The notes under the pieces: generated by a model
The model's input: only the letters and a program-made list of their open reading frames with translations
The model's database searches: none
What the model was told of the DNA's origin: nothing
Shown: in pieces, positions 1-64,000 of the stretch
Layout: each line of letters opens with the position of its first letter
Numbering within the stretch: position 1 is the first letter of the stretch
Assembly (NCBI GenBank): GCA_976226885.1
Contig: OZ320315.1
Location: forward strand, 97,216,001 to 97,280,000
Length of the DNA stretch: 64,000 nt
Direction of reading: 5' to 3'
From: Iphione sp. A-MEVVRFRX5
Lineage: Eukaryota
Made by a program: the position numbers and the translations under genes

Positions 1-484
1 AAATATGTTCTGTCAGAATATCAGTCACATTTTTAAGCATAATTTGCAGGTCCGACCTCGTTTCATAAAACATAACCTGGACTGAGTCAGTAGGTTGGGA
101 TTGCTCTATTAGTCGTTGGAGAGTCTGGAGAACTGACCTTTGTCTGGAATTAGTTCTGAATAACTGCCATCAGCAGTATTATTAGAAATCCCAGTAAGAG
201 ACTCTTTACTTTTTTGTATCGATATTGAGATCAACAGGGCTTACCTCTTTTCTTTTGATGCCACCGTCATTCGGGACTATATTTCCCTTCCCTTCAGGGG
301 TAATCGGTGTGACAGCAGTTGGCTCTAATGGGATAGGGTCTGTTGAGCAGGCATTCTTTTCTTCTTTTGCCATTGATTGAAGCGGGGTTAAAAATAATGG
401 TGTTGCAAGCACTGCGTCCACATAGCCTGCGGCCGAGTGCGTTGAAGCGTCGTGTGGTTGGGTATTGTTTTCCGCGGTGTCCAT
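1..484 (-). pseudogene. N-terminal part of a LINE ORF1; the element continues off the left edge of the window
   Basis: ORF 206..484 shares AAGYVDAVLA and KRKEVSP with the ORF1 start at 7106..7681 (AALAYADEVLA, KRKDISP). After a frameshift it reads VQVMFYETRSDLQIMLKNVTDILTEHI, resembling the start of the coiled coil. Confidence 0.6.
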
Positions 485-619
485 GTCTCTTGGGTACGAG
501 ACAATCCAGCGGTAGTTTTTAAATCCAAGTTTCCGCGTTAAATGTCTTAAATGTCGCCCTGATGATTATATTGGCGAGCGGTCTAGTGTAGTTGAGGGGA
601 ATTAGTGCCACCAGTCACT

Positions 620-960
620 CCCCCAGTCCGCAAAACACGTCCGTTCACCTCCACGCCATCATGTGTCTCTCTAGCTGCCATCACTGCCTCACGAGGGAAG
701 ATGGACCTGTCCACCCTGTGTGTATCAGATGACGGGGTGCCGACAGTGATGCCGAAATCCTCACCAAGGAAGAAATCTCCCAGTTGCCAGTCACCCGACC
801 AGGTTATGCTCTAGGCTTGCATGCTGGCGTCTATCTTCACACTGTCTGAGATGGGGTCCTGAGGTCTTATGATCTTGGCTGCTTTGTTGAAAGTAGCTGC
901 AAACTGAGTCCACCAGTTTGTCCTCATGGAATTCTCTGCCCAACCTCACTCGGTCAGATT
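620..960 (-). mobile_element. DIRS-order retrotransposon RNase H fragment
   Basis: Manual minus-strand translation gives ...DSVKIDASMQA*SITWSGDWQ..., matching the DAS..GWGA RNase H motif of the other DIRS pieces (e.g. EADASLKGWGATDG at 28.3 kb). Confidence 0.5.
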
Positions 961-964
961 TGCT

Positions 965-1800
965 TTGAATTGAATTGAATTGAAAAACTGTTTATTGAGC
1001 AAAGATACGTCATCTACAATAGATATTTTGCAGCAAGCTGCTCAGCCCATGACTTCCTCCAATCAACAGGCTGCAATCTTACAGAGAAAACAGAAAACCA
1101 GAAACTTTTGAAAACTACATTTTCTTCAAGTACTTTCTTATGCTTTTACCATTCCCAGTTAATATGATGAGGGACTACATAAGCGGCAAATAATTTTCTT
1201 CTTAGCTCAATGTCTGAAAATAGTTTACTCCTCTTTAATAAAAATGATACCGAATGCAATTTATTAATTTTGTACTGTATCATTCCTGACACTGTCAACT
1301 TGTTATCTAAGTGAATGCCTAGGAATTATCCAAGTATCCACTTGTTCCAACACTACAGTACCCAGTTTTAAATCCAAATGGAATCCTATTGTCTTCCCAA
1401 ATACCATGGCTTTTGGTTTGACTACATTCAGTATTAGGCCATTCTGAATGCTCCATGTTAATACTTGATTTAGTGTATACTGCAGTTTGGCCCTTAAACT
1501 TAAGGCATTCGACCCCGTCGACACAATCATATGCTAATATTTTACTTGGGAATGACACCCCAAATATGACATTTAATAAAATTATGAACAACCAAGGGCC
1601 TAAGATAGACCCCTGAGGTACACCACATGAAACAACAGTCTCCGTAGACATAGAGCCATTACACTTTACTCTTTGAGTTCTTCCACTAAGATAATCCATA
1701 AACCAACGCAGAATTTGCCCTTTGAACCCATATTTGTCCAACTTCTTTAATACTAAGGTATGGTTGATGAGGTCGAATGCCTTCGACATATCCAAATTTG
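965..1800 (-). mobile_element. 5'-truncated LINE: RT C-terminal half, 3' UTR and (TTCAA)n tail
   Basis: ORF 1319..1795 has DMSKAFD and GVPQGSILGPWLF. On the minus strand AATAAA is followed by (TTCAA)x4 at 965-997. Confidence 0.85.
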
Positions 1801-1932
1801 CCGTAGCTATCTATTTGTTTTGATTTTTTTTTTTGGAACTTTTATTTATCCTGGCTTCCACTGAAGCCAGCCATAGCACTGGGTACATGATTCATCCAGC
1901 CATAGCACTGGGTACATGATTCAGACTTGACT

Positions 1933-4632
1933 TTAAATATATACAATATATACAATGTATGTACAATGTATTCTTAATCCAAATTCCAATGAAACGTTGA
2001 TTTTGTCATCACAATTCATGATACTTTCCAGTTTTCTTTCATCAATAATTGTTAAACATGTGGTTTTTGACAAGCAGTCTTTGATTTTAATGGAATCTGG
2101 TAGGTTGTTCCATAATCTTGTTGCCACATATTTGGGTTCATTCATGAAATTTGATTTCTTGGGGAGTGGGAGTGGAAGATCAGTGCGTCTAAGTATGCTT
2201 TTGGTCAGTCGATCTTTGTACTGGGTGATTAGGACTGGATGAAATATGCTCAGTGTGAAATATTGACTTCTTAGTTCTAATGGCAGGATGTTATGTTTTT
2301 TACCTGTTGCAATTCTGACTGCCTTTTCGAGTTGTTTCTCTAACTTTTGGAAATCCAGAGATCTATGACAATGTATTGTTCCAATTCCATATTCTATTGC
2401 TGGGATGAAATAGGTTTTAAGTACTTGGATAGCGGTTTCTTTGTCTATACGTGAAGATTGTCTTATGTTAATAAGTGAGTATGATCTTTTGATATTTGTA
2501 TTGTGATACATGTTTAATTTCGACATTGTCGACTGTTATGCATAATTTCGAGTTTACGAGAATATTTACTCCTGTTACATGTGAATAGCATGCTCTCAGT
2601 TTTCGTTAGGTTCATTTTGATTCCATTTGCAGAACACCATCTGTTGAGTTCATTTAGATCCCAGTTCAGGCATTCTTCAATTACAGCAATGTGTTGGTCA
2701 GAGAAAAGTCAGATCGTATCATCCGCATACATGATGCAATGGGAATATTCTAAGCATTTTACACTGTCGTTTATAAATAGGGAAAACAAGAGCGGGCCTA
2801 AAATGCTTCCTTGGGGTACGCCAGTTTTTAGTGGTAAGGAAGCAGACTTTGTATCAGAAATTTTTGTGATAATCGAACGATGTTGTAGGTAAGATGAAAA
2901 CCAACTTAGTACATTCTTAAAACCCATTTTGTTCATTTTCTCAAGTAAGATTTGGTGATCGATACTATCAAATGCTTTTTGATAGTCTACAAATATAGCC
3001 CCTGTTGGTCGACCTTCATTCATATTGGTGTGGATGTAATGAAGTACATCATTAAGGGCATGTGTGGTAGACTTTCTCTTACGAAAACCATATTGATTGT
3101 CACAGAAGAGATTGTGACGTTCTATGAATGGTATACACTGATCTGCTACAATTCTTTCTAATATTTTTGCACCTATAGGAAGGATACTTATTGGTCTGTA
3201 AGACTTTCCATCTGATCTGCTGCCTTTACCTTTATATAAAGGGTGATGGTAGCTATTTTCCAGCGTAGCGGAAATATGCATACTGAAGGCTACAATTTAG
3301 GAGGTGCGTGAATTCTTTACATATGCTAATAAGACAGGATTTTATTATTTTTGATGATTTGATATTCATACCTGTGGGTTTTGATTCCCTTTGGTCTAGA
3401 ATCACTTTTTTTACTTTCTGCGGGTCAATTTTATCAAATTCAAAATGGTCCACTGCCTCCTCTACATAAGTGGTGATTAGTGGACTATTTCTGTTACATG
3501 GACATTGACCTACGGTAGAGAAGTGTTGATTGAATTTATTAGCCGATTCATATAAGGTGAGGAATTGCTTACCTTCTTTTAGTATTGGAGTGGAAGTTTC
3601 CTTGTTCAGTCCGAGACAACGTTTAAGAGTTGACCAATAACGTTTTGGACAATTTTTGTTCATATTAATTGATTTTCTCATGTATTCCTTACGATCAAGT
3701 AACTGATCGGCTTTACAATTCTCTTTCATGATTCTAGCCTGCTGCCACAATTGTGGGGATTTCGACCGGATGGCAAGTTTGAAAAGATTGTTTTTTTCTT
3801 TGATTAAGTTTAGGGTATTTTTGGAGCTCCAACTTTGATTACTATGTAGTGATTTACTTATTTTTTCCGGACTAATAGAATAAAAGGTTTTTTCAATGAA
3901 GCGATCTAATCTGGTTGCCAAATAATTCGGTTTGGAGGCAGTATTTATATCCAATTTGACCGATAGTGATATGGCATAATGGTCGCTTATGTACATTTCG
4001 TGTACTCTGGCATTACACTCATCGTTGTAGTTGGTTATGATGTGGTCAATACATGAGCTACTATTGATAGTACATCTGGTAGGGCCAGTGATTTTCGGTG
4101 TTAAGTTAAAATTGTTACATAGGTGAGTCAATTTCCTATAGTTTGCATTTGACTGATCCATGGAGTCAATGTTAATATCGCCTATTAATATTGTAGTTGC
4201 TTGACCAGGCCATAACTTCACTAAGGTGGCATCAAGATTATTGAGAAAAGATGTTATATTCCCTTTCAGTGGACGGTATAAACATTTACCATTGCGAGAG
4301 TTGATTTTAAGACATGCTAATTCAATAAAACATTCACTGTCGATCAGGATCAGGCTTTTGTAATATACTCAAATACCACCACCTGCACTGTACGATCTGT
4401 CTAACCGGAAAATATTATAATTGTCTATATGCAGCAAACTGTTAGGAATGTCATCATTTAGCCAGGATTTGGTTAATACTAGTACATCTGGGTTGAATGT
4501 AGACAACAGTCTGAAACAGTCTAGGGTTTTGTTGCGTATACTACAAATACTCAAATGCATAATGAACAGTTTTCCTTCTTCCGCTGTTAAGGTACTAGCC
4601 ATATTTGTGATAAGTGAGCCAAATACTTTCAA
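1933..4632 (-). pseudogene. LINE ORF2 (APE endonuclease + reverse transcriptase), frameshifted
   Basis: APE motifs: SICSIRNK, DVLVLTKSWL, IGDINID, SCIDHI, SDHYAI. RT motifs: YRPISILP, QYGFRKRKST, DYQKAFD, GVPQGSILGPLLF, YADD. Confidence 0.92.
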
Positions 4633-5140
4633 GAGACATCATTATAATAACGAGCGTCTGACATATACTTGGAATCAGGTATTGATAATAACACATATCT
4701 CTCACATGGACGTGAATTATGGCGCTGTGATGTGAAAGGCCATAGGAGCTGATAAATTTGTATAGTAATAATATACATCATGAGACGGGATCGTGAAAAT
4801 AACAACACAAAAGTGTTATGATTTTATTAGAGACCATGCCACTGTCGGAACTCAAGAGGAGTTCAATCTGCAGAGGAGTTCAATCTGCACCTACGTCGGT
4901 CTCAGAGAGGAGGCCAGGATGAGTATAATTCTGCATGGTCTTTGATAGCTGTCTCAGTAGAGGAGACAAATAAAGATCACATGTTCATATGGTCGGTGTG
5001 CATAGGTGAGAGTATATATAGGCCTATTTCTTTGCGTGAACATGCCTTACAGACAATCGGCTAAGGCAAAAATAGTTTACTCGCCGGGAAACAGTTCAGT
5101 TCATTCGGCTTATCAAAGTTCGTCAGTCTTTGAGGACTAG

Positions 5141-5833
5141 TTATATTTTCAGCTTGTGTATCAGGCTCACCATAGCTCGTACAAGTTCCAGTCTGCCAGC
5201 AGGACCAAGATGACACCCGTCTGCTAGCTTGTGAAGGCGGTTGGTGTCTCTACCATTCGAGCGGCTGTGTAGAATTACGCCGTTGTACGGGGTAGGTACC
5301 CCATGTTGCCCATTGAAGGAAATCATCTGCCTGTTGATTAAGTGCGCAGCCCGGTTCACGATTTTCTGCTTCGGATGGCTGGGAACACCTGAAAAATCTT
5401 CCCTTTGATTTTTAGTATTGAAAACTGCTAAATCTGGAGCCATTACTTGCGAAAAAATCACATACGAGCCTGGCAGACAAGTAGAAATGGTATCGAATGC
5501 ACTGAGCACCGATAGCATAAATTCTTCACATAAAGTGTAAGGGTCAGTGTGTGGGACCGACAATTGTTTACATACGTGTCCATTAGGTAGCTTATAGGTT
5601 CGAACCAAAGTCGTAAGGTCGTTTGAGCCACCTAGGATAATAATGTAAAATGGAATATCAGTAAATTGAAACTCACAAATTTCTCATACCAATTTGTGTA
5701 AGCCTGCTCCAGGATATACATGTAGGATGCAGCTCAAACCATTTTGTCTCAATTCTCAGTGTAGTCTCCTGCCGTGTGAGTCAGTGAAGATATGCACGGG
5801 CAGAGGAACAACGTCGGAATCTATTTCCAACAT
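5141..5833 (-). pseudogene. SGNH/GDSL-type hydrolase (esterase) ORF with in-frame stops
   Basis: The ATG at 5833 lies 4 nt after the ORF1 stop. Block I IFTDSHGRRL, block II VYPGAGL, block III ILGGSNDL, block V LADGCHL. Confidence 0.82.
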
Positions 5834-5837
5834 TATC

Positions 5838-7681
5838 TTACTCAGTCGGAGAATCTGTTGTTTGTAATGTCGATCTAACCTTCTCTAAAATCAATCCCAG
5901 CCAGTTACCCCCAGTAGTCATCGGTTTTGATAAGTCAAGGTTACGAAGAGTCACGCCTACCCCCCAACTATTGTCCAATGAGGCTTTGTAGATTTTTCTG
6001 TTGCCTGTCGAAAGGAGGGACGTCTTGCTTGAGTGACACTGACTATATTTGGATACCAGTATGCTCGTCATTCTCTTGCTTTTGAGCGTCAGTCATTTTA
6101 GTGGGGTCGGTTAGTGCTTTTGTTTTTCTGGGGATTAGTGTTGGGTCATCGATCAGCATGATCTCCTCGGCCAGGTCAGTGCATCCAAAAGCAAGCGCTT
6201 TGACTGATTGAAAAGCCTGTTCGGCTGAGGTATACTTGATGCCATTGTGTGTGAAATTGTCCTTGCACATGTTTGATAGTGGGTGGTTTTTACCAAAGAA
6301 AGCAATGCTATTGTCATTACGTTTCTCCGATGCCTTTTCAAGCGAGAACCCGGGTGGTAATCGGTGGAGTGTTCATGGTGTGTATGTTGTACCTGATATA
6401 GTGAGTTTGTTGCCTTTCAATTTAGTGTCAAATTTCAAGGCTTTAGCTTATTGAAATACGCTCCGCAATTCACCCCTACTTACTCGGTCTGCTTGTGGGA
6501 GATCCTCATTTATCCAGACCCCCCCCTCAGGGTCTTCAGGTTTGCTCTCCCAATTAATATTCTGGAGCGAGTGTTTTGTTTTATGAATTTAACTTTTATG
6601 TCCCTGACTCCGTTGCTGTTTTTTGTACCGATTCGGAAACATGGGTCCATGTTACCTGCTGCAAATAAGGGGTCTGCCAGAGTGAAGACTTCGCTCACCC
6701 GTGTCCATAACCATTGTGGAGTTTCCCCTCCTTCTTCTGAGAGACCCGAGATTATTAAATTCATCATTTTGCTATCCCGCTCAAGCTTGTCCACCATCCC
6801 TCTCATTGATTTAATCTCATTGCACATTTGGGTCTGCTTCAGTTTTCCACACCCACCAGTAATGGGATTGTCATCGAGTTTCGCCCGTAATTCTGCATTT
6901 TCTGCTTCAAGCTCCTCTAACCTGTCGCTTTGGGACTTTACTGCTACGTCTAATTCCACTACTTTAACTTGGTTTGCCTCTATACTTGATCTCATGTCTT
7001 CACTAACCTCTTTCATGTCTTTGACGTGAGCATTTAAGATTTCCTGAAAGCCCAGTAGGGAAGCGCTCAATTCATTTTTGATTTCATTTAGCATTCCATG
7101 TACCATTAACGAGGGGTATGTTCATTTGGACTAGAGCATTTGATTTCATTTAACATACTCAGGACATCCTCTCGCATGTTTTGGCTGACTGTGTTGTCTA
7201 GAATTGTTGGTGACCTATCTCTTGCCTTTTTCTCTTCCTGGCTATCCAAAATCGGACTGATATCTTTCCTTTTGAAACTGCACACTGGGGTCCCCAAAGT
7301 AGATACCTCAGTTTGCGTGTAAATTTCACGGCTTCCACAACGAGTTTTTATTGATAATTCCTCATTATGTTCTGTAGTCTCTTTTTCCTCTGATAACTTA
7401 GTTTCTGTGGTACCCTTTTGTGTTTCTGATTTGTTTGTGTTTTTGAGACATTCTGAGCCGGTCGAGTGTTGTGATTGTTCGTTAGATATTGATGTCTTGT
7501 CTGTTGTGTCAGTCAGTAATGCTTTTGGTATTTCTATGGAGTTTTGCTGCTGTGAAATACTACTGTCTGTCCTCTGTGTGTACATCTTGACTGGTTTCGC
7601 TGCAAGCACTTCATCTGCATATGCCAGTGCAGCGTTGACTGAAGTTTCTAAATATAGACTCTCGTCATATGCTAGACTCAC
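5838..7681 (-). pseudogene. LINE ORF1: disordered N-terminus, coiled coil, RRM-CTD and C-terminal NADAR domain, frameshifted
   Basis: Coiled-coil heptads, then MMNLIISGLSEE...FRIG...DIKVKF (RRM). NADAR motifs at about 5860-6330: YTSAEQAFQSVKA, LDNSWGVG, GGNWLGLILEKVRSTL. Confidence 0.85.
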
Positions 7682-9424
7682 TATCGCTCATTCAGTCGTT
7701 GTCGGTCCAGCAAAAGTTAAAGAATTGTATATTAAATCTTTTGAAGAAGTGATCAGTTAAGACAATACAAAAGTCTGATTGATTACCTTTTGAGTTTCCT
7801 TATTTATGTGATCCTGTCTGTCTTCTAACCGATCCAGTCAGCTAATTAGCTCCGTCTGGCCGACACGTCTTACCACGCCAACGCCATGCCTAGGGATTTT
7901 CAATGTGTGATTGATCCCTTCATAGATATCTTTTAGAAGGACACCACAAGCTGTCATTGTACCCTTACCAGGTCTAAAGCAAAATTGATTCTTATGGAAG
8001 ATTTCACATCTTTCTGTAAATCCATTTACTTGTTTGAGACAACAGATTCCAGGATTCTTCCGGTCACCCAGAACTACTCCGTTCCTGAGCGACTTGTTAA
8101 TAAGTCGGGTTTAGAAATTTTTAATTTTTGAACCAACTTATATAACTCAAAGACGGTGATTTCACAAAAAGTGTTGATATTTTCTGCAGGCACCTGAATA
8201 TTTTCCACATTATAACTAGGCCTCACATGACTTCTTAATTCATCCACAGTTTCAACAAAGATATTTATTTCCTCAGATACCTTTTCCCCTGAGTTTTACC
8301 AAGCACCATCTCGTTCAACAGTATCCAAAAAAGGTTTTCATTACCCTCACAGTGGTGCAACCTTTTATGAAAATGGTCTCGTTTACCAACCTTTATCAAA
8401 TTATTAACCTTATTTCGATAGAAATTTGACATTCGTTTATAATCAGTAATTCGTGTCTGACACCATCTTTTATGAAAATATACACGTTCTCTCCTTTAAT
8501 TTTTAAGTATTGGATTAATCCAAAAGATATGGCCTATCCACACTTCTTTTTCCTCAAATGGAGCAATTTCTTTTATTCCCAAAAATTATCAACAGAGGTG
8601 GTTTGGATGTTTGGCCAGTCACAACATTATAACCTTTCTTTTAACTCGAGGTATGAATAATTTTTCATGTTTCTTCGGCTTATTCGGCAAATACTTTCTG
8701 TCGACTTTTCTTAAAATATACAAAAACAAACTTGTGATCACTTATGCCAGTGTCAAAAATACCAAATTTCTGTATGTTTTCTGAATTGGTATAGATATGG
8801 TCCAAACAGGAACCAAAATCATGGGTGGGTTGTGTAATTGTCTGGCAGAGACACTTCTCATAAAGTGCTGACACTTTCTTTTAGGGTGATTATTCCTTTC
8901 CCAATCCACATTGAAATCCCCCATGGTTGTTACCTGATTATTGTGTTTGTTCAATCTTATAACAGTTTCTTCCAAATCGTTTAAAAGACAATCTAACACT
9001 CCAGTCGGGTGACGATACACCACAAATAATAAATGCTGTTTACGTTTTCCTGGCTTAAAATTTACAACTAGCACTTCCCCATTTTGTGACATCAGGCTTC
9101 CCTCAATAATGACCCCCGAGATCCATGAGTCACAAACATACACTACCAATCCTCCTCCCATTTTCTTTTTTGTTAGCTCAGAATCCCTATCTTGCCGATA
9201 ACAGCGATAACCAAGGATTTCTATTACTGATGTTGGAAGGCTGGGTTTTTGCCAGGTTTCTGAGAGACCTTACACATCTACATCATGGTCTTTTAATACT
9301 AACTGTATTTCACTCAATTTGCCCAATAAACTATGACAATTCCATTCTAATAATTTCAAGACTTTCATACTCAGTAGAGGGAATAACAGGTAGCGACTTC
9401 CTAGGTCATAAGAAAACAATGTAC

Positions 9425-10020
9425 TTACAATATCCCAAATGTCAAACCTATGGCAATACTGAAGCTGGTACCCCAGTCTTGCAAAGCTACATCATTAGGG
9501 TGACAACCGTCAATCAGATACTTGAACCGAGAGCAAAATCTGTTCTTCTGCCACCTGTGAACTGGCTCAGCTGTTCCTGGAGTAAACTTTTTTATTGAGA
9601 TCCTTAATCTGATTGTTCATAATCTGAACACAGTTGGTAACATGGTGTTAATTATCTTGAGTCAATGTCCCCGGGCTATAAACATGCCAATCTATACTAC
9701 CAAGAGATGACATTTTCCTTTCAAAAAGAGACAGAAATGCTGATAGCTAATAGCTCCACGTGGAGGTGTCATCAAACCCTGGGGATATCTGTTTAGTTCT
9801 TTTGTCCCTTTGACAAATATCAGTTATTCCAACAAATACCAATATCAAGTGATATTCAGAGCTATCATTGCTCTCCAACCACGACAGAGTATCCTTTAAT
9901 TCGGCCCCCGGCATATACAAAACATCAGCCACAATGTCGTTAGTTTTCAACCACATATGATACAGGTTCTCATAGAGGTGACGACCTCGTTGAGTCTGAT
10001 AGGATTAATACTCGGTACAT
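9425..10020 (-). pseudogene. SGNH/GDSL-type hydrolase ORF, frameshifted
   Basis: MYRVLILSDS.RGRHL, YMPGAEL, VFVGITDI and KYLIDGCHPNDVALQDWG; collinear with the intact 25642..26289 protein. Confidence 0.85.
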
Positions 10021-10599
10021 TATTCAGAGAGTTTTTACCTACAATACTGTATGACACCAAATTAGCAAAATCAACATGGTTACAGGTTTGTGCTTCCGCC
10101 AGCACGAAACTTCAGATAATCCAGGCAGACTATACCTGTTCTCACCCTTTAGCACCGTCAGTGCTTACCGGTATGTGCTTCCGCAAGCACAGATAACCTT
10201 ACAGAGTAGCAATAGATGGTTGGGTTATCATAATCTTCCATAAACCAAAACAGTAAAATATTTCTCGGATTGACTGTACTAACACCAGTACCAATTACAA
10301 TCTGCAATACCTGCAACCTTGTCCTACTATTACAGGTGTAGATCTGGATTCCAACGCAGACTGCATGATCAGAATCTTCTTAGCTGTTCACCTGCGTAGT
10401 CTCTGGCTAATGCGGCTATCTGTAATATGAATAGGGTACATAATCACGTTGAGGATAAGATCACAGACGTGATCCTCTAATGTCAGATAATGTGTTTATC
10501 TTACCAAGCGCAGCTGATTATTTAACAACCTAATGCAAGGAGTATCCGCACGAGGTAACCTGTCGAGCTGCCTCCAACCCAGACAGATTTTGCCTGCAA

Positions 10600-11420
10600 G
10601 AAACAGAAGAATATTACATTATGGTTTAGACAATTCTGCACGAATCTCTTGCATTAGTAGTCAATTTCAGCCTTGGTCAGGTAGAGATTTTTCAACGATT
10701 GGCCAGCCCCAAGGAATTTGTCCCAGCTAGCTAGGATTATAGCTTTACCTACAGTTTTCATTAGAGACTTCCTTGCTGGCATATTATGAGAGAATTTTGC
10801 AAATAAACCCTCTCGCAGCACCCCTTCCATTTTCTTTTCCCAATCCGCAGATGGTGCACACTGGTTACCAAGTTGACGGACCATGAAGGGAGTCCGGGCA
10901 AGATTCGACCTTCAGTTTCCTTTATACAGGTTTGTTCTATACTCAGACTAGACAGTAGGCAGGACGATGTGTCATAAGTGTACTGAATGCCGTCAACTCT
11001 CAGAGTGAGCCCTCGTACAGTAGCTTTTGATCCTTTCTCTCGGGCCAATTCAGCAATCAGGTTCAGATGCCTATTTTTCGCTTGACTCGCCTCTGGTATA
11101 TCTTCCTTCAAAAAGACCCCACGAGTATAACCTGAGAAACGCGCTAAAATTGGCCTGCCACGCTTGGAGGGTTTTCCTATTCGAGTAGCTGAATGAAGAG
11201 AGTCCGAATTGTAGTGGGGATCAATTTTGCTGAAAATTTCATTCACCATGTCCCACGACGTTGTCTCATTTTCCTTCAAATCTTCTATTATCAAATTGTG
11301 TCGTCTTGCATCCAGTTCAAGGCCAAGGTTATATAATCTCCGATTCAAATCGCCCTTATACTTCGCCATACCTTCAAGTTTATCATTTATGGACTTTTTC
11401 CAGGTGTTTTCACCAGACAA
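10600..11420 (-). pseudogene. LINE ORF1 RRM-CTD plus the C-terminal half of NADAR (internal deletion)
   Basis: RRHNLIIEDLKE...ATRIGKP...PILARF and FLKEDIP, then WEKKMEGVLREGLFAKF...WDKFLGAG...LLMQEIRAEL. Confidence 0.8.
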
Positions 11421-11682
11421 AATCTTATCAACTGACTGGAATATTAATACAATAATGTATGAGAATCCAGTTTACCAACACATTTACAGAAGATGATAAC
11501 TACCCTGTATAAGGGTACGGGGTGATGATGATACTTGTAGGCTATGTTTCAGCGATAATAAATATGTCAGTTACACTGTGTGATAGTAGGTGTGATTTTT
11601 CAAAAATAGGACGGTAAGAATGATGCTATTTTTTAGTCAATTTAACTATTTAGTGGGTAATGACCAAGATGTCTAGGAAACG

Positions 11683-12050
11683 GCACAGCAGTGGAACTCC
11701 ATGTGCTGTAGGACCTATAAACCATAATTTTCTTACACTTACACATCCTGTTGTAAAGTCACACTGATCGATTGGTATAGACACAGCAGCGATGCCCCAT
11801 GTGTCCACTTGAATATTGAGAATCATATACTAGAAGCAACGAAGTGTTAGTGGGAAAATTTGCACCGCAGCAGAGCTCCAAGTGCGACTTTAAGAGTTAG
11901 GGGTTACAAATACGTTGGACACAGCAGTTGAGCTCCCTGTGTCAACCTGAAAACTTGGTAGTATAACATTGAGCCAAAGTCAATCACGATACTACAATGC
12001 CCAAAGTTCACTAAAAAACTTTAGCACACAGCAGCAAGGGCTCCATGTGC
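11683..12050. repeat. Five dispersed ~25-nt stem-loop-forming repeats
   Basis: Copies at 11683, 11780, 11862, 11918 and 12024, consensus G(A)CACAGCAG-N(4-7)-CTCCATGTG(T)C. The ends of each copy are self-complementary. Confidence 0.7.
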
Positions 12051-12074
12051 ATCAGTGTTTTCAATTTCCCATTT

Positions 12075-14858
12075 AACCAACCTTATATGACAGCTTGTAG
12101 CACCATCCCAAACATGCAAGGTAACTTTTAAAGCCCTTCCAGTCTAAGTGTGTTAGTTCCTTTTTTAAACGTAACCAGACCAGCCTACAACAGTACTCAA
12201 TTGAGTGCTTATACCCCTCTCTTTTGGGCATCATCACAGTTAGGCCCTTTCTTAATGATGCACGAGTAGTCCTATTGGACTCAGGTAACGCAGCGGCGGT
12301 AAACCCAAGTGCTAGCAGTCTTCTATCCCTAGCTTGGAGAAATTGACTATTTCCTCTAGGCTGAACTTGTTGTAGCCTGCAGCAACATTTACTAGCATCC
12401 TACAAACTTTCATAAGTCGGATAAAGGTTTTTGAGTTAGGTGTTGTATGAACAATGATAGCATATTCGGTTATCGGGAGGATGCAGGTTTCTAGTAACTG
12501 TGATGCAACAGAACCAGTCAGTAAGGGGCGAATTTTTCTGAAATAGGTAACCTTAAATCTAAGTTTTTTCAGCATGTACAAATGGGTAGCAGTCATGCTT
12601 AACTTTCTATCTAAGTAAATTCCTAGATATTTATAGACGGATACGACCTCAATGTCCTTCTGTCCAAACTTAATATCCTTTAGTGTAAAACCAGCCTTGT
12701 TTCTGTAGGAAAAGAGTACACATTTTGTTTTTTCATAACTCAATAGTAGCTTTGAGTTTCTGCACCATGACCAAACGTCATCCCCTATATGTCTGACTCG
12801 TTCTTGTGCTTGTTCAAGTGATGATCCCTTAACAATGATTGCTACGTCATCAGCATATAGGGTGCATTCACATTCTTGCAGTTGACTCGGGAGATTGTTT
12901 ATCAGGACCAGGAATAAAAGGGGTCCTAAGATGGACCCCTGTGGGACCCCACATGTGATTGGAGTATTGTCAGATGTTTTCCCATTACAGAAGCAATATT
13001 GCTGTCTACCTGACAGGTAATGTCGTATCCAGTCAAGGCAGTCACCATATAAGCCATACATCTCCAGTCTGGTTAGTAAGGTGTCATGGTCCACCAAGTC
13101 GAATGCTTTTTTGAAGTCAATGAAAATCCCCATAGTTATCAATCCCTCATTTAGTCCCCTGTGTATAGAATTTGTTACTCTAGCAATAGCTGACTCGGTG
13201 GACCGTGACGGGCGGAAGCCATGCTGTTCGTCACAGATGGAATTAGTCCTATTTAGGTGTTCTAGGATCTTTTTGTGTGCAATACGTTCAATGATTTTTG
13301 ATAGTACATTAAGAAGGCTTATTGGTCTGTAATTTACAACTTCCTTCTTGCTTCCTCCTTTATGTATTGGAATAACCTTGGCTAATTTCCCATCTGACGG
13401 CATTATGCATTGCTGAAAACAGGAACATATATACCAATGCCAGGTGTCCAGATTCTGTAGAAGGAAGTCCTTGATAAGGGTTGTGTAAACTTCACCTACG
13501 TGGGATTTATTTCTGATATTTACCAGGGCAACACATTGCTCTAGCTCTTTGATCGTAGGTTGGAGGGTACTTAGGTTTTCTGGACATTTACGATCTCTAC
13601 TTACGTCAGGGTATGGTGACCTTTGGTCAGATATTTCTCTTTTTACACATATACCCACAGTAGAGAAGAATTGATTAAATTCACTTGGACTCTCGTGCGG
13701 TGGTAGGATCTTATCATTAATTTTTAGGACAATTTCGGGGACCGGGGAGCTAAGAAGCCCTAAGCTAGTTTTCAAGTGTCTCAAGTAAGTGTCACAACCC
13801 TCTGAAATAAACTCTCTTTTTGCCTGCCTAATACTTTTGACAGTCTTATTCCTCAATATTTTATAAGCTAACCAGTCCTCCACTAGCCTTGTTCTCCTAG
13901 CTAATTCAAAAGACCTATTTCTAGCATTTATGCTTTTGAGGCAGACCCTGGTCATCCATGGATTTGGCTTACGGCCCACTTTAACAATTTTTTTTGTGTA
14001 ATAGTAGTCAAACAGTGATACCAGCATGCTCTTCACTCTAGTCCAGATTCTGTCTAAGTAAGCATGGTCAGATTTCTCTTCTTCGATGATGATATTTAAT
14101 CCATCACCAGCGTCTTGTTAAAAATTTGGTCCTATGGTTGTCTACTCTCGGTCGTCGACATACAGTAATTTTGGCACGTTTGGCTAACTTGGATTTCAAT
14201 GTACATGTGATCATGCGATGATCACTATATGAACTGTCGTGGACATAGGGTGCATGGACCAGGTCACATGTGTTGGTCAGAATTATATCCAGAATCGTTT
14301 CTGTCCATTGTGTTATCCTGGTAGGAGTGTGTATTGTTTACCACAGATTTCAATGGAAAAATCATCAAAAGCATTTTTATGGACAGAGCATGTGTTTAGC
14401 TGGTCAATATTTAGATCACCAATGATAATATATGGTTTAAGTTTAGTGTCACTACAGTGTACCAGGTCTTTCAGATACCCCAGGGCTTTGCTTACATTTC
14501 CCCGCGGAGGGCGGTAGCACTCTAAGATATGTGAAGAGCTGTTTTGGGCGGTGAACTTTATGCTAAGTATCTCAATGTCATCGTTGTTTATACACATGTT
14601 CTCCATGTATTCAAATGATGAACTAAAGGACACTTTAATATAGATAGCCAATCCACCACCAGTTTTGCGAGTATTAGAAACACGGTCCTGTCGTAATAGG
14701 ACATAACCCCGGATGTGTACAGCCATCTCAGGGATGTGGGGCTGAAGCCAGGTCTCCCCGACTATACACACATCTAGGTCTTTTTCATTAATGTCAAGAC
14801 TGATTTCACTGATGTGCTTATACAAACTCCTTGTATTTATGTATCCTAGATAAGGCAT
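12075..14858 (-). pseudogene. LINE ORF2 (APE-RT); RT part open for 574 aa
   Basis: APE: YINTRSL, VGETWL, GGGLAIY, IIGDLNID. RT: YRPISLL, QHGFRPSRST, DFKKAFD, GVPQGSILGP, YADD, YKYLGIYLD. Confidence 0.93.
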
Positions 14859-15153
14859 AATATCAGTCTACCCATACTCTCTTCCTTCCTATTTTGAAGG
14901 AACCTACTAATGGTAGGGTGACACTTTGAACATAGCCATTGATGAAAGGATGAGATGAGGAAAGAAGAAATAACTATCAAGTGGACAAAATCATGTTTGC
15001 TAAATAGCAAATGATAGTCTTTAAATAATGACAACATGACTTGGATACATGCAGGAGGGTGACATTTTAGTTAAAAGGACCCATCACCAACAGGCATATA
15101 TGATCAAGTTAACTCACACAACAAGCCGCAGAAAAAACAAGTGCTGAGTATCC

Positions 15154-15583
15154 TCAACAATAGTTACAAATGTACTCATTTATCATTTCTGCCATCTTCA
15201 GTTGATATTCACGTTTTAAGTGGCAGCCGTCCTCAAGTCTGTTATACCTGTGTCGATAATGACCCTTATCACAAGTAGTAGCAACGATTAGGTGTGTACC
15301 TGTCACCCATAGGCTTGTTCCGAGTTCAAGAGCTACCTCTAAGGTAACATATCGTGGGCAAAGATACTATGAGTGGATTGTTTCAAGAATTTGTATAACT
15401 TAGTAAAGTCGTTGCCACCTGGGATGATAATTACAAATCCTGGCAAAGTCTTTTGGTTTCTCTTGCGAGCTACTGAAAGTCCCTACCTGGAAAATACGCT
15501 ACCTTCGCCCTGGTACAGCCGAGACGAGAAAGATCAGCAAAAATTGTCCTACCGTGACTGTTTGACACTAGTAAGATGTCCAT
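15154..15583 (-). pseudogene. SGNH hydrolase ORF, internally deleted
   Basis: Manual translation across frameshifts gives MDILLVSNSHGRTI, YFPGRDF, IIPGGNDFTKL and YNRLEDGCHLK. Confidence 0.75.
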
Positions 15584-15779
15584 CTTTAACGTTGGTCTGC
15601 TTTACCGACTTCGTCTCGCACTTGGCTGGCACTGTGAAGACAGGCGTCAGATGGACTTGGGTCACCAGAAGACCTGGTGCAAGCACAGACTGCAGTGGAG
15701 TTGGGTAGCAGGCCCTGGTAGAAACTTGCGGATGCACTCCCGGTGTCCCGAGGGTACAGGAGCAAGTATCACGTATCAG

Positions 15780-15950
15780 TTGACAGGAGATCTAGAGGCT
15801 CGCAGGGTCGGCAATATGTTTCTCCCGATGGTAGGTGAGACAGAAGCACGTATAGGTTGATGGAAGGTATGGCTCTCCAGGGCATCAATATGTTTCCCCA
15901 AGCTCATCAGGCCGAGCACGTAGGAGGAATGACCTCGCCCTAGGAGGAAG
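15780..15950. repeat. Degenerate ~70-75 bp tandem repeat upstream of the hydrolase ORF
   Basis: CAATATGTTT(C)TCCC occurs at about 15812 and 15886, and (G)CACGTA recurs about three times at similar spacing. Confidence 0.5.
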
Positions 15951-16256
15951 ATATCAGTAGATGTTAAAGCAGCTTATCGTACTGAGGTAACTCGATCACA
16001 CAATGCACAGGTAAGGCCCCCAGGCGAGTCCAACCTAAGTGGCTGCAAGCTTAGTTGTGAGACCATTTTGGTTGACATCTTCACCACTCACCTCAATAAT
16101 TTTCTTCAGGGCTGTACCACCTAGATTACCAGAGTCTGTTTGAATTGTCTTTCAGGCTATTACTACTTTGAAGTGACAGCATACCTGTATCAATTATCAC
16201 TGGTGTAGCCCTAGGTGGGAGAGGATATATGCCAGCATTCTGTTCTTCAGTAATGG

Positions 16257-18494
16257 TTGAAAGTGGTATCGACATCAGCATGGCATGGTGGGCGACCTTG
16301 TCGCCATTCCATGAGTCGATTGTTTTCCTTTTGTCAATTTCTCATGCGCCCCACCCGTAAACACGTCTACTCACGTGCAGCCATCACATATATATATATA
16401 TATATATATTCTCTGCATGATGCCCGGTGTGTTGATGATCCTCCTGCAAAATGTGCACCCACCTCTGACTACGGATGAGCTAGTGGTTTAGCACCCCTGT
16501 TAGGTGCTGTAGCTGTAGCTGTTTTGTGGTGGCCCTGGGGCGCCCCGTAAAGAACTTTAGGTCCCTGTGGAGGGCGTCGAGTTTGTGTTGAGGGAGGCGG
16601 AGACACATATCGATCGTATCAATTTCAATGCCCAGATAGATGCAGCGATTGGAGGGGGATAACAATTTCCCCCAGCTGATGAAAAAAACCTAGGCAGCGA
16701 AACACATTGATGGCCATGTGTTGATGTTGGAGGCTTTCACTGTACGTAGGGCCCACAATGAGGAAATCGTCCAGGTAATTTGCACTTGATGTCCAAGCAA
16801 CATAGGCATTGACCCAAGAAGCAGCTCACTCGGTGGAACAGGTATGGGGCCATTTTGGCATCGAAGCATAGACAGTTGTCACGTTGGAAGTATTCTTGAC
16901 CCCCGAAGTGCCATCTGAGGCTTTGTACTTCCCTGTCACTTGGGGGGATACAAATGGAGCGATATGCAGCTTTGATGTCAATGCAGCACGCGAAATGCCC
17001 CGGGCCAATGAGAGGAGCCACATCGTCGATCCTGGAGAAGGAAAAGGGTTCGCCACAAGTGTCCATGTAGTTGTTGATGGATATGCCCTTCCGCCTGCTG
17101 CAATCGGTGATGCCCCATCCTTTCTGGGGACCGCCTCCAGGGCGTGGATGTTCCGCGGATTGGTATTCAGAATGGAAAGTTTGTCTTGGATTTCCTCCTG
17201 AAGGGGTTTGGAGAGGAGCGTAGCATTGTTGTTTTAACACGACTCGTAGTTGTTTACCTCATAGCTTGAAATATTGGATCCCGGATCAAGGATCCGGAAG
17301 CCATAACAGACCCCGTCCAGGAGGTAATGCATATCGGGGTCCTTGTTGGCCTGCAGTTCATGAAGCCAGGTGTGTGGAACCATCTGTGAGCGGATGCCCC
17401 CCCACATAATGAGATCCGGGGAGCCAGGCCCCCTGAAGGCTTGGGTCTGTCAGGATGTGTCGACATTTGGAGAGGAGACAACACTAGTGTAACCCCTGGA
17501 TCTCATAGTAAAGCTGGTATCCTCCATTAGCGAGTGTGCCCCTTGTCCTCCTCCTCCTTGAAGGGCAATCGATCACCTTGTGTTTGCGGCAGGAAGAACA
17601 GATGTGGAGGCGGTGGCAGTTAGTGATAAACACTCACGTTTGGTGTACTGCCAACACAAGTCGACAGGGAAGAAGTCCCATTCCCTGTTGCCCTGATGCC
17701 CCTCCCTTGGTCTGCTTACATGGAAATCAACTGCTAGGAAGTATGCTGTACTGTCTGTATCAGCCACTATCCAATCATTGAGTTTGCCCGTTGAGTACTT
17801 TTGTTGTTACTGCATGTTCATAACAAGCTAGGCCTTCTGGCAAATATCCCTTTTTAGATCCTTTGAATGTGACAAATCTCAGGTGGTTAAGGTAACCATG
17901 AAAAGGTAGGGATCATTTTACAATATAAACAAGCACACTTAACATTCCATATTATAAGAGCTTGGCCAGTTGAAGCTTGTCGTGCGAGACATCTCCGGGA
18001 ACGTGTAAAACGGCTTGCATTCTTCTTTTTCCCGTTGTTGTGGGCTTCGATGTCGATAGATGAATTATCCTCCAGGAAGGGAGAAGTCCGGGAATTTGAA
18101 ACCTGGCTCAGAGAGGGTGGTTTGTTGATAGTTCTCTAGAACCAGTTGCCGATCGTATGGCTGATCTTGCTTGGACCAGCTCCTGCAGCCTTTTCCATAA
18201 ACGCTGTTCCTCTGTTTCTTGTTTAGCTGCCAATTTCGATTCCTACTCTGCAATCCGTTTTTGTAACCAAGACAAGCATTCCACTGAGCCTGGGGCCAGT
18301 TCCGAGCTGTCTGGGACTTCCTTGGGTTTGTCGGGAAAGAGATTGGAATCTACAATACTATCCCTTAAACCCATGCCTAGGCCTTCCCCAAGGAGCCCAT
18401 GATTTGAATTTGGTGAGGTGGTGTCTACATTTTTGTACCTGTAGGGGGTAAATGGCATTCCCCACATGCACTGCAGTTTACACTCATCACTCAA
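16257..18494 (-). mobile_element. DIRS-order retrotransposon fragment (gag, RT, start of RNase H)
   Basis: WLHELQANKDPDMHYLLDGVCYGFRI, IDIKAAYRSICIPPSD, NYLDDFLIVG and CIYLGIEIDTIDMCLRLPQHKL. Confidence 0.85.
16387..16409. repeat. (AT)n microsatellite
   Basis: Direct reading. Confidence 0.9.
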
Positions 18495-18544
18495 AAATTC
18501 AAACGAGTGAAGAGCAGTTGAGATACAGCACGTAAACAGTAGAG

Positions 18545-19075
18545 TTGCCCTCTACTGTTTACTTGTCAGGGAGGTGTCCGCGGCGATCGTCTTGCCGGGG
18601 ACATCCTGAGGGAAGAACGATAGTCTGTTATGAGCGGCAGAGAAATCCATTAGCCACTTTAGGTCGACTCTGAAGGCGTCACCAAAACATCCGGCAGGCC
18701 TGGGGCTCTGAGTCTGTCAATTCGCCAACTGTGGACTGGACCTGGCTCTTGGAGAGACTGGTCTTGGTTGCTGCGTTGGCTTGGGGGAGGGGAGGGTGAC
18801 GTCCACAGTGTCGACCGAGATGCCTAGCCAGGTGACGTTGGTGTGCGGGCCTTGAAGCTTCTTTTCCGCAACAGTCAGGCCGAGTGCTGGCAGGGGGTTG
18901 ATAGTGGTATCCCTGGGTATCGGCGCTTGTTGTTTCGTATCGGCTGCGAGAATGAGGTGGTTTAAGTACATCAGGCACCGCATACCTTGGGCATGTAGTT
19001 GTCGAAAGATGAACGCAGCAGCTTTTCGCATTGCTGCCGCACTCAGGCGCGCCCCGAATGGTAATGCAGTGTCAA
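18545..19075 (-). mobile_element. Second DIRS-order RT/RNase H fragment
   Basis: DTALPFGARLSAAAMRKAA, MYLNHL (decayed YLDD), WLGISVDTVDVTL, VDLKWL and IAADTSL. Confidence 0.8.
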
Positions 19076-19119
19076 TTTAGCATTACTCTTAACAGTCGCC
19101 CTACTGATGGTATGTGGTG

Positions 19120-21170
19120 TTTTTTTGAAATTTTGAAATTTTGAAATTTGTTTATTCAACATCTCCATTACATGGTACAGAGTTATCAGTGTTGAAAGCG
19201 TCCGAGGCAACATACTATAAATGAAGGAACAGGGACACATGGAAGAAAAACATACAGACACAGAAGATGAACATTACAGACAGTAAGAATGTGTAGTCTG
19301 ATAAAGATTATCACAGAGGTAGGTATCACTTAGCATCGCACCTAACATCAGTCCCAGGCGGTGGGACAGCTGATAGAAATCAGCCTCTGATCACACACTC
19401 ATCAAAGAACGCGCCTTGTTTAACCAGCTTGGAGCAACATTCGTTCCATTTTTCAATCATAGTCTTTATGCAGTGAGCCTGGCTCCATGATCATTAGGGC
19501 AACATGGCCCCCAATCGCCTTGGCAGTTAACATGACAACAATACTCTATACAGTGTTGATGATGTCATTTAGCATTAGTGCCCTACTGATAACTAGTCAT
19601 ACATGACCTGTGCAACAGGTCATCATACGGGCACCGCAAAGCATGCTGTGAGGAGCTGATACTCCAGGACAGCAGTACAAGTGACTTGTCCTCGCTAGAT
19701 TGCCACTGGATTGGTTCTCAGCCAGTCTTGTAGCTTGATGGCTCCATCCTTGACCATCTTGGGCAAGCCGTTCCACGCGACCACTCCAGCATACCTGATC
19801 GAGTTGGCAAACCTTGTGGTTTTTGGCCTGGGCACCTGTATACTCACAGTGGTGGTACTGCGTGTTCTACTCTTCTTAACTGTAGGCAGCAACCCCAATC
19901 TCACTTGTGAGTGGACTGCCCGCAGTCCTCGCACATGCACTAGGTGAGTCAGACGTGGGATGTTATGTTTCCTAGCAAGATGCACCGCTGACTCAAATGT
20001 GTTCAGGTGCACTTGTAGTTCCACTTTTTGAGATGCAGATGCTCCGTACCATAGCACCGCGCCGTAGTGGAAGTGTGTCAGGACAAGCGATTTGAAAAGT
20101 GTTCTTCGTGCTGACACAGGAAGAAATGCCTTTGTTCGAGCGATCCTCAGAGCGACACTCCAAGTGCGCCTCTTGACGTCGTTCACACTCCCACGCATGT
20201 TCATATTCCCGTCAATGGTGTAGCCCAGGATCTTTACCGATTTCTGATGTGCCAGCTTTGCTCCCCCCAGTGTTAGATCCAGCAGGACATTGTACGCCCT
20301 CCCTACAGTGCAGTATGAGCATTTCGAGTGACTTAATACAAGCCCCTCCTCATCACACCAGTTGGAAACTGAGACTAGCGTTCTGTGTGCCAGTCCACGT
20401 AGTCTTAACAGATCGTTTTCCCAGACGATTGCTGTCAAATCGTCCGCATAGAGCACAGGTTGACAGCCCTTTGGGAGTATGTCAACCAGGGTGTTCACCA
20501 CAAGGTTAAAGGCGAAAGGGCCGATGATAGAACCTTGTGGGACACCCTGTTTAAGGCTGAGTGGTGTTGAGTCTGTCCCGTGGCATCTCACGAACTGGGT
20601 TCTGTTCTCCAGATATGACCGCATGACTCGCCGCACTCCCGGGCCAGCTCCCATGGCCTGCAGTCTTTCCAGCACCGTAGCGTGTGGCACTAGATCGAAG
20701 GCTTTCTTCAGATCGAAGAGGAGTAGAGCACAGTATTTACCAGCATTCTGAGCCTCCATGATGGTATTGATGATTTGGGTAATAGCTGTCTCCGTCTCCC
20801 TCTCCGACCTGAAGCCATGTTGTGCCGCTGTTAGATGTCCACGATTCTCCATCGACAACTGCGTGGTGAACCACTTCTCCCAGATTTTCCCTTGGGCCGG
20901 TAAGATGGAGACCGGTCTGTAGTTGCCTAGTTCAGTCAGCGATCCCTTCTTGTGTACAGGGCAGACACGGGCTCTCTTCCATGAATCCGGATAGATGCCT
21001 GTTTTGTAGATTTGCCTAAATATCCATGCTAGATAATCAGGGCAATACCTCAACAGCGGCTTTAAAATCCGCGTGGGTATTCCTTCCAGGCCAGACGATT
21101 TTCTTATGTCAATCCGGTGGACTAGCTTCTTCGGGGGTGGGCGTTCGGGCGCCGGTAGTGGTTACAGACC
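19120..21170 (-). mobile_element. 5'-truncated LINE with an open RT and a (TTTCAAAA)n tail
   Basis: 452-aa ORF 19695..21053; AATAAA plus (TTTCAAAA)x3 at 19121-19156. Linking this tail to this RT is inference. Confidence 0.82.
19695..21053 (-). CDS. LINE reverse transcriptase domain and C-terminus (uninterrupted, 5'-truncated)
   Basis: YRPVSILP, QHGFRSERET, DLKKAFD, GVPQGSIIGP, YADD, VKILGYTID. Confidence 0.9.
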   Translation of the reverse strand: MRYCPDYLAWIFRQIYKTGIYPDSWKRARVCPVHKKGSLTELGNYRPVSILPAQGKIWEKWFTTQLSMENRGHLTAAQHGFRSERETETAITQIINTIMEAQNAGKYCALLLFDLKKAFDLVPHATVLERLQAMGAGPGVRRVMRSYLENRTQFVRCHGTDSTPLSLKQGVPQGSIIGPFAFNLVVNTLVDILPKGCQPVLYADDLTAIVWENDLLRLRGLAHRTLVSVSNWCDEEGLVLSHSKCSYCTVGRAYNVLLDLTLGGAKLAHQKSVKILGYTIDGNMNMRGSVNDVKRRTWSVALRIARTKAFLPVSARRTLFKSLVLTHFHYGAVLWYGASASQKVELQVHLNTFESAVHLARKHNIPRLTHLVHVRGLRAVHSQVRLGLLPTVKKSRTRSTTTVSIQVPRPKTTRFANSIRYAGVVAWNGLPKMVKDGAIKLQDWLRTNPVAI

Positions 21171-21475
21171 CTACTGGGTCACCACAGGCAGCTACAGAAA
21201 TCATGGAGACAACAGAAGCAGAACTGAAGGGGCATTCTACCCCCTCTGTACTGTTCTGTTTAGTCTTTTTAGCAGATCTCCCAGAGGAAGATCTCTTGCC
21301 TCTCTTTTGCTGCCTGGGCTGCTCCACTGGCATGCCCATGATAGAGGAGGCCAAGTCCATGATATCACAACCATGTTAAGTATTTAATGACACTGGTTTG
21401 GGCAATATCATCTTTATTTACAAAATATTGTCATGTAGACTAGAAGATAAAACATGCCAAGGCCCAAACCGAGTG

Positions 21476-22675
21476 TTATGTGTTGGATAAGTTTGTAACT
21501 AGATGAGATGCGACCAGCTGGTTATCACAGTGCGCTAGATAATTATTCACCGTCTGCGACCTCCACCCTCCGAATCTTTGAATTTGGATATATGAACACC
21601 CTTGTTGCAGCGCGTGTGTTGCCGCAGACCGGCGTAAACTGTGTAATGTAACATTTTGATAATACGGGCCTAACGCCTGAAGAAACTCTCAAAATTGTTG
21701 GGTCAGCCAGGCCGTAGTGATGACCCGGCCTGACCCTGGATGTAACAAGAGGGGCTGACTAGCTTTCAGCGTGGGTACCTGGGACAACATTTCGTGATAT
21801 GTACGTACAAGACACAACGATGGATCATCGGCCCTGTGGAACGTTAGGTACCTAGATTGATGATATTGTTGAAGATTCTTGGCCCATTTTTGGCGCCATA
21901 ACATTACGTATGGATGTATCGGCCCTGTTAGGATGTCGGGCTGGGTCGAATGCATATGATGACCCTGGAGCCAACTCAGATTGGCGCATGCCACCATAGT
22001 ACATAGCCAAAATGGCAAACCGAAACACAGCAGATGATGGCTTGTATAATGGCCTTGATGTCAGCTGGATGCAACGGAGGACGCTGACAGGGTCGATGTG
22101 GCTTGGTATGATGGACAGCATCTGTAGCAAGCATGAAACACCAATGGCCATAGGATCAATCATGTACCACTTGCAAAACGCCAGGTAGAGAGCAGCAGCA
22201 GAACGTCTGTTAGCATACGTGCCCGGGGCGCGCGCCTGGCCAATCAGGTGCTGGGCACCGATGATAAGAGAGTGCAGTGACGGATCTAGAAGGCGAGTGA
22301 GTTCATGTACGAAGAAACAATTGGACGGACTTGGAGCAGGCCGAGGCGGCGAACATCCTCTCGGACCTTGCAGGCATAGGAAGGAGCCATGCCAATTCTA
22401 GGTGGGGGGGCATACGCAACGTGCATGTCAGTGTCTGGCACGTGAGTGTAGAGTAGCTTGACCTGGGTTCGAGCCTGATGATACCATATGCGTCTCGCAG
22501 CAGCCAGAATGCTGGAATCGTGGCCTCATCCAGTGCCGAAGACTGCGATCGTAGCTGCGTTGCCACAATGGATGTGGATGGTGTGTCAAGCATCAGCTGG
22601 ACAAATGTACAAATGGCAGTGGCAACATTATGGGCTTCCAACACTGAGATATGCATGGAGGTGCCATTTGGCGGT
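21476..22675 (-). mobile_element. DIRS-order fragment: RNase H end plus tyrosine recombinase
   Basis: RNase H HISVLEAHNVATA. YR motifs GMRQSELAP...FDPARHPNRAD and WAKNLQ, plus manually translated YSLRRSAATHALQQGCSYIQIQRFGGWRSQTVNNYL. Confidence 0.9.
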
Positions 22676-22849
22676 ATTTCATTTTTAACATTTTAACATT
22701 TTTATTGAGCATAGGTATCACATATACAATATGTGGTTTTTCAATCCAATACTCAGCCCATTTACATAATATCTTTATTATATGGCTGAAACAACTCAAA
22801 AGACACAACTTCTTAGATATCTTTTGACAGACAATCTAGGCAAATCCTT

Positions 22850-25503
22850 AACATTAGATGGAAGATCATTCCAAGATTTCTGTAGTTGTACCAGGCAGCT
22901 TTTCCTATACATCTGTTTTTGGTTTAGAAACCAATATCTGTACACCTGATCCCACTCTTGTTGATGTAGCTTTCTTCACCTGGCAAAGATTTAAACAGTA
23001 TAGATCATTCATTAGCATTGTTCCAAGATATTTCATTCTATATGCTAAAAGACCTTATCTGTTATGCTTTAGCCACTCTTCAACCTCTCTTGTACTAGAG
23101 TATCGATATGGAACACACCGACGTATCGATCTATACCAAGCCTTAATTAGCCTGTTTAGATCTTGTTGTGTTGCAGAAAATAAAAAGTAAATCCCAAAAT
23201 CTATATGCAGTTGTACAAAAGAAATGAAAAATCTCTTCCTATATTCTGGGCTTAGATATTGACGACATCTTGATAATAAATAACTTACTCAATTTATTGA
23301 TTTTATTTTCTGATCTACAAAAAACTTAAAATTTAACCTGTTATCAATATGATACCCTAAAAATTTAACATTTTCCACCTGATGTAAAATCTTCCCATTT
23401 ATTGTAACATCTAACTGGAAACCTCTCGCCTTCCCAAAACACATCACATTTGTTTTGGTGGTATTAATTGACAGACCATTATTGTAACACCAGTTTCCCA
23501 ATATACCCAGCATGTATTGCAATTTCTGCCTTAGGCCCCAGGCACTTACTGCACTTGCAACAATGGTGATGTCGTCGGCATATACAATCAGCTCACACGG
23601 ATGACTCATTTCAAAAATGTCGTTTAACGCAATTATAAACAATATTGGCCCCAGCACGGAGCCTTGGGGGACACCAGTTGATATAAGCAATTTATTTGAA
23701 GTAGAATTGTTACACCTTACCTGTTGTACTCTATTTGTTAAGCATGAAGAGAACCAGGAACAGATATTGGCTTCAGGAACAGATATTTTTTCCAAAGCCA
23801 TATTTCCACAGTTTACTTACTATCAGCTCGTGATTTAACATGTGATTTGGACATGTCGAGATATGTAGCAGCTACATATCTACCATCGTTAATCCCTTCC
23901 AACAATTTATTTAATATATAAGTCATATAAGCTGTCCCAGTACCCCTTCCCTTCCTGACACCGAACTGATTTTTATGAAATAGATTATTTCCCTCCATAT
24001 GATCCATTACTTGCACAGCTACTACTCTTTCCAATATCTTTTATGGAGCTTGAAGAATAGAAATGGGCCTATAATTCACAGGACTTATCTTACTTTGCTT
24101 CTTGTGTAATGGTGTTATTTTTTATTCCTTCCAAGCCGTAGGGATGACACTATCCCGTAACGAAATAAAGACTAATTTTCAAAGCATCTTTCAACATTTG
24201 CATTGATATACCCTGCAGCCCTGATGGTTTTGTCACCTTTAGTGCACAGATCAATTTATAGATTTGTGTATAACCCTGTGCCCCTTCATATGATTTAGGG
24301 CACATTTCTTTGCTAATGTCCCTAACACTTTCCACAAAGAATTTATTTAACTCATCACAGACCATATCTCCTTCAACTAATTGATTCCCAAATTTTAATC
24401 TTAGATCAATATGCTGATCTTTCATCTTACCAAATGCTGTTCGATTTATCAGGTCCCACATCTTGTTACTATTATCCTCACAATTTATAAACTGATTTCT
24501 GATGTAATCTCGATTCGACTCCTTAATCAGTTTATTTACTTCATTTTGGTAATAGCAGTACATTCGTTTATAATCTATTATTTTCGATTTGAGCCACCTT
24601 TTCCTATAATAATCCCTTTCACGTATATATAGTAAAGCTTTGTGTTTAAGACTAGGTAGTGATTTCGATCTAGCCAGTTTAATGACCATTGGGCAGAGAT
24701 TGTCCAAAACTTCTGTTACATTGGATGTCCATCGTAGCCACATATCATCAACTGTCGGCTCAAACTCAAAATTCCAGTTACAATTTTCTAATGAATCCCT
24801 AAACCTACCAAAACTGTAGTTTTTTGTATTTCTGGCAATGTTTGTAATCGACGTAAACAACTAAGTGGTCACTACTTCCATATGTCCATACTCCACATTT
24901 ACGATAATTCGTACTAGACACATATATATGATCAAGGCATCCTAAGCTATCATGAGTGCTTTTATCTATCAATTGTTTCAAACTCAGATCTAATGCAAAT
25001 TCAGTGCACTCCCTCTTCATCATGTTGTCTAAGCCAATTGACATTAAAATCACCCAAATTTTTAATTGTCTCCTCCCATACCTATTTACCCTTTTTATTG
25101 AAATATTTATTTTTTCCAATAGCTCGCTTAAGTTCCCTCCCGGTGGCCTATATACTAAATATATCAAATGATATTTTCGTTTCCCAGGTTTTATTTTAAC
25201 ACATAAAACTTCACCACATTTCTCCATATGGCACTCCTCATCTAGAACTTCAACATGATAGTCCTTCCGTATGTAGAGCATAACCCCCCCTCCCCGTTTT
25301 TTACCCACTCTATCCCTGTCTCTATCCAATCGTACCACCTTGTACTCAGGTATTAATACCATACTGTCTGGGAATATTGGATTTAACCAAGTTTCATTTA
25401 TTCCTAAAATATCAATATTATGTATCCTTAATAATTGTGTTATTTCAGAGAGTTTGCCCAGAACACTCCTACAGTTCCAGGCAGCAACCCGAAGCACAGT
25501 CAT
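22850..25503 (-). pseudogene. LINE ORF2 (APE-RT) with multiple frameshifts and stops
   Basis: MTVLRVAAWNCRSVLGK, GINETWL, GCLDHIY...SSDHL, QFGVRKGRGT, GVPQGSVLGP, YADD, VKFLGYHID. Confidence 0.92.
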
Positions 25504-25641
25504 TATATGTATAATAACTGAAATGTTGGCAATCACCTAACCTGAGAGAACAACATAAAATAAAAATATCTGTAATTCCATAAACTCAAACAGCTTAATA
25601 TATGTAAAAGAAGAAATAATTTTAAATTGACATTACCAGTC

Positions 25642-26289
25642 TCACTCAGAAAGTCCAAACATAACTGCGACCGCTGTGTCTATACTGTAGCCCCAGTCTT
25701 GTAGGGCCTCATCCGTCGGGTGGCAACCATCGTATAGATGCAGGAAGTTCGATTTGTATCTTCCTTTATCAACACGATGCACCGGTAGTGCTGTTGAGGG
25801 TGTATATACATTGTTTTGTTTGTTAATATCAAGATACACATTATTTAAGACCCTCACACATTTGGTTAGCATACGTTGATTTTCAGACGTTGCAGTCATA
25901 GGGCTATATTCAAACAGGTTAATGCTACATATTGGCATATAACCGATTCTACCATTATAGCCCAACTTTATCAACCTTGCTTTCAATTCTTCATTGAGTG
26001 CTCTCACCCAGAGTTCCAGCAGATGTGGATCATCATACACTAACGACAATTGCTTGTTACTCGGGTCCCTGATACTTAAATTATTTACTCCTAAAAATGA
26101 AAATATTAGTGAATAGTAGCGGCAATCATGTTCCCTTAACCACTTAAAAATGTACTCTAACTTTGGCCCTGACTTGGACACAACTTCAATAGTAATGTTT
26201 CTATGCCAAAACCAATTTAAATTAATGTAATTTCTCAAATGACGACCCCGAGAATCACAAACAATTAAAACTGAGTGATGCATTTTCAA
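25642..26289 (-). CDS. Stand-alone SGNH/GDSL-type hydrolase (esterase), intact 215 aa
   Basis: Block I VCDSRGRHL (nucleophile Ser), block II SKSGPKL, block III FLGVNNL, block V LYDGCHP (Asp and His). Confidence 0.85.
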   Translation of the reverse strand: MKMHHSVLIVCDSRGRHLRNYINLNWFWHRNITIEVVSKSGPKLEYIFKWLREHDCRYYSLIFSFLGVNNLSIRDPSNKQLSLVYDDPHLLELWVRALNEELKARLIKLGYNGRIGYMPICSINLFEYSPMTATSENQRMLTKCVRVLNNVYLDINKQNNVYTPSTALPVHRVDKGRYKSNFLHLYDGCHPTDEALQDWGYSIDTAVAVMFGLSE

Positions 26290-26782
26290 TACTATTATAG
26301 AAAAACAAGATATAATAGCACTTAGCCGTATCCTAAAAAAATGTTGATGTTACGTAGCTATCCTTCTGAAAAAAGAAATGTACACATTAATTATCAATAC
26401 TCATATTGTATCAAGCTCAATAATACATCCAACGAGACAAACATATGGCTAGAGATATATTTTATCGGACAGACTCTTGCCCAGAACAATAATTTTTGGA
26501 CAGACACTTGTCCAGATCATTTTACCTAATCAATTTCAACATACAATATCTCTGAAAAATATGCCATATATGTTCAACGTTGTACAAAAGGAAAAAATTA
26601 ATAGTAATGTGTGCTACCGGCAGACCATTGCCAGTGACTTGTAATCGTACTTTTCTTCTTATTTCGTTGCTTTTAGGCAGACACTTACCATAAAGCATAC
26701 ACTAGCATTGCCGTCTCACCAGGTATTCGAATCTTCCCAAGTAAGACGGTCTGAAAAGCACATAATAAACACAAAAATGTCA

Positions 26783-28280
26783 TTAAATATTGTCTCTGAC
26801 CTCCATTAATACATTTCCATATTCGTTTGATCCCGGAAATTCCATTTTCATCAGGTTTTTGTCATTAAAGCCTACTCCACTCCCAATCCAGTCATCTCGA
26901 GTTGCAAAGACAAGCCTTTTGGTACCGGTACTCTGCAACGCCGCACGTGATATCTCATTTTGCTGAAACTTACATATCAATCCAGTTCGTAGAACAGAAC
27001 GTTGAATTTTGCACCAGTCCTCAGTCGATTTGCATTGGCTACCCAAGGCTCGTACTCTCTTGGGATTCTCCTCAAGCATAATACGATGTCGGAGAATTTC
27101 GTCGCCTGCAAGTTGTGCCTTTTCTGATTGAAAATGGTGCTCACTGGATTCGTACCTGTCCCCGCGGATTGTGAACGGTGTGTGCGAATATGACGAGAGT
27201 TGACTGTGTTCTTCTCGTATTACGTAAGCTGTTTCAGTCTCCTGTACACATGATTGATCCAAACTCAGATCAGCGGGTATACAGTCCAGATGGTCATATC
27301 CGAAGTCAACGCCGTCAATACGAATGCTCACCCCTCTTACAGACGCTTTCATGCCCTTACTCCGTGCTAAATTTGCTATCATCTGCAACTGAGTATGTTT
27401 TTCTTTTAAACTGCTTGGAATATCTTCATTGAGGTAGACTTGGCGACTTGTATTGCTCTTACGTAATATCGTTCGTTGTGCTAGCAAGCTATTTCGAGCT
27501 TCTGGGCAGGACAGACGAACCAGTATTGGCCTGGGGTTTTTTCTCGGTTTACCTAGTCTTGTTGCTGATAGAACAAAATCCAGCCCGAAATTTGGATCAA
27601 TTTCGTGGAAAACACCCACCACTTGATCCCACGTTGTTACACTATTATCCTCTTTCAGGTTGTCGACTATCAGATTCTGCCTTTTACTTTCCAATTCAAT
27701 CCCTTCAACTTTTCTTTTCAAGTGGTCATTTTGTTGTTCTAAAGCATACACCCTAGTAATTGTTGTACACATAGTGCGTTCATTCTCTTCCACTTTCTGA
27801 CTCATATCATGTTTCCACGTCTTATCTTGTTCAGATATCTTATTCAAATCTACGACCAGGTTTGCAGTTTGTGACTCGAGAGATTTAACAGTTTGTTCCA
27901 AAGTAACCAGTCTCTGCCCAACGTTTTTGCTCATTTCAAGTTGTTGTTGAACACCAATTAGTGCTTGTTTAATTTCAAACTGGTTTTCAAACACTAATTT
28001 CAGTGCTTCCCTCATATCTAATTTGTCAAAGTCAATATGAGTTTCATTATCATCAGGCACCGATTGGGTGGTATTTGTACCTTGTATCCCACTGTCACCT
28101 ACTGTCTGATTCAGTTCTTGAATAGAAATATTTGTTGCATTACCTGCTCCTTCCTGTATCTGAACTGGCGTTGCTTGTGGTGGTAGAGGGGCTGCTCCTG
28201 ATTGTTCCTCATGTGTCAGTATTTTCGACGGAGTAGAGAACACAGGTGACGACCCTGGCATTGATCTTGATATATCCAGC
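26783..28280 (-). CDS. LINE ORF1: coiled coil, RRM, CTD and NADAR fusion, uninterrupted (~495 aa; extreme 5' end replaced by DIRS sequence)
   Basis: Heptads, then KRQNLIVDNLKED, ATRLGKP...PILVRL and YLNEDIP. NADAR motifs: YESSEHHFQSEKA, KFQQN, LQSTG, RDDWIGSG, GSNEYGNVLMEVRDNI. Confidence 0.9.
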
Positions 28281-29810
28281 GTGGTGTATACACCGGCCGC
28301 ATAATACACATGCATCATAAGCTCGACCGTCAGTTGCCCCCCATCCCTTGAGGGAGGCATCAGCCTCAATCATTCTGGCATATGACTGATGTTGAATCAA
28401 TGCCCTGCCATTCCAGTCTGCCATATAGACCAGGAACCACTGGAGGTCAGCCTTCATCTCTGTTTATACGAATGTAGGGTGATTTTGCAGCTCGAAAGTC
28501 TGCCAATGCACGGCCCAGAAATGGACGTGCAGGGCCCACACACTTGGCAACAAAGAGGAGGCGTCCAATTAAGCTTTGAAACTGTCTGCGGGTGAGGGAC
28601 TTCCTATTTAACGTCCCGCACCTCCCGAAGCTTAGCTGTGGGGATGGACAAGGTCATTTCTCGGGCATCAATACAGATGCCCAGCCATGTAACACGCTGG
28701 GCAGGTGGTTGTGCCTTGCCTTCAGCTTTGGGTAACCCAAGTCCAAGTATATGAGGGCCGTAATGCCATGCTGCTTAAGCATGTAGACAATGGCGTTAGC
28801 CACTCTTTGCATATGGTATGATGAGACGCGACTACTGAAGGGCATAGAAGTGTCAAGTAAAATTTTCCCCGCAATTGAAAGGCTAGGAGCGGCCAATCGA
28901 GAGGGCAAGATGTAAAGTTCTTATACGCCCTCTCAATGTCTACGGTGAACATGTAGGCATTCGTCCCAACTTCCAAGAGTATGTCAGACCATGCGTCAAT
29001 AGTAGGCAAGGCGTGGTCCTGTCGGACACCAAGAACAGTGTTCTTACTGACGTAGGCATTAATAGACCGGTCAGCTGGATAAGACAGATCTGTAATGACC
29101 CTGTGGTTATGAGGTTCTTTCTTAGGTCTAGACATTAACGGTGACACGTGGGCCCATGCGTCAAATGGAACAGACTCAAATGGGCCATACACCGTATCAC
29201 ATGCAAGCTCCTTCCTAATGAACTGATCAATCGCCTTAGGATACTGATTGGCACTGGGATGGTTGTCTACATTGCGTGATAACCAAGATAACCTAGCGGG
29301 AAGCCGTAGTTGAGAAATTCCAGGAGCTGGCTAAACTCCTGGGTCTCTTTTAATTCATCACGCCATGTGTCAAATTTAGTCGTGTTGGCAGCTGACGCCT
29401 GGCAGATATGGCATTGGGCATCCCTGTGGCCCTAACTGTCTCATAAATGTCCGTCAAGTGTGAAGGAAGAGTGCTAGACAATAGATGAGGCCAGTAGTCT
29501 CTACGGTGTTGTTGCATATGTGAAATCAACGCGAAATCAGTAGCAAGTGGTCGCACGTGGCTAAACATGTCTATATATACCTGAGTATGTGGGCGCCCTC
29601 TATCGCAATGTCTGACCTTGAGGCAGACGGGGGGGGGGGGTCAGTTGCCGGGGCGTGCCGGGAAGTGCTGGTATGCCCGCTTAAGATCGATGACAACGAG
29701 GTGGCACGGGGCTTCGAATCTTTTGATGATACGGACAAGGTCGGGGATGGTGGGCAGGGTATGGGACCTGTCGGTGCCGCAGATGTATCCCTTTTAAACG
29801 AAGGCATTTA
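28280..29810 (-). mobile_element. DIRS-order fragment (gag start, RT, RNase H)
   Basis: NHPSANQYP, PLMSRPKKEPHNHRVITDLSYP, DIERAYKNFTSCPLDWPLL, IYLD, KADLQWF and EADASLKGWGATDG. Confidence 0.88.
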
Positions 29811-30126
29811 CGGGCTGTCCTTCCGGATACGACAGGTTGACCATTATAACCACTAATAGCGGCTTGGGCTTTAAAATGCTCTTTATGATCAGAACATAAA
29901 AGATATGTGAAAATTGTAAATAGTAAACACACACACAATACATGATAATAGAATAATTGTTGTTGAAATTGCCACCTCGTAAAGACCCTTTTGAGGTGTA
30001 GGGTGGGTGGGTGGTTTCGTGTGGTCAGCTCGAGAGTCAGCAGCAAACTGACCGGTTGGAGCTGCACCGCTATGTTGTTCAATGAACCTGCCCCTAACTG
30101 CATCACACTGACGTCTCTCTGCCACT

Positions 30127-30540
30127 GGGGTCTCCTCCACTATGGTCTGCTCGCACGATACTCCAGAACACCCTGGGGTCTCCTCCACTATGGTCTGCTC
30201 GCACGATACTCCAGAACACCCCGCGGTCTCCTCCACTATGGTCTGCTCGCACGATACTCCAGAACACCCCGCGGTCTCCTCCACTATGGTCTGCTCGCAC
30301 GATACTCGAGAACACCCCGTGGTCTCCTCCACTATGGTCTGCTCGCACGATACTCCAGAACACCCCGCGGTCTCCTCCACTATGGTCTGCTCGCACGATA
30401 CTCCAGAACACCCTGGGGTCTCCTCCACTATGGTCTGCTCGCACGATACTCCAGAACACCCCGCGGTCTCCTCCACTATGGTCTGCTCACACAATACTCC
30501 AGAACACCCCGGGGTCTCTTCTAGGGTCTGCTCACAATAC
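30127..30540. repeat. 48-bp minisatellite, about 8.6 copies
   Basis: Unit GGGGTCTCCTCCACTATGGTCTGCTCGCACGATACTCCAGAACACCC(C/T); translates as (CEQTIVEETxGCSGVS)n. Confidence 0.97.
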
Positions 30541-30793
30541 CATTGACCCTGCAAACATCTTGTGAGCCCCACTTTTAACATTCTCTCCTCCTCCCCCTTT
30601 CTTTTTCTTGATTCCCTCTCTTCCCTCTCTTTTCCATGTCACTACCTACTCTGATTTCCGGACAATTTTTGGGGGTTAAACTTTATTTACACTAGAAGTA
30701 TGTACAAGCTTTGTTGCAGGTATTTGTCCAGTTTTCGTTGAGGGAGAGCTTCTGTCGGTATATACAATTGGGTGATGAGGGTTGGTGCGGTGA

Positions 30794-33700
30794 GATGAAT
30801 AAATGAATGAATAAACATTTATTAACCAATCTTCGTTGTTTGTACAAAGTTCTCCTGGTTAATAATAGTGTATGTAGTTAGAGAATAAGTTGGCCAATCG
30901 GGAACGAGCACATGAGTATAGCAGTAGGATACAACACAAGAATTAGGACAACACCACAAGAGCTCAGACTAATGACGATTATTACATATACACACAATAC
31001 GTAAGCACAGCACAATTTATAGGGCTTCGAACAGGATAACATTAATATGGGTGCAGTACAAGCTAGGACATATGTTACACACATTATTAGTGTACACATT
31101 AGGTACAATACCTATGTTACAACGACACATTTTAACATGGCATCCATACCACATATCATGCATAGGTAGTCAATGAAGCAGTACATGAGAAGACATTGTG
31201 ACATTATGATATTTACAGTGAGTACTCAGGCATATTCATACATACATATCAACAAACAACATGGTTGTAGCACCACAGGTATTCTGATCACACAATAGTT
31301 AGGACAGGTAACAAATGACAAATGTTTTACAAGAGTGGTGAACACGGCACAGTCAAGTTAGCACAGACACAGGTAGCTTGAAAGTTAGTAAGGGTCATGC
31401 TCAGATCTATGTTACATACCGAGTTGAACTTAAGGTGCGCAACATGATATGATACACAATGTAGCATGAACAACATAGAACTGCGACAGACTTGACGAAC
31501 AGACACTTAAATATGTTTACCCACAGACCTTGCACATAGTCCCACACGAACAACATGGAACTGCGACATGTAACCTATTTATCATTAGCAATTGAACTAG
31601 CAAACACTTGTGCTCACACAGGACAATGAACAACACATAATTAATGCATAATTGTTATGCCTGATATTAGATACTAGGAGTTTATGAGCTACGATACCAG
31701 CCTACATGAACTAGAATGTGAACCTGTAGAGCAATGTTAGCATGCACTTCATTGTTAACTGATGAAATCCCCCCTTACACGTACCCATGTTTTGGAGCGC
31801 TGAGTACCAGTTTGAACGCGCATACATCCAAAACTGTCATCCCACTGCATTAGCATATCCGCCTTGTGTCCCTCAGTGTAGTTAACATTCCTACCCAAGT
31901 ACACATGACGGAAAATGGTACTTATCCAAGTTCACCTCATACATGTTAGAACTCTAATGTGTTACTCCTCCTTCTACTACAATGACCCAGTCCAGCTCCC
32001 CCAATGGTAGTATTACTAGATCATCCAACAGTACTTACCCCCCCCTCCCATCCCAGCGTTCCCCGGTTCCTTCACCCACTATCATTTGCTGTTGTTAGTC
32101 CCACTTGTGTAAAATCGCTTCGTTGTCGTAGTTCTTATATCTTGACCGGCATGTCATCTTTTGCTTAAATGCTAGTCCATTACAGATTGACTGACATCCA
32201 GAGTAGCCAGTTGCCTAGTTTAGGCACCTTTGACTCTCTTAATTCCTTAGGGATCTTGTTCCACGTTGATGCGGCTCTGTAGCAGAGGCTAGCAAGGAAT
32301 TGCCGAGATAGCACGGAGGTTGATGATGTCAGTCACCCTACTGATGTGAAACCTTTCGGCTAGTCACTTGGTAGATGCCAGCACGATCGATTGCATACCT
32401 ACACGTATGCATCTATTTAGGTGCACTTGTAGATTCTTCTTATCCGACGAGGATGCGCCGTATAGCACCGCAGCACCATAAAGTAGGTGCGGGAGTACAA
32501 GAGCCTTAAACAGTCTCGCACGTATGTGTAGAGCTAGCACCATGTAGGAGCATTTGCCCTCGCTTAGTCGCAGGCCAGTATCCTTGCACCATCGTGACAC
32601 CGCATTAATGGTGTTTTGCGATGCGGTACATAGCCGTAAGAGGTCCGGTGCCGACACAATGATGGTCATGTCGTCAGCGTATAGTGTGACCTCACTGCTG
32701 GGAGGTAGCCTTTCAAAGATTTCGTCAATGACTAAAGCGAAGGCGCTAGGCCCAAACACGGAGCCTTGAGGGACCCCATGTGCTACTGCTCGTCGGTGTG
32801 AATCCACACCATTGCAGCGAACGAACTGTTGTCTGTTGGCGAAGTAGCTTGCCACCAGTTTACGGATGGCGACACTCGCACCAGCAATTTCAAGGCGATT
32901 AAGAACCCCTGCAGAAGGCACCAAATCAAATGCTTTTTTTAAATCAAAAGCTAACAGGCTGCAATACAAACCTGAGTTTAGCTTCAATTGAGCATGGACA
33001 ATCATGCTTACCATGGCGGTTTCAGTGCTTCTTCCAGCACGAAATCCATGTTGCCTCTTGTTTATGAAGTTTCTCTCCTCCAGAAATCTCATTAGCAAGC
33101 CAACATATGCCTCAAAGATTTTGCCCGGCAGAGGCAGGATCGACACTGGTCTGTAGTTGGAAACATTCTCCTTGTCCCCCTTTTTGTAGATAGGTGTCAC
33201 TCTTGCAACTTTCCAGATATCTGGATAGCAGCCAGTTTCAATGACTTTGCCGAAGAGTTCAGACAGGAAATCTGATTGCCGTAGTAGGAGAGGTTTCAGT
33301 ATGCTGGTAGGTATCCCTTCGATACCTGATGATTTATGAGAGTGCTGTTTCTGGATATAAGGTCGTAAGGCAATCGGGCTAGGAGCAGCAATGTCAAATG
33401 ACTGTTGTCAACCTGGTGCAACCCATCTTCTTATGGAGGGCGTGACAGCTAACCGCGCTACTTCATCGACAAAGTGGTCATTAAACTCTGCCGCTAGAGT
33501 AGTATTGGCATTGGCTCCCGCATTGGTTCTGTTGGGTAGAACTGCTTTACGTTCTCCTCGTCCCAGTACTGAGTTAAGCACACCCCAAAGTTTTGCTGAG
33601 TCGGTTCCTGCTTTTGCCACCTTGTTCATCCAGAAGTTTCATCATATTGTCCTGATGGCCATCTTCACCTTTTTGTCCAGAAACCTGAATATACGCTTTG

Positions 33701-34700
33701 AGTCCATGCATCGTTCTTTCCTCCACTTCATGTAAAAATACTTTCTATCAGCAATCAGATCTAGGGTATCGTCATCAAGTGATGGGCCCTCTTCTACTCT
33801 GCGACGTTTCACCGTCCTTATTGGGCACCTTTCTTCAAGTAGTTTTCTTGTTCGATCCTCGAACTTCTCCCATGTTGTGCTTGGGTCGTTTCCTACTGTC
33901 GTCAAACCTTCCTGCCGAAGTTGCATGTCAAGCTCATCAAGATTGGCATCACCCCATTTTCTTGACTCATACATCTCCTGGACAATTTTCGGCGCTCCTT
34001 TTTTGACTTGGAGGATCACAGGAAGGTGGTCGCGCAGGAAGCATAGCGGGGTATACACTCGTGAGCGGCCCCGGTAGTTAACCCACACATGGTCTAGGCA
34101 GTGGTCACCCTCCACCATGGTGGGAACATGTACCATAACTGCAGAATGGCTCAGTTAGGCACTGACTGACTCTCTCCTTTTTACTGTAGTCGTAGTTTAG
34201 ATCACCAGCTATCATCACATCACAGCGCTTTATTCTGACGATATCTTTCAGTACTAGTTCCAGTGCGCTGGCAGAGTGTCTAAGCCTGTCATGAGGGGGA
34301 CGATAAGCGGCTGCCACGTAATGGGGCCTATGTTTCCCTATCCTTAGTTTCACTCCCAGGATCTCGCAAAGACTACCATCATGGTTGTGATTAGTGATAT
34401 CTTCTACAATAATCCCATCTTTAACATAAATCAATAGACCCCCCCCCCTCTGAACCGACCCTCCCGTTCTATCCTGTCAAATTAATTGAAATCTCGACTT
34501 CTCCTAGAGTGTGGGTGGAATTCAACCATGACTCTGTGACAATGGCAATGTCAACTTTTCATCCGAAAGCAATTCACTGAGGCCCTCCCTCTTTTTGCAT
34601 ACACTTCTGACATTATAGTTTAATACTCGAAGGTATCCCATCTTTACTATTAGGCATACAGTAATGAATAAGATAACAAGCCCCCACCACCACTCATCGA
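30794..34700 (-). mobile_element. LINE ORF2 (APE-RT, degraded) with a ~1.35-kb 3' UTR and (TTCA)n-like tail
   Basis: ORF2 34641 to about 32180: MGYLRVLNYNVRSV, IAGDLNYD, CLDHVW...RDHLPV, QHGFRAGRST, GVPQGSVFGP, YADD. AATAAA plus TTCA/TTTA repeats at 30794-30823. Close relative of the 19.7-21.1 kb RT. Confidence 0.88.
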
Positions 34701-35489
34701 GATCAATCAACCTAGAGATCAATCAACCTAGATTCCCCAAGTAGTATATAGAGAACAATAGCAAAAAGTGACAAACAACATAACGTGAATTTGAAAAATA
34801 GTGATATCTATTGAGGGTATCTTTCTAGAACATCAGTTACTGTAAAATATAGTTTAATACTCGAAGGTATCCCATCTTTACTATTAGGCACACAGTAATG
34901 AATAAGATAACAAGCCCCCACCACCACTCATCCATATCGAGATGAGTAGGGGTAATGATGGAAATTTGTTTTGGTTTATGGGAGAGCCTCTTTAACGTGC
35001 AGGTAGAGTAGTGGTTTTTGACAGCAATGTCTTTCAAGGGCATCTCTTATTCATGAGTTTAGTGGATACAGTAGTGTATTAGGGTATCAACCTGTATAGC
35101 TGTATAGGTAGGAATATGGAACGGTATCACCCTGTTATTTCAGATGTGTGTTGGTTGTTCCAGTATTCGGCTTTCAAAAGTAGTGGTCTGTTTGTGTGAT
35201 CTCTTAATATGCCAAGCAGTTGATGACAGTCGATGTTAGGCTATGGGACTAGGAAATGTGCTTTGATTAGACATTGCTGTCGTTTCTTTTGTAACATTTT
35301 TCTGAACTCTTTTTTGGGTAGGTTTTGTTCTATTTTTTGTTAGTGAGGTTAACCATAGTTTTTTAATCTGTAACCTGGAGAGCATTTGAATCCCTCTTTC
35401 TTTGGTTTTGTGTTGTCTTCCAGCTGCCTTCTTGTTGCTCTATGCGTCAGTATATGTGGCTATGTGGCTCACCGCCATTTGGTTCTTCC

Positions 35490-35690
35490 ATCCCCCCTTA
35501 TATCTCTCCTCCTTGTTTTCACTCTCTCCCTGTCTCCCTCTCCCTTCTCCCTCTCCCCATCCCTCTCCCCATCCCTCACTTTCTCCCTCTCTTCTGCCAC
35601 TCCTCTGCTCTCTCTCCCACTCCTTAACGCTCTCACTCTATCCCTCTCGTTCCCCCTTTTTCTCCTCTCTTCCTCTCTTTGCAGCCTTGT
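35490..35690. repeat. CT-rich (GA-rich on minus) low-complexity tract
   Basis: Direct reading. Confidence 0.85.
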
Positions 35691-35935
35691 TGTATGCCAA
35701 ATTTTAATAATAATAATAATAATAATAAATAAATTTTATTATTCCAAGTACCGTCCTATCGGACGTTTTTCGTAATGTGGAATAATCTTACAAGGAAATG
35801 CCTGATAAGTAGATGGCATGACCAGGTGATAGATGGGTGATGAGATGTGATGGAATATACACAAATATAGTGTTTACAATTGATAAAGGAGTCAGTATAT
35901 GCAGTTCTTACATAATACAATCCACAAATTTTTGT

Positions 35936-38738
35936 CTAGTAATTTTTTTCTGACAGGTTAAGAGATGTAATGCTCGTACATGTGGTGAACTCCTTTTGGT
36001 CTACAATATTTCTGAACATGGGATCGAGCTTGTTCCATAGTTCAGCCCCTCCATATGTCACACCTTTTCTATATATATCTAGTTTGGGCATTGCCTGGTA
36101 GATTATTGGTCCATCTGCTGATCTAGTGACTGTCTCTGTATTCAGAGGCAGTAGATTAATTTTGACAGCTCTATGCATAGTATTTAGAATAATTTGTTGT
36201 CTTCTGGCAAAGGTACTTGTAAATCTAAATTGATGGTGCAGATCTTTGGTATGTATATCTCGTGTTCTCAGTACCTTCTTACTTTGCATTCTGAAGATTA
36301 ATCTCAGAGCTCTATTTTGCATCATCTGGATTCTGTCTTATGCTCTATTGGAACATGTTGTCAAGAACATTGTGCTATAGTCTAACAATGGTTGTATAGT
36401 GGCTTTATAGATCATTAATGCAATATCTACTGATATACATCCTTTGATTGTATGTAGTAGATAGGTCTTTTTAGACAGTTTTTTACACAGAATGTTTGCT
36501 TCAATGTCAAATTTGAGTTTCTTGTCAATGGTCACTCCCAGGTACTTGTGGGTGTCGACCTGTTCCATTCGTCTTCGATATAACGATACAGAAAGCTCAC
36601 TGTTTTCAGCACATCTACCAATAAGCATCACTTTGGATTTGTTAGTACTTATTGCTAATTTATTGTTATTACACCAGTTTTCCAGTTGTGAACAAGCAGA
36701 ATTCAGCTTAGAATTGAGATCTTCTAGTGAATTACTCATTGTATAAATGATTGTGTCATCAGCAAACAATACAACTGGTTCATTAATGAACCTAGTTATC
36801 CCATTAATATACAGGGAAAACAGGAGTGGACCTAGTGTGGAGCCTTGTGGAACTCCACAATTGACCGGTAGCAACCCAGACAATACTCTCTGATACCTCA
36901 TGCTCAAGAAACCATTTAATAGTGCATTCATTAAACGCATATTCAGACTTTAATTTATCAAGCAATTGACAGTGATTCACTGTGTCGAATGCTTTTTTCA
37001 GATCTATAAATATAAGGCCAGACAGTTTATTTTCATTTATAGCATTGTATTGATCATATAAAACCTTAATAATTGCTGAATGTGTTGATCTTTGGTGTCT
37101 GAAACCGAATTGCACCTGAGCAAGCAACGAGTTCTCCTCAAGGTAGGTATATAATTGTTTCGTAAATAGAGGTAACAGAGAAATTGGTCTGTAGTTAGTT
37201 GGGTCCAGTGATGAACCTCCCTTGTGCAGTGGAATAACTGTTGCTGTCTTCCAGCTAGCTGGTATATCTGATAGTTCGATCGAACGGTTGAAGAGTTGTG
37301 TTAGATGATTAATCGACTGACCCAATATAATTTTCAATATTCTGGTATTTATTTGATTTATACTTGAGGCCTTATTAATATTAATCTTCTGAACTAACTT
37401 TACTACTTCTGACTGTTCAAATTCTTTTATGTCAAACTTGGCAATAGTAGCTGGAATAGGGGTATGGATAAGGGCACTACCGGTTGGAGGAGGAACAGAG
37501 TTCATTATATTGAGACCACAGGCAGATAAATGATTATTGAATACCTCAGCAGCTGACAAGTGAGTATCTTCAGTGTCAGGCAGTTTTATGGTACATTTAG
37601 TTGTATGATTTGTTCCCAGGATAGATTTCAGAGTATGCCACATCTTTCCTGGACATCCTTTATTCTTACTGATCACGTTTCTTACATAAAATTCTTTATG
37701 CAATCTAACACTCTTTATCACATCATTACGGAGTTTTCGTGCTATGTTCCAGGTGTCTGCATCTTTTCTTTCTTTTGCTTTTCTGAGGTAGTAGTTCTTT
37801 AGCCTTATCTGTTTCAAGAGTTGGTTAGTAATCCAGGGATTAGATTTGCTGTTGAATTTTCTCTTTTTCATAGGAAAAAATTTATTAGCAACAGAGTGTA
37901 TCCATACTTCTTCAATGTTGTTGCTGTTGTATAATTGATACCAATTTAGCCCATTGATGTAGTCACGGATATCGCTGGGTTCATAATTGGAATAGCCAGT
38001 TCTAAAATGGACTGGTTTGTCATTATTTTCTATTCTAGAGTTCTTATTCTTTTTCTTAATCAAGAAGGTCACATAATGGTCTGATAGGTTTGGATCTAGT
38101 ACCCCAGCTTTACTAACATATCTAATATTCGAGACATCAATCAAGCTACTGTTCTCTTTGGATTCTCTTGTTGCATCATGGATATGTAGTTTGAGAACAA
38201 ACGATTGAAGTAGTTCAGAAACATTTTTACTGACCCTACTCGAATCCTGTGACATGTCAATATTGATATCCCTTATTACTAAGATATCCTTCTTGTTATC
38301 AAAGCTTTGAAGTGTATCTCGTAGTGATTGAAGAAATACCGGTACAGATCCAACAGGCAGTCTGTAGCAGTTCATAATAACCATTTTTTTCTGATTTGGA
38401 GGTGATAGCAAGGTGCACTGTAGTTCAATATTCTGGTTATTAATAGTCAGATTACTGTAAGTGTCAGTATCTTTTTCATATTTGCTGTACAGTATCAGTC
38501 CTCCTCCACTTTTTGAGGGTTGATTGGAATAGTTTTTGTCAGATCTGGACTTGTAGTAACCTTCAATTTCAACCATATTATTTGGCATACGAGGGGTAAG
38601 CCATGGTTCTTGGATACACATAACATCTATATTAGTACGTGAGAGGAAGACTGTAACTGCAGCTAACTTACTATAGAGTGAGCGTATGTTCAGCTGGCAT
38701 ATTTTTATGCCCTTTTCATTCTTCATCAAGTCAATCAT
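35936..38738 (-). pseudogene. LINE ORF2 (APE-RT), few frameshifts; 644 aa open
   Basis: CQLNIRSL, CIQEPWL, GGGLILY, LSDHY, YRPISLL, QFGFRHQRST, DLKKAFD, GVPQGSTLGP, FADD, HKYLGVTID. Confidence 0.94.
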
Positions 38739-39077
38739 TTTTGATATGACTATCTGAACAGTCTACACAGATTTTGACTCTAAAACTAATATTGGTGGAC
38801 TGCGTAACACTAGAGGAGATAGTCTTGATAGAAGATGTAGGTGTAACTCTAAACAAAAGTCGGTGATTCATGATGTAAAACTGGTGAGAAATCAAATAAG
38901 TTTCTTAAATTGTTTATTGGTTGGCACGCTCCTTCTATTCCGCGTATGGTACAAGTCGGATTGAACAGTATCTGTACATTTTACCAGCAGAGTTGCTATA
39001 TGTGTTGCCATAGATAATTGATTTATTACAGGCCTGATGTAAAATAATTCACTCAGGTTCTTTGACCTAACTGGTGG

Positions 39078-39290
39078 TAAATTAATTCACCCCAGGTATC
39101 ACAATAAAGAAGTGGTTTTATACAGAGTAAATTAATTAACCCTGAAAGCCAATGGTGATTATTGCCAGTGATAAAGTGATTCATCACTGTTACAAGAGAG
39201 TGGTTTTATTCAGAGTAGAATAATTTTAGCTCCGAAGGGCCACATGGTGATTATTAACAGTGATAAAATAATTCACCACGGTTACATCAG
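39078..39290. repeat. ~93-bp tandem repeat (about 2.3 copies) in the hydrolase-ORF2 spacer
   Basis: GTGGTTTTAT(A/T)CAGAGTA and ATGGTGATTATT..CAGTGATAAA each occur twice about 93 bp apart. Confidence 0.7.
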
Positions 39291-39314
39291 AGGTGGGCAG
39301 GAAGAGACAAAGGA

Positions 39315-40001
39315 TTAATTCCTGTGTGCTGCCTTTATGAATTTGTTGGCCCAGTAGATTGTTGTTTCCATTGTTGGGTGTAGGCCGTCATACAGCTTAT
39401 TAAAAAATGCCCTGTATCTCCTTTTCTTTCCATGATAACCATGGACTGGAGCTTCAACCCATGCAGATGTCACATCTTCATAGTGATTAGCCTTGATTAT
39501 TAAGTTGTTAATTTTCTTGATACCATTGATAAATGAGCGTTGGGCCTCTTGTGTAATTGGCTCATACTCATTACCTGTCGTTACATACGCATTGTACTTA
39601 TTAAAGTCAATTGCCGTGATCGGACACCACACTATTTTGGGCAGGTCACTCATTTCCCTCATACGTTGTGTATGCATACGAAAAAGACCTGAATAATATT
39701 GAAAAATGTCATCAGAGGCTATGAATCTCGGTACAGATCTCATTGAGGGTGATTCTCGTTTTACCAGATCACATATTCCACTAAAAATAAATATCAGGTG
39801 GAACTAGGTAATGCTTGAGTCATTGTAAATGTCCTTTGTAATGCGATGAAGGTCACCTCCAGGAAATACCCTGACCTCATACTTGGTATTAGACTCATCA
39901 ATGTTGTTTAGTGTCTCCTCCAGACCTCTGCCTCTCGAGTCCGATAGGATCAGTACCTGGCTTGGCTTAGGTGGGTATGGTGGCTCCGCCTGTAGTTACA
40001 T
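39315..40001 (-). pseudogene. SGNH hydrolase ORF with in-frame stops
   Basis: QVLILSDSRGRGL, VFPGGDL, IFSGICDL and KLYDGLHP. Confidence 0.85.
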
Positions 40002-40039
40002 GGAGAGACAAAGGGAACCTCAGATATTGATATATGTGA

Positions 40040-41366
40040 TTAAAGGGTGTCTCTTATTTCCATCCATAATTTACCAAGGAGATTCTCTCCAGTAAATTTG
40101 TTTGAACGAAGACTTTTGGATGTTATGTTGCTACCTGCTCCTAAGAGCTTATCAATAGACGCATGGATCAGAGTTTTCTTCTCTGTGTCAATTAGAAATT
40201 GTTTTACCTCTGGATTGCTATTTGCTTTCAAGATCAGAAGTTGTTTCAATGTCTTACCATCGTATTTCTCCGTTTTTTTCGGCTTGGGAAGTGATTCACT
40301 GATCGTTTTCACCTGTTCTGTTGTGGTTGACTCTCTGACTTGTTTCGCTAGGTCAGTGTGACCACAGCTACTGGCCTGCTTGTATACCAGGGCGTGTGTG
40401 ACCGTTGGTAATATTACATCATCGATTTTGATTGGAGACCTGTGCTCGTTTGAAAGTGGTGAATTCTCACTTTCAAAATAAACGTGTGTATTGGTCACAA
40501 TCGATTTTGCTGCTTTGAGATTCAATTCCTTAGGTAGTAAATTAATCTGAGAGTGGTGGTACTTTTTTCCATCTAATGTGATGTTAAGCCCCAAAACTGC
40601 CGATTTATATCCTTTGTGTCTCGCTAGACTAGCCAATGCTTTGAGATCCCTTTGAATTTTTATTCCATCCTGTGGTAGGTCTTCACTAAGCCACGTTGAA
40701 GACTGATTTTTCATAAGGTTAAACCTATTCTTGAAAATATCATCCCTAATTTGTACTGATACAAAATGAACAGCAATTGAACCAGGTTTACCTTTGCTGA
40801 TCTGATGCACATTAGCAATGCTTGATTCATTGAAGTTGGCAAGGATGTTTTTTAGAAGATCAGTGACCTGTTTTTTCAGGGGAACATTTGGTTTGATATC
40901 CATCCCATGAATAATAAGATTGGCCCTTCTTCCCTTTACCTCCCTGTCAAGTTGAGAGTTTGACTTCAGGTAACTGAGATTTGAGTGCTTCATTATCCTT
41001 CCTAAGCAGACTAATCTCGTTTTGTGCTGCTCTTAGTTCTGCTCTTAGGCTGTCAATTGAGGAATGAACATCAGAGAATGCAGTGGAATTATCAGATGTG
41101 TTAGACAGCTTCTTATTGTTGGTGGAAATATTTGGGGAACTTATCTGCATGGCACCATGCTCGCTGGTGTGGTCCGAGTGGTCAGCAGTTTTGTTGACCG
41201 GACTCCCCAGTGTGGGCGACCAGTTGTTGGTGCAACAGCTACCCTCGGGCATCGAATTATGGACCGACTGGTCACTCTTACAAGTCGATTGGTCACTCTT
41301 GGCCCTTGTGGTTTTCTTTTTTCCAGCCATTTTCCACCTTGTTTTGGAACTGTTTGCAGTCTTCAC
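40040..41366 (-). pseudogene. LINE ORF1 (coiled coil, RRM, CTD, divergent NADAR), one frameshift near 40990
   Basis: RRANLIIHGMD and WLSEDLP. NADAR: FESENSPLSN, PTVTHALVYKQA, IDKLLGAG, TGENLLGKLWMEIRDTL. Confidence 0.87.
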
Positions 41367-42599
41367 ACCGTAATTCTATCCCAGAGAGAGTGGGTTGTGA
41401 AATATCGTGGTGTTTACACTGTATATTATTAGAAGGAATACCGGAGCGTGCCAACTGTACGTCTAACCACTACAGCGCCATTTGTTAAGATGGATGTTAA
41501 GATGAATTTTAATCCACCTTAAGGCTGTAGCCAGGGACATAATGCTATATGAATACTGCTTGTGCTACAGCATTCACACTTACCAGGCCACATACACTTG
41601 GGAGTTTCTTCCACGTGTGTCCTATCATTTGTTGAGGTCTCTGCATCCATTATGGCGTGTACAACCTGAGAGGAGGCAATTTGCTGCCAGTGACCATCTT
41701 GAATGCACACTGATGTGACAAGCTGGTGCGACACGGGGCCAACGTCAGGGGTGTTTTGTTCCTGCCTCATGTCCATTACAGCACAGCCTTGCCAAGTTCC
41801 CACCTCAGCTGCATATAGACATTGACAATGTCGGACATGGCAACAAGCATGCATCACCCAGGGGGTTGGGGAAGGGGTGAGTAAGGTACACAAATTGGCC
41901 ACACCATTACACAAGGATGGGTACCCAAGCTATGTTACAAGTACTATGCACGTTACGAAACTTTTTATGCCCATGCCAAAACTGAATTAGTCAACATTAC
42001 AACATTACAAGATCTACGACTACATCCAATGCTACACTTGTATAATGACAACATGTTATACAACACAGCCAATCACCGAAAGTTGTTGCCAACCGAGGGT
42101 GGTGCATAGCAACTGATGTGCCCTCAGTTGCTGTGCTCTCAGATGCCGCTGGTGTCACCACTATATGTGGCATGGTTTGTGGCATGGTTTGTGGCATGTC
42201 AGCTAGATCCTGAGAGGAAACAACACATGCTCAGTCAAACATTTTTTGTAACATGTGGTTGTTATTCTGGCAAGCACTCATAACACAATGAATATCAGCA
42301 GTGAGGTGAGCATGCGATGGTGCATCTCTTGTCGGCTCAGGTGCCTGACAACCAAGTAATTTTATATAGGTGATGTTTTCAAAAGATTTCAAAAAGGGGC
42401 CACTGGTGGTTGCCCCCGGCGGTGGTTGATGGTCACTGATGGTGAGCACTGGCGGTGGTGGATGGCCACTGGTGGTGGCTTCAGGCAGCAGGGTACCAGT
42501 GGGATGGGACGTGTGTGATGGCACTTGACAACCAAGTAACTTTTATATAGGTGACACGCTAGCTGATGGTCTGTTGTAAAGAGCTGTGCTCTTTCATTT

Positions 42600-43400
42600 C
42601 AGTATATAGTGGATAGTCTGTAAAGAGCTGTGCTTTTAGTATATAGTGGGTTACTAACCTGTTTGTGTAGTGGAAGCCACCTGATCACCAGCAGTGCGGT
42701 ACGAGTGGGCTGGGATGTGTGCCCCTCTGCTTCTTCCTCCCTGTGTGGCTGTCGGTCTGTACTGCAATGTGGTAATAGGTGATCATGTGTCATTAGGCTC
42801 AATGTTCTCTGAACAGGTTAATATGGGTTTAAACATTGTACACCCCACAACAAAAAATAACGTTATGTTAATGTAACATTATGCATCATTCCTAAGTTAA
42901 TGCTACAGCGTTGGTCTTGTGTAGGGGAATACTAAAAATACCTCCATTATTGGCCTGTTTCATTGTTAAACCCGTTCGTCTCCTGTTGATCTAAAGGAAA
43001 CATAAGAATGGCCAACATATGTAACTGGTCTTCACACATTCATAATCACATTGAACTCATAGATAATCCATTAACTCTACCTTACCAGTTCATCATATCT
43101 GAACCCTGACGAAGAAGTAACTTTATAGAGGTGACATGCTAGCTCTTTCATTTTAGTATATAGTAGGTTCTTACCTGTTTGCAGAATGGAAGGCGCCTAA
43201 TCCCAGGCAGTGGGGTAGGAGGAGGCTCCTCCCTGTGTGGGTGCCGGTCTGTAACACAATGTGGTAATAGGTGAATCATGTGTCATTAGGCTCAATGTTC
43301 TCTGAACAGGTTAATATGGGTTTAAATGTTGTATAACATACACCCCACGACAAAAAGTAACATTATGTCAGTGAGATAACGTTATGCGTCATTCAACGCT
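42600..43400. repeat. Local duplicated segments
   Basis: About 42660-42880 is similar to 43170-43390, and about 42925-43060 is similar to 44168-44330 (which leads into the satellite). Confidence 0.75.
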
Positions 43401-44237
43401 ATGGCATTATCTTATGTATAGTACTCAGCGTTATGTTATGTACAGTGCGTAACTTTTGTTCTCATGCAGATCTTCGTATCAGTGTTGAATGCAACCAGTC
43501 TTAAAACAGTATTAAAGCCATTGTATTTTGTGTTGAGTCACCATGTGAATAAAGTGGATCTTATCATTGATACCTTGAGAGACCCTGGATGCCGGGTGTC
43601 AGTGATGTCATGATACTAAAAGATTTTATGACTCATTGTATTGTAATGTGAAGAATGGCAATATCAGGTGCTGCCATTGGCTAGTGAGGTATGAAAGCTT
43701 TGCACTCTGACACTATTGTCAGAATTGTTAGAATCGGCCTGCTCCTCAACCTCTACTTCCTCCTCACTGCTTTCTCACCTGCACTGCCGTCAGCCTTTGG
43801 TCCTGCTTGCAGGTTGTTCTTGGCGCCCTACCAGACCCTGCCCATCCTGTTGCAGCTGTTGTCACTGCAGCGCAGCATCCAAACATTGCCATCGCATGGA
43901 AAACACTAATTGACCAATCTGGGGTCACGAGACAGGTGGCCTAAGGACACCTTTCTAATGTAGGTAGGGGGCCTAAGGACAGCTTCCTGAATTGGTACAT
44001 ATCTACAGAATACATTGATTGATATAAAAACCAAGTATTCTCCTTATGTTAAATGCCTCATTAACTGTATTAGATGTGATCATTTAGTATTACTCTTCGA
44101 AATAAAACAGTCCAGACACAAGGTGAAATTGATGAAGATCCCTTCAGGTATGTCTTTTGATTGGGTAGGGGAATACTAAAAATACCTCCATTTTTCTTGG
44201 CCTGTTTTGCTGTTTGGGAATATGTTTGTCTCCTAGT

Positions 44238-45512
44238 GATCTATAGGAAACAAAACAAGGATGGTCAACATATGTAACAGGTCTTTCATAACCATTCATA
44301 ACCACATTGAACTCATAAATAATCCATTGATGACATGCCAAACAACATCACACACAATACATATGTAATCCATAGCCAAGTCATTGTGTGAATCCTACAT
44401 GACAGTAAGTACCTATACCTATATATGCATGCATTTTTACAATAACCTGTTGTGCTCATGTTGATCTGTTCCGAGGTTGCGCTCATGTTGATCTGTTCCA
44501 AGGTTGCGCTCATGTTGATCTGTTCCGAGGTTGCGCTCATGTTGATCTGTTCCGAGGTTGCGCTCATGTTGATCTGTTCTGATGTTGCGCTCATGTTGAT
44601 CTGTTCCGATATTGCGCTCATGTTGATCTATAGGAAACAAAACAAGGATGGTCAACATCTGTAACAGGTCTTCATACATTCATAACCACATTGAACTCAT
44701 AAATAATCCATTGATGACATGCCAAACAACATCACACACGATACATATGTAATCCATAGCCAAGTCATTGTGTGAATCCTACATAACAGTAAGTACCTAT
44801 ACCTATATATGCATGCATTTTTACACTAACCTGTTGTGCTCATGTTGATCTGTTCCGATGTTGCGCTCATGTTGATCTGTTCTGATATTGTGCTTATGTT
44901 GATCTGTTCTGATGTTGCACTCATTTTGATCTGTTCTGATGTTGTGCTCATGTTGATCTGTTCCGATGTTGCACTCATGTTGATCTATAGGAAACAAAAC
45001 AAGGATGGTCAACATCTGTAACAGGTCTTCATACATTCATAACCACATTGAACTCATAAATAATCCATTGATGACATGCCAAACAACATCACACACGATA
45101 CATATGTAATCCATAGCCAAGTCATTGTGTGAATCCTACATAACAGTAAGTACCTATACCTATATATGCATGCATTTTTACACTAACCTGTTGTGCTCAT
45201 GTTGATCTGTTCCGATGTTGCGCTCATGTTGATCTGTTCTGATATTGTGCTTATGTTGATCTGTTCTGATGTTGCGCTCATTTTGATCTGTTCTGATGTT
45301 GTGCTCATGTTGATCTGTTCCGATGTTGCACTCATGTTGATCTATAGGAAACAAAACAAGGATGGTCAACATCTGTAACAGGTCTTCATACATTCATAAC
45401 CACATTGAACTCATAAATAATCCATTGATGACATGCCAAACAACATCACACACAATACATATGTAATCCATAGCCAAGTCATTGTGTGAATCCTATATGA
45501 CAGTAAGTACCT
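44238..45512. repeat. Higher-order tandem repeat: ~357-bp units, each containing a 27-bp sub-array
   Basis: GATCTATAGGAAACAAAAC starts at 44238, 44625, 44982 and 45339 (periods 387, 357, 357). The sub-repeat CTCATGTTGATCTGTTCCGA(G/T)GTTGCG occurs 6, 5 and 5 times plus a partial copy. Confidence 0.96.
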
Positions 45513-45689
45513 GTGGCTCACCGCCATTTGCTTCTTTGTTTACATGCTTTAGTAGTGTGCTGTACCCAATTCTGAGGAATTTGTTTTCAATTAGGCCTCT
45601 CACTTCTGTCTCAACATTAGTTCTTGGTATGGGAGATTGATGGGCTATTTTATGGGTTCGCTTTTGCATTGTCACATATTTTGAGTCAA

Positions 45690-46075
45690 GACTAGGCCAT
45701 ACTCGGTAGTCGGTAGTAATATGCCTCAAGGCAATTATATCGGTGTCTCCAAGCATATTTTCCCTCGTATGTATTATGTTGCCTACGTTCAGAGTCATCA
45801 CTCCGTTAGCAATGTTAAACTCACAAATGATCCTATTCAGCCGCATCACTGAGCCGTTGAATTTTTCCTGGTATCTGGCCGCTGTATCTGACATCGGAGT
45901 ATAATTGTTGGCAATCATGTTGTAATCAAGGTAACTCATGCCGAATGTGGTGCAGAATACAATCTGCACATCTGGCACTTCCTGTAAGAAGGCCTCACTT
46001 TGCTCAATTAAAATTTGACGCACACCAGAGACACATTCCTATATGTTGTCATAATGCAGGAGAACATGCCTTATT
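45690..46075 (-). pseudogene. Orphan C-terminal part of an SGNH hydrolase ORF
   Basis: QIVFCTTFGMSYLDYN...FNGSVMRLNRIICEFNIANGVMTLNVGNIIH aligns with the C-terminal halves of the other hydrolases. The DxxH region is frameshifted or unclear. Confidence 0.6.
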
Positions 46076-46089
46076 GATCCTCTTCCATC

Positions 46090-49000
46090 TAGAATAGAAT
46101 AGAATAGAATAATGCTTTATTCACATCTCTTGTCATACAACATGAGGTCTTCCGGCGAGGCCGCAGGGTGAATAGGTAACTTATATACATTAATGACATT
46201 TCTACAAGTATAATAGTACATGTCAAAAATTTGGTAATAAATTGGATCAAAAATGCACATACAGAGAGTAGTACAATTCAATACTATGGTATATGGAGTA
46301 GTAGCTGTTTTTTGGAGTCAGTGCGTAAATGCAAGGAGTAATGCAGTTTGACTCTCTTACTCGATTACGAGTCATCTCCGTGCTTGTTCTTAAGCATGGT
46401 CTTGAATCTATGTGAACATGGCTCTGCCCTATGGGGAGCATCAAGGCCATTCCATTTTTCTACACTACAGTACCAGAAACAGTTCTTTGTCTTGGCAGAC
46501 CTTGGCTTATATAGCTTCAATGTTGGCCCTAAACTGGTTCTTGTCAATCGTCTCTTCTTTTCTGGGGGACAGATACCTAACTGGACTAGTTTATATACTA
46601 GCATGATTCCTTGCGTTGTTCCACGTTCTTCCAGCGAGGTTATACCTAGACTTCATCTTAGGGATTTTGACGACACGGGACTTCTTGGATTACATAGTAC
46701 CACTCTTCTCAGTAAGTTGTTATATTCGATTTGCATCTCTGATACTATCTTTTGGCTTCCCCCAATTATATGACACAGGCAATAGTAAAAAATTGGATCA
46801 ATGAACGCTCTAAACAACCATGCACGATCCTTAAGCTTTAAAACATTGGTGACTCTGGCTAGGCCATAACCTCGCTGCCTAGCAATCCTCCTAGTGTGTT
46901 TTACTTGTGCTTTCCAGGTCAGACCTTCATCTAATTGATATCCTAGGAAAGTTGCTTCGTGGCTCATTTCTATAGCCTTATTGTTAAGTTGCAGGTCTAA
47001 GTCAATCTTTGGTCCTTTTCCGAAAACTATGTAATGACTTTTCTGGGGATTCAGGACCAAACCGACCCTTTCACACCACTTTACTACATCTGTCAGACTT
47101 CGCTGTAATTTTAGCCATAGACTCATTAAGTTCGGTGACTGACAGTATATCGTGATGTCGTCTGCGTACAACATCACTTTCCCTATGGCTAGGGCTTTTG
47201 GTAGTGAATTCATGACTATACTAAAGAGAAGAGGGCCCAAGTGGCTCCCCTGGGGAACCCCTTGGGCAATAGTACACAACCCTGATCTGACACCATTACA
47301 GCTAACAAATTGATTGCGGTTGGTTAGGTATGACACGATCCAGCTTAAGGTATGTATTGCCAATCCTGATTTAGTGAGACATTTGACAATATATCTATGG
47401 TTTACTATGTCGAAAGCGGCAGTAAGGTCTAAAAAAATGCAACCAAAATGATTCCCTCTTTTAATTACCTCTGAGCATTCTTTCATTAACAAACCCATTG
47501 CTGTTGATGTACCCCTCCCTTTACAAAAACCGTGTTGTTCACAAGCCATCTGATTGGTTACCTCTAAATATTCTGACAACTTTTCATGTACATGTCCCTC
47601 TACGATTTTTCCCATATTTGATAAAATAGAGATCGGCCTGTAATTCTCCTTTTTGTCAGATGGTTTCTTTTTTAACAACAGGCTAACCCTCACGGTCTTC
47701 CATGCCGGTAAGAAATAACTATGTGAAAGCCCTATATTTACCACTGCAAGGAGTCAGTAAACACATGATGGTGTCCTTGAGGACTATAGTCGGAACACCT
47801 TCTATACCACTTGATTTTTGTTCATTTAGTCTTATAGCTCTCCTTCGTATTAACGGAACATCCCAGCTCGACACCTTGGGTGTATTTTTGACAATCACTA
47901 ACTTACTGGATGCAGCTTTACCAAGCATTGCAGCCTCCTGTATGAAGAAATCATTTAGGATTTATGGACTATCGTTAGGCTCGAGACACACCCCCCCTGC
48001 TAGAATGATCGGATCCCTGGCCTTCATGTTACCTAACACTGTTTCGTTTATCACTCCCCAATACTCCTTTGGAGTTCTGCACTGATCCAATTTTCTTTGA
48101 GTGTACTCCCTCTTTGCTCGCTTAACCAGGACAATTACCATTTTTCTATAAAATTTTCCAATTCGAAATGAGTCAGTACTCCCCGTCTGAACGGGGAATT
48201 GATACTTTCTCTGTAATATTACATATGCCACCGAGCACAATCACATAACGGAAAAAATGATTCCTGCATAAAGAGATTGCTGAATCAACTAAATATTCAT
48301 ATCCCTTGCCTGGAAACACACACACTGCTGTTGCACTGTCACTCAGCAAATCCAGATTGTATCGTAACCACTTACCACGGCTTTGTAGCCGGGTAAAGAC
48401 TTAGAGTTCCTCAGGGCTGCACATGTACGTATCCCGGTGCTCCAGTATTCGTCCTTAGTGAGAACCAAAATATCGCGTTGTCCCGAGCTCTGTAACTCCG
48501 TCAGTAATTTCTTGTCCTGGAAAAGCTTTTCACGAGCCAGTGATAGCATTACCTCATCCATTGAGTCTTCCCATGTCTTCGTACAAGGTATTTTCTGTGC
48601 ATGTTTTCCAATTTTACCTGGTGTCTTTGCTTTCACAATCTCCTGCGCTATTCGATCTTGATTACAATGCCTCGCCTTTTCCCAACTGTATGCATGCATC
48701 ACAGAACGAATATAGTGACCCTTCCACAGGAAATCGCTATGGTAGCCTGGTGCTAACTGGTCATACTCAAAGTCGACCAAGAAAGCATTGTTACATAATG
48801 CCTCGTCATGCTCGGGTGGTAGTGTACGCACCTTGGGAGTGTTAGATTCTTCGATACGTATCGAGCCGCCTCGTCCAAGTACCATTCTAGCACCATCCGT
48901 TGCTTGAATCACTTTCGTTGGCAATGGTGGGAACTCTATATCCTCATCTTCAGATGCAGAATCTATATTACTCTCAGATTGACTGATCACATCCATATCC

Positions 49001-49330
49001 AGAGAATCATCTTGTGGTTTTACTACGTCACCAGTAATTTCTTTGCCACTGGCACCGCTTTGTTTTGGCCGCTGTTTATTCACACATTGTTTTGTTTCCT
49101 TTGTTTCCGTTCTCTTCTTTGCCATTATCGTTGTTGATCCAGACATTGGATCCTCTCAGCCTCTTCTTTGAAGCGTTTTATCACTATAGCGGACAAACCT
49201 GACAAAGATACCTCTGACTCCATCTTTGTTCTGCCTGTTTGTACGGTATGCATAATCAATGTCCCCCAACCCCAGCTTGACTCCAATCTTCCTGAAAAAA
49301 GTGATTATGACAGACTTAGCACATGAATCC
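46090..49330 (-). mobile_element. LINE with ORF1-NADAR joined to the ORF2 linker/RT (hydrolase and APE absent) and a (TTCTA)n tail
   Basis: RT 46653..47744: QHGFCKGRGT, DLTAAFD, GVPQGSHLGP, YADD. AATAAA plus (TTCTA)x4 at 46091-46121. Confidence 0.85.
48343..49320 (-). pseudogene. LINE ORF1 remnant: RRM end, long acidic linker, NADAR
   Basis: DIDYAYRTN...IFVRFVRYSDK, then in another frame KKRLRGSNVWINND. NADAR: IRSVMHAYSWEKA, TWEDSMDEVMLSLAREKL, LQSSG, KDEYWSTG. Confidence 0.8.
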
Positions 49331-50575
49331 CTGGCCAATATTCTGACAATTGCGTTGGCTATCCTCTGCATATGATTTGCCGAGCATCTTAACCCAAATG
49401 GATGGTGGTATCAAATAATATCGACCACCCCACCTGAAACCCAAGAGCGGCCAGTCGAGAGGACAGGTCCTGAAGTTCCTATAAGCAGGCACAATGTCCA
49501 ATGCGGCCTTATGGGGACCCGACCCATTTGTCTGATTAGATGGAGGAGTGCCTACATAGTTTAGAGAGTTCAGGACCATATTTTTCCCAATGTATGCATT
49601 GAGGGATTTGTTTTCTGGGTAGGACATGTCTAATATGACCCTGTGTTTGTCTGAGTCTCGCTTTGGGCAGCTCATTAACGGTGACGTGCGTGAAGGGTAC
49701 AGTGTCCCTCGTGCTACTTCTTTCTTTATGTATCTGTCTATATCATAACTTTCCAAATATTTTTTGTACGGGATCAAGAGTAGGTAAGAACGGTCTTTGT
49801 AAGGTCAGGGATATGGGAAAAATACAATCGTTGCTGTGCGGGAAGATTGGAATTCAGTAGAAAAACGGTCGTAGTGTCGTCGTAGAGCATCGTAGAGGGT
49901 TGAGAGTCGGTGCAAGCTAGTCAGTGCTAGTCGGTCGAAAATCAGTCGTAAATCTGTCGTACGGGATCAAGAGTCAGTAAGAATGGTCTCCGTAAGGTCA
50001 GGGATACGGGAAAAATACTGTTGGAGCGGTTTGCAGAGTTTCAGTTATGGTAGAAAAATGGTCATACCATCATCGTAGGAGGTTGGGAGTAGGTGGAAAA
50101 CGTTAGGGGCCGGGTGGGGGATACGGGAAAAGTCTAATCTCAAAAAGTCAAATCTGGTCCTGTCAGGGTGAGAAAGTTCGGTCAGAAATCGTCAGGAGTC
50201 GTTGTTTTTGGTCTGGGGAGTGTATAGCTATGGAGAACCCAAGCTTCACCCCCAGCCTCCTCTGGGAAATCTGCCCCTGTTTCTGTATCTGTTGGCATAA
50301 CCCCTCACAGGGAATTGAGATTGGCCTCTCCCAAAAGACGACGGGCGCCTTGCACGATCTGCCCTGTGAATAAGCCGTGTCATGTTTTCAGATGACTTCA
50401 TCGATGTTTAATGAGTCACCAAAAAGCAAATCAGAAGATGCAGGGCAGTCTGGAGAAGTCAAACGCTTATGTTCAGGCGCCAAATGTGGCTTGATATCAT
50501 CACGCCTCATTTTAATCAAATGGGCATCGACCAGAGTGTTGCAACTTCTTGGTTACTTCTTACTCAAACCTGAGT
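49330..50575 (-). mobile_element. DIRS-order fragment (gag C-terminus plus deleted RT)
   Basis: Gag-like RRDDIKPHLAPEHKRL...SDLLFGD followed by an RG-rich tail. RT: PLMSCPKRDSDKHRVILDMSYP, DIVPAYRNFRTCPLDWPLLG, MQRIANAIV. A ~193-bp internal duplication starts at 49766 and 49959. Confidence 0.85.
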
Positions 50576-50793
50576 AAGTTTTGCATACCATAAGTTTTCT
50601 TTAGTTTCATTTCCAAATCCATGGTCATGTCTAGATGTCTATCAATAACAAACAAACAATAACAATAACCCAGATATTTGAGCCAGTTAACTTGTTCAAC
50701 GTCATGACCGTTCATACTTAGGTTTTATGTTCATACTTAGAACTTGTACCCCTTATGCAGGCTTCTTACTGTAGAAAATATTAGACTGACTGA

Positions 50794-51720
50794 TTTTTTT
50801 TTTGATTCACTAAAATATCATGAATTTAACACCGTTCATTTAGGATTTGAAGATCTTGTTGTAATCTACGTCCTATAGATACTGGGTCTTTATCTTTAGT
50901 AAAAAGGACAGTTTGGTCCGCATACATTATACATTCTGATTCTTTGTAGTGTTTGATACTGTCATTGATAAATAAATTGAGCATCATTGGACCAAGTATA
51001 CTTCCTTGGGGCATCCCGATCTTCAGTGGCAGTTTTTCAGAAAAGTGACCATTAGCCTTGGTTTTAATACTTCTATGTGATAAATAATGTATTAATTAAA
51101 CATGTAACAAAAATTGGCTTTTCCAAAATAGTTCCCTAGTTAATATCCTATGATTCATTGTGTCGAAAGCTTTACTAAATTTCATAAAAACTGCCCCCAC
51201 CAATTCCCCATTGTTTAAAGCTTGATGTATATATGTCAAGAGATCAGTAACTGCTGTTAATGTATATTTCCCTTTTTGGAACCCATACTGTTTATTAGAT
51301 CAGGTTTTTAAGCCTTATATAGTCATTCATCTGGCTGAACACTATTGATTCCAATTTTTTTTAAGGTCATTGGCAGAATTGAGATGGGTCTGTAATTGGT
51401 TGGCTCATCTTTACGACCCTCGCCTTTGTATATTGGTGTAATCGTGGCCTCTGTCTACGATACTGCAACTACCTGTTTCTCTAAACTGTTATTTATCATG
51501 CCACAGTGAATTGACTTATTGATACTGATGTTTGAAGAGAGGTACATTACATGAAGCCTGGATGAATGAGCCGATCTCAGCTGTGAAAGAAATGGGTAGT
51601 TCAGACATATTTTTTCTAATTGTTACATCATGGTCAAAATCAACCAATCGAATCTTTTAAAATTGAGACATGTCGCAATTTTGTAAAAATGACGTCTGCA
51701 CTACCCGTTTCTTTCACCGC
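50794..51720 (-). mobile_element. LINE RT internal fragment (heavily decayed)
   Basis: PQGSILGP and IMYADQ; upstream remnants of RPISILP, YGF and KAFD; T10 run at 50794-50803. Confidence 0.8.
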
Positions 51721-51980
51721 TGGAGATCGGTCTATTGGTCTCCTGGTGCTTGTCCTGACCAAGACACCGGGAGGTAGCGGGGGTCGGGATGAAGCTGCTG
51801 AACTGGCTGGAAGGAGGTCCAGGTAAGATCTTGTGGTGTTTGGTGTACAAGCTGCTGTGCCAGCTGCCCCATCACAGCAGTGAGTCCCTGGAGGTCATTG
51901 GCCTGGCTGGCAGGTTGGAGCCGACACAACCAACCCAGACTGCTGTTGCATCATACCTTGTTGGACCAGATGTAGCTTGG

Positions 51981-53970
51981 ATTCAGTTTAATTCAATTAT
52001 TTTATTGAGTGTGCTTTCGAACATGCACTCAAGAAGAAAATGATCATAACGTGTACTGCCATACAATCATAACACGTTCAAACACATCCAAATACTCTTA
52101 CTAATATGATCTCCATGTGCTATACCTCTCCAACATCTGCCTTCAAGCCACCACGGTCTTTAATCCACAACCTCCGACCTTAGGCGACTATCAGGTTCTG
52201 ACTTAACCTTCGTTTAACCTCACACTTAAACGCTTTTTTAGGTAATCTCCTGGTACACAAAGGTAGCTTATTCCACATCTGTAGCCCTATGTACTGGAAG
52301 CTCTTGATGTATTTCTCACACCTAGGATGCTTGATTACCAGTTCTTCATTCCTTGACGCCCTAGTTCCTCGGGCATGATTTTTTTCTGAAACAGTTCAAA
52401 TGATACATAGATTAAAAGGAGTCCAAAGTACTGCATTTTTCCATCAGTACTCATCATTCCTTTACTACCCATCCAGTCCACCACCATCCTCCTAGCCATT
52501 GTCCAGTTTAAGAAGCATTGTTAGAGTCCACATATGCCCTTTCCAACTTCCTCAGTAGTACTAATGTCACCCCTAGCGAAATTTCCAAGCCACGATCTAA
52601 CATTGACAAAACAAAAGCACCCCTTTAAGCCTAGACATCAAGTAACTTTTACTCCTTATAATTTTAATTTTTTGTTCAAACATGCATCGAAAGCTCAACT
52701 TATCATCAATCCAGTAGCCCAAATAGTTAAATGTGTGAACCTTCTCAATTGCTACCCCATCCAATCTCAAGTCTAAATTGTGTTAAGTACCATGCCATTT
52801 TTCTTACACCAGACAGATATTGGTCTTAGAGTATATTGCATTTTTAGATGTAGTGCCCAGGCACTACATCCCCAGGTGTACACGGTGATGTCATCTGCAT
52901 ATACTACTAGCCTTGTTGGAATAGGCAGACTACTCACATCATTTATAAACATGGAGAATTACCAGGGCCCGAATATGGAGCCTTGGGGTACTCCCATGTT
53001 CACTGTCCTGTACTCTGATGAGTTTCCATTTTGTGATCTGTTTTCCAGATAGTTGGAAAACCATACCTGTACCACTCCTTTAAACCCACAATTTTCCAAT
53101 TTCCTTAATATCAGACTGTGAGATACTAGATCAAAGGCTTTGCTCAGGTCAAGGTACACTGTGGCCGAATAACGAGATTTGTTGATGTCGTTTAATGCCT
53201 CCTGAAAGAGACTGGCACACGCTTGAGCACAAATTCCGCCTTTTCTGAAACCGAACTGACTTTCCATCACCAAAGCTTTATTTTCCACAAAGCCAGACAC
53301 CTGGTCAATAATGAACTGTTCCATAATTTTGCCAGGTACGGGTAACAGTGATACAGGCCAGTCATTCTGCATCTCAATTTTGCACACTTCCACTCATTAA
53401 CATATACTCCAGTAGATAGACACTTGTTAACCATCCAAGAGAACACATGCAGCTTTATTTGCAACAAATGTGATTCTCTGCCCTAACTGTTTTGCTAGTC
53501 TGCTTACCGAGGGTTGCTGACAAAGATTCCCATTTGATTTTACAGTCTCTATACTTTTCTTCCCTTCATCCCCAAATATTTCCATCCTTAATGTCTGCCA
53601 TAGCTTCCTCGAGTCTCCTACTGATGCACTTGACCTCTCACTTACCCTCTCACGTCTTAGTTTGATCCCCTGATTCGATCGCTCTCTATAGTATCTATAC
53701 AATCTTGCATCGTCCAGCAACCCATAACGACGATACTTTGTTAAAAAATAAGCCCTCTCTTTTTTCAGTTCTAACAAGGCAGGAGTGTACCACGAAGGTT
53801 TTTTGATCCTATGGTCTATCTCTACAACTAGGGCTATTGTATCCAACGCATGCAGTCCATTGTCAATTAATACTTTCCAAACCTTATCCACCGTCAAGTC
53901 CTCCCCTATGTCTGAGTCCAAATTCGATAGTGCATTTTCATCATTATGACAAACTTACCAACACGTGTAT
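51981..53970 (-). mobile_element. 5'-truncated LINE (linker, RT, 3' tail)
   Basis: PVSLLPVPGKI, QFGFRKGG, DLSKAFD, GVPQGSIFGP, YADD; AATAAA plus a degenerate TTGAA tail at 51981-52006. Confidence 0.85.
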
Positions 53971-53990
53971 GGAGTACATGGACAATTTAT

Positions 53991-56500
53991 TCAATAAACA
54001 TAATACCGATAAAAGAGATACGAGTTGATAACAGTAAATTGCAGGCGGTCATGTATAGTTTTTAAAACAATGTATAGCCATGGTGTGATTTCGTTCTTGA
54101 GGTATACATGGACGGCTGCTGATGTCCAATCCCCCCGCGCCATGATCTGTTGTACTGTCAGGCCACCTGCCACAGCATGTTGGGCCCCTTCCCTATGCAA
54201 ACCATGTATGTTATATTCATGATAAGCCCAGGGAAGCCAGGGCCCCGGCCCATACTGAGCGGGCCCAGGTGATCGGGATCGGCCGGCCAGTACGTGGAAA
54301 GACCAGCAGTGGAGCTAGGGGGGGGGGCCCACAGGAGGTTTTCATCTGATCCCAAAGCTGGCATAGGTTTATAGGCCCAACCTGGATGGGGACTACCAGG
54401 GGGCAAGGACGCCCAAGAGCCTGACGGGTTTTAGACCATTTAACCATTATTCTGAGGCTACCAGGTTGGAAATCCAAATCTCAAATCAGCCAGTACGTAG
54501 AAAGACAAGCAGTGGAGCTAGGGGGGGAACCCACAGGAGGCTTTCATCTGATCCCAAAGCTGGCATAGGTTTATAGGCCCAACCTGGATGGGGACTACCA
54601 GGGGGCAAGGACGCCCAAGGGCCTGACGGGTTTTAGACCATTTAACCATTATTCTGAGGCTACCAGGTTGGAAATCCAAATCTCAAACCTGGAGATGCCT
54701 GAGCGGGTCAAATTGGGTTATCGACGGGGGAAATAAATTAGACTGCCGCAAGAGGGTTTGGAAGAGGAGACCAAAACCAAATTTCAAGGCTGGGCCTGCC
54801 TCTCCAATAATGGCGTGGAGGATCCTGATCAGTAATACGAGTGTGACCAGGAGTGAGGGCCTAGCCGGGGGATGAGGGCCCCTGCGGATCCAACGTAGGG
54901 CATTAGCTAGCAGGCGGGATTCCCAATGGACAACGGATCTCCCCAAGTCCAGGAAATGTGACTTGACAGCACTGATCATGTTCGCCACAGTAGATGGAGC
55001 ATGATCGCGAATACAGTACTCAATAAATGCGCAGAGATGTTCTGGGGTAGGGGGCTTAAAATCAATCAAGAATTTAGAGGAGAAGGTAATATATCTTCTG
55101 ACAGCTGTAAGTCAATTCTTAATGGTTCCCAGCCTAGATGCACTCATCTGTCTGGCCTCAGCAGCAGCCAGTAGGGAGCTATACACTGGATCTGTTCAAA
55201 GATAAGAAGAGTACTCTTGGGCCAAGAGTAATGGAGAGATTCGTCATAGGTTAAGAACAGAGACAAGGGACGCCGCGATATCGACAGCGGACTGGGAAAT
55301 ATGAACACGACTAAAGGCATCCGCTAACTGCATGTTTTCCCCTGGGCAATGGCGGACCGAGATAATTGATTGGTGTTTATGGGCTAGCATCCAGAGACCT
55401 CGGGCGCATGCATTTAAGACCCTGTCCCTACCTCTACCACCATCAAGAAGAGCCACGAGCTCTTACAAGGCAGGAGTCTGCGACGATGATGTACTGAGGC
55501 GGAGGAGGGGCAAGAATGGTCTTGAAGTTGAGAGATGAGCCACGCCAGATCGGCCTTGACCGATGGCGAAACAAAGACAGTGCCTTGTTCGGCCTGTCTG
55601 ATGGCCTCCAGTAGCCTAGCCATGTACAGACGAGCTGGACGAAGAATTTTTGCTAAGTGGTTGACCCGCCCCACTAGGCTCTGCGCCTGTTTAAGCGGCA
55701 TTACATCAGCCTGGAGGGCAGTCCTAAATGAGTGTACATAAGAGTGTACCTTAGAGACAGGGATAGACACCTCCATAGACCAAGAGTCAAAGAATATGCC
55801 CTGCCACGTGGCGACTCGAAATGGAGGCTGCAATTTAGATACAGTGACAGTGAGACCCAGGCTCTGGAGTAGGTCTTGTACATGTTAGAATTTTATACAC
55901 GCACGGGGCGAACAATAAATGCGGCAATCTTTTGCATATACATAGCACTCAACCTAGCCCCGAAGGCAAGCACTTTGTCGAAGTAGTATAGGCCATCAAC
56001 CACTATTCCCAAGAGAGTCCAGTCTAATGGGCAAACGCCGAAGTGCCTATAAGCTCTTTTTAAATCGACAACAGCAATATATGAGGCAGGGGAATGCAGT
56101 AGTGCAGAAATCAAATGTTCAACAGTTGGTAACACGTGAGGATAATATATACAGTGGACGACATTTTTCTGAATATACATGTTCATATTTTGATCTGCAG
56201 GAAAGGACGATAACAGGTTTTGTGCCGTCAGCCTTATCGCGAGTCATCAGGGGGGCTATCACTGTCCATGGGTGGAAAGGAGGGGCTGTGAGTGGCCCCT
56301 CAAGCGCACCGTCCGCCAGTTCAGTTTGTATATATTGCCTCAGTGCCTGAGGATGGCGGGTGGCTGAGGGATGATTATCTGACACTGCTCACTTGCTCAC
56401 TTGCAGAAGGGAGACGACCGGCGCGTGGCGAGCTTACATACCAGTCCAGGGACACGGTTGGTTGCATAATGACCTTGCGTGACTCCAATCGCCACGCGGA
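53991..56500 (-). mobile_element. DIRS-order element: RT, RNase H and tyrosine recombinase, degraded
   Basis: NHPSATRHP, PLMTRDK, DLKRAYRHFGVCPLDWTLLG, LAFGARLS, WQGIFFDSWSMEVSIP, KADLAWL, HCPGENMQLADAFSR. YR: LLRQSNL, WSKT, HGLHREGA...GDWTSAAVHVYL. Confidence 0.92.
54286..54687. repeat. ~200-bp tandem duplication inside the YR gene
   Basis: 54286-54485 and 54489-54687 are near-identical. Confidence 0.92.
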
Positions 56501-56509
56501 CTAATTCTC

Positions 56510-57960
56510 AAATGAGTAACCCCCATAGTCACGTCCTATACCATATGCTCGATCTAGTTTTTGTTCACCCTTCTTTACCACAAAGTAGACTGGAAGATGG
56601 TCACTTGAAGAATTTGTTTATGGTTAGTGTAAATGTGATCCAGACAGAGTCAGGTTATGTTGTCTCATTATGTCTAGACATTCAGTTTTTCCTACTGATC
56701 CCTTTAACCAGTCCACGTTCATGTCTCCCAGTAAGAGTTACAACTTGGTTGTGATATTTGGCTACATATTTGTGCTAAACTACCTCAAACCTTGCCAGAT
56801 AGCTGGTTAGGTTTCCCCCAGGACTTCTATACAGGGCTGTAATATACTGCCGCTTTCTTTTCCTGGCTTCACTCGAAGATAGAGAATGTGACCGTCAATA
56901 TCTTCTGATGTGTAGTCCTCCAGTAGTCTGACTCGACAGGTCACTTCAAACCATACCCAGGCATATTTCTGGACTTCATACTTATTGACGCATCATTACC
57001 AACACTGCTGAAATTAATCAGTTTGTGATGTTACTTCATGTTGTACTTCCTCCATTACCTTTCCCGCTAGGTTGTACCCCGACCTAGTTCCGTCCTGTAG
57101 TTTCCTATCCCACAAAGAATATTCAGTGCCATAAATGTAGTCCTGACTGGCCTCAATCAGTAAGGTGTTGTCCGTACCAAGCAACTACCACTTGTAGTCA
57201 GCACTGCTTTTAGCTTCGCACGAACTCCTTCCTTCAGAATTTCCTCTTGCATTGATTTCCAGTCGTGCAATTTTGTTATTTGGTAAGTTAACCCCCTTTG
57301 CCCTCCTGCCGCTCGATTCCGACTGAATCTCTTCTCTGATGTCGTCCCGTCCATGCAGCCGAGCACACTCTGCAGCGATCCACTGATCTACAGAGTTGTA
57401 GGTGTCCCCTCCCAGCAAGAAGCAAACCGGAGTCTCATTGGATAGAACGCAGTGTGGACCACTAAAAATAGTCGCCTTTCCCACCTGTCATTTTGCCGTG
57501 TCCGCAAGAGAGTCCAGACGATTGAGCCCCCACCAGGTATCAAGTTCGACCTCATTAAAAACACTCCGTTTCTCACATCTTCACCAATAAGCTTTACTAA
57601 TATTGGCCTTGAACCCTTTTTCGCCGTGCCTACTCTAGTTGCTCCCAACAGAGCGTCACTGTAGTAAAACTCATGATTGATCCGTGATAGAGGATCATTC
57701 ACCCTCTCCCAGGTGTCCTCATATTGATGCTACGACTTCGAATATCCAGATTCAGTATCGACCTGTTATACTTGCTGCGTGTTGGTCTGAACGTTGCCGG
57801 TCGTTGTACGCTCTTTCTTGGCTCTCTCTTCCTGAAACATGACAGATCTCTAATATGAGTTTTGAGGTCAGTGAGCTCAGCGAGCTCAGACATGGTCCTC
57901 TCCAGTCTATCCGCGACTTAGGCCTCAGGTTCTTGTTAGGAGCAGGTGTGCCGGTCAATT
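56510..57960 (-). mobile_element. LINE remnant: ORF1 (coiled coil, RRM, NADAR) joined to an internal APE fragment
   Basis: LGATRVG...RPILVKL. NADAR: FSGPHCVLSN, YNSVDQWIAAECA, G.NLAGKVMEEVQHEV near 57040. APE: VKPGKRK...YRSPGGNL, LLGDMNVDW, CLDHIYTN at 56510-56960. Confidence 0.8.
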
Positions 57961-58019
57961 AGCTGACTTCATTCTCCCCGGAATCGCGTGGCTCATCGGA
58001 GCCGTGTAGTCCGGGTTCT

Positions 58020-58530
58020 TCTTAGGTCCCATGTTGACTGCAAAGGATCTGGTCAGCTTGGTCCGGTGGCAAAACGAACGTGATGGCGAATGAAGGAGAT
58101 TGTAGTTGATGTTGACATTTGCGGGTTGGCATATTGGAGAAGCCAGGGCTTTGCCATATGGCAGCCCAATAACATGGTGTGACAGTGTGTGACAGGCCCT
58201 GCAAAGTCACTCACCCCCTCTCGCCAGGGTTTGGGATAACACCCACCGGTGTGCTGCACACGAACTCCACCGACCGAAGTCGGCATGTGGGACCTAAGTC
58301 CCAGAGGGAAGGGAGAGGTCACTCAGCCAGACGCTGACATGAGGATTGGCTGGCTCGATCTAAACTTGTTGTTGCCCACCACAAAAGAGACATTCTCAGG
58401 CCCCCTCCCTGGAACAACGACGGTGGACAATCTGAGAAGTGGCTCAGGCATCTGTGACGATGATTGACAGGTGTCAGTGAGTATGGAGTGGGTGTGTGCT
58501 CAACCAAGCATGACGTCAGAACAGGGTCCA
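58020..58530 (-). mobile_element. Probable DIRS gag fragment (Cys/His-rich C-terminus)
   Basis: Cys/His-spaced segment (CWAAIWQSPGF...CQH) in low-complexity Pro/Gly-rich frames, similar in character to the gag at 17.3-17.8 kb. Confidence 0.4.
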
Positions 58531-58963
58531 AGTCCCGGCTGGCGGAGCCGGTTTAAACCCCTCTCACCCCAGTCTGACCTGGCTACAGTGGCTCAGTGAC
58601 CGCCGGTGCTACTATGACGTCACAATGTAAACCAGGCATGACAGGTGGCCCATATGTCTCTCGTGCCACTCACCCCCTGGCAACAGTGGTTTGCTAAGAC
58701 CACCGGTGGTCCGGTCTACGCAGTAACAATGTATGTGTCCACAGAAATAAAGGTTCCACACCAATATAACTGAGAACTAGCACCTCAAAGGGTTACAGGC
58801 TGGTCATACCAACGGCCCTACTATGTATAAGTTACATTTTAGTTGAGTCCTGCCTACTTTCTCTGCTGAGCACCTACCTCTCAAAGCATGTTCACACAGC
58901 TCCACTCCAGAGGATGTCCTTTGAGCTGCCGGCCATCTTATATATGCAGTGAGACGCCCTCCC

Positions 58964-59230
58964 TCATAATGACGTCGCACTCATGCGTGACCAATTGAAG
59001 TGGCAGCGATCTTCGAGTAACTGATGACGATTTGTATCCTGCCCATTCGCTCTGCAATGAATGATGTTGCCGATGTGGGAGATGAGTCGCCCATGCGACC
59101 TGTTGAACACTCTCACCTCGTTGTTGATGCCGTGCATCGTTTTGTTCAGAGCCCTCTGGATTTCATTTGTGGTTTTCTGGGACAAAGTCTCCATGCAAGT
59201 GACTTGTTATATATATATTTTGTCTGGGCA
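58964..59230 (-). pseudogene. Orphan C-terminal fragment of an SGNH hydrolase
   Basis: IIHCRANGQDTNRHQLLEDRCHF matches ILHSRSNGRDTNRLHKLADGCHL of the 5.1-kb hydrolase. Confidence 0.75.
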
Positions 59231-59377
59231 AAAGAACTCAGAGAAGACAATAAACGTGTTTGGTAAGTGCCTAACAATGTGATTGTAAGTCTCTACCAGC
59301 AGTGACATTCTGAACGAGAAATTGTCTATATGTTCATTAGGAAGTGTGTGTCTTTGAGAATGGCTTGACGGTTTAAT

Positions 59378-59800
59378 CTCAATTCAATTCAGTTCAAAAC
59401 TGTTTGAGAAACACGTAAAATACAAAACTATGTGGGTTTTCAATGGATACTCAGCCATGAAAACAGAGCAAATTTTACTGTGGCTGACTTTTACTACAAT
59501 ACCTCCTTTTTAGGTAACTCTTTATTTCTTGTCTCGACTTATTACTAAGGAATACAGGTAAACTATTCCATTGCTGTTGAATCTGATAAATGAAGCTTTT
59601 CCTATAAAATCACTAATCAGTTTTGCAATTTTCAGTTGGAATTCCAAGCTGCTTCTCGTCTTTGTAGGGTTTCTTATATCACACAGCGACAGATGATAAC
59701 TACAACATATGGTTTTCAATAGTTGATAAACCCCTAACAATTAACCATTTCTCGACATCATGTATCCTCGTCTATTTTGTTAAAACACATCTCTTAATAG
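59378..59800 (-). mobile_element. Short LINE 3'-end fragment with a (TTGAA)n-like tail
   Basis: Decayed ORF2 C-terminus (59522..59740), then CTCAAACAGTTTTGAACTGAATTGAATTGA, resembling the tail at 965-997. Confidence 0.55.
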
Positions 59801-59822
59801 CATTATTCCAGACTCTATGGAG

Positions 59823-62800
59823 TCAAATCAAATCAAATCAAATAAACTTTATTCACTTCTCAAGAGATAAGGTATGAGGTGTTAAGGTGAATATTAGTAA
59901 TGTTGATGTACTTTGATAGATAACGTTTGATTAAGCTAAATTCTTTAATGATATCTGTTCCTTCCTTCTGGACGGCAGTGTCTGAGGTTCCATCTCTTGA
60001 CTCCTACATATAAAAAGCTCCTCTTGGTCTTTGTTAAGCGGGGCTTCTTCAGGCGTATCTGGTATGTGCACCCTCCTCTGGTACGGCCCCTCCGAGTACA
60101 CTGCAATATGTCTTTTCTCTAACCTATGAACAAGTATAACAGATCTTAATTCTGACAGCTCCTCTAAGGGATATAGTGATAGTTTTTCCTTTAGATTCTT
60201 AGGACTCACACTTCTCCTTGACCTAGTGGTCAATACGACTCTTTTGATAGCAGTATTGTATTCTATTTGCAAGGATAGCAAGCATTTCCTCGAGGTTACG
60301 CACACGAAGGGCAAGCCGTACAAGAATAATGAATGTATAAATCCCATAAATGCTGTGACCCTTGCCCTGAATGGGAGTGTCTGACACAGCCTAGCCAACA
60401 CCTTACTGCGGCCTCTCACCTTATTTCTGATAATCTTTATTTGAGCTAACCAGCTTAACATTGGATCTAAAGAGTACCCAAGTAGGTTGGGATATTTCTC
60501 ATGCTTCAATCGACACCCCTCAAGGTACAAGTCTAGATCAAACGTTGCACTGTGACCAAAACATGTGTAAGTTGTTTTTGCCTGGTTTATTTTTAGGCCA
60601 TTCTTCTTGGACCATTCATCCACCTTTCACACCCCATACTGTAATTTTAATCTTAAGCTCATAATGTTGCTTGCTGAAGCGGACAGTGTTACATCATCTG
60701 CGTAAATTACTGCTTGAGTGACCTTCAAGTCACTTTCTATGTCATTTATCATCAGCACAAAGAGGAGGGGGCCGAGAATGCTCCCCTGTGGCACCCCCTG
60801 CTTGACTAGTCTGTAGTCTGAGTAGCAATTGTTGCAAAAGACCCGCTGCTTCCTATTTTCAAGATACGATTTTATCATTTCGATCCTGTCCACACCTAAA
60901 CCAATTGCATGTAATTTATTTAAGAGTGTTGTGTGATTCAAGACATCAAAGGCCTTGGAAAAATCTATCATTACTATTCCGTGGTGTAGTCCACTATCAA
61001 GGGAGTCATAGACTTTGATTAAGAGTGATGCCACAGCAGTCTCCATCCCCCTCCCCTTGCAAAACCCATGCTGGGACTTAGTCAATATCCCCTTGGTTGT
61101 TAATATTGGTTGTCATGTTTGCTAATAGATAATAAGAAGCTTATTCCATGGTCAAGGTAAGGCAAGACAAAAGCAACAAATTTGCAACGCTTTTTACATA
61201 TCTAAATATATTGTACCCACATATTTCCCTAGATTAATTTGTTTAAAATCTGTAATCCACATGCTATGGTTGTTCCCCTTCCCGTACGAAACCCAAATTG
61301 ATATTGATTGAATAGATTATTTGCCTCTAAATATGAATAAATTTGAGAGGACACAACATGTTCCAGGATTTCACTGGGGGCCGGTTAAATCGAAATTGGA
61401 CAATAGTTTTCGGGTTTAGACCTACTAGATTTTTTATGTAGAGGCACTATAATCGCCTCTTTCCAAGCCAACGGGACGACACTGTCCACGAGTGACCGGT
61501 TTATCAGCTCTGTAAAATAATACAATGTACATTTCAGACTGTCCTACATATATTTCATTGAGATATTTGTGATGCCGGATGGTTTCCCCTGCTTTAACTT
61601 ATTTATATGTTTTGCAACTTCATCGAAACTTGTTTCATCAAAGTACTCTAACCTATTCAGACCGAACATCTCATCAGTAAATCTAGGGTTTAAACCCGTG
61701 CTCAAGGTATCAACAGAGGTCTTAAAGTGTTCGGCCACTACGGGACCTTCCAGCAGAGATCCATCCAACATCAGTCTTATTTCACTTTTCCCCAAATGCA
61801 GCTTCATTAATGAGACCACCACATCTGTTTATTGTCCCCTTGTGATTTCTCAAAACTTTCAGCAAGATAAGTCGTCCTCCCCTCTTTCAGTGATTTGTTA
61901 CATATATTTCTGTAATCTTCAATTCCAGTTAGAACCCATCATTTCCTATTGTAGTCCCGCTCCCCACGAAATTGTAATATTCTATTTTGGTATTTAGGTG
62001 ATATATAACCACAAAATTCCCTCTTTTTAAAGGGACATTTTATCCAAAACTAAATTTACATTATGTACCCAAACTTTCTAGATATCATCTATTGTGACTG
62101 ACTCCTTTATTTCCCAATCACAGTTATTTAGAGCTTCTTTCAAGGTCAGAAAATTATATTGACGGTCATCCCTCACCCATTGCTCGGAGATAGTGTTTCC
62201 GTTTAATTTTCTTAAAGTCAACATAAGTAAGGTATAGTGATCACTGTTACCTTGTACCAATACTCCTGATCTACAAAATCTGTGGTCGATGTGTAGAAGT
62301 GATCCAGACAACCTAAACCAGCATGGGTACTATCACATATAATTTGTTTTAAACCTAAATCACAAGCCATCTCAACATAACATTTTATGATTCTTGTTAA
62401 GGAATTTAACTGACTTCATCAAAAACGATAACATTGCTCACGAATTTCCAGTGGGTGGTCTATAGATTACAAAAATCAAATGAAACTTACGATTCCCCAT
62501 TTTTACCTTAACACAAAGGATCTCCCCATCTGGATCCATCATGCACCCTTCTGGTAGTATTCGAGTCCACTTATAAAGCCACTCCACCCGCTCTCCTCTT
62601 GCCTACTCTCTCTCTTACCCGAGCATATCTAAAACAGGTATATCCATTTATCGATATCATATTGTCAAGGAAAACAGGTGTTAGCCAGGTTTCAGAGAGC
62701 AAAAATATCAATCATATTTAATTTCAGTAGATACTCAATTTCTGACATTTTCCCCAACATACTTCTGCAGTTCCAAGCTGCTATGCGTAAGTGAGTCATT

Positions 62801-64000
62801 TTAAAGCGGCCACTTCGAATATGATACGAGTTAAAAAAAGAAGTAGAAGAAGTATATAGATAGAGGATTATGGTCGATAGGCTAATAAATGGTGGTAGGT
62901 GTCATCATAATTTAATTAAATCAATTTGTAACATTAGCTATGCTCCTAGGCAGCAATTCTGGTACTGTCGTCGTGGCTAGATCTTAGAGAAATTAACGCA
63001 AACTGAACATGAGTGCAATGGCATTACATATACTGTACCCCCAGTCCTGCACAGCCAAGTCACCGGGGTGACAGCCATCATAGAGTAGAGCGAATTTTGA
63101 ACGGTAGCGTGTCTTATCCCATCTGTGTATCGGTAGGGCTGTAGCTGGAGTAAATACATCATTGTTAGCATTTAATTGTCGAAACACATCATAAAAACAA
63201 TATTATTCAAAACAGATTGAAAAGTCCTTGTCGCAGTTAGTGGGCTGTAGACAGCAAGATCTATACTAACAATTGGTAGATATCCTACACGGGCACCTAT
63301 ACCCCACCTCCTGAATCTTGCACACAACTCTTGATCAAATGCAGTTACCCATAGTGCCCAAGTCTTTGTCATCCTGAAGTAGTGATAGTTTCTTACTATG
63401 CCTATCACAATGGCATAGGTTGTTAATACTTAACATTATTAAAATAAGGTTATACTTGCGACAATCATTCTCAGCAGCCCAGTCAAACACGTAGTCCAGT
63501 CTGGCACCAGGACGATGCATAAACCATTGAGTGTCTATATAGTTCAACAGGTGCCTACCGCGAGAGTCACACAATATCAGAACTGAATACAATTATGCCA
63601 GATAACAACAACGTGGTTTACAAAATTGAAAATTAAGAGGTTAGTGTAGAGAAATTTAGAAAAAGGCACAATATCAGAGAGATACAACACAGTACTTTCA
63701 GTGATATGGCTGTGAGTAATGGGCAGCCAGGCAGGCAATTGTCCAGTATAAGTTGTTGACTTGTAGTTGCCTGATGTATCCGACTTCCACACACGTGCCA
63801 GTTCAGTCAGTCAGAGTGACCAGGTCAAGGTTGACAGTCTAGAAAAGACCTAATTATAATTAGCACTATCATTGAACCTTGGGCAGACACTTGCCACCAT
63901 AGGTCAAGGTATGTAACAACAAATCATAATATCTAAGCCCGATGGGGTAGACACTTACCATAAGCGAGCACTACAGTGTTATCCTATCAGTAATGGTAGA
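59823..64000 (-). mobile_element. LINE with hydrolase ORF, APE-RT and a (TTTGA)n tail; ORF1 expected beyond the right edge
   Basis: ORF2 62799 to 59931: MTHLRIAAWNCRSMLGK, SDHY, QHGFCKGRG, DFSKAFD, GVPQGSILGP, YADD. AATAAA plus (TTTGA)x4 at 59823-59854. The spacer motif is shared with the 26.6-kb spacer. Confidence 0.88.
62993..63592 (-). pseudogene. SGNH hydrolase ORF, frameshifted
   Basis: VLILCDSRGRHLL, MLSINNL and LYDGCHPGDLAVQDWGYSI; close paralogue of 25642..26289. Confidence 0.88.

Follow-up and report, generated by a model that had tools for sequence, protein, structure and literature searches.

Uni-strand piRNA clusters, in which transposons are trapped in antisense, are well documented mainly in flies and mosquitoes. 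Arrays of co-oriented LINEs of another kind are Zepp in Chlorella and HeT-A/TART at Drosophila telomeres, where the LINEs belong to one or a few families and target one another's tails or the ends of chromosomes. In Drosophila, flamenco-like clusters of 227–1085 kb were found by enrichment in transposable elements (TEs) together with strand bias, and were later confirmed by small RNAs (PMC10643416). Unidirectional piRNA clusters of Aedes hold co-oriented fragments, in antisense, of mobile or viral elements, and read-through beyond the end of a gene has been proposed as one way in which they arose (PMC7161354; bioRxiv 10.1101/2022.08.22.504762). Beyond insects, PIWI proteins and piRNAs have been reported from annelids (PMC8915122, PMC8556966), and transcripts longer than 8 kb that are rich in TE fragments occur in polychaete transcriptomes (PMC8556966).

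Here we describe a TE-dense block in the genome of another, marine annelid, Iphione sp. By its TE enrichment and strand bias it would be picked up by the criterion used for de novo detection of the Drosophila clusters (PMC10643416).

Orientation of transposon remnants in the window

We analysed a 64-kb stretch of DNA, hereafter the window, which lies at 97.2 Mb on a 118.4-Mb contig. Homology to TE proteins covers 32,955 bp of its minus strand and 0 bp of its plus strand. For detection, profiles were made from the region's own open reading frames (ORFs), and the resulting maps contain 15–16 LINE chains and about 9 DIRS-like pieces, all of them on the minus strand. This bears out the initial annotation, which had counted about 15 pieces of LINEs and about 8 of DIRS elements in that orientation and none in the other. 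All 12 loci with a reverse transcriptase (RT) are likewise on the minus strand (two-sided P = 4.9 × 10^-4). Matches to the Pfam families RVT_1, Exo_endo_phos and NADAR are confined to minus-strand ORFs, and the 10 largest plus-strand ORFs gave no Pfam match. No non-coding RNA turned up when the window was scanned for Rfam families and tRNAs. The elements identified are the following.

1167..1804, minus strand: 3' part of an older split LINE; its ORF2 restarts at profile position 571
2077..6809, minus strand: younger LINE, near full-length, nested co-oriented in the older split LINE; AATAAA and A-rich tail at about 1810–1850
7898..11444, minus strand: 5' part of the older LINE, interrupted by the LINE at 2077..6809; it holds ORF1-NADAR, the esterase-like ORF and ORF2 as far as profile position 568
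12115..15354, minus strand: LINE with esterase-like C-terminus and complete ORF2 (endonuclease, RT)
16670..19076, minus strand: DIRS-like, two retroviral-type RT-like pieces and one unnamed ORF family
19704..21131, minus strand: 5'-truncated LINE ORF2 spanning the RT and the C-terminus; its tail, an 8-bp microsatellite, lies at 19123–19149
21118..22274, minus strand: DIRS-like tyrosine-recombinase pieces and an associated unnamed ORF family
23079..28369, minus strand: full-length three-ORF LINE (528-aa ORF1-NADAR, esterase-like ORF, ORF2)
32186..34641, minus strand: LINE with only ORF2, which is complete
36002..41026, minus strand: three-ORF LINE, near full-length (ORF1-NADAR, esterase-like ORF, ORF2 with endonuclease and RT)
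45757..46032, minus strand: LINE esterase-like fragment
46392..49371, minus strand: LINE, internally deleted (ORF1-NADAR, esterase-like stub, ORF2 with RT)
50569..51451, minus strand: LINE ORF2/RT fragment, profile positions 486–766
52225..53912, minus strand: LINE ORF2 with RT, 5'-truncated, profile positions 255–914
54692..56084, minus strand: DIRS-like, retroviral-type RT-like piece (55905–56084) and tyrosine-recombinase piece (54692–55108)
57035..57726, minus strand: LINE ORF1-NADAR fragment
58994..59353, minus strand: LINE esterase-like ORF fragment
59987..64000, minus strand: LINE (C-terminus of ORF1-NADAR, esterase-like ORF, ORF2) whose 5' part crosses the window boundary and reaches about 64592

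The LINE at 36002..41026 has short copies, 91–97% identical, elsewhere in the genome, and the one at 32186..34641 shares 74% identity over 2.2 kb with a minus-strand copy about 120 kb upstream. In the LINE at 59987..64000, ORF2 has an internal gap from profile position 122 to 459.

Extent of the bias in flanking DNA

A check of orientation in the neighbouring DNA had been proposed along with the initial annotation. We extended the region by 100 kb on each side, to 264 kb, and the bias persists in both flanks. TE-protein homology amounts to 120,813 bp on the minus strand and 924 bp on the plus strand, with a single exception to the shared orientation among all readable remnants. LINE insertions that carry an RT number about 44 on the minus strand and 1 on the plus strand (P = 2.6 × 10^-12).

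All-against-all comparisons gave the same picture. DNA repeat pairs in the 264 kb are direct in 193 cases and inverted in 1. Pairs of similar proteins are minus–minus (1702), minus–plus (30) or plus–plus (87); the 30 mixed pairs all trace to a single plus-strand ORF, and the 87 plus–plus pairs are antisense echoes of minus-strand ORFs or belong to one tandem repeat. The one-strand orientation is confirmed and is stronger than was first claimed.

Direct TE-protein homology makes up 46% of the 264 kb, which hold 64 LINE chains and about 45 RT loci; this RT density is about 5–10 times the genome average obtained at first look. The window is an interior part of a very large TE-dense block, verified over 264 kb. 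Along the whole chromosome, C4, 29 intact copies of RT and NADAR form 14 strand runs, against 14.1 expected. Such random runs indicate that the genome is not organised in megabase strand domains.

Diversity and independence of the insertions

Four classes of elements with differing integration chemistry share the orientation, namely LINEs, DIRS-like elements (tyrosine recombinase and retroviral-type RT; at least 12 loci in the 264 kb), Crypton-like elements (Phage_integrase and DUF3504; 4 loci in the 264 kb) and one MULE transposase in the same region. The tyrosine-recombinase elements and the MULE together account for about 17 loci, none of them in the opposite direction. The small DIRS-like ORFs had no significant match in Pfam, and a PDB sequence search returned nothing for two families and weak matches only for the RT-like family.

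RT identity among copies has a median of 30%, and self-comparison of the window DNA revealed only local tandem repeats, in keeping with the earlier claim that the pieces come from many families. The best DNA identity between copies in the block is 74% and the longest repeat 2.2 kb; all other identities are at most 70%. LINE copies differ in their 3' microsatellite tails and 5' truncation points but retain ORFs of 500–900 aa. That ORFs of this length survive at such low RT identity suggests that the copies diverged as active lineages and not in place. Dozens of lineages are present. Where a younger element has inserted into an older one, the two point the same way; one such case is a DIRS-like element within a LINE. 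Insertions fall inside ORFs, away from the tails of other elements. The insertions are independent and diverse.

This sets the block apart from Zepp and HeT-A/TART, with which it shares co-oriented LINEs, since here there are dozens of lineages, insertions into ORFs and additional element classes. A site-specific head-to-tail LINE array is at odds with the same features and with the differing tails.

A candidate uni-strand piRNA source locus

Like flamenco and the flamenco-like clusters of Drosophila (PMC10643416), the block spans hundreds of kilobases, is TE-dense and contains nested fragments of multiple lineages in near-uniform orientation. Structural tests against a flamenco-type cluster found it TE-dense and strongly biased in orientation, with many families whose insertions are independent and often nested. 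The initial annotation had gone further and proposed a candidate uni-strand piRNA cluster of this type. Its structural side holds (TE density, co-orientation, nesting and diverse lineages, over at least 264 kb), while the transcript and the piRNAs are only what we infer from that structure.

We tentatively propose that a single long transcription unit on the plus strand makes up the block, which would be a candidate flamenco-type source of piRNAs. Of the explanations considered, this is the most likely, and we give it slightly less than an even chance. The existence of the transcript and its processing into piRNAs are presumed, and its direction is predicted by analogy only. Precursor RNA from the plus strand would be antisense to every element in the block. 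The locus would then act as a piRNA 'trap': elements landing in antisense would yield silencing piRNAs and be kept, sense insertions would bring termination or processing signals or useless sense RNAs and be lost, and only insertions on the minus strand would be retained.

The genome has five loci encoding Piwi-domain proteins, with the AGO and PIWI clades counted together. Several observations count against a piRNA cluster. The annelid Capitella teleta yielded no piRNA locus longer than 20 kb (PMC8915122). AATAAA occurs 129 times on the plus strand of the 264 kb and is not depleted relative to the Markov expectation. Additionally, the block consists mostly of LINEs, unlike the envelope-bearing LTR elements of flamenco.

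The Aedes clusters (PMC7161354; bioRxiv 10.1101/2022.08.22.504762) resemble the block in their co-oriented fragments. They differ from it in their viral fragments, of which we saw none here. Two plus-strand ORFs inside the block invite comparison with the gene read-through origin proposed for them.

Other explanations of the bias

The same two ORFs bear on another, unlikely explanation, in which the block lies within a plus-strand host unit (giant introns or a long non-coding RNA) and has no piRNA role. Purifying selection would purge sense elements, which on this account carry polyadenylation, termination or splice signals. AATAAA and A-rich tails are indeed present in sense LINEs, and on the minus strand the motif is 1.8 times commoner. 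The CpG observed/expected ratio is uniform (0.56) with an excess of TpG/CpA, which would fit a germline-methylated transcribed body. The two ORFs, with a signal peptide, an LRR-like region and a transmembrane segment, lie within 9 kb of DNA free of TEs, 45–55 kb before the window start; however, they have no detectable homologues. Nor did the 50 largest plus-strand ORFs of the 264 kb match any Pfam family, although short exons would escape such a search. TE density of 5–10 times the genome average and repeated nesting would be unusual for a functional gene. Introns of long genes do show antisense retroelement bias and thus a comparable filtering of orientation relative to the host transcript. 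In the animals studied, that bias is about 60–80%, not 99%, which counts against a host unit; here it reaches about 99% over at least 264 kb, without recognisable exons.

It is improbable that orientation was set by the insertion process or by DNA replication instead of transcription. One variant invokes an endonuclease that prefers A-rich targets on the sense strand of older LINEs. A-runs and TTAAAA are indeed 2–2.5 times commoner on the LINE sense strand, so that an L1-like target preference would favour co-orientation, and at one junction in the window an A-rich tail abuts an A-rich target. The A-run asymmetry, however, predicts a co-oriented fraction of just 0.66–0.71, under which the observed 44 of 45 has P ~ 10^-6. 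We therefore rejected it as a sufficient cause (about 0.7 predicted, 44:1 observed). The LINE lineages also have distinct microsatellite tails and inserted into ORFs rather than into one another's tails. Moreover, the roughly 17 DIRS-like, Crypton-like and MULE loci are co-oriented too, with none opposed. Insertion of LINEs into one another in the same direction fails to account for these pieces or for the 44:1 ratio. The other variant supposes integration favouring one template in a long, unidirectionally replicated domain. The random strand runs of intact copies along the chromosome also count against an origin in insertion or replication.

Transcription from the minus strand, reading the elements in sense, is somewhat less probable still. 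Read-through from LINE promoters would make the block a sense-strand cluster or a chain of co-transcribed LINEs. In its favour, the minus strand carries all the elements, among them full-length LINEs whose ORFs are long and whose 5' regions contain tandem repeats. The same strand has more AATAAA and the tail of each element, which makes long minus-strand read-through less likely. To our knowledge, there is also no selective reason to keep DNA transposons in sense, and this counts against a minus-strand transcript.

Finally, the pieces would not be independent if a single unit containing a LINE had long ago been amplified, in tandem or segmentally. This is very improbable: the repeat pairs are all direct, as it would predict, but it is contradicted by the lack of DNA similarity past the boundaries of single elements (best pair 74% over 2.2 kb), by the median RT identity of 30% with ORFs of 500–900 aa and by the differing truncation points and tails.

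Implications

Should the block be a piRNA source, it would differ from flamenco in its content of LINE, DIRS-like and Crypton-like elements instead of Gypsy-type endogenous retroviruses, and in its annelid host. It seems possible, and we hold this wider claim with some doubt, that this annelid has several giant flamenco-like uni-strand piRNA clusters per genome, of 0.3 to more than 0.6 Mb, built of LINE, DIRS-like and Crypton-like elements rather than of endogenous retroviruses.

With several hundred kilobases of DNA that is 99% one-stranded, and a chromosome-scale assembly of its annelid host, the block is a concrete and easily testable candidate. Its confirmation would mean that the genome sequence of a non-model animal can suffice to predict trap loci, and that these can act against LINEs and tyrosine-recombinase elements. 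Should the block prove not to be a source of piRNAs, a new explanation would be needed for the near-total filtering of orientation across element classes. If the wider claim is true, uni-strand 'trap' architecture would occur in lophotrochozoans as well as in insects, and would be either ancestral to bilaterians or convergent.

Transposon orientation in the window and its flanks

The window (G000:C4:97216001–97280000) lies in a 118.4-Mb contig of the 1.18-Gb, 89-contig genome and contains no N runs. Its stop-to-stop ORFs of at least 80 aa total 14,900 aa on the minus strand and 6,605 aa on the plus. Pfam matches to RVT_1, Exo_endo_phos and NADAR were found in minus-strand ORFs only, and the ten largest plus-strand ORFs of the window yielded no Pfam family. 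With detection profiles made from ORFs of the region itself, we recovered 15–16 LINE chains, all minus; most run ORF1-NADAR, esterase-like ORF, ORF2 (endonuclease and RT), and some consist of ORF2 alone. About nine DIRS-like pieces were also present. A tyrosine recombinase forms one DIRS-like family (Phage_integrase in Pfam, E = 1.5e-5; Atlas score 0.97 against eukaryotic 'Phage integrase family' clusters), and a weakly matching retroviral-type RT forms another. In total, homology to TE proteins amounts to 32,955 bp on the minus strand versus 0 bp on the plus, with 12 RT-bearing loci versus 0 (P = 4.9e-4). The profile, Pfam and homology counts thus agree with the initial annotation, which had listed about 15 LINE and about 8 DIRS pieces, all minus, and they bear out the direction of its chance estimate for such co-orientation.

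That annotation had also proposed checking the flanks. When 100 kb was added on either side, the minus bias continued unbroken through every 10-kb bin. Over the resulting 264-kb block, chained profile matches gave about 44 RT loci on the minus strand versus 1 on the plus (P = 2.6e-12), TE-protein homology 120,813 bp versus 924 bp, and sensitive self-comparison of the DNA 193 direct repeat pairs versus 1 inverted. Six-frame ORFs compared all against all at the protein level, independently of any strand-chosen seed, gave 1702 minus–minus, 30 minus–plus and 87 plus–plus pairs. All 30 mixed pairs trace to one plus ORF about 79.5 kb past the window end, an RVT_1 fragment, and the plus–plus pairs either echo minus ORFs in antisense or come from a single tandem repeat. 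The 40 largest still-unannotated plus ORFs gave no Pfam family; the corresponding 40 on the minus strand included one MULE transposase.

The block's single LINE fragment on the plus strand has its nearest relative, 90% identical, at 27.1 Mb of the same contig. Directly upstream of it, a short interspersed repeat spans about 125 bp (L018:9400–9524 in the right flank, plus strand) and has at least 25 copies genome-wide at 78–87% identity on both strands. The fragment adjoins an ORF of 546 aa (L018:7916–9553, minus strand, about 78–79.5 kb past the window end) that is rich in Ser/Arg and Pro; the surroundings are GC-rich and hold long ORFs in several frames, and no Pfam family was assigned. The right flank also carries a tandem repeat (L020:1–3100, about 89.7–93.1 kb past the window end) whose unit, about 760 bp long, recurs in at least 4 copies of 84–95% identity.

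Element classes and the three-ORF LINEs

Minus orientation is common to four classes: LINE, DIRS-like (at least 12 loci, several ordered as unnamed ORF, RT-like piece and tyrosine recombinase), Crypton-like (four loci, Phage_integrase plus DUF3504) and MULE.

Minus-strand elements of the window and right flank, with tandem arrays near them
23079–28369, minus: full-length three-ORF LINE
36002–41026, minus: near full-length three-ORF LINE
2077–6809, minus: three-ORF LINE
30129–30518 and 44237–45512: tandem arrays upstream (5′) of minus-strand LINEs
L020:9021–9998 (about 99 kb past window end), minus: MULE transposase ORF, Pfam E = 4.8e-5, under the curated cut-off

The three-ORF LINEs comprise an ORF1 ending in NADAR, a separate esterase-like ORF, which had no Pfam match here, and an ORF2 that carries endonuclease and RT. 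Across the genome, first-look NADAR candidates number at least 4,416, which makes the NADAR-bearing LINE a major LINE type. Of the two arrays, which precede the full-length and near full-length copies, one has a 48-bp unit repeated 8 times and the other a 357-bp unit repeated 2.9 times and made of 27-bp subrepeats. Like the monomers of mouse L1, these arrays may belong to the 5′ UTR or promoter.

Possible causes of the co-orientation

That elements of different classes have been filtered by orientation suggests selection with respect to a long transcript. The main rival to a piRNA cluster is a long host transcription unit on the plus strand with no piRNA function. Two plus-strand ORFs lie in the sole TE-free hole of the block (9.3 kb, 45–55 kb before the window start):

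L005:7597–8193 (left flank, about 48–52 kb before window start), plus: 199-aa ORF
L006:1308–2411 (left flank, about 48–52 kb before window start), plus: 368-aa ORF

Both products combine a signal peptide and a transmembrane segment with a region that is Cys-rich/LRR-like. Possibly these are orphan host genes, opposite in orientation to all transposons, and their position speaks for a host unit. However, neither has a Pfam family or a detectable homologue by word-based search, and we found no further exon-like ORF among the 50 largest of the plus strand in the 264 kb.

We consider a cause in the insertion process or in replication less likely. At one junction, AATAAA and an A-rich tail adjoin an A-rich target, which prompted a test of L1-like A-run preference. 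A-runs and TTAAAA are 2–2.5 times commoner on the LINE sense strand, an asymmetry that predicts a co-orientation of 0.66–0.71, too little for the 44 of 45 observed (P about 1e-6). This preference was therefore rejected as sufficient; it is also silent on the recombinase-based elements, which are co-oriented as well. Strands of intact RT and NADAR copies on the same contig alternate as by chance (14 runs among 29 copies, 14.1 expected), so the genome lacks megabase strand domains. A minus-strand read-through unit is likewise less likely.

The pieces are independent, which contradicts an old amplification of a single unit. The window DNA matches itself in local tandem repeats only, and segmental duplication is ruled out, since the longest similarity over the 264 kb is 2.2 kb at 74% identity, the rest being at most 70%. 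RT domains have a median identity of 30%, yet many copies retain ORFs of 500–900 aa, which indicates divergence as active lineages and separate insertion. Truncation points at the 5′ end vary, as do the 3′ tails (distinct microsatellites or A-rich runs). The LINE at 36002–41026 has short relatives at 91–97% identity elsewhere in the genome; that at 2077–6809 has none above 73%. The latter interrupts an older LINE (7898–11444 and 1167–1804) at position 568/571 of the ORF2 profile and points the same way. Two more co-oriented nestings lie in the left flank, where one LINE is split by another LINE and one by a DIRS-like element.

A candidate uni-strand piRNA cluster

The best-supported explanation, which we put forward tentatively, is the one raised by the initial annotation: the block is a candidate uni-strand piRNA cluster. 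In DNA structure it matches flamenco-type clusters, and by analogy with these the long transcript would run on the plus strand. In Drosophila, flam-like clusters of 227–1085 kb were found by TE enrichment and strand bias in 100-kb windows and later confirmed with small RNAs (PMC10643416).

Several observations bear indirectly on this reading, none of them decisive. The density of RT is about 5–10 times that of the first-look genome average. On the plus strand AATAAA still occurs 129 times in the 264 kb, 1.8 times less often than on the minus strand, a difference that composition predicts. Five Piwi-domain gene loci, AGO and PIWI clades counted together, are present in the genome, and polychaete transcriptomes contain TE-fragment-rich transcripts above 8 kb (PMC8556966). 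CpG o/e is uniform over the block (0.45–0.65, mean 0.56), with TpG and CpA at 1.2–1.26 and GpC at 0.94, which hints that the entire block has long been CpG-methylated in the germline. Counting against a cluster, the study of Capitella detected no piRNA locus larger than 20 kb (PMC8915122). If the cluster reading is true, Iphione would carry a flamenco-type cluster in a phylum for which the literature searched describes no large cluster.

What the first reader, a model, noticed from the sequence alone, without database searches (positions are those of the whole stretch)
26783..28280. LINE ORF1 proteins fused to a NADAR (YbiA/DUF1768) domain, in six diverged copies
Seen: an uninterrupted ORF runs from a coiled coil through an L1-ORF1p/Tnp_22-type RRM-CTD directly into a domain with NADAR signatures (SSEHHFQSEKA, KF.QN, L..TG, D.WxG.G, G.N..G..LMEVR). 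The same C-terminal domain ends ORF1 at about 5860-6330, 10600-10890, 40040-40500, 48343-48780 and 57030-57480, with a possible remnant at about 16100. The copies are very different in sequence, so the fusion is old and belongs to a lineage rather than arising by chance. Established: NADAR proteins are N-glycosidases; they remove ADP-ribose from guanine in DNA (DarT1 antitoxins), and YbiA/COG3236 acts on riboflavin intermediates. Known accessory domains of CR1/L2 ORF1 are PHD, zinc knuckle, RRM and esterase; I know of no NADAR-bearing LINE ORF1. Inference: the element may carry its own ADP-ribose eraser or reader in the RNP, much as RNA viruses use macrodomains against host PARP-family defences.
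Basis: partly seen in the sequence, partly recalled or inferred. Interest (0 to 1): 0.93.

Follow-up and report, generated by a model that had tools for sequence, protein, structure and literature searches.

The report
LINE ORF1 protein carrying NADAR domain
A family of jumping genes (LINEs) in this animal genome has an ADP-ribose-processing NADAR enzyme domain on the end of its RNA-packaging protein. The fusion is real, old and widespread but barely described, and most copies here have lost the key catalytic residue.

Summary
On the minus strand, 26783-28261 is one uninterrupted ORF1. It encodes a disordered N-terminus, a long coiled coil, an L1-type RRM and CTD, and a C-terminal NADAR domain (Pfam PF08719, E 5e-26). 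The AlphaFold2 model (pLDDT 86) matches solved NADAR/YbiA structures and the human L1 ORF1p trimer.

Six diverged copies lie in the window, all on the minus strand. The supposed remnant near 16100 is an ORF1 N-terminal piece, not NADAR.

The element is a ~5.6 kb three-ORF LINE: ORF1-NADAR, a free-standing SGNH esterase ORF, then APE-RT. It ends in AATAAA plus a short tandem repeat. That makes it CR1/L2-like, not L1/Tx1.

The fusion is widespread: 1320 cluster representatives at E<=1e-10, linked to CR1-like ORF2 with or without the esterase ORF, and in one locus to an L1-type ORF2. Across the family the NADAR active site is among the best-conserved columns. In this window, five of six copies replace the catalytic Glu (Phe in the intact ORF).

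It is not unknown. A 2025 paper notes NADAR in ORF1 of Repbase Tx1 LINEs of the Pacific oyster. The scan's first readers also flagged this architecture at many other places in the same genome. The function, a nucleobase ADP-ribose eraser or reader on the LINE RNP, remains an inference.

The parts
26783..28261 (-). ORF1 of the main element: 492 codons from the ATG at 28259-28261, plus the TAA stop at 26783-26785. The frame stays open upstream to 28369.
28016..28261 (-). Disordered N-terminal region of ORF1p (aa 1-82). It overlaps, in another frame, the RNase H-like end of a DIRS-like element.
   Evidence: AF2 pLDDT below 50; flanking ORFs
27686..28015 (-). Long single helix (aa 83-192), the presumed coiled coil.
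   Evidence: AF2; Foldseek match to the human L1 ORF1p trimer 2YKP/2YKO
27422..27676 (-). RRM domain (aa 196-280).
   Evidence: AF2 beta-alpha-beta-beta-alpha-beta topology; Foldseek hits to L1 ORF1p and many RRMs
27251..27415 (-). L1-type C-terminal domain, CTD (aa 283-337).
26786..27247 (-). NADAR domain (aa 339-492).
   Evidence: Pfam PF08719 E 4.9e-26; sequence matches to YbiA 2B3W at 1.6e-8 and 8BAU at 1.4e-6; Foldseek 8BAU E 3.7e-10, TM 0.70
26906..26908 (-). TTT (Phe) codon at the position of the YbiA-family catalytic Glu (E125 of the P. nicotianae NADAR). The E43, K50, W89 and D130 equivalents are kept at 27140-27142, 27119-27121, 27014-27016 and 26894-26896.
25642..26289 (-). Free-standing SGNH/GDSL esterase ORF (215 aa; motifs CDSRG, GVNN, DGCHP).
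   Evidence: AF2 pLDDT 87; 186 Foldseek hits at E<=1e-3, led by GDSL/SGNH hydrolases (top 50 listed: those plus a few designed scaffolds), incl. PAF-AH 1BWQ; Atlas lead; no Pfam hit for this copy
24805..25536 (-). APE endonuclease part of ORF2.
   Evidence: Pfam PF03372 E 1.8e-9
23082..24232 (-). Reverse transcriptase part of ORF2, broken into several frames, so this copy is dead.
   Evidence: Pfam RVT_1 at 23289-23801, E 2e-22; tblastn
22680..22704 (-). 3' end of the element: AATAAA followed by about 3 copies of a 9-nt tandem repeat.
40043..41032 (-). Second ORF1-NADAR copy, open frame. His stands at the catalytic Glu position, and the E43, K50 and W89 equivalents are also replaced.
   Evidence: Pfam 5.6e-17
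39318..39995 (-). Esterase ORF of the 40k element, with one stop. Its ORF2 is at 36296-38738 and its tail (TTA)8 at 35705-35728.
10657..11471 (-). Third ORF1-NADAR copy, with a frameshift at about 10911. It is sister to the main copy. Leu stands at the Glu position. Its esterase is at 9428-10004 and its APE at 8892-9365.
5841..7121 (-). Fourth ORF1-NADAR copy, with several frameshifts. Lys stands at the Glu position. Its esterase is at 5144-5884 and its ORF2 at 2580-4590.
48346..48801 (-). Fifth NADAR copy, truncated and rearranged. Val stands at the Glu position. An RRM fragment lies at 49159-49410 and an esterase remnant at 48176-48400.
57017..57729 (-). Sixth ORF1-NADAR remnant, in three frames. 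It is the only copy that keeps the catalytic Glu (GAG at 57152-57154).
15157..16341 (-). Deleted element: an ORF1 N-terminal remnant (16129-16341) and an esterase remnant (15157-15366), with no NADAR left. APE-RT follows at 12315-14840.
62996..63592 (-). Esterase ORF of a further element. APE-RT follows at about 60189-62901 and the tail at 59823-59843. No ORF1 or NADAR signal was found in the ~400 bases left upstream of it.

Best explanation
Shown: the feature is ORF1 of a dead ~5.6 kb copy (about 22680-28261, minus strand) of a three-ORF, CR1/L2-like LINE.
- ORF1p is a disordered N-terminus, a long coiled-coil helix, an L1-type RRM and CTD, and a C-terminal YbiA-family NADAR domain.
- A second ORF encodes an SGNH esterase.
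- ORF2 encodes APE-RT.
- The element ends in AATAAA plus a short tandem repeat.
- The same ORF1-NADAR module is found in many lineages elsewhere. It is linked to CR1-like ORF2 with or without the esterase ORF, and in one locus to an L1-type ORF2.

Inferred mechanism: ORF1p coats the LINE RNA in cis, which places many NADAR units on the RNP. In family members with the intact active site (Glu, Lys, Trp, Glu), NADAR most likely acts as an N-glycosidase. It would remove ADP-ribose from nucleobases (N2-guanine type) of the LINE RNA, the cDNA or the target DNA, countering host ADP-ribosylating enzymes. This parallels the NADAR or macro domains in polyproteins of invertebrate RNA viruses.

In this window, five of six copies, including the intact ORF, have replaced the catalytic Glu. 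These copies are probably impaired hydrolases or mere ADP-ribose binders.
For: Identity:
- Pfam NADAR E 4.9e-26 and five further copies.
- Sequence matches to solved YbiA and P. nicotianae NADAR.
- AF2 model with pLDDT 85.8 and clear domain limits.
- Foldseek: 8BAU E 3.7e-10, 2B3W 6.6e-8, human L1 ORF1p trimer 1.8e-7, each with TM about 0.7 by target.
- Esterase fold; the L008 homologue passes the Pfam GDSL cutoff.
- APE and RT downstream.
- 3' tails.

Spread:
- 4684 representatives at E<=1e-3 and 1320 at E<=1e-10. Nearly all of the top 150 align in one stretch across RRM-CTD-NADAR.
- Contigs with ORF1-NADAR followed by APE-RT.
- Identical ORF1 and ORF2 at three or more places in one assembly, which points to recent activity.

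Catalysis:
- The E43, K50, W89 and E125 equivalents are kept in about 91-98% of 172 family domains, where the median column conservation is 35%.
- These residues bind ADP-ribose or are catalytic in solved NADARs, and NADARs reverse N2-guanine ADP-ribosylation (PMC11543638).
- NADAR occurs in polyproteins of invertebrate RNA viruses (PMC9503650).

Loss in this window: codons TTT, CAT, CTA, AAA and GTT against one GAG. The main copy keeps 16 of 18 hallmark residues.
Against: - No biochemical data exist for any LINE NADAR.
- The substrate (nucleobase-ADPr, soluble ADPr derivatives, RNA-end products or a riboflavin-type metabolite) cannot be read from sequence.
- Arg79 and Arg93 of the P. nicotianae ADPr site are not conserved in the family.
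- The main copy lacks the catalytic Glu, and its ORF2 is broken, so nothing here is a working element.
- The Pfam Transposase_22 model does not match the N-terminal part; its assignment rests on a predicted fold.
- The clade name (CR1 or L2) was not tested by an RT tree with reference sequences.
- No host writer enzyme was looked for.
Confidence: 0.55

Rival explanations
1. The NADAR domain in these LINEs is a non-catalytic module. It would be an ADP-ribose or NAD-derivative binding 'reader' or a purely structural part of the RNP, at least in this genome's lineages.
For: Five of six copies in the window replace the catalytic Glu by Phe, His, Leu, Lys or Val, mostly through multi-step codon changes, while other hallmark residues are kept (16 of 18 in the intact copy). 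D171A/N at the equivalent site abolishes efficient de-ADP-ribosylation in E. coli C7 NADAR (PMC11543638). The 40k copy has also lost the E43, K50 and W89 equivalents. Unchecked scan notes report the same loss elsewhere in this genome.
Against: Family-wide, the Glu is kept in 159 of 177 aligned domains, and in all 25 Group A members checked, including all five external esterase-type elements. Such conservation at about 25% overall identity argues for catalysis. All copies here are dead or decaying, so some loss may be post-mortem.
Confidence: 0.22
2. NADAR is catalytic but acts on small molecules or RNA ends rather than on ADP-ribosylated nucleobases. Candidate substrates are soluble ADP-ribose-derived immune signals, ADPr-1''-phosphate/Appr>p from RNA repair, NAD-type caps or riboflavin-pathway intermediates.
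For: E. coli YbiA cleaves riboflavin intermediates, and the domain here is of the YbiA type. Iyer et al. propose soluble ADPr derivatives and RNA-repair by-products as substrates for many viral NADARs (PMC9503650). PMC12477816 suggests RNA processing for the retrotransposon NADARs.
Against: Fusion to a nucleic-acid-coating protein puts the enzyme on RNA or DNA rather than in a metabolic setting. For animal RNA viruses the same review favours macromolecular ADP-ribosylation. Eukaryotic YbiA-type NADAR does hydrolyse guanine-ADPr.
Confidence: 0.2
3. Artefact: a chance ORF, a host NADAR gene lying next to LINE debris, or a one-off transduction of a host exon.
For: None beyond the fact that the window is a dense TE nest.
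Against: There are six diverged copies with the same domain order in one frame. Over a thousand fusion clusters exist in public data. Downstream APE-RT is repeated in unrelated contigs.
Confidence: 0.01

Closest known systems
Tx1 LINEs of Crassostrea gigas in Repbase whose ORF1 carries a YbiA-family NADAR domain (noted in PMC12477816, Genome Biol 2025)
   Same: A LINE ORF1 protein with a YbiA-type NADAR domain. Locus L001 found here (ORF1-NADAR plus an ORF2 matching human L1 ORF2p at E 1.6e-78) looks like that kind.
   Different: The window's elements are not L1/Tx1. Their ORF2 matches L1 ORF2p only weakly (3.7e-14). They carry an extra SGNH esterase ORF and end in a microsatellite-like repeat rather than poly(A). 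The paper gives one sentence and a supplementary figure, with no structure, census or active-site analysis.
Human LINE-1 ORF1p (type II ORF1, Transposase_22; PDB 2YKO/2YKP)
   Same: Coiled coil, RRM and CTD in the same order. Foldseek E 1.8e-7, TM about 0.7 by target over about 190 columns.
   Different: About 15% identity and no Pfam PF02994 match. A 150-aa NADAR domain is appended after the CTD.
Esterase-bearing (type IV) ORF1p of CR1/L2 LINEs, e.g. zebrafish ZfL2-1 (PMC3905857; PMC4120745)
   Same: A LINE-encoded SGNH hydrolase with intact Ser / Gly / Asn / Asp-x-x-His motifs, in a CR1/L2-like element with a tandem-repeat tail.
   Different: Here the esterase is a separate ORF placed between a type II ORF1 and ORF2. 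It is not fused to a coiled coil as the only ORF1. The esterase was described as the only enzymatic function among ORF1ps; NADAR is a second one.
NADAR hydrolases: E. coli YbiA, P. nicotianae NADAR (8BAU), DarG1 antitoxins (PMC11543638)
   Same: Pfam family and fold. The Glu43, Lys50, Trp89 and Asp130 equivalents are present, and the family consensus also keeps Glu125.
   Different: The domain is fused to an RNA-binding retrotransposon protein. The main copy has Phe at Glu125. Arg79 and Arg93 are not conserved. There is no DarT partner.
NADAR or macro domains in polyproteins of invertebrate positive-strand RNA viruses, and NADAR in Pol of an Ectocarpus Gypsy lineage (PMC9503650; PMC12477816)
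   Same: A selfish RNA-based replicator carries an ADP-ribose-processing domain inside its own protein. The hosts are largely invertebrates.
   Different: The partner protein differs: an RNP-coating ORF1p rather than a replicase or Pol. Common descent of these NADARs was not tested.

Membership tests
NADAR superfamily, YbiA family (PF08719) | Match to the Pfam NADAR model above its gathering score | tested here: met
   92.4 bits against a cutoff of 35.1, E 4.9e-26. Four of the other five copies also pass.
NADAR superfamily, YbiA family (PF08719) | YbiA-like alpha+beta fold | tested here: met
   AF2 pLDDT above 95 over the domain. Foldseek: 8BAU TM 0.70 and 2B3W TM 0.69 by target.
NADAR superfamily, YbiA family (PF08719) | Conserved Glu43 and Lys50 (P. 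nicotianae numbering) | tested here: met
   GAG at 27140-27142 and AAG at 27119-27121. Kept in 162 and 160 of 177 family domains.
NADAR superfamily, YbiA family (PF08719) | Signature catalytic Glu of the YbiA family (Glu125) | tested here: not met
   Phe (TTT, 26906-26908) in the main copy. His, Leu, Lys and Val stand there in four others, and Glu only in the 57k remnant. The feature is met in 159 of 177 family domains elsewhere.
NADAR superfamily, YbiA family (PF08719) | N-glycosidase activity on ADP-ribosyl-guanine or related substrates | not testable with these tools
   Needs an enzyme assay.
Type II (L1-type) ORF1p / Transposase_22 | Coiled coil followed by one RRM and a CTD | tested here: met
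   Helix 83-192, RRM 196-280, CTD 283-337. Human L1 ORF1p trimer chains are Foldseek hits 3-11.
Type II (L1-type) ORF1p / Transposase_22 | Match to Pfam PF02994/PF17490 | tested here: not met
   No Pfam family other than NADAR at E<=0.1.
Type II (L1-type) ORF1p / Transposase_22 | Trimerisation and RNA binding | not testable with these tools
   Needs biochemistry or a multimer model.
CR1/L2-like (Jockey-superfamily) LINE | ORF2 with N-terminal APE and RT | tested here: met
   PF03372, PF14529 and PF00078.
CR1/L2-like (Jockey-superfamily) LINE | 3' end made of a short tandem repeat instead of poly(A) | tested here: met
   AATAAA followed by units of 3-9 nt, in about 3 to 8 copies, at six element ends.
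CR1/L2-like (Jockey-superfamily) LINE | RT groups with CR1 or L2 reference elements in a phylogeny | not tested
   No Repbase or Dfam reference sequences were available. Only indirect evidence: a weak match to L1 ORF2p and the presence of an esterase.
L1/Tx1 LINE | ORF2 closely similar to L1-superfamily APE-RT | tested here: not met
   Best window RT against human L1 ORF2p is 3.7e-14, and there is no APE match. L001 scores 1.6e-78 over its full length.
SGNH/GDSL hydrolase (middle ORF) | Flavodoxin-like SGNH fold with Ser, Gly, Asn and Asp-x-x-His blocks | tested here: met
   AF2 pLDDT 87. 186 Foldseek hits at E<=1e-3, led by GDSL/SGNH enzymes. Motifs CDSRG, GVNN and DGCHP. No Pfam hit for this copy, but the L008 homologue passes PF13472.

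The most novel reading that the evidence does not exclude
Invertebrate LINE RNPs carry their own nucleic-acid de-ADP-ribosylase, and some lineages carry a catalytically dead ADP-ribose reader derived from it. This would reveal an undescribed host defence that marks retrotransposon RNA, cDNA or integration sites by base ADP-ribosylation (pierisin/CARP-1-like or PARP-like writers). The element would erase or sense that mark, as RNA viruses do with macro and NADAR domains.
Probability: 0.3. Interest if true: 0.85.

Novelty: new variant of a known kind. Interest (0 to 1): 0.6.

Why it matters
ORF1 proteins of LINEs are thought of as RNA chaperones and packaging proteins. The SGNH esterase was described as their only enzymatic domain (PMC3905857). 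A NADAR domain that keeps its active site across more than a thousand diverged ORF1 clusters means a large group of invertebrate LINEs invests in ADP-ribose chemistry.

NADARs are the only known erasers of N2-guanine ADP-ribosylation, and shellfish and butterflies make guanine-specific DNA ADP-ribosyltransferases. So the fusion gives a testable handle on whether base ADP-ribosylation is used against retroelements in animals.

The repeated loss of the catalytic Glu in this genome's copies offers a natural enzyme-versus-reader comparison.

On the practical side, automatic annotation will call these ORFs 'NADAR domain-containing proteins' in invertebrate gene sets, although they are transposon genes.

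Tried and rejected
- Pfam Transposase_22 for the N-terminal part: no hit. The assignment rests on the predicted fold.
- Word-indexed search with the NADAR domain alone: nothing. No free-standing NADAR relatives were obtained, so no donor tree was built.
- Profile of the esterase copies against solved-structure sequences: only noise. The fold search settled it.
Left open.
- L1/Tx1 membership of the window's elements: rejected.
- Site-specific insertion into DIRS-like elements, because three ORF1 5' ends abut DIRS-like RT/RNase H. The main LINE is indeed nested in a DIRS-like element. But the DIRS copies are diverged, the junctions differ, and outside loci have other flanks, e.g. chloride-channel gene pieces in L006. 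Not supported as a rule.
- NADAR remnant at about 16100: rejected.
- dN/dS on NADAR: not run. The only locus pairs with DNA are either identical or saturated.
- Recent duplication as the source of the copies: rejected, since there is no DNA similarity.
Full report
**Observation.** The minus strand carries an open frame at 26783-28369 (528 codons). From the ATG at 28259-28261 it encodes 492 aa. Pfam finds one family, NADAR PF08719, at aa 386-528 of the 528-codon frame (E 4.9e-26, 92 bits, cutoff 35). tblastn with the two halves of this protein finds further copies, all on the minus strand.

Pfam confirms NADAR in five more places:
- 40043-41032 (5.6e-17)
- 48346-49155 (7.9e-11)
- 10657-10911 (5e-9)
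- 5841-6092 and 6046-6372 (2.4e-12 and 2e-5; two halves of one domain split by a frameshift)
- 57017-57184 (2.4e-4, weak)

An HMM built from 60 family members recovers exactly these six and nothing else. Both halves of the 57k copy score near 1e-8. The 'remnant at about 16100' matches only ORF1's N-terminal region and has no NADAR signal.

The copies are 22-38% identical as protein and show no DNA similarity to each other. They are separate, old lineages.

**Anatomy of ORF1p.** An AlphaFold2 model with a 60-sequence alignment has mean pLDDT 85.8. It shows:
- a disordered stretch, aa 1-82
- one long helix, aa 83-192
- an RRM, aa 196-280
- a small alpha/beta domain, aa 283-337
- the NADAR domain, aa 339-492

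Foldseek against solved structures puts P. nicotianae NADAR 8BAU first (E 3.7e-10), then E. coli YbiA 2B3W (6.6e-8), then nine chains of the human LINE-1 ORF1p trimer (from 1.8e-7). TM by target is about 0.7 for the top six hits (0.58-0.71 across the trimer chains). By sequence the domain matches YbiA at 1.6e-8 and 8BAU at 1.4e-6. The Pfam Transposase_22 model does not match, so the L1-type assignment rests on the predicted fold.

**The element.** Downstream on the minus strand lie three further parts.
- A 215-aa ORF at 25642-26289. Pfam misses it, but it carries the motifs CDSRG, GVNN and DGCHP. Its model (pLDDT 87) gives 186 Foldseek hits at E<=1e-3. The listed top 50 are almost all GDSL/SGNH hydrolases, including PAF acetylhydrolase, plus a few designed scaffolds.
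- APE at 24805-25536.
- RT at 23082-24232, in broken frames.

The element ends at 22680-22704 with AATAAA followed by a 9-nt repeat. Five other LINE ends in the window have the same build, with units of 3 to 8 nt.

The esterase ORF recurs after ORF1 in the 40k, 10k, 6k and 48k copies and in the 63k element. ORF2 matches human L1 ORF2p only weakly (3.7e-14 for the RT, nothing for the APE). Together with the esterase and the repeat tail, this points to a CR1/L2-like LINE, not L1/Tx1. I could not run an RT tree with reference elements.

**Spread.** An exhaustive HMMER search of 1.84 billion cluster representatives gives 4684 proteins at E<=1e-3 and 1320 at E<=1e-10. Almost all of the best 150 align in one stretch from the coiled coil or RRM to the end of NADAR.

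Contigs fetched for ten of them show ORF1-NADAR in four settings:
- Five different loci have an SGNH ORF and a CR1-like APE-RT (L003, L004/5, L006, L007, L008). The middle ORF of L008 passes Pfam's GDSL cutoff.
- L002 and L010 have a CR1-like ORF2 without an esterase; the P0006 and P0010 contigs show an APE-RT or RT ORF2 by Pfam, with no esterase ORF called.
- One locus, L001, has an ORF2 matching human L1 ORF2p at 1.6e-78 over 700 residues.
- One assembly holds identical ORF1 and intact 964-aa ORF2 at three or more places, which points to recent activity.

A tree of 66 ORF1 proteins splits into two groups (SH-aLRT 99). All esterase-type elements, including three window copies, fall in one group, and the L1-type pair sits on a long branch in the other. 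That was a quick search on saturated data and is only a sketch.

**Active site.** In P. nicotianae NADAR, ADP-ribose is held by E43, K50, R79, W89, R93, E125, D130 and W133. E125 defines the YbiA family. The equivalents of E43, K50 and E125 are catalytic in E. coli C7 NADAR (PMC11543638).

I mapped these residues through the HMMER alignments onto 186 aligned ORF1-type domains and fragments. Counts below are out of 177, the domains with a residue at the Glu columns:
- E43 equivalent kept in 162
- K50 equivalent kept as K or R in 160
- W89 equivalent kept in 170
- E125 equivalent kept in 159
- D130 equivalent kept as D or N in 156

These columns are among the most conserved of 145, where the median top-residue frequency is 35%. 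R79 and R93 are not conserved.

All five external esterase-type elements keep Glu, Lys or Arg, Trp and Glu. The window differs. At the E125 position the copies read:
- main copy: TTT, Phe
- 40k copy: CAT, His
- 10k copy: CTA, Leu
- 6k copy: AAA, Lys
- 48k copy: GTT, Val
- 57k remnant only: GAG, Glu

The main copy keeps 16 of 18 hallmark residues, so the loss is specific and not general decay. The 28k and 10k copies are sisters, which leaves four independent lineages without Glu out of five. Against a family background of about 10% non-Glu, I estimate that this would arise by chance with probability of order 5e-4.

**Mechanism.** That ORF1p of this fold coats LINE RNA is established for L1, not for this family. 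That NADARs reverse N2-guanine ADP-ribosylation, including a eukaryotic YbiA-type enzyme, is established. That the LINE domain does so is inference.

The inference is supported by active-site conservation and by the parallel with NADAR and macro domains in polyproteins of invertebrate RNA viruses (PMC9503650). Guanine-specific DNA ADP-ribosyltransferases exist in shellfish and butterflies (CARP-1 and pierisins) and are candidate writers. I did not look for them here.

The Glu-less copies in this window are more likely impaired enzymes or ADP-ribose binders.

**Novelty.** The searchable literature holds one relevant statement. PMC12477816 (2025) reports NADAR in Pol of an Ectocarpus Gypsy lineage. 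It adds that ORF1 proteins of several Repbase Tx1 LINE families of Crassostrea gigas also appear to hold YbiA-family NADAR domains. Searches for NADAR or DUF1768 together with ORF1 or non-LTR found nothing else. The ORF1 classifications list coiled coil, RRM, CTD, CCHC, PHD and esterase, but not NADAR (PMC4120745, PMC3905857).

So the kind is known in passing for Tx1. What is not described in what I could search:
- the CR1/L2-like three-ORF form with a separate esterase
- the scale of the family
- the fold model
- the active-site pattern and its loss here

First readers of this scan flagged the same architecture at many other places in this genome, and loss of catalytic residues at two. I saw those notes after reaching the same points myself, and they are unchecked.

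**Surroundings.** All 13 LINE fragments and all the DIRS-like pieces seen in the window lie on the minus strand. The main LINE is nested in a DIRS-like element. RT and RNase H-like parts lie at 29.3-28.2 kb, and tyrosine-recombinase parts at 22.4-21.4 kb.

Noticed in passing
window 1-64000: All 13 LINE fragments and all DIRS-like pieces detected lie on the minus strand. No plus-strand hit appeared in a two-strand tblastn. Such a one-strand TE nest could be a piRNA-cluster-like locus or a large intron with antisense insertion bias.
   Followed up: partly
window 28212-29330 and 21479-22397 (minus): The main LINE is nested inside a DIRS-like retroelement in the same orientation. RT and an RNase H-like DAS..GWG motif lie 5' of ORF1, and tyrosine-recombinase motifs (HSLRRSAATH...GGW...Y) lie 3' of the LINE tail. 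Other LINE 5' ends at 49.2k and 16.4k also abut DIRS-like RT pieces.
   Followed up: partly
window 22680-22704, 35705-35728, 46090-46111, 59823-59843, 19123-19149, 965-984 (minus): Diverged LINE families share one 3' end design: a ..AATAAA box, a few bases, then 3-8 copies of a family-specific 3-9 nt unit (ATTCT, ATTTG, ATT, AAATGTTAA, AAATTTCA, TTCAA).
   Followed up: yes
window 30129-30518: A 48-bp tandem repeat in 8 copies (96% matches) is open in several frames on both strands. It lies upstream of the DIRS-like element.
   Followed up: no
window 44237-45512: Satellite-like array: a 357-bp higher-order unit built of 27-bp subrepeats, about 3 copies, 97% matches.
   Followed up: no
P0004 (1075 aa, ENA contig of 13 kb): The best-scoring hit of the exhaustive search is a protein of at least four, probably five, tandem NADAR domains (five matched stretches). 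At least four of them lack the catalytic Glu (Asn, Phe, Cys, Cys). It has no RRM part, so it is a different NADAR repeat protein.
   Followed up: no
window 45496-46038, 58967-59206: Two further SGNH esterase remnants with no recognisable ORF1 upstream, probably from 5'-truncated or rearranged elements of the same kind.
   Followed up: no
L006 282-3346 (Logan ERR14368249): In another organism a three-ORF NADAR LINE lies next to chloride-channel (Voltage_CLC) gene pieces on the opposite strand, as if inserted antisense in an intron.
   Followed up: no
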